Positions 1-32,500 of a stretch of DNA of 32,500 bases are shown here, one piece after another (the stretch's first letter is position 1; each line of letters opens with the position of its first letter). Source of the stretch: Chrysochromulina tobinii (lineage: Eukaryota); contig JWZX01003298.1 of assembly GCA_001275005.1 (NCBI GenBank), positions 1-32,500 on the forward strand, in the 5' to 3' direction. Under the pieces are notes generated by a model, which saw nothing but the letters and a program-made list of their open reading frames with translations, was not told the origin of the DNA and searched no databases. Both the position numbers and the translations under genes were made by a program.

Positions 1-465
1 CGCCCCAGCGCGCCTCGCGTAGCACAAGGCCGCCTCTTCCGGCGTCGCGAAGGTGCCGAGATGGATCCCCACGCCATTCTCCTTGACTTTCACCGCGTAC
101 TTGCCATAACTCTTGTACACGCCCTTGAAGCCCGACTCATTAGTCAACGACGGCACCAGCTCGAGCCCCTCTGCCGTCGCGGCCTCTTTGACCTCATCCG
201 CCGAGAGCGGCTGCGGTCCTTCGCCCCTCGCCTGCGCCGCCTCTGCCGCCGCTCGCTCCGCCCCTATGTACCTCGCATAGCACAAGGCCGCCTCCTCCGG
301 CGTCGTGAACACGCCGAGATGGCGCAGCTTGCGATTGTCGCGACTCTGCACCTTGTACCCGCCTCGATGCTTGGCCACGCCTTTAAAGCCCGTCTCACGG
401 CTCGAGGATGGCACCAGCACGAGGCCCTCGGCCGCCGCCACCTCCCTGGCCTGGTCCGGCAGCAT
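1..465 (-). CDS. Tandem AP2-domain repeat protein, paralog of the 1914-5606 gene; partial, runs off the left edge
   Basis: Not in the ORF track; hand-translated from ATG at 465: MLPDQAREVAAAEGLVLVPSSSRETGFKGVAKHRGGYKVQSRDNRKLRHLGVFTTPEEAALCYARYIG...ESGFKGVYKSYGKYAVKVKENGVGSHLGTFATPEEAALCYARRAGA. Open to base 1. Two AP2 units with the F[KR]GV...LGxF.TPEEAAL.Y signature. Confidence 0.9.
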   Translation of the reverse strand, partial: MLPDQAREVAAAEGLVLVPSSSRETGFKGVAKHRGGYKVQSRDNRKLRHLGVFTTPEEAALCYARYIGAERAAAEAAQARGEGPQPLSADEVKEAATAEGLELVPSLTNESGFKGVYKSYGKYAVKVKENGVGIHLGTFATPEEAALCYARRAGA

Positions 466-638
466 CTCGCGACACAAGGAAAGAGAAGTTCGCGAAGGTG
501 TGAATGACAAATTTCCCCTGAGCAATGACCCTTCCTCCTCCTGTAAGAAGACACCGGAGTTAGTAGAGATCCTGCGCGCTCAAGGTGACTTTCGGAGATT
601 TTTGGGTTTGGGGAAATCACAGGCCAGGACGCGCTCGA

Positions 639-888
639 GAGTGCCATCTGAGTGCCATCTGAGTGCCCTCTGAGTGCCTCTTGAGATTGCCATCTGAGTG
701 CCATCTTAGTGCCTCTGAGTGCCTCTTGAGATTGCCATCTGAATGCCATCTGAGTGCCCTCTGAGTGCCTCTTGAGATTGCCATCTGAGTGCCATCTGAG
801 TGCCCTCTGAGTGTCCCCGACCGGAGATTGAACTTGATTGCACTGGATTGCACTTGATTGCTCATCGCTTGATTGCCCTTGATGGCAG
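639..888 (+). repeat. Microsatellite block (11-nt CTGAGTGCCAT/CTGAGTGCCCT units, then 10-nt TTGATTGCAC-like units) ending in a CAG acceptor; probably intron-derived
   Basis: Tandem units are visible at 639-815 and 826-885. The block ends ...GATGGCAG at 888, directly before a coding-like frame starting at 889. Confidence 0.85.
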
Positions 889-1396
889 GTGCTCGCCGAG
901 CGGCGCGCCGCGCTCAAGAGGGAGGAGGGCGCGCGCCGTCGTGGCGAGGCGCGGCTGGCGCAGGAGCTCGCGTTCCGAGATCGTCTCCTCGCCAATCTCG
1001 CCAATCTCGCGGTGGGCAAGCAGGAGGAGGAGCTCTCGAGGGCCGTTGCAATCCAGGGCCATCAAGTGCAATCAAGCGCAATCAAGGAGCTCTCAAGGGC
1101 CGTTGCAATCCAGGGCCATCCCGCCGGCGCTCCGTTCGGCGCTCGACACGACGCCTCCGAGGGGAAGGCATGGAGGGCGCTGATGGAAGGCATCGCGGTC
1201 AAGGTGCGCCGGCCGCTGATGACCCTCGTTGATGAGCCTCGCTGATGAGCCTGATTGCAACGCGTCGTGCTGAGCAGGCTGATGCCGAGGCGCGCCGCTA
1301 TCACGCGGAGCTGCTCGCCGCCCTCGCGGATGCAGAGAACGAGAGGGTGGTGCGGTGGTGCGCCTCAAAAACAAGGCGATGAGCGCCTTTGGGTAG
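889..1396 (+). pseudogene. Orphan 3' fragment of a coiled-coil protein gene (exons 889-1203 and 1278-~1382/1396)
   Basis: VLAERRAALKREEGARRRGEARLAQELAFRDRLL...GIAVK, then a GT-AG intron at 1204-1277, then ADAEARRYHAELLAALADAENERVV. No start exon found. An 8-nt duplication at 1347-1362 appears to shift the C-terminal frame. Confidence 0.5.
1204..1277 (+). other. Predicted 74-nt spliceosomal intron with CTGATGA-type repeat filler
   Basis: AAG|GTGCGC...CTGATGACCCTCGTTGATGAGCCTCGCTGATGAGCCTGATTGC...GAGCAG|GCT. Removing it joins two coding-like segments in phase 0. Confidence 0.6.
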
Positions 1397-1913
1397 CCAC
1401 CTCGTTGGTAGCCGTAGGGGGGGAGGCGGCCACATGGCACCGCCTTTGGGGCCACAAGGATGGGTTTGGCGTGGCCTGGAGACGCAAGAGGGGGCCGAGG
1501 CGACGAGTGAGCACACCTCCGTACAGTCGACAGTAACGCTAACGGCAGATGAGCTCAGTCGACAGTCGTCAGCCACGACAGCACTCGACTCTCGACTCGG
1601 GCTGGTGATACTGATAGAACGGAACCGAGCGTCGTAAATTTTGCTTTTTCTGTGCGGTGCGTCCGGTCGGTACAGTAGCACAGGTCCACCGTTCAGCTGT
1701 GAGCCGTCTCGTCAGAGCTGTGGCTAAACGACCGCACCACCGCTTCGCACTTGATGCGTTGAACACTACCGACGTACGAACTCCGTACGTACGGTACTAG
1801 ACAACTTCAACCGCCGCGTTCAAAGCATCAAGGCTGGGCCTGGGTTGGAAAACATGCGCCGGACGGTCGGCACCTCGTATGCTCTGCGGAACGATCACCA
1901 GCTTTAGCAACCG

Positions 1914-4900
1914 TCATTTGCAAAGGCGCTGGGGACACGGCCCAGGGACGAGCGTGCGAGCCACCAGCTGCTCCCGTCTGCACGTTGGGCACTTTTTCTC
2001 GAGTCTCTCGATGGGCAGTGGGTCATTGTCTGATTGCCCGGAGCCTTGCAGCCACTGGCTCAAGCAGCGCTTGTGGTAGTAGTTGCCGCAGCAAGGAGTG
2101 TGCCCGCACGCGGCCTCGCCTCGAGAGCTTGCCGCGCTCAAGTCCAGGGCTTCAAGGCAGATGACGCAACGAGCTGCGCCAGGGTCATCGCCGCTCTCGG
2201 CCGTGAGCTGTGGCTGGAAGGGAATCGCTCCCTGCAAGACCACCTCTGCAAAGGCCACTGCAACTGCTAGTCGCTTGCGCGAGGCGTGCTCGGTCGTGGC
2301 AGCTGGTAACGACGAGGGCGAGCCTTGCTGCTTGCGCTGGTCCTCGCGCATCGATGTAAACGCCTCCGCCTGCTCGACTTCGCTTCGAGTGGGCGGGGCG
2401 GGGACTGGCGCCTGGCTTGGAGGACGGTGGGGGGGTCGGGGTCCCGGAATCAGCCAGCCGTCGACGAGGTCGCGAACGTGCCTCGCGTAGCACAAGGCCG
2501 CCTCCTCTGGTGTCGCGAAGGAGCCGAGGTAGTGCGTCCTGCCATTCTCCCAGGTCTCCGTCGTGTACCTTCCAGACCTGTTACACACGGCCTTGAAGCC
2601 CGTCTCACTGCTCGAGGACGGCACCAGCTCGAGCCCCTCGGCCGCTGCGGCCGCCCTGGCCTCGTCCGCTGTGAGCGGCCGCGGCCTTTCGACCCTCGCC
2701 TCAGCCGCCTCAGCAGCCGCTCGCTCCGCCCCAATATGCCTCGCGTAGCATAAGGCCGCCTCCTCCGGCGTCGCGAAGGTGCCGAGGTGGCGCATCTTGC
2801 CATTCTCGGTGGTGTGCGCTTTGTACTTGTAATAAGTCTTGGTCACGCCCTTGAAGCCTGACTCACAGGTCCACGACGGCACGAGCTCGAGCCCCTCGGC
2901 CGCAGCGACTGCCCTGACCTCATCGGCCTCGTCCGCCGTGAGCGGCTGCAAACCTTCGCCTCTCGCCACCGACGCCTCCGCCGCTGCTCGCTTCGCCCCA
3001 GCGTGCCTCGCGTAGCACAAAGCCGCCTCCTCCGGCGTCGCAAAAAAGCCGAGGTGGCGCGCCTTGCCATTCTCCTTGATCCGCCCCATGTACTTGCCAT
3101 GATGCTTGCACACGCCCTTAAAGCCCGTCTCACCGTATGACGACAGCACCAGCTCGAGCCCCTCAGCCGCCGCGGCCGCCCTGGCCTCGTCTGCCGTCAG
3201 CGGCTGCGGCAGTGTGACCCTCACCTCAGCCGCCTGAGCCGCCGCTCGCTCCGCCCCAATGTGCCTCGCGTAGCACAAGGCCGCCTCCTCCGGTGTCGTG
3301 AAGCTGCCCAGGTGACGCTGCATACCCCTCTCCAGAACCCGCGCCTTGTACATGCCATACTTCTTGGTCACGCCCCTGAAACCCGTCTCACTGCTCGAGG
3401 ACGGCACCAGCACGAGCCCCTCGGCCGCCGCGGCCACCCTGGCCTCGTCCGCTGTGAGCGGCCGCGGCCTTTTGCCCCTTGCCTCCGCTGCCTCTGCCAC
3501 CGCTCGCTCCGCCCCAGCGTGCCTCGCGTAGCACAAGGCCGCCTCCTCTGGGGTCGCGAAGGTGCCCAGGTGGCGCAAATTGCCTTTTTCCTCAATCCGC
3601 GCCTGGTACTTGCCATAATGCATGACCACGCCCTTGAAGCCCGACTCGCCGCTCGACGATGGCAATAGCTCGAGCCCCTCGGCTGCCGCGGCTACCCTGG
3701 CCTCATCCGGCGTGAGCTGCTGCGGTCCTTCGACCCTGGCATGTGCCGCCTCTGCCATCGATCGCTCCGCCCCGATGTACCTCGCATAGCGTAAGGCCGC
3801 CTCCTCCGGCGTCGCGAAGGTGCCCAGGTGGCGCTGGCCATTCTCCCTGATGGGCCGAGAGTTGGCATACTCGCTGTCATCAGAGGTCATCAGAGGTCAT
3901 CAGAGGTCATCAGAGGCCATCAGGCTGCACCTGATATGGGCCGAGTACTTGCCACGATGCTTGGTCACTCCTTTGAAGCCCGTCTCATTGCTCGAGGACG
4001 GCACCAGGTCGAGGCCCTCGGCCGCCGCCGCCGCCCTGGCCTCGTCCGCCGTGAGCGGCCTTGGGCCTTCGCCCCTCGCCTGCGCCGCCTCCGCCGCCGC
4101 TCGCTCCGCCCCGATGTACCTTGCGTAGCACAAGGCCGCCTCCTCCGGCGTCGAGAACACGCCGAGGTAGCGATGCTTGCCTTTCTCCTTGATGTGAGCC
4201 TTGTACCTGCCAGAGTGCTTGCGCACGCCCTTGAAGCCCGTCTCACCGCTCGAGGATGGCACTAGCTCGAGGCCCTCGGCCGCCGCGGCCGCCCTGGCCT
4301 CATCCGCCGTGAGCGGCTGCGGTCCTTCGCCCCTCGCCTCCGCCGCCTCCGCCGCCGCTCGCTCCGCCCCAGCGTGCCTCGCGTAGCACAAGGCTGCCTC
4401 CTCTGGCGTCGCAAACATTCCGAGGTTGCGCAGCGGGCCATTCTCCGTGATGCTTGCATTGTACTTGCTACCGTTCCTTGTCACGCCCCTAAACCCCGTC
4501 TCACTGCTCGAGGACGGCACCAGCTCGAGCCTTTCAGTCGCGGCCGCCGCCCTGGCCTCATCCGCTGTGAGTGGCCGCGGACCTTCGCCCCTTGCCTCCG
4601 CCGCCTCCGCCGCCGCTCGCTCCGCCCCAATGCGCCTCGCGTAACACAAGGCCGCCTCCTCTGGGGTCGCGAAGGAGCCGACGTAACGCCGCTTGCCATT
4701 CTCCCAGATCTGCCCCTGATACCTGCCATAATGCTCGGCCACGCCCTTGAAGCCCGTCTCATTGCTCGAGGACGGCACCAGCTCGAGCCCCTCGGCCGCC
4801 GCGGCCGCCCTGGCCTCGTCCGCCGTGAGCGGCCTTGGGCCTTCGCCCCTCGCCTCGGCCGACCCTGCCGCCGCTCGCTTCGCCCCAATGTGCCTCGCAT

Positions 4901-5606
4901 AGCACAATGCCGCCTCTTCCGACGTCGCGAAGGTGCCGAGGTAGCGCTGCGTGCCATTCTCCCTGATGTTTGCGATGTACTTGCTACCGTTCCTTGTTAC
5001 GCCCCTGAAGCCCGTCTCACTATATGACGACGGCACCAGCTCGAGCCCCTCGGCCGCAGCTGCCGCCCTGGCCTCATCCGGCGTGAGTGGCCGCGGCACT
5101 GGGACCCTCGCCTCGGCCGCCTCTGCCGCCGCTCGCTCCGCCCCAGCGCGCCGCGCGTAGGACAAGGCCGCCTCTTCCGGCGTCGCGAAGGTGCCGAGGT
5201 GGATCTGCATGCCATTCTCGGTGATCTGAGCCTTGTACTTGCCTTGATTCATCCGCACGCCCCTGAAGCCTATTTCACCGATTGCAGACGGCACCAGCTC
5301 GAGCCCCTCGGCCGCCGCGGCCGCCCTGGCCTCGTCTGCCGTGAGCGGCCGCGGCGCTGCGACCCTCGCCTCGGCCGCCTCAGCCGCCGCTCGCCCCGCC
5401 CCAATGTGCCTCGCATAGCACAAGGCCGCCTCCTCCGGCGATGGAAACTTGCCGAGGTGGAGCTTCATTCCATTCTCTCGGATCTGCGCCTCGTAGTACT
5501 TGCCATGTTTCTTGCACACGCCCTTGAATCCGGTCTCATTGCTCGACGAGGGCACCAGCTCGAGCCCCTCGGCCGCCGCGGCCGCCCTGACTTCCTCCGG
5601 TAGCAT
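1914..5606 (-). CDS. 12x AP2-domain repeat protein with C-terminal RING finger; join(3931..5606, 1914..3846), ~1202 aa
   Basis: ORFs 3900..5624 and 1914..3890 share a frame and are joined by an 84-nt GT-AG intron. There are twelve ~86-aa units with the AP2 signature (GF[KR]GV...Y.A.I.ENG...LG.F.TPEEAAL.Y). C-terminal CVIC...CCGNYYHKRC...W...CPTC. ATG at 5606 (MLPEEVR) matches the paralog start (MLPDQAR). Confidence 0.92.
2480..5600 (-). repeat. Coding tandem repeat, ~258-nt unit x12 (AP2 domain plus Ala/Glu-rich linker)
   Basis: The motif gcaccagctcgagccc and close variants recur at ~258-nt spacing (e.g. 5552, 5291, 5033, 4775). Confidence 0.95.
3847..3930 (-). other. 84-nt spliceosomal intron in AP2 repeat 7
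   Basis: ATCAG|GTGCAG...(CTGATGACCT)n...CCCATCAG|GGAGAAT. Splicing restores I-R-E-N-G as in sister repeats, while the unspliced frame contains TGA stops. Confidence 0.92.
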
Positions 5607-6139
5607 CGTGTCGCGACAACGCAAAGGATGATGCGCCCTTGCTCGAGAGACGAGCGCTGCGAGCGTCCGTTACTCGAAAACTTTTCTAAAAAAAGGTCAG
5701 CAAATCCGCTCTGAAAGTGTGGAGTCCTGTCTGTTACGCGATTCTGTACACTCTGCCATTTCGATCCAGAACAACGTCTGAGCGCGGTCCTCGAGTGTAT
5801 AGGTTCCCAATACGGCTCTAGTTTCCGGCGTTGAGTTGGCAGTTGTTATTTAGGGTACGAAGGCTTCCTTCTCCTACACCGACCCGGTCCGGTGTCCCCT
5901 GGTGTGCGCTTTGCACGCTCATCGACGAACAAATACAGAAATACCTTGTCGTGCTTCGGCGTGCACCGACCTGCGACCACCCGGACACTCCGCTCTCCGG
6001 ACGGCGGGCGGGGAGCGTGCTCGGTGCTGTGCGCTCTGGCTCTCTCCATGATACCGTTCTGCGCACTGCTCTCATGCGACCATCCATTCGATCCATTCAC
6101 GTTCTCCAATCACACTCTCGCAATGCCCATTCATCCAGA

Positions 6140-9100
6140 TCAATTGCCTAATTTGGGTGCAAGGAGTAGCCAGCCAGCTCGCCACTCATCAAGATCGATC
6201 ACGCCGTTACCATCAGTATCGAGAGAGGTCACCATGTCCTCGATCACCTCTGTGGGTACGTCGCCTCGGCCGCGCAGGAAGTCGCCCATCGCAGCCAAAG
6301 GGATCGTGTCACTTCCTGCGGCGACCATGTTGAACAGGGAATCTGCCACGATGGTGTCGTAGTGCGCCGTCGGCAGCGGCGCCTTGGGCGACGTTGGCAG
6401 CGGAGCCTCCTGTGGAACCTCCTTTGCTGTTGCTTCGACCTGTGCTGCTGCTTCAACCTGTGCTACTGCTGCAGCGATGGCGGAGCGTACGAGCCGAATG
6501 GCATCCGCCATCATCGCATCCGCATCACGAGCCGCCTGCACCGCGGCTGCCGCTTCAACGGCCGCCTCGACGGCCGCCGCGGCCACCGCCGCGCCTTGGG
6601 CGAGGGCCTGCTGTGAACACAGCTGGGCCGCCCTTGACTTCCTCTCCGCGCGCCCGCGCATCAGGGCCTGCATCAACGCCGCCGCATGCGCCTCCACACG
6701 CAGCTGCTTGGCCGCTGCGGATCGGCCGGTGTGCCCACGGTAGGAGGCCTGCATGATCGTGGCGGCCGCGCGGCGCGCCTTGAGCTCGTTGCGATAGCCG
6801 TTGGCGACGAAGCTCGAGCGCACGCGCGCCTGGATGGCAATCGTGGCCTTCTCGGCCGCTTCTTGCTCCGCCTTCGCCGCCGCCTCATCCTCCTCCGATG
6901 CCGCCGGTGAGGCTTTGGACGCCACGATTGCCTGCGCTGACTCAACCTCGGGCTCGACCTCGGGCAATACCTCGGGCTCGACCTTCGGCATGACCTTCGG
7001 CTCGACGGCAGCGATGCGCGCGTGCCTGCCAGACCTGCCATCCTGTTGTTGCCCTCGCTGCTCGGCAAGCTCGGAGCTCAACTCATCAATGAGCTTCTGT
7101 AGCTCGTGCGGATCGTGCGGGACCACGACAGCACGATCCGAGCCGCGAGCCGATGCCGCCACCGCGAGCCTTGACGTGCGAGATCGAGCGCCGCCCCGAG
7201 CGTGTGGGCCCTCCTTGGATGCGCCCGGTACGGCGCCGCCGATCGGAGGCAAACGAGTAGACGATTCCAAATTTGGTCGTGCAGCTGAGGAGCCGCGTGC
7301 TGCGGCCCGGCGGATACCCTTCCGCGTCAGCTCTGGGGCCGAGGTGGAGACGGACAGCGCTGACTGCCTTGTATGAGCGACTGCCACAGCCAGAGTTGGC
7401 ACCTTCTCCTCCTCGCCCGCCTCGCCCAGCGCACCCGCCTCGCCAACTGAGGCCACCTTGCCGGTCATCAGGAATGTGTTGAGCAAAGGATGGTGCGCAA
7501 GGCGTACAAGGAGCCACCGGGCGCCCGAGCCCCCCTCAGCCGCCAGCGAGTCGTCGCTGCCGTCCCCCTCCGTCGCCTCCGAGACCTCTGCCGGCTCCAT
7601 CTCTGTCTCGACTCGCCGGGTGCGACCTCCTTTGGCGGCGCCTCTGTTGGCGCCCCTGCCGCCCGATGGCACTCCTTCCACAACGGCCGTTGGCGCCCAG
7701 CTGGAACCGGAGGCTGTTTGCGCAGTGCGCTCGCTGGCAGGGGGGATCAGCGGCAGAGAGCCACGTGAACCAGTCGGCGGAGCGCCCGACGTCGCAAACT
7801 CCTCTCCTTCCCACGTCGGCACTTTCGAAGGCACCTTTGTCGGCACCGTTGTCGGCGGCTCATCATCCCAAGGATTCTCAATAGGATTCTCGAGCGCGAC
7901 TCTTCGTCGTCGATTCGAGGCGGCAGGATTCGAGGCGGCAGCGTCGTGCGTAGCGGCGGCTGTGCCCTCGCCCGGCACCTCCGGACTCGCACCAACAATG
8001 CCGCCCGCACCGACGGGCGCACTCACCGGCGCGCCAACGGCTGCAAAGGCCATCCCGGCGACGGCCCCCTCGGCGGCCGTCTTGCGTCCTCCTGCCTTGC
8101 GATGAGGCGCCGACGGCTCCGGAGGCGGTTGCACGGCCGCCAAGCGCGCGAGCGCGCGCGGCGACCGATCGAAGATGTCGCGTAGCAGCCGCGTGACCTT
8201 TGACTGTGTCGGGATAGGCTTTAGAGGCGGTAGTACAAGGGCCGACCTGGATGAGGCGAGGGTGCCGCTGCCGGGGGCTGAGGGGCCCACGATCACATCC
8301 GACGGCGACGGCAACGCGCTGGCTGTTGGGCCTGGCACCAAGACCGATGCCAAGAGCAGCGACGTGGCGGTGGTGGCGGTGACGTGTGCGCGTGATGGGG
8401 ACGCTATTCCAGAAGCAGCTGCCGATGCCGACGCCACCTCGCTGTCAATGTTGTCATCGGCAACCGATGTCGCGCCACCGCTCCCCACCGCCACCGCCGC
8501 GTGCGCATGTGCGGCGCCATCGGTGTGTACATGTCGCGGCTCGAGCTCCCCGCGCTGCAGCCGCGCATTCAAGCGCTGGGCTTCCAGCTGCCTTGCGCGC
8601 AGCTTGTCGCGCGCCTCCCGATCTTTTTCGAGCTCAGCCGAGATCGAGAATGACGAAGCCGGTGAGTCCTTGAGCCAAATGGCGGAGCCCGAGGCGGCGA
8701 GCAGCTGCTTACGCCTCTCGACCGACGCAAGCGAGCGCACCGGCGGCATGATCGCCGCTGCGTGGTGCGAGCCTGCGGCCACGAGAAGGGCGGGTCCGCC
8801 GAGGGCTACTGGTACAGCCTCCGCCATCGAGGGTACATGGGGGCCCTGACCGCACTGGCCGTCGCCATTGTCGCCCATGCAAAGCACCATACCGCCTAGC
8901 GTCTGCACCACCGTGTAGCTCTCACCGCACCCGATCCAGACCACGGGACGTGCCGGTAGGCACAGCGATGGGCAGCGGAGCGGCGTGCTCACGGCGCGTA
9001 CGGCGCTCGCTCCACCGCCGAGGCCGAGCTGTCCGTGACCGTTCGCACCCCATACGAAGACGTCGGAGCAAGCGCCACGCACTGCGAGGGCCGCGGAGTG

Positions 9101-9992
9101 TGCACCGCCCGCCGCCACCATCACCACAGCTTGCCCGTGCAAAGCGCCCATGACGACGCGCGGCTCGGAGCAACGGAAATCGTCGAGGCTCGGCAGCGCG
9201 CTCGGGACGACGCCGAGCCTGCCGCTGGCTACTAGGCCAAAGGCGAGCACGGTGTGATCTGCGAGCAGCACGAGCACATGCCTGGAGCTCGACGCCAGCT
9301 GCACGCACCCAGCGGAGCGCGCCCGCAGCGCCGCCACCTCCGTCGGCGTGAACCTATCGAGCTTGCCCGCCAGCCGTCCCCTCTTCGGCGTCGCGTCACC
9401 GTGACCGAGGCAGCCGCCGGCGCCCTCGCCCCAGCTGTAGACGTGCGCACGCTCATCACCCGCGCGCCGAAAGCTGCCCAGCGAGTGCGCCGCACCCGCC
9501 GCCGCGTCCAGCCACTCACCCTCGTCCGACGGGCGAGGCACCTCGGCAGGCTTGGTGACGGCGCTCGTGTGGCCGAGCCCGAGCTGACCGCTGCTGTTGC
9601 GGCCCCATGCAAAGGCGGCGCCCGCCGCGGAGAGTGCGATTGCATGGCGCGCGCCGCAAGCCACGCGCAGAATGTCGTGCTTTAGCAGCGCCCGGTGCGG
9701 CCTGGAGCACTCGCCGAGGCGTGGAGCCATCCGTGTTCCTCGCGTCGGCGAGCTCGCCATCCCCGTTGCTGCCGCACACGTACGTGGCGCCACGCGACGT
9801 GACCAGGACCGTAAACGTCTCGCCGGTGGCAATCAATACCGCGCGCTCGGCTGGAGGCAAGCCAAGGGCCGGTTGAGGCACCGTCTGCAGTGCCGGCTGT
9901 GGCTTGATCTCCTCGCCGTCAGCGTCGATCCGAATGCCCAGCTGGCTGTGAACGCCGCGGCCCCAGGCCATGGCTGTGGCATTGGTCGGCAT
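6140..9992 (-). CDS. RCC1-repeat protein with IQ motifs and C-terminal EF-hand(s); one apparent +1 frameshift near 9692
   Basis: RCC1 repeats (AWGRNSSGQLG, VWGANGHGQLG, CMGDNGDGQCG). The first repeats (AWGRGVHSQLG, VCGSNGDGEL) lie in the ORF 9516..9998 frame, from ATG 9992. Three IQ-like motifs (IQARVRS, MQASYRG, MQALMRG). EF loop DTDGNGVIDLDE. Confidence 0.85.
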
Positions 9993-10184
9993 GGCCAAGT
10001 GGCAAACCCCAGCCGCTCAGCTGCGTGCGCGTCTTGGTGTTGGTCGAACCGCATGAAACGCGAGAAAAGCGACCTGTGAACTTCCTGTGAACAGGGTGAC
10101 ATAAAGAGAACTTTGTAACAGGGTGACATAAAGCCCGGTGTAATGATATGGCTTTTATGGGACACCAACCATGAAAAGAGGTGT

Positions 10185-11288
10185 TCACGAGGTGCTGCGC
10201 GGGCGCAGACCCGCGCTGCCGGTTCCCGTCTCGGCCGCGCGCCGCTCGAGATGCAAGCGCATCATACGCGCCGTACCCATATGGCGGCCAGCCTCCGCGA
10301 GGGCTAGGCAGCTGCGGCCGGCGCCGTCCCTGCTCTCAGGATCCGCGCCCGCATCGAGCAGTGCCTTGACGCACAGGCTGCGCACAGGGCGAGGAGCGAG
10401 GTGGCGGCGGCAGTGAGTACGCAGGGAGGAGAGGCGGGGAGGAGAGGAGAGGGTCGCAAGGGCACCATCACCACAGGGCGCACACGCAGGGCGGACGACG
10501 CGCCGAGCGGAGCCGAGGAAGCGCGGGGCATCGACGATGTCGTCTCTCTGTGCGACTCGCGGGGCTTGCCACACACGACTCGCGGGGCTTGCCACGCACC
10601 CATGGCCGAGGGCCGCGACGTGATGCAGCGGCGTGCGCAGCTCAGAGTCGACGACGAGAGAATCGGCGCCGTGGTCGAGAAGCAGACGGACGATGTTCGC
10701 GTGGCCGGCGCGCGCGGCATGATGCAGCGCCGTCGAGCCATCCACCGCGAGCGCAGCGTCTACGACGCATCGATCGGTCGCGAGCCACGTGCGCAGTGTC
10801 GCCACGTCGGCATTGGCCGCCGCGGTCGAGATGCTCGGATGAAGCACCCTCTCGTTGCCATTGCCGTGACTGGTGCTGCTGCCACCCTCCACGTCGAATA
10901 CTGGCATTAAATTGCGACTATTCTTCGTTCGTTTGCTCGGACTGGAGTACGTTTTCGAGGAGCGGCGCACACACAAGCAGTAAATGAGCACGAGCAGAAC
11001 GATGACCGCGCCGCCGGCCACAGCATAGACCACATGCGGATTCGAGTACGACAAGCCGGCGGACGAGGTTCCCTTGATGGCGGCCAGGTGCTGTTCGGCC
11101 AAGCGGCCAACGTGCTTTACGTGCTCGCTGCTCTTCTTCACCACCTCCTGCAGGCCCTCGCGAGCCCGCTCCACGTGCTCGCTGCTCTTCTTCACCACCT
11201 CCTGCAGGCCCTCGCGAGCCCGCTCCACGTGCTCGCTACTCTTCTTCACCACCTCCTCCAGGCCCACGCGCGCCCGCTCCGACGCCAT
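10185..11288 (-). CDS. Single-pass membrane ankyrin-repeat protein; join(10600..11288, 10185..10377), ~293 aa
   Basis: TM segment VVYAVAGGAVIVLLVLIYCLCV. Ankyrin motifs GSTALHHAARAGHANIVRLLLDHGAD and RTPLHHVAALGHG|LCVKALLDAGADP; the latter is restored by removing a GT-AG intron at 10378-10599. Confidence 0.85.
   Translation of the reverse strand: MASERARVGLEEVVKKSSEHVERAREGLQEVVKKSSEHVERAREGLQEVVKKSSEHVKHVGRLAEQHLAAIKGTSSAGLSYSNPHVVYAVAGGAVIVLLVLIYCLCVRRSSKTYSSPSKRTKNSRNLMPVFDVEGGSSTSHGNGNERVLHPSISTAAANADVATLRTWLATDRCVVDAALAVDGSTALHHAARAGHANIVRLLLDHGADSLVVDSELRTPLHHVAALGHGCVASPASRVWQAPRVAQRDDIVDAPRFLGSARRVVRPACAPCGDGALATLSSPPRLSSLRTHCRRHLAPRPVRSLCVKALLDAGADPESRDGAGRSCLALAEAGRHMGTARMMRLHLERRAAETGTGSAGLRPRSTS
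10378..10599 (-). other. 222-nt intron (multiple of 3, no in-frame stop)
   Basis: CATGG|GTGCGT...pyrimidine-rich tract...GCGCAG|CCTG, interrupting an ankyrin repeat. Confidence 0.8.
11118..11279 (-). repeat. 54-nt coding tandem repeat x3 (ERAREGLQEVVKKSSEHV)
   Basis: Three near-identical copies at the N-terminus of the ankyrin protein. Confidence 0.9.
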
Positions 11289-11451
11289 GAAAATGCAAGT
11301 TTGAGCGAATCACAGAAGGTGATAAGGGACGAGGTGTTGGGGGTGCCTCGGCAGAGTGGGATCTTCGAACTGTAGTACTCCGAAACTGCGGAAAGTAACG
11401 CATTCCCTGTGAATGAGCTGACCTTCACGAAGGACGTGCATCTTTCCGATC
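11289..11451. promoter_or_regulatory. Short divergent intergenic region, probable bidirectional promoter
   Basis: 163 nt between head-to-head ATGs (11288 on -, 11452 on +). No specific motif identified. Confidence 0.4.
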
Positions 11452-12108
11452 ATGGCGAGATCCTCGATGGTGCGCCGCTCCGTCATGACGCTCGTCATCG
11501 CGTGCACGCGGCCAGCGCTGAGTTTGCAGGTCGGCGCGCGCCCGGGAGTGCTCGGCTCACGAGCGCGCTCCATGGCCATGAGCGGGATGTCGAAGCTCAA
11601 TGACCAAGGCGTCACGTACAAGGTTACCAAGTCGGATGCGGAGTGGCAGAAGGAGCTCTCACGCGAGGAGTTTTACATCCTGCGTGAAAAGGGCACCGAG
11701 CGGCCCCGGACCGGCCAGTACGACAAATTCTATCCGAAGGAGGGCCACTTTGTCTGCGCCGGCTGCGGCACGCCGCTGTACTCCGCGGCTGCGAAATTCG
11801 ACTCTGGCTGCGGCTGGCCGGCGTTCGACAAGATCGTCGAGGGTGCAGTGGTGACGCAGACGGACCGGTCGATGGGCATGGTGCGCGTCGAGATCATGTG
11901 TGGCAACTGCGGCGGCCACCTCGGCCACGTCTTCGAGGGCGAGCGCATGACGCCCACGAACGAGCGGCACTGCGTTAACTCGATCTCCGTCAAGTACGTC
12001 GACGAGCCGCTGCCCGAGGGTAAGCGCGAGGCCAAAGTGCTGCCCAAGTCGGAGCCTGCCACAAGGCAGAGCCTTCTCGCAGAGCTCCTCGGCAAGAAGG
12101 ACGCCTGA
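11452..12108 (+). CDS. msrB: Peptide methionine-R-sulfoxide reductase (MsrB/SelR), Cys-type, with N-terminal targeting extension
   Basis: ILREKGTERP, CAGC, KFDSGCGWPAF, EIMCGNCGGHLGHVF and RHCVNS (catalytic Cys encoded by TGC). The ~45-aa Arg/Ser-rich N-terminal extension suggests organelle targeting. Confidence 0.97.
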   Translation: MARSSMVRRSVMTLVIACTRPALSLQVGARPGVLGSRARSMAMSGMSKLNDQGVTYKVTKSDAEWQKELSREEFYILREKGTERPRTGQYDKFYPKEGHFVCAGCGTPLYSAAAKFDSGCGWPAFDKIVEGAVVTQTDRSMGMVRVEIMCGNCGGHLGHVFEGERMTPTNERHCVNSISVKYVDEPLPEGKREAKVLPKSEPATRQSLLAELLGKKDA

Positions 12109-12477
12109 GGGAGTGCAGAGAGATGTGAGACGAGTAGGACGGAAGCGACGAAAGACGTTCTGTAGGACTGGCAGCGTTGTGACTTTTTGTCGTCTTGTCA
12201 CTTGTGTCGAGTGTGCAGAGAGACGAGAGAGTATGTGTCACTGTGACGCAGACCGAGTATCAAATTTCTGATGCGATCTGTGAGGCGTCAAATTTCTACT
12301 GTCGATGCACTTTCTCCCCCGGCGCTGCCCCCGCGTACCTAATAAAACGCGCACGCGTACCCGGCCGCACGTTACAACAGTTGTGGGTCCGCGCAAAGAC
12401 TACGATCCACCCGCCCTGAGACATGTACTAGCCCCTATACTCGGCCAGCAGGGCCCCTTGGCATTCCGTATGATCAT

Positions 12478-13449
12478 TTACTCGGCCGGCAGGGCTCCGC
12501 CCTTGCGCGTGCACATGTATGCGACCTCATCGAAGCGCTTGACGCCCTTCGCTTTCCAGGGCTCTTTGTCCTTCTCGTCGACCACGCTGAGCTTCTGGAT
12601 CTCGAAGGCGCTGCCGAGGAGGCGGCGGACCTCGGACTCGTCGACTGAGTGCGGCGGACCAAAGGCGGGCTCGTGCTCCACCACCACGAGCAGCAGCTTG
12701 CCTCCCGGTCTCAGCTGCTCGCTCAGCACCGCGGCGTACCGGGGCCGATCGCTGGGAGCGACCGCTACGAGGCCACCGCGGTCGAAGGCGCAGTCGAACT
12801 CCGGGAAGCCCCATTGACTGGCGGCGGGCCGGTCAAAGGCGAGGAAGTCGCCCTGCACCGCGAATAGAAAGGGCGCGGGTTGGTACGTCATCGATCGTTT
12901 CTCCGACTTGCTAAGCTGCTCCGCCGCCACTTTCTGCATCCAGTTAGGCTGGCCCACGCGCAGCCAGAGTCTCGCGTCGGGTGGGCGGCCACCCTCGATC
13001 TCCTCGCCGTACTCGCTCAGCAGTCGGTCGATGGCCTCGGGCACCGCCTCGACGCCAACCACCTGGTGGCCGCGCCGTGCGATGCACCCGAGGTCGACGC
13101 TGGCGCCGCACAGCGGAAACAGAATGCTCCGCTGCGTCTCGCCGTCGTCACCGAGCCAATCGTTGAGGTGCGTCATCAGCACTGGGTGCGGGTTCTCAAG
13201 GTGCCAGCCCAGCATTTTGTTCAACCAGCGATCGCGCCAGTAGGCAAATTTTTCGTCCACAGGAAAATCAAGGCTGTTCTTGTTCATCGGCTCTGTCCCG
13301 ATCAAATAGTTCTTTTGTTGAGGCTCTCGATGATCGCTCGTAGGTGGCGGCATGCCGACGGTGCGACGCGCCAAATACTGGCCTGCAAAGTAGCTGCCGC
13401 CACCAACGGCAAGGAGTGCAGCAGCATTTCGAGCGGTGGCGACGGCCAT
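12478..13449 (-). CDS. Thiopurine S-methyltransferase (TPMT)-family SAM methyltransferase, ~323 aa
   Basis: YWRDRW...GWH...PHPVL, ILFPLCGASVDL, GHQVVGVE, GDFL, FDCAFDRGGLVA...R.RY and GPPHSV match TPMT motifs. Likely start is ATG 13449 (MAVATAR...) followed by a hydrophobic segment. Confidence 0.9.
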   Translation of the reverse strand: MAVATARNAAALLAVGGGSYFAGQYLARRTVGMPPPTSDHREPQQKNYLIGTEPMNKNSLDFPVDEKFAYWRDRWLNKMLGWHLENPHPVLMTHLNDWLGDDGETQRSILFPLCGASVDLGCIARRGHQVVGVEAVPEAIDRLLSEYGEEIEGGRPPDARLWLRVGQPNWMQKVAAEQLSKSEKRSMTYQPAPFLFAVQGDFLAFDRPAASQWGFPEFDCAFDRGGLVAVAPSDRPRYAAVLSEQLRPGGKLLLVVVEHEPAFGPPHSVDESEVRRLLGSAFEIQKLSVVDEKDKEPWKAKGVKRFDEVAYMCTRKGGALPAE

Positions 13450-13706
13450 TCCTCGTGGTTCGGCTCGCTCACGCGTCGCGCCGCGGACAGCCCAAGACTT
13501 CTTGCGAGCTATGAAACCAGCATGCAAAGGGGAAAGGGGGGAGGGGGAATTTTGAGGAAGGTGCGAGATCGATCCGTATGAGCCCACGCACCGAAAAGGG
13601 ATCAGCCCCTCCGCCCCCTGAGCATCTATGGGGGAACTCGGGATTGTGGTGCACTCACTACACGATGCGGTTACGAGTGGTACCTTGCTCGACTCACGCA
13701 CACTGC

Positions 13707-14858
13707 GTGTATCACATACACTGTACCTGTTCTTGCTGCAGCCACCTTGGACACAACATATGACGCTACAAGTACCATGCGCGGTGTGGCTGCCGTCAAG
13801 GGCCAGCTGCGACCTTTTCCACAGCCTTCGCCCCTGCTCCCCTGTCGCAGCCGCCGCCCTCGCAGCCGCCTCTGGGTGGCGGCCTTGTGTCAGACTTCAG
13901 GCTTTGGTTCACAGCTGCTGCACATAGCCTTTCTTCTCCTGCATGGCGAGCCCTGGATCGTCTTGATCTGCTCACACCGGTCGCCCACCTGAACCGGGGG
14001 CATTGGGCACAGTAGGATGGTACGCACAGGGCGTGGGCTTGGAGAGGGGAACCCAGAAGCTAAGGACCTTCGACATCAGGGATTTGGCCGCGGACAACAT
14101 GTCCGGCCTCTGCGTGAAGTCTTTGCACGCCGACGGGCTCGGGGAGGGCAAGGTGCGCCTCGTCGACGGCGATGGTGGTGCAGCCGCGCCGGGCGCACGC
14201 CCAGCGCAGCAGCGGCACGTCGCGCACGAGGCTCTCGGGCGCGACGAAGAGCAGCTGCGCTATGCCGCGCGATGGTGGTGCAGTCGCGCCAGGCGCACGC
14301 CCAGCGCAGCAGCGGCACGTTGCGCACGAGGCTCTCGGGCGCGACGAAGAGCAGCTGCGCCGCGCCCGCGGCATAGCGCATCGCCACGTGCGGCCGCACG
14401 CCAAAGAGCAGATGCTGCATGGGCGACGACTCGCTCGGAAGCGTGGTTGTGACCGCGGCGTCAACAATGCAAGCTTCCGAGCCGATACGCTCTTCAACGT
14501 AGAGGACGACCTCCGGGATGGCCAACACCTGTAACAGTGAGGGGATTGTCTTACTGCAAGCAGGGACAAGGAGGTAAGGGAGATAGATATGAGTGGCGTA
14601 CCTGATGTTTCACTTGACACCAAACCAAAACCTTGTCAAGCACAAAGTCCTTGCGTCCATTGACAGGCCCTGATGTTTATGGCGTGGCTTCTTCTTCACC
14701 ATCTTATCGACGTGCTCACGCAATGCTGGTGAAATACTGAGAGCTGGCAAGGGCATCGGCGACGGAGCCGGCAAGGGCATCGGCGACGGCGAATTGAATT
14801 CAAACTCTTCTTGGTGTATCACATAGTGACTGTACCTGTTCTTGCTGCAGCCACCTTG
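13707..14858. repeat. Dispersed direct repeat pair: 30-nt exact core at 13720-13749 and 14829-14858, plus 12-nt upstream match
   Basis: actgtacctgttcttgctgcagccaccttg occurs twice, each copy preceded by gtgtatcacata. Confidence 0.9.
14060..14528 (-). pseudogene. RecQ-like SF2 helicase fragment disrupted by a 100-nt tandem duplication
   Basis: AQLLFVAPESL (motif Ib-like) occurs twice and TIAVDEAH (motif II) once. The two copies are in different frames. AG acceptor just upstream of 14528. No other helicase motifs seen. Confidence 0.65.
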
Positions 14859-15303
14859 AACCACGCCAGGAATTTTTTCCAGAATCCTCATAACCTGATT
14901 TCGGGTTGAGTGCAGTGACCTTTCATGGTCTCAGAGCGTCTTGATCCTTCCTTTTCGTGGAGTGCCCCGAGTGCTGAGAGCAGTTCAGAGAATTTGTTCA
15001 TTGCGTCGGTAGCCATCGCTACAGTATCGTGGCAGCTACAGTATTGTGTTCTTCGTCGCACGAATTGCACGGATCTCCTGTCGCGCACATGCCAGAGCGT
15101 ATCTATCTCGTGAATGTTCACACCTGGTGTGGCGAGCGCGGGGGACCGACGACCGCGACGAAACTGACTTACTGACCACAAGTGAACCGGGGGGTATTCA
15201 TACGCTTTTTTGGTCGACACACGATGTAGACGCTTGTGCAGACGCTTGGAGACGCACCCACCTCCCTCGACAGCCCTCCCGTGGTGCTGTTTCCTCCCTT
15301 GCG

Positions 15304-15747
15304 ATGCACCAACCTCCAGCGCTGCCGATGCCGCGCATGGAAGTGGGTGACGGTGAGCTGATGCGCTCGAAAAAGGGCCACATGGTGCACGAGTTCATGA
15401 ATGACCCATCGTCGCCCGAGGCATCCGATGTGCGCCGGACGGCTGCGTCACGGGCAATGCTCTCCGTGCGTGAAAAGTCCTCGCACCAGCTTTCTGACTG
15501 CATCGCCGCGCCCGAAGGAGCCTCATTAGATGTGCCCCGAACGAACGAGGAGGGCCGTCCCACGACACGAACAGCGATGCTCGCAATGCGCAAGGAGCAG
15601 GGCATCGCCCATAATGCAGAGGTTTTCCAAAATATGAAGTCTATCTTGCCAGTTGGCGTGCAGCCGGGCGCTCCGGGAAAGAACCCTGAGATGCGCAAGT
15701 TCAACGCCGACGACGTGCACCGTAACATAGGCCACCCTCCGAAGTGA
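15304..15747 (+). CDS. Hypothetical protein, ~147 aa
   Basis: ATG 15304 (MHQPPALPMPR...) to TGA. Plausible amino-acid composition, followed by an AT-richer 3' region. No recognised domain. Confidence 0.6.
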   Translation: MHQPPALPMPRMEVGDGELMRSKKGHMVHEFMNDPSSPEASDVRRTAASRAMLSVREKSSHQLSDCIAAPEGASLDVPRTNEEGRPTTRTAMLAMRKEQGIAHNAEVFQNMKSILPVGVQPGAPGKNPEMRKFNADDVHRNIGHPPK

Positions 15748-16078
15748 TGTATGCCCCACCACATTGGACATGGAGACGCGCATGTTTTGCTCTGGTCTAT
15801 AAGCAATGGTTTGAAGGAGTTGCATGAGAACGATGTGTCTTGTTTCTCATAACTTCAGCTTTATTCTACGGAGCATTCGAATCGGAGTCTCGAGGTTCGT
15901 ATGCGGTATGGTTCTACCATTGGTCGACAATGCAGACGAAATTGCGCTGCGACGCGGAGGTAATCACCTCGCGGCGCACGTGTGCGGACCCGTCGCGCAG
16001 CCCACCCATGGCGCAGCCGCAGCCTCCGGCGGCCGTCCCCGCTCAACGCGGAAGCCATCGCAACACGCCCTCGTCGGT

Positions 16079-17045
16079 TCACTCGTCGGCCACCGCGGCA
16101 CCAGCAGACCACTTCGAGGACGCCGTCGTGACAGCATCGGCGTCAAGGCCCCGTTGCGGCTGCGGTAGGCGGCCGTGCTCACGCACGTATCCCAGCAACT
16201 CGTGCAGCGCGCGGCCTCGCGGCGCCTCGACGCACTCGCGGAAGCCCGTCGCGTACTCGGGGTGCGCGTTCGCCTCCATCGTCAGGATCTGTCGGCGTAG
16301 CGGCCACCTCATCATGGACGAGAGGCGCCCCTTCACCCGGGGGCGTGTGAAGACAGCTGAGCAGGAAAAGGTAGGCGACGAGCTCGCATAAGCCCTCCTC
16401 GAGGCGCGCATCGAGCGCCGGGAAGCCCTGCAGCCACAGCCAGCAGTGCGCGTACTCGTGCGCGAGCACCTGCGCCGCATGCACTGCTGTGAGTCCCGGC
16501 TTGAGACCGACAGACTCGACCCCACGAAGCGCCGGCGGCGGTCGCAGCACGCGGTGTGTGGTGCCCTCGACCCGGCCGCGCACGTCGAGCGAGTGGATTT
16601 CGTCCTCACGCAACAGCCGCACTCGCAATGGCACCTGGCCGAGCCCCAGCCCGTGCCGACCGAGCACGAGCCGAACCTGCGATAGCAGGCACTCAATGTC
16701 GCGCTGATCTTGAACGATGTGATGCGCCTGCAGCAAGCGCAGCTCGTCGGCGTACGCATCCGCCTCGGTCCAGCCCTTGCGCGGACGATTCTGCGCGTAC
16801 CACCACGCAAACGCAGCCATCCCAACCACGCCGCTGGCGAGGATCTTGACGACTGGCATGCCAAAACGGCGACGCTCGGCAGCGCGGGTGCGCTGCACCG
16901 ATCGCGCCTCGGGCGTCATCAGCGCATCGCCGCGTGTATCGCCGCTCTCGCCGCGGCGAACGAGTCCACGCGAGTATGCGAGCGAGCGATGCGGCGACAC
17001 AATGGCAGATCGCGGCCGCACGATGGCCAAGCGGGATCGGAGCAT
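16079..17045 (-). CDS. DA1-like zinc metallopeptidase (HEYAH...EE); apparent +1 frameshift near 16302
   Basis: VLAHEYAHCWLWLQGFPALDARLEEGLCELVAYLFL resembles the plant DA1 peptidase core. The DA1-like tail (QILTMEANAHPEYATGFR...LLGYVREHGRLP) lies in the 16079..16864 frame. Arg-rich N-terminus and one TM-like segment. Confidence 0.8.
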
Positions 17046-17201
17046 AATTATTTTTGGTGGCCACGTGTGAACGTTAACACGACAGACGCGACAACCGGTG
17101 CTACGGTACTGTTACTGTGTGTGTATAAAGTGTGAGAGCGGTTGGCCTGGGGACCTCAAGGAACCACGATTTGCTCCAAGTGGATGCTTCTTCTCGTGTG
17201 A
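17046..17201. promoter_or_regulatory. Short divergent intergenic region, probable bidirectional promoter
   Basis: 156 nt between head-to-head ATGs; TATAAA at ~17124. Confidence 0.35.
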
Positions 17202-18578
17202 ATGGCCGACCCAAGCACCCCGAACGCCACCCTCGGCGCGCTCGCCGCACACTATCTGGCTCCTTGGCGCACCGCCGGAGTGTCCCAGGAGCAGGTTGAC
17301 GCGGCGCACCTGCACTGGGCCGATTATCGAGACGCGCAGTGGGGCGGAGCCGTGCCACTGGGCACGTCGAGGAATCGGCTGCTCCGGGTCAACATCCTTG
17401 GCGGCCGGCTCTACTACGTGAGCTGTGTGGGCCAGCGCTCGACGGCGCGCAAGGTGCGGCAGCGAGCCATCCTAGCGCTGATCCGGGCCACCCTCGCCGT
17501 CCACGAGCTACCCGACGTAGACCTGGTGCTCAGCCTGTCGGACCGGCCGACGGTGCCGCGCCACGCCGTCATGGACGGCTCGCCGCCGCTGGTATTTGGC
17601 TACGTGACGACGGCCTGGCACTGGTCAGTGCCCTTTCCGTACGCTACGTTTGAGCCGCAGCGCTGGGCGCCGCTCTACCGGCAGATCGGCCACCACCCAG
17701 CCCTCGAGGTACGAAAGCCGCAGGCGGTCTGGCGCGGCTCGTGCAACTCGCTGTGCGACATGCTGAAGGGAATGAGGACTGGCGGGGGCGGGGGCGCGAG
17801 CGGCGCTGATCAAAGCGGCGGCACCGGCGCCGGCGGCGCCAGCGGCGGCCGCGGCGGCGGCTGCTCGATTGATCTACTTGACCGGCTGCGCTTGCTGCGA
17901 CACGCGGCACGCTGCCCAGAGCTGACCGACGTCGCGCTCACGAAGGAGCACGTGCACTGCCGCGGCTTCCCCGCGCGTGCCCCTCTGACGCTGCGCGAGC
18001 ACGCGCAGTTCGCGTATCTGATCCACGTCGATGGCAACGGCTTCTCGGGCCGTTTGGAGGAATTGCTCTCCTTAGGAGGCGTGGTGCTCAAAGAGGAGTC
18101 GCCTTTTGAGAGCTGGTACTACCCGCTATTGAGGGCGCATGAGCACGTGGTGCCGCTCGCACGCAACCTGAGCACCCTGTGCGACTCGCTGCGTGCATTG
18201 CGCGAGGAGCCTCGCCGCACCGCCGCGCTCGCTGCCGCCGCCCAGCGCTTCGCAACTGCCTTTCTCGCGCCGGAGAGCGTGATAGGGTACGTAGCTGCGT
18301 TGGTGCGAGGGTATGCCACGCTGCAGCGCTTCCGGCCGCGGCGTCACCCAATGGCCAAGGAGTGGGCAGACGCAGAGACCATGGTCAGCAGGCCGACGGC
18401 GGCCGCGACGACGGACGCCACGCTGCATTCCGCCTCCTTCGGCCATGCCTCCGGCTTCCCCTTCTCCGTCGCCCTGCACACCGGAGGGAGCAATAGTGGG
18501 CACTTTTGCCCGCCGGCGGACGTGTCGTGCTGCAAGCGCCATCCACGGGCGTGCCGACGGCGACGAGGGACGCGTTAA
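17202..18578 (+). CDS. Glycosyltransferase family 90 (CAP10/POGLUT-like) protein
   Basis: LPDVDLVLSLSDRP, AVWRGS and EHAQFAYLIHVDGNGFSGRL...VVLK...ESWYYPLLRAHEHVVP. Confidence 0.9.
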   Translation: MADPSTPNATLGALAAHYLAPWRTAGVSQEQVDAAHLHWADYRDAQWGGAVPLGTSRNRLLRVNILGGRLYYVSCVGQRSTARKVRQRAILALIRATLAVHELPDVDLVLSLSDRPTVPRHAVMDGSPPLVFGYVTTAWHWSVPFPYATFEPQRWAPLYRQIGHHPALEVRKPQAVWRGSCNSLCDMLKGMRTGGGGGASGADQSGGTGAGGASGGRGGGCSIDLLDRLRLLRHAARCPELTDVALTKEHVHCRGFPARAPLTLREHAQFAYLIHVDGNGFSGRLEELLSLGGVVLKEESPFESWYYPLLRAHEHVVPLARNLSTLCDSLRALREEPRRTAALAAAAQRFATAFLAPESVIGYVAALVRGYATLQRFRPRRHPMAKEWADAETMVSRPTAAATTDATLHSASFGHASGFPFSVALHTGGSNSGHFCPPADVSCCKRHPRACRRRRGTR

Positions 18579-18703
18579 TGTGTGACAACAAAACCCGGGG
18601 TAAGAGGATTTGTTAGAAAGACCCGCCGACTTGGCCGTTTTTGAGGTTAATCTCGGCGCCTCCGGTTCGCGAGAATTCCTACTTGTGAAGAAGAATCGGT
18701 CGG

Positions 18704-19393
18704 ATGCAGCGATCCTTCTCCTCCCTCTCGGCGGCGAAGCCGATCCATTGCGCTCTCGACTCGGGCGCGTGCCCGGGCTCTCCTGTGTCGAGCTATGCGG
18801 CCTGCTCGGTCACAGCCAGCTTTCAGATGAAGTGACGTCACCATGTGCGATCGAACCTCCGCACCGCCTGTTTAAGCCGGACGCCTGCGACGACGTCGCG
18901 TCGTTCTTGACGCCCGCACGCCCGACTCGACACCGCTGCTGATCCCGCATGTGCCGTGCTCGTGTGCAGCTGCTCCACCGTCAAGACGGAGATCGAGGCG
19001 CGCATCGCCCGCGGCTATGATCGCAAGTCGCACCCTGGCCACTACGATCTGATGGTCTCGGAGGAGCAGTGCACCAAGGCTAGCCGCACGACGGGCGCCG
19101 GTGCCAAGCCAGGCCCGTACACGGACCTTATCGGATTCGATTACGCCGAGGTCTCGGGCCATCCCACGCAAATGTGCCGCGTGGTCGCGTGCAGCGAGAG
19201 CCAAGTATCGTCCAAGTGCGACTTCTCGACCAACTTTTGCAACATGTATAACCTGTTCTGCCCGGCATCCGACGGCTGCACGCCCGTGACCGTCGACATT
19301 GGCAAGAACCTCACGTGGACCGACGGCGCCTCCTGCAACCACGGCTTCCAGTGCGGCGGCCAGGAGGCGGACATCACGCAGTGCACGCGGTGA
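18704..19393 (+). CDS. Small Cys-rich hypothetical protein; tentative join(18704..18831, 18970..19393), ~183 aa
   Basis: Exon 2 is strongly coding-like (CSTVKTEIEARI...ACSESQVSSKCDFSTNFCNMYNLFC) after a TGCAG acceptor at 18969. The donor AA|GTGACG at 18832 joins in phase to MQ...CPGSPVSSYAACSVTASFQMN. The 5' structure is uncertain. Confidence 0.6.
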
Positions 19394-19797
19394 GAGCTCA
19401 ACAGTCCGAATGACCAAATCTCTGAGTCAGGGTCGTCGGAGGGTGTCCCAAGGCATCATCAGTTACACCGGTGTCCATCACGTGTATGCCCAAGCGCATA
19501 GAGATCTGTCTTACTTTGAATTGACCTCGTGTGCCGGTCAACTTTTCCTCCTTGGCACATTGCCTTGGGCCCTTGGCATTTAAACCTTGCAAAAACCTTG
19601 GGTTCCTTGGTAGGCTTTCGTGCTGGGCCCCCAAAATTTTCATTTGTCGTGGGGCCTCTCGGCAAAAAGCGTCGGACGCTTTTCGATTCACGAAACAGAG
19701 TCAGCGCGTTCACAGCCAAGGAAACCCCTTCCCGCGAGCTGCACCCGCGAGCCCTCTTCAAGTCGATGGGCACGAACGACTCTGCACGGAAGTGATC

Positions 19798-20736
19798 ATG
19801 CTGACGATCCTCATGAAGCAGTCGCAGCTGCTCGAGAAGGAACTCTTCGAGGATCGGGCACAGATGGAGGTGTTGAAACGTAGGCAGGCAGAGCATGACG
19901 CGGTAGTCAAGGAAAAGGATGAGAAGATAGCCGAGCTCGAGGAGGAGCTTAGCAAGCGAAGGCCGCTGAACCAGAGAGTCTTGTGCATTGCTTGCGGTAG
20001 AGTCGCGGGCGAGGTGGAGGAGGAGGAAGCGGTGCCGGAGCCAAAGAAGGAGCCGGAGATCGACACCGCCGAGATACTCGCCAAGCTCGAGCTGCTCAAG
20101 AAAAAGCTCATGTCGACAGAGACGAAGCTCACCTCGGCAGAGCTCCAAAAGGCGATACTCGAGCTGCAGCTCGAGACGAGGACGAGCAAGATCCGTCGCG
20201 AGCTCACGCGCGACCTCGAGAACATCCAGGCCAGGGCACGCGAGGCGCTCGCCACCGTCGCGAAGACGAAGGAGCAGGCGCAGGCGGCGGAGCGCAAGCT
20301 CAGCGACGAGATCGCAACCAAAGGTGTCCAGATTAGGGAGCTACAGGACGGCCTCAAGCGGCGCGACGAGCAGATCGAGTTCTTGATGCAGGTGCACGAC
20401 GCCTCCAAGGAGTGTGAATGGGTACCGGTCTTGGGTGTGGTCTCGGGCGCTCCCAGTCATGATCCCAGCGCCTCGCCAGCAGGCACGAGCGTCGTACCGG
20501 GCGCTGTTCGGGGCGCCGGTGGCTCACCCTATGCGGCAGCGCGACACATCAACAGCGGACTGGGCAGCGGCGGCGGCGGCGCTGGTCGCAACGGTGCAGT
20601 GGGCGCTGCTGTTGCGGAGCTGACCTTTGGCCAAGCCGTCGCCGCCCTCGGACCTTGGCAATGTCGCGTGTGTACACTGCGTAACGAGGCGGCGAGGACG
20701 CTGTGCGAGGCGTGCGGCAGCGACCGCTTTCAGTGA
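19798..20736 (+). CDS. Coiled-coil protein with C-terminal RanBP2-type zinc finger
   Basis: Long E/K/L-rich helical region. The C-terminus WQCRVCTLRNEAARTLCEACGSDR fits W-x-C-x2-C-x3-N-x6-C-x2-C. Start uncertain; 19798 is the first in-frame ATG. Confidence 0.85.
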   Translation: MLTILMKQSQLLEKELFEDRAQMEVLKRRQAEHDAVVKEKDEKIAELEEELSKRRPLNQRVLCIACGRVAGEVEEEEAVPEPKKEPEIDTAEILAKLELLKKKLMSTETKLTSAELQKAILELQLETRTSKIRRELTRDLENIQARAREALATVAKTKEQAQAAERKLSDEIATKGVQIRELQDGLKRRDEQIEFLMQVHDASKECEWVPVLGVVSGAPSHDPSASPAGTSVVPGAVRGAGGSPYAAARHINSGLGSGGGGAGRNGAVGAAVAELTFGQAVAALGPWQCRVCTLRNEAARTLCEACGSDRFQ

Positions 20737-21319
20737 CCCGGTGCCCTGTGCTTGTCGCGCGGCCTCACCGCCTCATCTTGGAGAGCGTTTGAATGTGATC
20801 GGAACGCACCGCACTTTGGCAGACCGCTCGCGTTTCATCGTGGCCGGGAGCGCAAATGGCCTGAAGCCTTTTAGAACAAGCTGAACGAAGCCTAAATAGC
20901 TGAACCGTAGTCATTAGACGCGTCCACGTTAGAATTTTCCTTTCACTCGTAAGTTTTCTTTAAAACGTATGAAGATTGTTCAATGAAGAACACCCTACAT
21001 GTACAACGTCTTAGGACTAGCGGCAAGTACCGTACATATCGATCATCACGAGATATCCGGATGTAGTACCATGTACGAAAGCGAGGAGGGCGAGACTGGT
21101 ATCCATGGTGGTATCGCGTGGGGGTAGGCTGACATGGAGCCAGCGCTGGCATCGCTGAGGCCACCGACCGGACACGCTGCCTCGTCGTGCCTGCCGTGTC
21201 GACAGGACCGCACCGGAGTCGCGTGCACAAATAAAAGTCAAATTGGTGCCGTCACAGGCCGCTCTCCTGTCTCCCCACAGGCCGCAACGCCGGCGTGGCA
21301 CCATCCAGACGACGTAGTT

Positions 21320-22582
21320 TCAGAGCGTATCCTCGAGGTCATCAATTTCCCTCTGGATGGCATCGATCTCTTCGTCCGTCTTGCTGACGCCTTCTGCCTG
21401 CCACGCGCTCAGTATGCCGTCCGCCAAAGCAACCTCGCCGCTCGCCTCGCCGCTCCACTTGCCGCTCCCCGCGCCGCCTTTGCCGCCCTCGGGGCCTCCC
21501 TTTTTGAGCCTGCCTTGCAGCGCCATCTCCGCAGCGAGATTCTTCGGTAAAGCGAGCACCTGTGCGGAGCGGTGTGTAAGCACGAAGGTCAAACTAGGTA
21601 CGGAGCTATCGTACAAGTCGTGATGGCATCTGATGGCATTTGATTGCCCTCTGATGGCATTTGATGATATGTGACTTGGCACGTAGCCGCGGCCATCTCA
21701 TCAGAGGGCAATCAAATGCCATCAGAAGCCATCAGAGGGTAATCAAATGCCATCAGAGGGTAATCAAATGCCATCAGCGGCCCTTTAGAGAGCTTTCAGA
21801 GGGGTGCGGGCACTTCGACCTCCTCGATGGCATCGGGTTAGGGTTAGCATGCAATCGGGTTCGGGCGCAGGCACTCCGACCTCCTCGATGGCATCGGGAT
21901 CGATGCCGAGCGCCTCGGCCTTCTTCTTCTGCTTCGTGAGCTCGAGCAGCTTCTTCATACGCACGAGCTTCGCCACGCGCTGCGCACGCTCCGCCTCCGC
22001 GCGGATGGCCGCGTACAGATTACCCATCACACCTTCGCGCTCGCGCTCGACGTCGCTGCCCGCACGTCGAAAGCCAGCCCGCGCCTCCTCAAGGAGTTCG
22101 AGTGACCGGCTGAAACGGTCTGCGCTCGCCTTGTCGCCGAACACGGACACCGATTCCATCAGTGCCTTGTCGCCGCGCGCCTTCGCCGCCGCACGCAGCT
22201 CGAGCTCCTCTTTGGTTGGTGGTGGCGGACGTGTCGCAGTCTTCCTCACGCCGGGGACGAGAGCGGCGTCGACGCGCGCTGCGACCATTGCGAGCAGCTG
22301 CTGCTGTTCCTCCGTGGCGCCGCCGGCCGCGTCATACGCATCGCGCGTCTCCACGATCAGCATGCGCGCGCGCTCTGCCTGCTTCTGTTTGAGCGCATCC
22401 AAAGCTGCCAGCAGCAGAGCATCAGGCGATCCGCGAGCGTCGCCTGGACCACTGTCAGCGCACATCGTGCACATATCAGCACGGCATGCTACCACCGAAC
22501 ACGTCCAGCAGTTGCACCAGCTGCATGCTGGCTGGCAGCTCAGCAGGATCGCCGCCACAGCCACGCATTTCGTCGTGCGCAT
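21320..22582 (-). CDS. Secreted/targeted hypothetical protein with Cys-rich N-terminus and helical body; join(21881..22582, 21320..21559), ~313 aa
   Basis: Signal-like MRTTKCVAVAAILLSC. ORF 21785..22588 joins ORF 21320..21682 in phase 0 via GAG|GTCGGA...CACAG|GTG (…DAIEE|VLALPKN…). Confidence 0.75.
21560..21880 (-). other. 321-nt intron containing satellite in both orientations, a duplicated donor site and GGGTTAGGGTTAG
   Basis: GT at 21880-21879, AG at 21561-21560; repeats at 21621-21667 and 21699-21777. Confidence 0.75.
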
Positions 22583-22987
22583 ATTCACGGCGTCGTCGTG
22601 AGCGCGTCGTATTCCCGCTCAGATACGGCCCCCCAAAAGGGCACTTCTGGTGCCATTTCTGTGCGCAATCTACTAGAGAGTTCACACCCACGCAATCGCC
22701 TTTTCCTTCTCGCTAGCAACAACACTCATCCCGTCGGGACTCCACGGAACCCAAATGCAAATCCTCAGCGCCAAGCGCATGGCCAAGCGCTGGCGTTGGG
22801 GTTGAGGGTGTCGTGTGGTTTTGAGATTCGGGCAGCGGCCAAGCCCTCTGCCCGTCTGCCGTCTGCCCTCTGTGAAAGGGAGTGGGAGGGAGTGAAGGGA
22901 CGAGAGTGGGAAGAGCCACAGAGAGTGCTGCAATGCCGCACAAGCTATTTGTCTTCCGCCCCTGTGCGTATGAAAGGCCTGGTGTCT

Positions 22988-24247
22988 CTAGTAGCTTGGT
23001 GGTGCCTTGGAAGGATCTGCGAGGTTGATCTTTCGGAGCACGCTGAGCACCTGCTCGCCCGCGGTCATCGGTGGGTAGAGGCGCAGCGCCTCATCGGTCG
23101 CAAAGTCGCCAAGGGGCCGCAGTTCTTTTGTGGACGCGACGTGGGCGAAGAGGGTCGATGAGATGCGCCAGGGGGGGCGGCCAGCCGCTGCCCGCCGCTC
23201 GGCCACCTCGACCGTCTCCGGCAGCACAACGACCTCGTGCATGCCCGCAATCACCTGGCCGCCCGTCAGCCGCTCCATTTGCATGCCAGCCTGCACGAGC
23301 AGGCAGCCGTTGGGGATGGCCACACGCCGCTTGGTACCGTCTCGCAGCCAAACGTGCAGGCCGGGGTAGCGCGACTTGCCGTGGATCGTGAGCAGGTTGA
23401 GGTCGTTGTGGAATCCTGCGAGGATCGTATTGACCTCGTGGTGCTTGCCCAGGTCCGAGCCCGTCGGTGCGAGCAGGTGCGGCCCGTGCTCCATCAGAGA
23501 GGTGATCGCGCTCGAGGGCAGTCCAAACCCCACAGCCGCCATCTCGGCGCACGTGCTCACCGACGCGAGCATCAGATGGCCCCACCGGTCCATCGTCTCT
23601 CCCCAGCGCGGGAAGGCGGCCGGGTGCACGGGCGCCGCATTCAGGTCCTCGTAGCCGGACACTTCCTTCGGACGCTCGCCAATTCGCCAGAAGAAGCGCC
23701 ATTTGGGGTCGGGACCGGAGATCGGCAGCGGCTTGTGCTCGGACGGCATACCCTCGATGCGCTCGATGCACTCGGCGTCGGTCTTGCAGATCGGGATCTC
23801 GACCATGCTGGGCGTCGCGCCTACCTGGTAATGGAACTCCTTGCGCACGTCGGCCATCTTGAGCTCGTCGGGCTGGGCAAAGTAGTCCTCCATCAGGTCG
23901 AGGAAGGCGACCTCGTCCGCCTCGGACACGCGCGAGTCGCGGAGCAGCGCAATGCCCGTCGCCTTGAGCGACTCGGCGAGCGCCTTGCATGCCGTCTGTG
24001 CCTCGACGGACGACGGGTCGTTGAGCCAGCTCGACACGTCGATGACAGGCGCGATGGTGGAGACGGGCGGCAGCTTCATGGGCTCTTCGGGCGGCACGGC
24101 CATCTTGGCGCTTGACTTGGACGCCTCCATGGCAAGCAAAATGTCGCGGATGCCCAGGATGGGATCGGCGGGGCGGGTGCGCAGCACCTCGCACACCGCC
24201 GCGGCCAAAGCCTCCTGCACGCCATGCGCCGCGATGTATTCGGACAT
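22988..24247 (-). CDS. 2OG-Fe(II) dioxygenase (IPNS/DIOX-like) with N-terminal Dpy-30/RIIa-like motif
   Basis: HxD motif (GFHNDLNLLTIH), distal His (AGMHEV) and RxS (WRISSTLF); DIOX_N-like PVIDVS. N-terminus EYIAAHGVQEALAAAVCEVLRTRPADPI. Confidence 0.9.
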   Translation of the reverse strand: MSEYIAAHGVQEALAAAVCEVLRTRPADPILGIRDILLAMEASKSSAKMAVPPEEPMKLPPVSTIAPVIDVSSWLNDPSSVEAQTACKALAESLKATGIALLRDSRVSEADEVAFLDLMEDYFAQPDELKMADVRKEFHYQVGATPSMVEIPICKTDAECIERIEGMPSEHKPLPISGPDPKWRFFWRIGERPKEVSGYEDLNAAPVHPAAFPRWGETMDRWGHLMLASVSTCAEMAAVGFGLPSSAITSLMEHGPHLLAPTGSDLGKHHEVNTILAGFHNDLNLLTIHGKSRYPGLHVWLRDGTKRRVAIPNGCLLVQAGMQMERLTGGQVIAGMHEVVVLPETVEVAERRAAAGRPPWRISSTLFAHVASTKELRPLGDFATDEALRLYPPMTAGEQVLSVLRKINLADPSKAPPSY

Positions 24248-24383
24248 CGAGGGCGGCGCTACCGGTACCGGTACACAGGGGGCGTTAAAGTGTGAAGCTT
24301 CGGTGTCGGTGTGAATTCATACTTAATGATAATAAGATCGTGCACACCCCGTTTTCGTGCTCGGTCTTCATTCACATGACGCA

Positions 24384-27300
24384 TCAACGTCCATTCACAG
24401 AGGACCGCAACATGACGGCGAGGACATCAAGCACAATCCACCCCCACAGCAAGGAGAATCCTAGCGCCTCGCCCCAGGCATCCGCCAGCGTCGCGTCGTC
24501 GCCGAATCGCGATTGACCTATCCACAGGGACAAGACGCCGCAGGCAAAGAGGATCGTTGTGGCGACAACCCAGGGAAAGACCCTCCAGAAGCGCACGGAG
24601 CTCGACCAGACGCGTGCCCACGCGCGCCACCCATGCCAACCTCGACCGCACCTCGAGCGTCGCTCAGGTGCGCGGGCGGCGCCCCCGATGATGACCTCGG
24701 CCTCTGGCGATCGTCGTGGCCACCGGGGAGAGATGCACAGAGTCGAACGGAGGCCATTGTAAGTCAGCAGGCAACAGACTGCCCCCAGCAACGACGCACA
24801 AGCGCATAGAGACTGGAGCCAAGACGGCACGACCAGCCATCGACGCCACCGAGGATGTGCTCGAGATGAGGCAGCAGGCTTCGCTGAGGTGGGCTCGGCC
24901 CCACCGTCGCCTGCGCCCGCACTCATCAAGGCGCCCAGGAGGGCACTCCGTGTTTCGTCAGACACGCTGCCGAGGAATTCGATGAGGTGACACACGTCCT
25001 CTTCGTGAGCGTAGTCCCGCCAGTCAAAGAACGCTCGGGAGATGGCACAGATGGTCTGAAAGGACGAGGCCGTCGGGTCGGGCTCGTCGATGAGCACAAG
25101 CTGTGTCGACGGCACATGCGTGCCTGCGATCCCTTGTGCACGGATCGGAGCCTGATGGTGCTCACGCTTGTGAGGACCTATGCGCGCATGGCCCAGCCAA
25201 CCAGCTGTTGGTGGTGAGGGCGGGGGAGAGAGCGGCGGGGCAGAGGGTGGCGGGGTAGAGGTCAGCGCGGCAGAGGGCGGCGGTTGCGCGGCGGCGAGGG
25301 CAGCTGAAGGTGGTCGCCGTTTCAAAGGTGGAATTTCGTCAACCGTGTCCGCGCGGCCATCGTTGCGGCCATCCCCGCGGCTCGAACGCCCGCGCGCCCG
25401 CGATTGCAGACGCGTCGCCGCTGCCTCCTTCTCGTCCATCCCCGCGCCACCCTCATCCGCCTGATTGCCACCCTCATCCGCCTGATTGCCACCCTCATCC
25501 GCCTGATTTGGGGCGTCATCCGCCTGATTTGGGGCGTCAACCGCCTGATTGCCACCCTCATCCGCCTGATTTGGGGCGGCGGTCCTCGCATCTCTGCTAC
25601 TGGCAAGCCGATGCGCGTCGGCAAAGTGTTGCGCGTCGGCAAAGTGCTGCACGTTGGCAAGGCAGCCGCGCGCAAACGGATCAAGTCTCGGGTCGTTGAG
25701 CTCGATGATCGCCTGCAGCCGCTCGAGCCCACCACAGCGCTCTAGCTGCTCGACACACGTGATCTCGGTGCACAGGTTCTGAAGGGCACCTAGGGCGTAC
25801 ACGAGGGTCAGCCGGTCCTGATCATCAGCGAAGAGGTGCGGCAACACGAGGCTGAAGGCGCCCGCCGCCCTGAGTAGCGCCTTCGTCTCCTCTGCGTGCG
25901 GGTCGACAGCCTCGCATGCAAGGTCGGCCACGAGCATGAGGGCCATCCGATGCACCTGATGAAGGAGGCAATCGTGAGTCATCAGTGATCATCAGAGGTC
26001 ATCAGCCACGAGCATGAGGGCCATTCGATGCACCTCGGCCGAGGGGCTTCCAAGCAGCCCGACGATGAGCTCGACGCCGCCCGTGGCGCGCAGGCCCTCG
26101 CACAGCGCGATCGCATGGTCGCCGTAGCTGCCGTTGGCAAGCAGAGCGAGCTGGTGCAGCGCCTTGCCCTTGTCCGCCTCGCTGCTGCTGCTCAGCCGAA
26201 GAACTCCGACGAGACCCATCAGCTCCCGCGCGGGCGTCAGCACGGGGGGTAGCTCACGCTTGTGAGGACCTATGCGCGCATGGCCCAGCCAACCAGCTGT
26301 TGATGGTGAGGGCGGGAGAGAGAGCGGCGGGGCAGAGGGTGGCGGGGTAGAGGGCAGCGCGGCAGAGGGCGGCGGTTGCGCGGCGGCGAGGGCAGCTGAA
26401 GGTGGTCGCCGTTTCAAAGTCGCGAGCTGCTCGAGTGCGGACCATGGTCGATTGCGGACCAAAGACGCACGAATTCGTGCCGACCAGGGTCGCACCGCAG
26501 CCGCAGTGGTCTCAGGCTCTAGGGGGGTTCGTGGTCGAGAAGTGGGGGGGCTGTTCCGTGAAGGGAAGGTAGCCGGAGGATTGAGAGGGCTGGGCGTCTC
26601 GGACTCGCTCAGCCCCACAGGGTGCAGCTCCTCGATCTGGGGGTAGCTCGATCTGGGTGTAGCTCGATCTGGGTGTAGCTCCTCGATCTGGCCTGCGTCC
26701 TCTTGATCTTGCGACTCTTCGAGCCGCTTGAGAGGAGTGCGAGGGACGCCCCCTCCACCATCTCCATCCGCATGCAATGGCATCATGCCTGATGCCGATG
26801 CCTGGTCCTTCGCCCAAGCCACTGACCTGGCAGCATCCTGCTTGATCAACTGCGTTGGCGCTTGATCGACGACGAGCGATGCGTGCTCCCGTTCGGCCTC
26901 CTCAACATGTACTAAGGCAAGCGGCCTTGCCTGATCAGGATACCGTTCGGCCTCCTCCCGTACGGCCTGCAGCCGCGTGATGCCGAGCATCCGAGGGCGC
27001 ATGGCGAGCAGTGCCGCACGGACGTGCTCGACAAGCAGGTCCTCGACGACCTGCCGCCAATCGGAGAGCGCCGCGAGCACACTGGCGTGGTCAAAGGCCA
27101 GGTGCAGCGCGGCCGTTGCCCTCAGCTGCGAACCCTTGTGCTTCTCCACGCTGTCCATGACTGCTACAGCCGCCATGTGGCTGATCCGCCTCTCTCGCCC
27201 AAAGAGCTCATCGAGGACTCTTGCCATCAGCAGCGCAATGGACGCTGAGATGAGCCCAGAGAGCATCGTTTGGAGCGTCGTGATGCTTTCGTGTGTGAGA

Positions 27301-30300
27301 TCGGATCGCGCCCATACAAGGCAGCTGAGCACTGCCATCTGGACCTGCAGCATGCATGCTGTCGCTGTCGCCTTCTGCATTCGGCTGAGCTTGCTTGAGG
27401 GGTCCCTTACAACCAGCGGGGAGGGGAGCAGGCGCAGCAGCATGTGCTGCTCACACAGCTCCTTCGACGTGCGATTACGCCACGCCTGCCAACGCTTGGT
27501 CGGGTTGAGGCTGAGCACTCGGATCCTGTGCGCGCGGAGCAGTTCGTTGTGATGGTCCGCATACTGCTTGAGGGGACCCTCCTTGGCGCACAGTTTGGAC
27601 ACGAGGACGAAGAGCAGCCAAGCTAAGTTCACGACCAGAATGAGTGTGAATTGGAGAGGGTGCTTGATGTAGATGCCAGAGTCGATGCTGAGCGGCAGCG
27701 GGGCGATGTCGTCGTCGACAAAGTCCCAGCTCGGCCCCGAGCTCTCGATTGCGACCACCTCCATCGTGCCAAGCACCGAGCACACGCACACGGCCACGTT
27801 GGGTGAGGTCGCCTCCGTGTCCAGCAGGCACGCCCGGTTCGACCAGCCCGAAGTGCTCGGTGAGGAGGGGCTCAGATGGGCCGCGCAGCTGGTGAGTTGT
27901 TTGCAGCCCTCGCCAGCCCACGGCTCTGGACAAAGGCACTGCCCCCCAAGGCACTGGCCGCTGAGGGGCTGTGCTAGCCAAGCAGGGCCGCGACATTGCC
28001 TGTCATGCTCGCATGAGCCCCTGCTGCTCACACGCGCCAGGCTGAGAGTGACGGTTGCTCTCGATACATACGCCTCACCTGTGGAAGCTTGTCTCGTGTA
28101 GCGGAGAGAATCGAGCCATGCCATCGAGCTCGAGGGCACCCCATCAGCTGCGGACTCCTGCTCAGCCAGCTCGTGGGCGGCGTCGTGGGCGGCTGAGAGC
28201 TGCCCGAGACGATCCGCTGTGACGTGCACCCACGCCGTCACGGATGCGACCGCGGGGATGTCAAAGGACGGATGCACGCGGGGAGGGCGTAGCTCGGCAG
28301 GCGCAGGCAGAGAAGCGAGGCCAATCTGCAACTGGTCGGACGGAACGAGCCCATGCGTTCCGACACTGCTTGCGAGCGCTCGCAAACTGATAGTGAGCGT
28401 GAGAGATAGAGCTTCGAGCACAACGGTGAGATTCGAATTCGCTGGCAGCCCAAGCTGTCGCACCGACGGCAGCTTCACGACACTGAGGGCGACCCCCGTG
28501 GCATATGGGAGCACCGACGCAGGCCGCTCCCCGCCGACGAGGGAGCGGCCGAGATGGTCAAATAGGAGCCCGAGCTGCGCCTTGATGACCCTTCCCCGCT
28601 CTCCGGGTCTCGCGAGCGCCCAGGAGGAGGACGTGGGTGCGGAGATGGAGAGGCTCTGAAGCTCACGACGGGACGATCCACCGGACGGTGGCAGCGTGGG
28701 TGGCGCTGGCTGTGAAGGTGACGCAGGTGGCGACCGCGGCGGCGGAGGCGGCAGCGCCGGCCGTGCCGAGTAGTCTGCGATCATCACCGAGCCCATACTC
28801 GTCAACAGGTGACTCATCGTAGCTGTGGAGTCTTCGGCAGCATCGATAGAGATCACGGAGACGAGCTGCGCGATGAGATCGAGGACCGTCACCACGGTGA
28901 CGTGGTCCAGCTCAGAGGGCTCGCGTGACAGTACGTCGAGGGACGCCGCGAACTGCAGCGGACTTGTGCTTCGAAGCGGCGGTGCCACAGCTAGCAGCCC
29001 GCTCACCTGCCGCCGCATCGCCATGCGCTGTAGCACGTTGTAGGCGTCGATGGCTGGCGGCTGAGACGGTGGCGGAGACGGCGGCGGTTGCGTGGGTGGC
29101 ACCAGCGGGGGAGGAGGCGACGGAGGCGGTGGCAGAGGTAACGGAGGCGACGGAGGTGGCGGTGCCGGCGGTGGTGGCGAGGGCGGAGGAGGCAAGGGCG
29201 GGGGTGGCACGGGCGGTGGCGGCAGTGGTGGGGGTGGCAAGGGCGGCGGTGGCATTGGCGGGGGCGGCCTGGGCGATGGCGGTGGCGGTGACAAGCTCGA
29301 GCTGGCTGCGTTGGCCGCGCTGTTGAAGACAGAAACGCCCGCCGACACGCCCGCCATTGCGTTGGTCGAGTTCGTTGCATTCCTTTGGGTTCGTGTGGCG
29401 TGAGGCGGACTCATCTGTTCGAGTACTCGTATCTGATTGAGCAGCGTCGCCACAAGGAGTGCTCGGGAGACGCGCCGGCTGGCGGACTCATACACAGCGG
29501 GGCTGACCGTTCGAACGCCACGCGCCACCGCGTCAGGTGCCTCACTGATCGTCGCCCATGCGAGCTCGGCGAGGAGCTGCATCGCGTCAGTGCTCTGTGG
29601 AAGCGTCACATTGAGGCGCGTGTACGTACAGCCGCGTGAGCCGAGCATGTCAATGGCCACGCCTCGTATTTGCACCAGACCAGGCCCGAGGAAGCGGTCG
29701 GTCACAAAGGGCGAGGCGGTGCGTCCGCTGAAAGGTACCCAGCGCGACCCCATCAAGTACGCGCACGAGCTGCTGTGCGAATCGGAGGTGGCGTCCGACG
29801 TGGCGTCGTCGTCGTCGTCGTCGAGCTGGGCCCGTGCATCGAACATGAACGCGAGCGGCATCCACGCCTCGTCAGCATACCAGCCTTGCTGCTCGAAGGC
29901 GACGCTAGTCGAGAGGAGCTCCGCGGTGGTGGGTGTGGCTGTGATGGAGCCGCCCAAAGGAGGTACGCGGCTCTGCACCGTGAGCTGTGCACTGCCACTG
30001 GTGCTGCCAAACGCCGCCCCGCTCACTGTGAGCTCGAAGGTGTACGAGTCTCCCGGGCGAAGTGAATAGGGAAGCAGGATGAGCGAAGAGGCTGCGCCAG
30101 CACCCGAGATGCTGTCCACGTGGCTCGCCTGTATCGCCTCGTGCAAAGCCCACGTATACGTGCACTCGTCGGCCGCCATGCCGGCCGATGCGCAAGCAGA
30201 GCCGCTGCCAGACGCCTGAAGCCGTCGGTGCCGCCTGCTCCGCGCTCGTCCTGGCGTCGGCGCAGGCACGAAGGCGTCGCCGTCGAGCACAAGCTTATGA

Positions 30301-32255
30301 CCGACGTCCACGTGGAGCACTCCGCCTTCCATGGTGGGCGGTGTGGAGCCCGCCGGCATGGCCACAGCCATCACGCTGACCAAGACCTGCGGGCCCGCGG
30401 CCACTTCGATGACAGAACTGCAGCTGGCCGAGCGACTGCCCCGACGTACGATGGTGCTGATCCGGGAGACCGATCCCGATGCAAGGGCGCCCGGCGTGAG
30501 CACGAGCAGCCCACTCCGAGCGCTCCCACTGCTCCGTGCGCTGCCCCAGCCACTCACGGGGCAAGGCAGCGTCGGCGAGTTCTCATTCGCGCCGTACATG
30601 GAGGCCGCCTCGGCCTGCACGTCGACGCAGGCCCACTCGAATGATAAGAGAGCCTCGGGTTCGTCTGGGTCGAAGCTGCCGGTGGCGTCGAGAGTGAGCG
30701 CCGAGGTGCGTCTGACAGTCCGTCTCGTACCCCCGGCGAGCATGCACGCGAGCGGCGAGGCGTGGACGTGCACCACCAGAGACGCGTGGCCAGCATGCCA
30801 GCTGGAGAAGCCCGTGGTGTCATTCGCGTGAACGTGGATTGCATAGCTCGAGCCCGCTACCAAGACGCCAGCCGCGATAGAGAAGGTCCACCCGCTGCCC
30901 GAGACCACGATGTTCGTGCTGTTCACCGAAGGAGCCCCCGCCGTCAGCGAGCTCAGACTCCAACTGGCGACGATGGTTGGCGTTCCCGAGGCCGAGGCCT
31001 CGTTCAGAGCGTTCGTACCAAGGCAGTCGAGCGGCGGAAGCGAAGCGTGGGCTTGCAGTACGAGCGGCCTCGTGCGTGTCGTGTGCACCTCGCCACCATT
31101 CGGCCCTTGAGCAAAGCCCACGTCGATGGTGGGAAGCGCAGCTCGGGTCACGTTCAGCGACACCGGTGCACTTACAGCGCCCCAGGCCGTGCGAACCCGC
31201 AGTCCGAGCCGCGCCCGCTCCCCCCGAGGCAGCAACGCCGCCGCGAGTTCCACAGACTCGCCCGCTTGCGAGAGGGCAGCCGCGAGCCGGGCCGTATAGC
31301 TCCACCACGGCGCGTCCTCGGCGCCCAGCACGCTCCATTCAAACGAGAGTGGGAAGGCGCCACCGCCCGAGGAGCGACGCGCCGACAAGCTGAGTGCCTC
31401 GCAGGGGGATAGGAGCGACGTCGCTTGGAGCGAGGCCGTCGGCACGCGCAGAGCCGAGGGGAGACGAACCCACACGGAGCCACTCGCGCACTTGCTCAGG
31501 CCGTCTCCGCCGATGCAGTGTGTGAGAGTGATGATGCCGCCGTAGCTCACGATACGCTGCGGATACACCGCGTTCGGTCGGACTGCGATGCGTGTACTGC
31601 TACTGGCAGCGCTGACGCTCACGCCAGTGCCCTGGGGGCTGGTGGGCAGTTGCAGCCCGCTGCCGCGTGGGAGGTACACATAGAGGGTCGAGTCGTCGAC
31701 CCACCTACAGCGCGGCCACGCCGCGCTCAAGCCGCGCAGCTCGAGGATCGTCTCGTCGGAGAGGACGGACGCGCAGTCGGCGGGGCGACCGAGCCGTGGC
31801 ATACCCGCTCTGTTGGTCGGCCTCGCGTCAAAACGCACGACCACCAGCCAGCCGCTCTGATCGAGCGTCGCGGACAGTAGCTGCGTGGGCAACGAGAGAG
31901 GCACAGGCGGCGGCGGCGAGGGCGGTGGTGCGGGAGGCAGCGAGGGCGGTGGCGATGGAGGTGGCGGCCTTGGGGGTAGCCTGGGTGGCGGCCGGGGAGG
32001 TGGCGAAGGGCGAGGGGGAGGAGGTGGCAGCATGGGAGGCGGCCAAGGTGGCGGCGGCAGGGGAGGCAGCCAAGGTGGCGGTGAGGCTGGAGGTGACGGA
32101 GGTGACGGTGGCGACGGTGGTGAGGCTGGTGGTGGGGGCGATGGTGGAGGTGGAGATGGAGGTGGAGATGGAGGTGGAGATGGCGGTCGGATGGAAGGGC
32201 CATGGACCGCAAGCAGCGCAGGAAGCGTGAGAATCACGAGCAGGGCGACTAGCAT
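24384..32255 (-). CDS. PKD1/REJ-like multipass membrane receptor; join(26034..32255, 24384..25955), ~2597 aa
   Basis: Signal peptide MLVALLVILTLPALLA and SPPPP tracts. REJ-like LDATGSFDPD...FEWAC and PPLGGSITATP. EGF-like CLGGQCLCPEPWAGEGC; GPS-like W...C...CVC before TM1; LSRMQK motif with further TMs. ARM-like repeats, an IQ-like motif (LQSRARG) and C-terminal TMs. Additional introns cannot be excluded. Confidence 0.8.
25446..25577 (-). repeat. 21-nt coding tandem repeat x6 (NQADEGG/NQADDAP)
   Basis: gccaccctcatccgcctgatt and variants, directly repeated. Confidence 0.95.
25956..26033 (-). other. 78-nt spliceosomal intron formed of an exon duplicate plus CTGATGA filler
   Basis: GAG|GTGCATCGAATGGCCCTCATGCTCGTGGCTGATGACCTCTGATGATCACTGATGACTCAC...CATCAG|GTGCATCGGATGGCCCTCATGCTCGTGGCCGAC. 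Splicing joins ORFs 25992..32492 and 24384..25982 in frame. Confidence 0.9.
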
Positions 32256-32500
32256 TGTTCTCAAACAACGACAACAACCGCCGGAAAAAGTTGGCAAAGT
32301 TTTCGTAAGCATGTATGCATGCAATGACAAAACCCCGCTTGAGACTGTTCGGGTTGTGATGGTCGTCGCGTGTAGGTGCGGGGCGACATGGACAGCGCGG
32401 ATATACTTACTCACCCAAGCACTACCCTTGCTACCCGACACCGGCACCAGGGGAGGGCGAGCCGGGACAGACACGGTCACACCGCCACGCACGTCCCCCT

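What the first reader, a model, noticed from the sequence alone, without database searches (positions are those of the whole stretch)
639..26033. One TGA-rich microsatellite family fills unrelated introns: a possible non-transposon intron-generating system with an orientation rule
Seen: related 10-11-nt units (CTGATGACCT, CTGATGAGCC, TTGATTGCAC, CTGAGTGCCAT, TGATGGCATT) occur at 639-888, 1204-1277, 3847-3930, 21621-21777 and 25956-26033, in four unrelated genes, often beside a 13-36-nt duplication of local sequence. Where the TGA strand is sense, the insert lies in a predicted intron; the unit matches the branch consensus CTRAY and, not being a multiple of 3, places stops in several frames. 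Where the stop-free ATCA strand is sense, related inserts stay in frame as coding sequence (1064-1084, 25446-25577). No TIRs or shared unique body as in introner transposons were seen. Inference: reiterative templated synthesis (telomerase-like or Pol-theta-like) at breaks creates insertions that become introns. I know of no description of this but cannot check the literature.
Basis: partly seen in the sequence, partly recalled or inferred. Interest (0 to 1): 0.8.

Follow-up and report, generated by a model that had tools for sequence, protein, structure and literature searches.

The report
Satellite-filled duplications create new introns
In the freshwater alga Chrysochromulina tobinii, a 10-base repeat sits between two copies of a short stretch of gene sequence and is spliced out as an intron, and it was likely copied in from similar introns during DNA repair, which would be a way to gain many introns without a classical transposon.

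Summary
The satellite is real and genome-wide; the window encodes C. tobinii protein Ctob_005414 letter for letter. Across 141 metagenome loci the usual form is local sequence D, then (CTGATGACCT)n often ending in a conserved module CTGATTGCCTCCCTCATCAG, then D again. D is 10-54 nt and usually begins GT/GC, supplying the donor; the module supplies the acceptor and a predicted branch point. Flanking duplications of 12 nt or more: 53 of 203 inserts against 23 of 1500 controls. Orientation: 124 TGA-sense to 6 ATCA-sense by codon model; 19 to 0 by Pfam. Intron 1204-1277 is spliced in RNA; 3847-3930 lies in 1 of 12 AP2 repeats; homologues lack 25956-26033. The orientation rule most likely reflects selection. 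Best mechanism (inferred, 0.5): microhomology-primed copying from existing satellite introns at staggered breaks; RT-based insertion is the main rival. The scan noted a repeat-flanked intron family earlier in this genome (e1-2577349). From recall, 10-11-bp repeats were reported in Emiliania; I could not read that paper.

The parts
639..813 (+). 11-nt satellite block (CTGAGTGCCAT, 46-nt higher-order repeat) at the junction between the AP2-gene upstream region and a gene fragment lacking its 5' exon; not an intron between two exons of this window
   Evidence: TRF; the upstream exon seen in RNA/DNA loose ends is absent from the window; X9 depth 36 on 420-668 against 68-81 on 848-1517
839..888 (+). 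3' part of a short satellite intron (51 nt in the complete copy, bracketed by GCAGGTGC)
   Evidence: X9 DNA loose end joins an exon ending AAGCAGG to 839; X17 RNA joins the same exon to 885; the complete form is read from those loose ends, not from one contig
1029..1120 (+). 35-nt duplication (1029-1063, 1086-1120) around a 22-nt ATCA-sense filler (1064-1085); net 57 nt, in frame
   Evidence: sequence; retained in X17 RNA contig 1034-1114
1204..1277 (+). 74-nt GT..AG satellite intron, TGA strand sense; the next exon begins with the satellite-like GCTGATGCC
   Evidence: spliced joint in X17, loose end in X15, unspliced in DNA X9
3847..3930 (-). 84-nt GT..AG satellite intron in one AP2 repeat; its last 13 nt copy the upstream exon end and give the acceptor; contains 16 foreign bases
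   Evidence: 1 of 12 AP2 units caught by the anchor carries it; removal restores GKYSAHIRENG; Pfam AP2 on both sides
21560..21880 (-). 321-nt older intron of Ctob_005414 with satellite in sense (21695-21777) and antisense (21620-21670) orientation
   Evidence: P0042 found letter for letter after removal; RNA contig ends at 21557/21561 and 21879 with overhangs; same position inferred in P0002
21802..21898 (-). 36-nt duplication across the donor (21863-21898, 21802-21837) with a 25-nt filler holding telomere-like CTAACCCTAACCC; present in some strains only
   Evidence: sequence; read-through proteins with and without it
25446..25577 (-). coding 21-nt repeat (QADEGGN) derived from an antisense copy of the 20-nt terminal module
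   Evidence: 18/20 matches at 25461, 25482, 25545; 0.01 expected; 3 copies in P0053 against 6 here
25956..26033 (-). 78-nt canonical element: 29-nt duplication (26005-26033 copy of 25927-25955) giving GT, satellite units, module ending TTCATCAG
   Evidence: homologous ARM-type proteins align with a 26-residue gap here

Best explanation
The satellite introns are duplication-plus-filler insertions, likely made when a staggered break or stalled fork is repaired by copying the 3' half of an existing satellite intron. Shown: the D-satellite-D structure, the variable length of D, the conserved end, the strand bias, splicing of one intron and absence of two others from paralogues or homologues. Inferred: a free 3' end pairs by a few bases with a satellite unit elsewhere, copies several units (with slippage), and rejoins the other end, which after fill-in carries the duplicate D; copying that stops at the donor's CATCAG|GT junction leaves AG flush against D. 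If D begins GT or GC, the insert is a complete intron (donor from D, predicted branch site CTGAT at -17 and AG from the module) and is excised without changing the protein. TGA-sense inserts carry stops in all frames and survive only as introns; ATCA-sense inserts are stop-free but lack the signals and survive only when in frame. Each new intron becomes another template, so the family would spread without coding capacity. The same process also hits old introns and earlier inserts. The enzyme (Pol-theta-like or strand-invasion repair) and whether the template is DNA or its transcript are untested.
For: Duplications of 12 nt or more flank 53 of 203 inserts against 23 of 1500 controls. Of 112 TCATCAG ends, 50 have a copy of the next 22 nt upstream, against 4 of 90 for sequence 45 nt further on and 1.5% for swapped sequences. 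D is 10-54 nt, median 20, n=38, and starts GT in 26 and GC in 6 of 38. The 5' junction falls at all ten phases of the unit, with overlap in 11, blunt joins in 2 and linkers in 20 of 33. Inserts without the module show D-satellite-D too, in both orientations. One insert carries foreign bases (3847-3930) and another duplication has a telomere-like filler. After the module, exons start GTRC in 55 of 133 against 158 of 6787 other CAG sites. Gains: AP2 1 of 12; homologue gap; introns falling inside EF-hand, TBC and FAD-binding domains. Orientation 124:6 and 19 of 65 against 0 of 68 Pfam hits.
Against: A fixed end plus variable duplication plus ragged 5' junction is also the signature of target-primed reverse transcription. 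No donor-recipient pair was traced. Only 12 of 38 duplication events are clean de novo cases, 15 are nested and 11 unclear, and the open-frame criterion is weak (116 of 309 arbitrary donors pass). 80 of 133 ends lack an exact duplication of 8 nt or more. Only 54 of 205 inserts have the TCATCAG end. The overlap counts have no formal null. Just 7 of 234 inserts are mixed-orientation, fewer than blind insertion into old introns might give. Loci were picked by one satellite pattern, are not a genome-wide sample and may mix species.
Confidence: 0.5

Rival explanations
1. Target-primed reverse transcription: a LINE- or Penelope-type RT acting in trans copies an RNA that ends at CCCUCAUCAG (a SINE-like transcript, an excised intron or an unspliced transcript) into a nick, giving a variable target-site duplication and 5' truncation.
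For: Conserved 20-nt end flush with D; variable D; ragged 5' junction with overlaps; tandem multimers; several other recurring intron ends (TTGCATGCAG, CCCGATCTCGCAG), as expected if intron RNAs are templates. Non-LTR-derived introners exist (about 5% of classified families, 10.1101/2024.06.04.597373).
Against: No poly(A) tail or unique 5' body; about three quarters of inserts lack the end; 14 of 38 duplications are 25 nt or longer; no RT family among 133 flanking frames or 16 window frames, a small sample.
Confidence: 0.25
2. The satellite colonised pre-existing introns by slippage because it mimics branch and splice signals; duplications are secondary slippage products and few introns are new.
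For: Intron 21560-21880 is at the same position in P0002 (85% identical protein; 14 of 16 codons compatible from the acceptor, max 13 in 200 shuffles), where about 100 nt read open in one frame; its duplication is strain-variable while the intron is shared; 15 of 38 events are nested.
Against: It does not explain the AP2 repeat intron (1 of 12), the 26-residue gap in homologues, or duplications whose left copy follows uninterrupted coding sequence (12 of 38).
Confidence: 0.12
3. A telomerase-like enzyme with a short RNA template adds the 10-nt unit reiteratively at breaks.
For: Tandem units of variable number; one duplication has a telomere-like filler.
Against: Units vary within and between arrays, the end module is not a repeat, and the telomere-like filler occurs once in the window and in none of the 141 loci. 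The haptophyte telomere repeat is TTAGGG (recalled), unlike this unit.
Confidence: 0.05
4. A MITE-type introner moved by a DNA transposase, with CTGATGA/TCATCAG as terminal inverted repeats and an internal satellite.
For: TCATCAG is the reverse complement of the unit's first 7 nt and folds with it (-7.0 kcal/mol as RNA); element-borne acceptor with donor from the duplication is a known introner layout.
Against: Known DNA-transposon introners have fixed duplications of 3-9 bp; here D is 10-54 nt and the 5' end has no fixed phase.
Confidence: 0.05

Closest known systems
Intron gain by repair of staggered double-strand breaks in Daphnia pulex (PMC4202315, passages read; review PMC3443670, passages)
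   Same: New introns with a direct repeat of the adjacent exon end at the opposite end; secondary insertions and duplications inside young introns
   Different: Daphnia exon-shared repeats are 4-12 bp; here they are 10-54 nt and the filler is one dispersed satellite family with a ready-made acceptor module
Introners / introner-like elements: Symbiodinium and Polarella classes 4/5 and 6/8/10 (10.1101/2020.10.14.339549, abstract and first part of Results); marine Chrysochromulina MAG and Emiliania introners (PMC9860276, passages, section 7 and supplement search)
   Same: Inserted sequence carries the 3' splice site, duplication supplies the 5' site; many unrelated genes hit; orientation-dependent intron creation
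   Different: Those have fixed 3-9-bp duplications, often TIRs and a shared body; the Chrysochromulina example has a 4-bp duplication and carries its 5' site. C. tobinii was in that paper's genome list but not in its introner table (supplement file was cut when stored)
Non-LTR retrotransposon and SINE insertions, including non-LTR-derived introners (10.1101/2024.06.04.597373, passages and section 5; mechanism from my own knowledge)
   Same: Variable duplication, fixed end on one side, ragged junction on the other
   Different: No tail, promoter box or RT partner seen; most inserts lack the fixed end
10-11-bp tandem repeats of the Emiliania huxleyi genome (Read et al. 2013; recalled, paper not held)
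   Same: Recalled as abundant 10-11-bp repeats in a haptophyte genome, left unexplained
   Different: I could not check whether sequence, intron location, strand bias or duplications were described

Membership tests
Introner (DNA-transposon type) | Family of introns alike end to end | tested here: not met
   Only a 20-nt end and a variable satellite are shared; lengths 30-340 nt
Introner (DNA-transposon type) | Fixed short target-site duplication (3-9 bp) | tested here: not met
   10-54 nt, median 20, n=38 events selected at 10 nt or more; full histogram shows no single peak above chance lengths
Introner (DNA-transposon type) | Terminal inverted repeats | tested here: inconclusive
   End is an inverted copy of the unit start, but the 5' junction falls at all ten phases
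Introner (broad sense) | Insertion into exons creates introns at lineage-specific positions | tested here: met
   3847-3930 and 25956-26033; not true of 21560-21880
Introner (broad sense) | Mobilised by a transposable-element enzyme | not testable with these tools
   No genome held; records behind loci not searchable
Intron gain by break repair (Daphnia type) | Direct repeat of exon sequence at the far end of the new intron | tested here: met
Intron gain by break repair (Daphnia type) | Presence/absence polymorphism of the intron in populations | not tested
   Only a duplication inside an intron was seen to vary
Non-LTR retrotransposon / SINE insertion | Variable duplication with one fixed end | tested here: met
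   In the module-bearing subset (54 of 205 inserts)
Non-LTR retrotransposon / SINE insertion | RT-coding partner with a matching end, tail or internal promoter | tested here: inconclusive
   No RT hit in 133 flanking frames; genome not searchable
Telomerase-made interstitial repeats | Unit equals the telomere repeat and is uniform | tested here: not met
   Units heterogeneous; telomere repeat TTAGGG is recalled, not checked

The most novel reading that the evidence does not exclude
Spliceosomal intron ends copy themselves around the genome: a host reverse transcriptase or RNA-using repair polymerase uses satellite-intron RNA as template at staggered breaks, so introns breed introns with no transposon of their own, and selection sorts the products into introns on one strand and new coding repeats on the other.
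Probability: 0.2. Interest if true: 0.9.

Novelty: new variant of a known kind. Interest (0 to 1): 0.7.

Why it matters
How new spliceosomal introns arise in bulk is an open question; mass gain is credited to transposon-derived introners, and break repair to scattered one-off events. Here one non-coding satellite with a built-in acceptor appears to be reused as filler at many sites, bridging the two routes, in a cultured alga with a public genome that an introner screen listed but did not report. The same events also add coding repeats when reversed. It is directly testable by comparing strains and orthologues, and might explain the haptophyte 10-11-bp repeats.

Tried and rejected
No whole genome was held and records behind the loci were not searchable for RT, so no genome-wide intron census or enzyme search was done. 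The first read-laying (13 kb at 90% likeness) was swamped by repeat joints and did not list the 21560-21880 joint. No satellite match in viral contigs with two patterns. Two matches in prokaryote genomes; L143 is a chance match in a coding frame, L142 was not read. No homologue of the 889-1203 exon among longer proteins; the representative search for it never ran, so the 57-nt coding insert is not shown to be derived by comparison. No Rfam hit in the window. A plain amino-acid test of P0002 against exon 2 was not significant (454 of 2000 shuffles); the codon-position test was. The own-offset control was inflated by multimers (19 of 133) and was redone with satellite-free queries. The open-frame test is weak. 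The duplication finder failed for L024, L047 and L053; only L010 (48 nt) and L048 (78 nt) were measured as in frame. Two of the six ATCA-sense calls (L008, L053) look like miscalls on inspection. A few of the 133 'ends' (L047, L050, L135) are ATCA-strand units, not modules; they were left in the counts. A direct G+TGA donor from the satellite is rare (6 of 80). Paper searches listed no description of this family; passages of PMC4580454, PMC2784329, PMC4028052, PMC3152781, PMC8775090 and PMC12480563 did not mention it. bioRxiv supplements are closed and may list it.
Full report
Organism and data. The window is GC-rich eukaryotic DNA. A homologue search with the exon at 21881-22444 gave haptophyte proteins; a member of the top cluster, P0042, is named by its source as Chrysochromulina tobinii Ctob_005414 and is found letter for letter once 21560-21880 is removed. 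No whole genome was held, so wider tests use 141 metagenome loci found with one satellite pattern on both strands (about 3000 estimated from 3 of 64 parts; long flanks for 80). They may include related species.

Observation. The arrays are real and beyond chance. All six units tested give stops in three frames on the TGA strand and none on the other. Locus by locus: 1204-1277 is spliced in polyA RNA and continuous in DNA. 3847-3930 interrupts 1 of 12 AP2 units and its removal restores the repeat. 21621-21777 lies inside a 321-nt intron with both orientations; RNA contigs end at its boundaries with overhangs. 639-888 fails: RNA and DNA loose ends show another upstream exon, absent from the window, and a 51-nt intron whose 3' part is 839-888. 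The ATCA-sense insert at 1064-1085 stays in RNA, and the coding repeat at 25446-25577 is an antisense copy of the family's end module (18 of 20 bases, three times; 0.01 expected).

Anatomy across loci. 133 distinct satellite ends carry TCATCAG, with consensus CTGAT(T/G)GCCTCCCTCATCAG and an A at -17 in 117. The next bases are GT in 87 and GC in 15. A copy of those next bases lies upstream of the satellite in 50 of 112 testable cases, against 4 of 90 and 1.5% in controls. Over all inserts, 53 of 203 have a flanking duplication of 12 nt or more, against 23 of 1500 random segments. In 38 satellite-free duplications of 10 nt or more, length is 10-54 nt and the left copy starts GT or GC in 32. The 5' junction has no fixed phase; 11 of 33 overlap the unit, 2 are blunt, 20 have linkers. 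Twelve of the 38 follow uninterrupted coding sequence, 15 are nested in earlier satellite tracts, 11 are unclear. The open-frame criterion alone is weak (116 of 309 arbitrary donors pass), but Pfam places introns of L004, L005, L016 and L030 inside EF-hand, FAD-binding and TBC domains (7 of 22 exon pieces had hits below E 0.001 or near it, most had none). Only 54 of 205 inserts have this end; others have different recurring ends or none.

Orientation. A codon model trained on the window of 234 inserts TGA-sense, 6 ATCA-sense, 2 in conflict and 102 undecided. Independently, 19 of 65 flanking frames on the TGA strand and 0 of 68 on the other hit Pfam. ATCA-sense inserts that could be measured are in frame (48 and 78 nt; 57 nt in the window). 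Because the module also occurs antisense, selection is enough to give the rule; the rarity of antisense copies in old introns (7 of 234 mixed) is not fully explained.

Evidence against a pure gain story. The 21560-21880 position is shared with P0002, an 85%-identical protein whose tail reads through an apparently satellite-free intron. Strain proteins show the intron and satellite shared while the 36-nt duplication with telomere-like filler is present in some and absent in others. So duplications also arise inside existing introns.

Mechanism. I favour microhomology-primed copying from existing satellite introns at staggered breaks (0.5): it covers long variable duplications, inserts with and without the module, foreign and telomere-like fillers, and nesting. 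RT-based target-primed insertion (0.25) explains the fixed end equally well and cannot be excluded. Old-intron colonisation (0.12) is true of some loci but not of the clean gains. Telomerase-like reiteration and a MITE (0.05 each) fit poorly. All enzymatic steps are inferred.

Comparison. It works like Daphnia break-repair intron gain and has the splice-site layout of some introners, but fails the fixed short duplication and shared-body tests for DNA-transposon introners. C. tobinii appears in the genome list of PMC9860276 but not in its introner table (file cut when stored); Emiliania and marine Chrysochromulina MAGs do have introners there. Ten searches listed no description of this family, but the library lacks most subscription papers, including the Emiliania genome paper, which I recall reporting unexplained 10-11-bp repeats. 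Note e1-7377680 is an unchecked parallel of a telomere-filled duplication in another protist.

Verdict. Real feature; new variant of a known kind; interest 0.7.

Noticed in passing
window 1-465 and 2460-5606 (-): Genes built of about a dozen tandem 258-bp AP2-domain repeats.
   Followed up: partly
window 1346-1362: An 8-nt duplication in the window is missing from all three runs that cover it (X15, X17, X9): assembly error or strain difference.
   Followed up: no
window about 25176-25336 and 26256-26419: A direct repeat of about 165 nt brackets the ARM-like segment inside the large REJ-domain gene, as if that segment had itself entered as a duplication-flanked insert.
   Followed up: no
window about 13710-13750 and 14818-14860: A stretch of about 35 nt recurs 1.1 kb apart in a lower-GC region; possibly ends of a mobile or duplicated segment.
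   Followed up: no
L035, L053, L130 (TTGCATGCAG); L068, L032 (CCCGATCTCGCAG-like); L102, L128 (ATATGGCAG): Other recurring intron 3' ends follow the same satellite, several with duplications.
   Followed up: partly
window 420-1560: Depth in DNA run X9 doubles over 848-1517 and the gene's 5' exon is missing: a truncated duplicate joined at a satellite, an allele, or a misassembly.
   Followed up: partly
L004, L016, L032, L068, L136: Duplication-plus-satellite units occur as head-to-tail multimers, so one site can hold two to five acceptors.
   Followed up: partly

What the first reader, a model, noticed from the sequence alone, without database searches (positions are those of the whole stretch)
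1914..5606. 12-unit AP2 array with hypervariable DNA-contact residues fused to a RING: a candidate modular (TALE/poly-zinc-finger-like) DNA reader
Seen: across 12 units the linker and helix (LTADEARAAAAAEGLELVPSSS.ETGF.GV ... F.TPEEAALCYAR) are nearly invariant, but the beta-sheet segment differs in every unit: CKKHGKYYEAQIRENGMKLH, RMNQGKYKAQITENGMQIH, TRNGSKYIANIRENGTQRY, AEHYGRYQGQIWENGKRRY, TRNGSKYNASITENGPLRN, RKHSGRYKAHIKEKGKHRY, TKHRGKYSAHIRENGQRH, VMHYGKYQARIEEKGNLRH, TKKYGMYKARVLERGMQRH, CKHHGKYMGRIKENGKARH, TKTYYKYKAHTTENGKMRH, CNRSGRYTTETWENGRTHY. In strand 2 (Y-x-A-x-I-x) the Y/A/I positions are mostly kept while the alternating x positions vary. Established: AP2/ERF domains read DNA with the exposed face of this three-stranded sheet (residues after GV, in A-x-I-x and before LG); plant AP2 factors have 1-2 domains and ApiAP2s only a few. 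Inference: diversifying selection on specificity residues in a fixed-pitch array with a ubiquitin-ligase effector, analogous to KRAB-ZNF or TALE arrays and possibly aimed at viral or mobile DNA.
Basis: partly seen in the sequence, partly recalled or inferred. Interest (0 to 1): 0.88.

Follow-up and report, generated by a model that had tools for sequence, protein, structure and literature searches.

The report
Fast-evolving AP2 array DNA reader
An algal gene strings together twelve copies of the AP2 domain, keeps their framework almost unchanged while the positions predicted to touch DNA evolve faster than neutral and whole copies move between genes, so it likely works as a mix-and-match DNA reader like animal zinc-finger arrays but built from a different fold.

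Summary
A minus-strand gene (5606-1914, one RNA-supported 84-nt intron) encodes 12 AP2 units of about 86 aa and a FANCL-like RING. It matches a named Chrysochromulina tobinii protein and belongs to a large haptophyte family (Chrysochromulina, Phaeocystis, Emiliania).

Over 67 distinct units, codons equivalent to the DNA-facing residues of AtERF1 have dN/dS 1.7-2.6, against about 0.1 in the helix. A site model blind to structure finds 9 of 77 sites above 1, and 7 are in my 8-site contact set. For this gene's 12 units alone the signal is weaker (1.5-2.4, not always significant). Units are copied between paralogues, and family members carry RING, SET, chromo, PHD, CXXC, MBD or Tudor domains.

Best reading: a tandem-zinc-finger-like modular DNA reader.

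Corrections: a rigid TALE-like pitch is not supported; the window's RING end comes from a neighbouring paralogue, and this gene's own RING usually has Cys for the conserved Trp; long AP2 arrays also occur outside haptophytes. DNA binding, ligase activity and a viral or mobile target are untested.

The parts
3931..5606 (-). Gene A exon 1: start codon, AP2 units 1-6 and the first half of unit 7
   Evidence: ORF and translation; RNA contigs of four runs lie on it, none in the bin 5648-5788
3847..3930 (-). 84-nt GT..AG intron inside strand 2 of unit 7, with in-frame stops and a 10-nt repeat
   Evidence: skipped in one polyA RNA contig
1914..3846 (-). Gene A exon 2: rest of unit 7, units 8-12, low-complexity spacer, RING, stop
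2478..5606 (-). Array of 12 units, 258-nt period. Approximate starts: 5606, 5348, 5090, 4832, 4574, 4316, 4058, 3719, 3461, 3203, 2945, 2678. Each unit is an N-terminal arm helix, a three-stranded sheet, a long helix and a Pro/Gly linker
   Evidence: tandem repeat finder, unit table, alignment, AlphaFold model of units 3-5
1980..2168 (-). C4HC3-type, FANCL-like RING finger
   Evidence: Pfam zf-RING_2 E 7e-6, just under the curated cut-off; best PDB sequence hit FANCL, E 6.8e-5; dN/dS 0.26 over 10 copies
2064..2200 (-). Interval in which the window switches from gene A sequence to paralogue gene C sequence; about 8.7 kb present in the L001/L002 contig is absent here (assembly collapse or real deletion)
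   Evidence: gene A's own tail in L001 is covered by RNA of run X2
1..465 (-). Start of paralogue gene B: two AP2 units, running off the window; 6 units plus RING in L002 and L003

Best explanation
The gene encodes twelve AP2 units whose framework is under purifying selection and whose predicted DNA-facing residues are under positive selection, so it likely acts as a modular, sequence-specific DNA reader that would bring a RING ubiquitin-ligase domain to chosen loci. Shown: the array, the fold match, expression, the selection pattern, unit exchange between paralogues, and fusion of the same unit to many chromatin and ubiquitin domains. Inferred: each unit lays its sheet in the major groove as AtERF1 does and reads its own short site; flexible linkers let subsets of units bind spaced sites rather than one contiguous code; new specificities arise by point change and unit swapping; the effector marks chromatin or nearby proteins. 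The driver is most likely conflict with fast-changing DNA (viruses, Polinton-like elements, transposons), but that last step has no direct evidence (about 0.4 if the rest holds).
For: Fold: the unit profile hits AtERF1 (1gcc, E 1.3e-5), WRI1, ERF096 and TEM1; the model aligns to 1gcc at rmsd 1.1 A over 49 columns. Selection, 67 units: dN/dS at contact codons 1.94-2.64 (LRT 60-111), helix 0.07-0.14; 2.2-2.6 on a sheet-only tree and 1.74 (LRT 8.9) with a free synonymous rate; 2.28 with class-specific codon frequencies. Blind site model: 9 of 77 sites above 1, of which 7 are in the 8-site set. Twelve null simulations with and without recombination gave 0.88-1.26 and LRT at most 9.0. In 22 disjoint close pairs, contact pN was 0.143 against pooled pS 0.067. 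The backbone-contact equivalents stay basic: R147 in 67 of 67, K156 in 59 of 67. The same alternating variability appears in 358 Phaeocystis-type units. Unit exchange: unit 1 recurs at 99% nucleotide identity inside another gene (L004) and unit 4 in gene B. Of 35 family proteins scanned (chosen by me), 19 carry chromatin or DNA-binding domains and 11 a RING or ubiquitin domain.
Against: No binding data. For the 12 units alone two of the tests are not significant (sheet-only tree p 0.099; free rate LRT 1.8). Position +19 (W172 equivalent) is not under positive selection (about 0.3). 22 of 41 changed contact codons in close pairs differ at 2-3 bases, so short conversion tracts or multi-base mutations may inflate dN/dS. 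AP2 domains can bind RNA (PMC11652630; related chains appear). This gene's own RING has lost the conserved Trp in 9 of 10 entries. Unit swaps seen in metagenome assemblies may partly be chimeras.
Confidence: 0.65

Rival explanations
1. The array reads RNA (as PPR or PUF repeats do), and the RING ubiquitinates proteins on the bound RNA.
For: Toxoplasma mitoribosomal AP2 proteins bind rRNA (PMC11652630, passages) and appear among structural matches at Z 4.4-5.1; the sheets are basic (net +2 to +8).
Against: Partner domains are chromatin and DNA modules; no RRM, KH or dsRBD was seen in 35 proteins, and one DEAD-type helicase. The closest solved sequence relatives are plant DNA-binding AP2s.
Confidence: 0.1
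2. The variable sheet face binds foreign proteins, making this a substrate receptor fused to an E3 ligase (like positively selected antiviral RING proteins).
For: A RING fused to a positively selected repeat surface; the RING is under purifying selection family-wide.
Against: Basic backbone-contact positions are kept; contact positions are rich in R, H, Y, K, Q, S, T; many members carry SET, chromo or CXXC domains, or no RING.
Confidence: 0.1
3. The sheet face has lost its function and drifts, and conversion or multi-base mutation makes it look selected.
For: Many multi-base codon changes; weak significance for the 12 units alone; lower GC3 at contact codons (0.67 against 0.73-0.89).
Against: Interleaved non-contact sheet codons show no raised synonymous rate (3.5 against 3.9-4.5); null simulations do not reach the observed values; orthologous units keep 58 of 72 contact residues between two versions of the gene; the pattern recurs in Phaeocystis and Emiliania.
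Confidence: 0.08
4. The family works like PRDM9 or a centromere-drive factor: arrays chase the host's own eroding binding sites, and SET-bearing members mark recombination sites.
For: Three members join 3-6 units to a SET domain; unit number and order vary between versions.
Against: This gene has no SET domain. Its units are old (synonymous distance about 0.4-0.5), not a homogenised minisatellite, and the array is nearly identical in most assemblies of one type.
Confidence: 0.07

Closest known systems
Plant AP2/ERF factors (AtERF1 1GCC, WRI1, TEM1)
   Same: Three-stranded sheet plus helix, matched by sequence and by model.
   Different: 12 units instead of usually 1-2 (recalled); an added N-terminal arm helix and a longer C-terminal helix; the conserved Arg/Trp contact set is replaced by a different set in each unit.
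ApiAP2 factors of Apicomplexa
   Same: Several AP2 domains per protein that can bind different motifs (PMC2965767, passages).
   Different: ApiAP2s have one to three domains and are described as highly conserved across Plasmodium; here 2-13 units recur as a regular repeat, are exchanged between genes and are positively selected.
Emiliania huxleyi AP2/ERF expansion
   Same: Same family: E. huxleyi proteins with 7-9 matching stretches carry the arm motif. The paper counts 58 AP2-type and 99 ERF-type proteins (PMC4827209, passages).
   Different: The passages I read give counts only: no array anatomy, selection, shuffling or effector fusions.
KRAB-zinc-finger proteins and PRDM9
   Same: Tandem modules with conserved scaffold and fast contact residues, unit gain, loss and swap, gene clusters, and a chromatin effector (search listing and abstract starts; otherwise recalled).
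   Different: Unrelated fold; 86-aa units on long linkers instead of 28-aa fingers reading contiguous triplets; no KRAB domain; many different effectors.
TAL effectors
   Same: Near-identical repeats with variable specificity residues (recalled).
   Different: About 8 variable positions per unit instead of 2; no rigid superhelix predicted; no one-unit-one-base code expected.
HNH-AP2 endonucleases of phages
   Same: The only two viral-collection hits are HNH proteins with a C-terminal AP2-like domain; they score 51.9 and 35.2 bits with the unit profile, against 28.4 for AtERF1.
   Different: Single AP2 with a nuclease and no arm motif match. The hits were found with a unit motif, so the score comparison is biased; descent was not tested with a tree.

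Membership tests
AP2/ERF domain superfamily | Sequence match to the AP2 profile | tested here: met
   PF00847 46.9 bits against cut-off 33.3 for the first half; 28.5 (below) for the second; PDB hits
AP2/ERF domain superfamily | Three-stranded antiparallel sheet packed on one helix | tested here: met
   model pLDDT 89; 1gcc rmsd 1.1 A over 49 columns; 2gcc Z 5.6, rmsd 2.1, 50 aligned
AP2/ERF domain superfamily | Sequence-specific DNA binding by the sheet | not testable with these tools
   only indirect: basic backbone positions kept
Plant ERF/DREB (GCC-box or DRE binders) | Conserved R150, R152, R170, W172 contact set | tested here: not met
   these positions vary from unit to unit; no Trp at the W172 position in 67 units
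ApiAP2 | One to three AP2 domains in an apicomplexan protein | tested here: not met
   12 units; haptophyte names
KRAB-ZNF / PRDM9 | C2H2 finger array with KRAB or PR/SET domain | tested here: not met
   no such Pfam hit in this protein
KRAB-ZNF / PRDM9 (works like) | Positive selection on contact residues of a conserved tandem module | tested here: met
   (family level; marginal for this gene alone)
KRAB-ZNF / PRDM9 (works like) | Unit gain, loss and exchange between alleles and paralogues | tested here: met
   short-read chimeras not excluded
KRAB-ZNF (works like) | Binds and silences mobile elements | not testable with these tools
   no target data; no whole genome held
TAL effectors | Rigid superhelix of 34-aa repeats, one base per repeat | tested here: not met
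   86-aa AP2 units; pTM 0.49
RING E3 ligases | Eight zinc ligands in a RING pattern | tested here: met
   Cys/His pattern kept in 10 copies, one Cys missing in the most distant; all 18 PDB hits are RING proteins or SLX1
RING E3 ligases | E2-binding Trp of the central helix (role recalled) | tested here: inconclusive
   Trp in the window and in paralogues; Cys in 9 of 10 entries of this gene's own cluster and in RNA run X2
RING E3 ligases | Ubiquitin transfer activity | not testable with these tools
   needs an assay

The most novel reading that the evidence does not exclude
Haptophyte algae built their own counterpart of the animal KRAB-zinc-finger system from an AP2 domain of mobile-endonuclease origin: a large family of genes with shuffled, positively selected AP2 arrays that recognise invading viral and mobile DNA through a learnable residue-to-base code and deliver ubiquitin and chromatin effectors. 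It would be a new class of programmable DNA-binding repeat beside zinc fingers and TALEs.
Probability: 0.3. Interest if true: 0.92.

Novelty: new variant of a known kind. Interest (0 to 1): 0.76.

Why it matters
The AP2 domain is known as a conserved reader present in one to three copies. Here it is used as an exchangeable repeat whose contact face evolves under positive selection, the pattern that marks zinc-finger arrays in genetic conflict. It gives an explanation for the reported AP2 expansion in Emiliania and points to a candidate genome-defence or fast-evolving regulatory system in bloom-forming algae. It also supplies several hundred natural variants on one scaffold, which makes an AP2 recognition code directly testable.

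Tried and rejected
No whole genome is held, so copies per genome were not counted.
The RING model was too poor to use (pLDDT 45).
The ESM Atlas did not complete.
The Fisher test paired units off by one and is void; it was redone. The Phaeocystis pattern matched nothing and was fixed. The L004-L007 BLAST printed nothing at my thresholds, so those two are treated as versions of one gene only from shared units, not from flanks.
Viral collection: 2 of 108 pattern matches were relatives, both phage HNH proteins, no arrays. Prokaryote genomes: 1 of 384, a 27-residue match outside the sheet, discarded.
Rejected: scaffold uniform because of recent duplication (helix dS 0.49 with dN 0.04); two separate genes (intron spliced); PHD instead of RING (RING profiles and PDB hits score better).
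Earlier findings: three look-ups showed nothing.
Literature: searches listed no paper on these arrays by title or abstract start; most listed papers were not opened. The 2005 ApiAP2 discovery paper was not held, and subscription papers on algal transcription factors were not searchable, so an earlier mention of multi-AP2 repeats cannot be excluded. No supplements were read.

Full report
Observation. The minus strand holds two in-frame ORFs (3900-5669 and 1914-3896) interrupted by a 10-nt repeat. Removing 3930-3847 (84 nt, GT..AG) gives 1202 aa with 12 units 85-89 aa apart and a RING. One contig of polyA run X2 skips these 84 bases. RNA contigs of four runs from four studies cover 23-27 of 30 bins, with none in the bins 1700-1840 and 5648-5788; paralogues contribute to that depth. 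The protein matches P0139, named Ctob_005404 of Chrysochromulina tobinii, whose model splices unit 7 differently.

Fold. A profile of 12 units (11 of this gene, 1 of gene B) hits AtERF1, WRI1, ERF096 and TEM1. An AlphaFold model of units 3-5 (71 sequences) has pLDDT 89 and pTM 0.49. Each unit is an arm helix, three strands, a helix of about 24 residues and a linker with pLDDT near 70. It aligns to 1gcc at 1.1 A over 49 columns; VIA-align ranks WRI1 (Z 5.9) and AtERF1 (Z 5.6) first, with Toxoplasma mitoribosome chains tied just below. Low pTM does not prove flexibility, but a rigid pitch has no support.

Contact positions. The alignment maps positions +1, +3, +4, +8, +10, +12, +17 and +19 after the GV motif to AtERF1 R150, R152, W154, A158, E160, R162, R170 and W172. 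R150, R152, R170 and W172 are named as binding residues in PMC3602543 (passages and section 19). The other four, the numbering and the backbone contacts R147, K156, T175 and Y186 are recalled; a search for them found nothing. I chose this set after seeing the alignment, so it is not fully blind. The site model below is.

Selection. From the window and 23 loci, 119 units were extracted, 67 distinct in DNA; units with altered anchor motifs were missed, gappy columns and the tail were dropped, 77 codons were kept, and the set includes near-identical alleles. Counting gives, for the 12 units, dN 0.89 and dS 0.64 at contact codons, and dN 0.04 and dS 0.49 in the helix. My own codon-likelihood code gives contact dN/dS of 1.55 (p 0.015), 1.88 and 2.38 for the 12 units and 1.94-2.64 (LRT 60-111) for the 67, with helix 0.06-0.14 and arm 0.12-0.28. 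On a tree from the sheet alone the values are 1.48 (p 0.099) and 1.83 (p 0.01) for 12 units and 2.2-2.6 for 59 sheets. With a free synonymous rate they are 1.75 (not significant) and 1.74 (LRT 8.9). A mixture model picks 9 of 77 sites above 1 in the 67 units: +1, +3, +4, +8, +10, +12, +17, the T175 equivalent and one arm site; +19 is not picked (2dlnL 97 held on a wider grid). Twelve null simulations gave 0.88-1.26 and LRT at most 9.0. In 22 disjoint pairs chosen on non-contact codons, contact pN is 0.143, other pN 0.027, pooled pS 0.067 and contact pS 0.096; 22 of 41 changed contact codons differ at more than one base, against 20 of 136 elsewhere. Positive selection is well supported for the family and marginal for this gene alone.

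Family. The second half finds 278 proteins of similar length and 27 longer ones. A divergent member finds 762, many named Phaeocystis antarctica. The unit profile finds 237 clusters at E up to 1e-30, including Emiliania huxleyi proteins with 7-9 stretches that share the arm motif. In 358 Phaeocystis-type units from 111 proteins the same alternate positions vary and the inward ones do not. Arrays of 7-14 AP2 stretches without the arm motif occur in Telonema, Festuca and unnamed proteins, so long AP2 arrays are not unique to haptophytes. Of 35 proteins scanned (25 of the 27 longer hits and 10 picked for their listed domains), 10 have a RING, 1 ubiquitin, 19 chromatin or DNA modules (SET, chromo, PHD, CXXC, MBD, Tudor, SAP, CW, Myb, homeodomain, MORC-type ATPase), 1 a helicase, 1 DnaJ and 3 nothing further.

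Shuffling. Unit 1 recurs at 99% nucleotide identity as unit 5 of the gene in L004, and inside P0224; unit 4's sheet recurs in gene B. L004 and L005 share eight units and differ in the middle ones (11 against 10 units). A second version of this gene lacks unit 12, and one entry also lacks unit 9. Between the two versions, 14 of 72 contact and 56 of 555 other residues differ in 9 unit pairs (p 0.027; units 1, 7 and 12 left out), so each unit's contact set is inherited fairly stably. Most assemblies of one version have the same array. These are short-read assemblies and some swaps may be chimeric; several recur in more than one entry.

RING and assembly. The RING resembles FANCL (E 6.8e-5) and has dN/dS 0.26. 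The window follows gene A of L001 down to 2201 and gene C from 2200 onward; the L001/L002 contig has about 8.7 kb more, with gene A's own tail, another gene and gene C. That tail is covered by RNA of X2. In gene A's own RING the helix Trp is Cys in 9 of 10 entries and in X2, which may weaken ligase activity (role of the Trp recalled). Collapse and real deletion were not told apart.

Mechanism and rivals. The most likely reading is a modular DNA reader with an effector, working like tandem zinc-finger proteins but on long linkers, so probably binding spaced sites with subsets of units (inference; 0.65). Rivals are an RNA reader (0.10; AP2-RNA binding in PMC11652630, passages), a protein-binding E3 receptor (0.10), drift with conversion artefacts (0.08) and a PRDM9-like role (0.07). 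Chrysochromulina parva hosts a giant virus and Polinton-like viruses (PMC12220804, passages), which makes a defence role plausible but does not show it.

Known versus new. The AP2 expansion in E. huxleyi is in print as counts (PMC4827209, passages). ApiAP2s have one to three domains with distinct motifs (PMC2965767, passages). Searches listed nothing that describes these arrays, their selection or their shuffling; subscription literature and supplements were not seen. Verdict: a real feature, a new variant of a known domain that behaves like a zinc-finger array; interest 0.76.

Noticed in passing
window 3847-3930: The intron's last ~14 bases repeat the exon bases just before its 5' end, and only 1 of 12 units has it: it looks like an intron gained by insertion with a target duplication that supplies the acceptor. 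Its inner repeat draws very high RNA depth, so similar elements are probably common in the genome.
   Followed up: partly
window 2064-2200 against L001:3840-4440 and L002: About 8.7 kb missing relative to a 99.8% identical contig, including a gene with a weak adaptor-mu-like hit (E 0.029) and most of paralogue C.
   Followed up: partly
P0107, P0240, P0246: Family members that join 3-6 AP2 units to a SET domain, some with chromo, CXXC, CW or UBA: a PRDM9-like architecture on a different fold.
   Followed up: no
P0409, P0372, P0402, P0414: AP2 arrays of 7-14 stretches without the haptophyte arm motif (unnamed, Telonema subtile, Festuca glaucescens); P0409 shows the same alternating variability. 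Possibly independent origins of AP2 arrays.
   Followed up: partly
L024:4686-5204 and L025:4656-5204: Phage HNH endonuclease genes with a C-terminal AP2-like domain very close to the unit core.
   Followed up: partly
L012:11077-13000: A long tandem repeat with a period of about 111 nt next to a family member.
   Followed up: no
window 6140-9832, 10185-11309, 12478-13896, 17202-18578, 25992-32498: Ordinary neighbours: RCC1-repeat protein with EF-hand/IQ hints, ankyrin protein, thiopurine methyltransferase, family 90 glycosyltransferase, and a large REJ-domain protein.
   Followed up: no
window 580-1380: Plus-strand stretch with intron-like repeats between genes A/C and B; possibly a gene fragment.
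   Followed up: no
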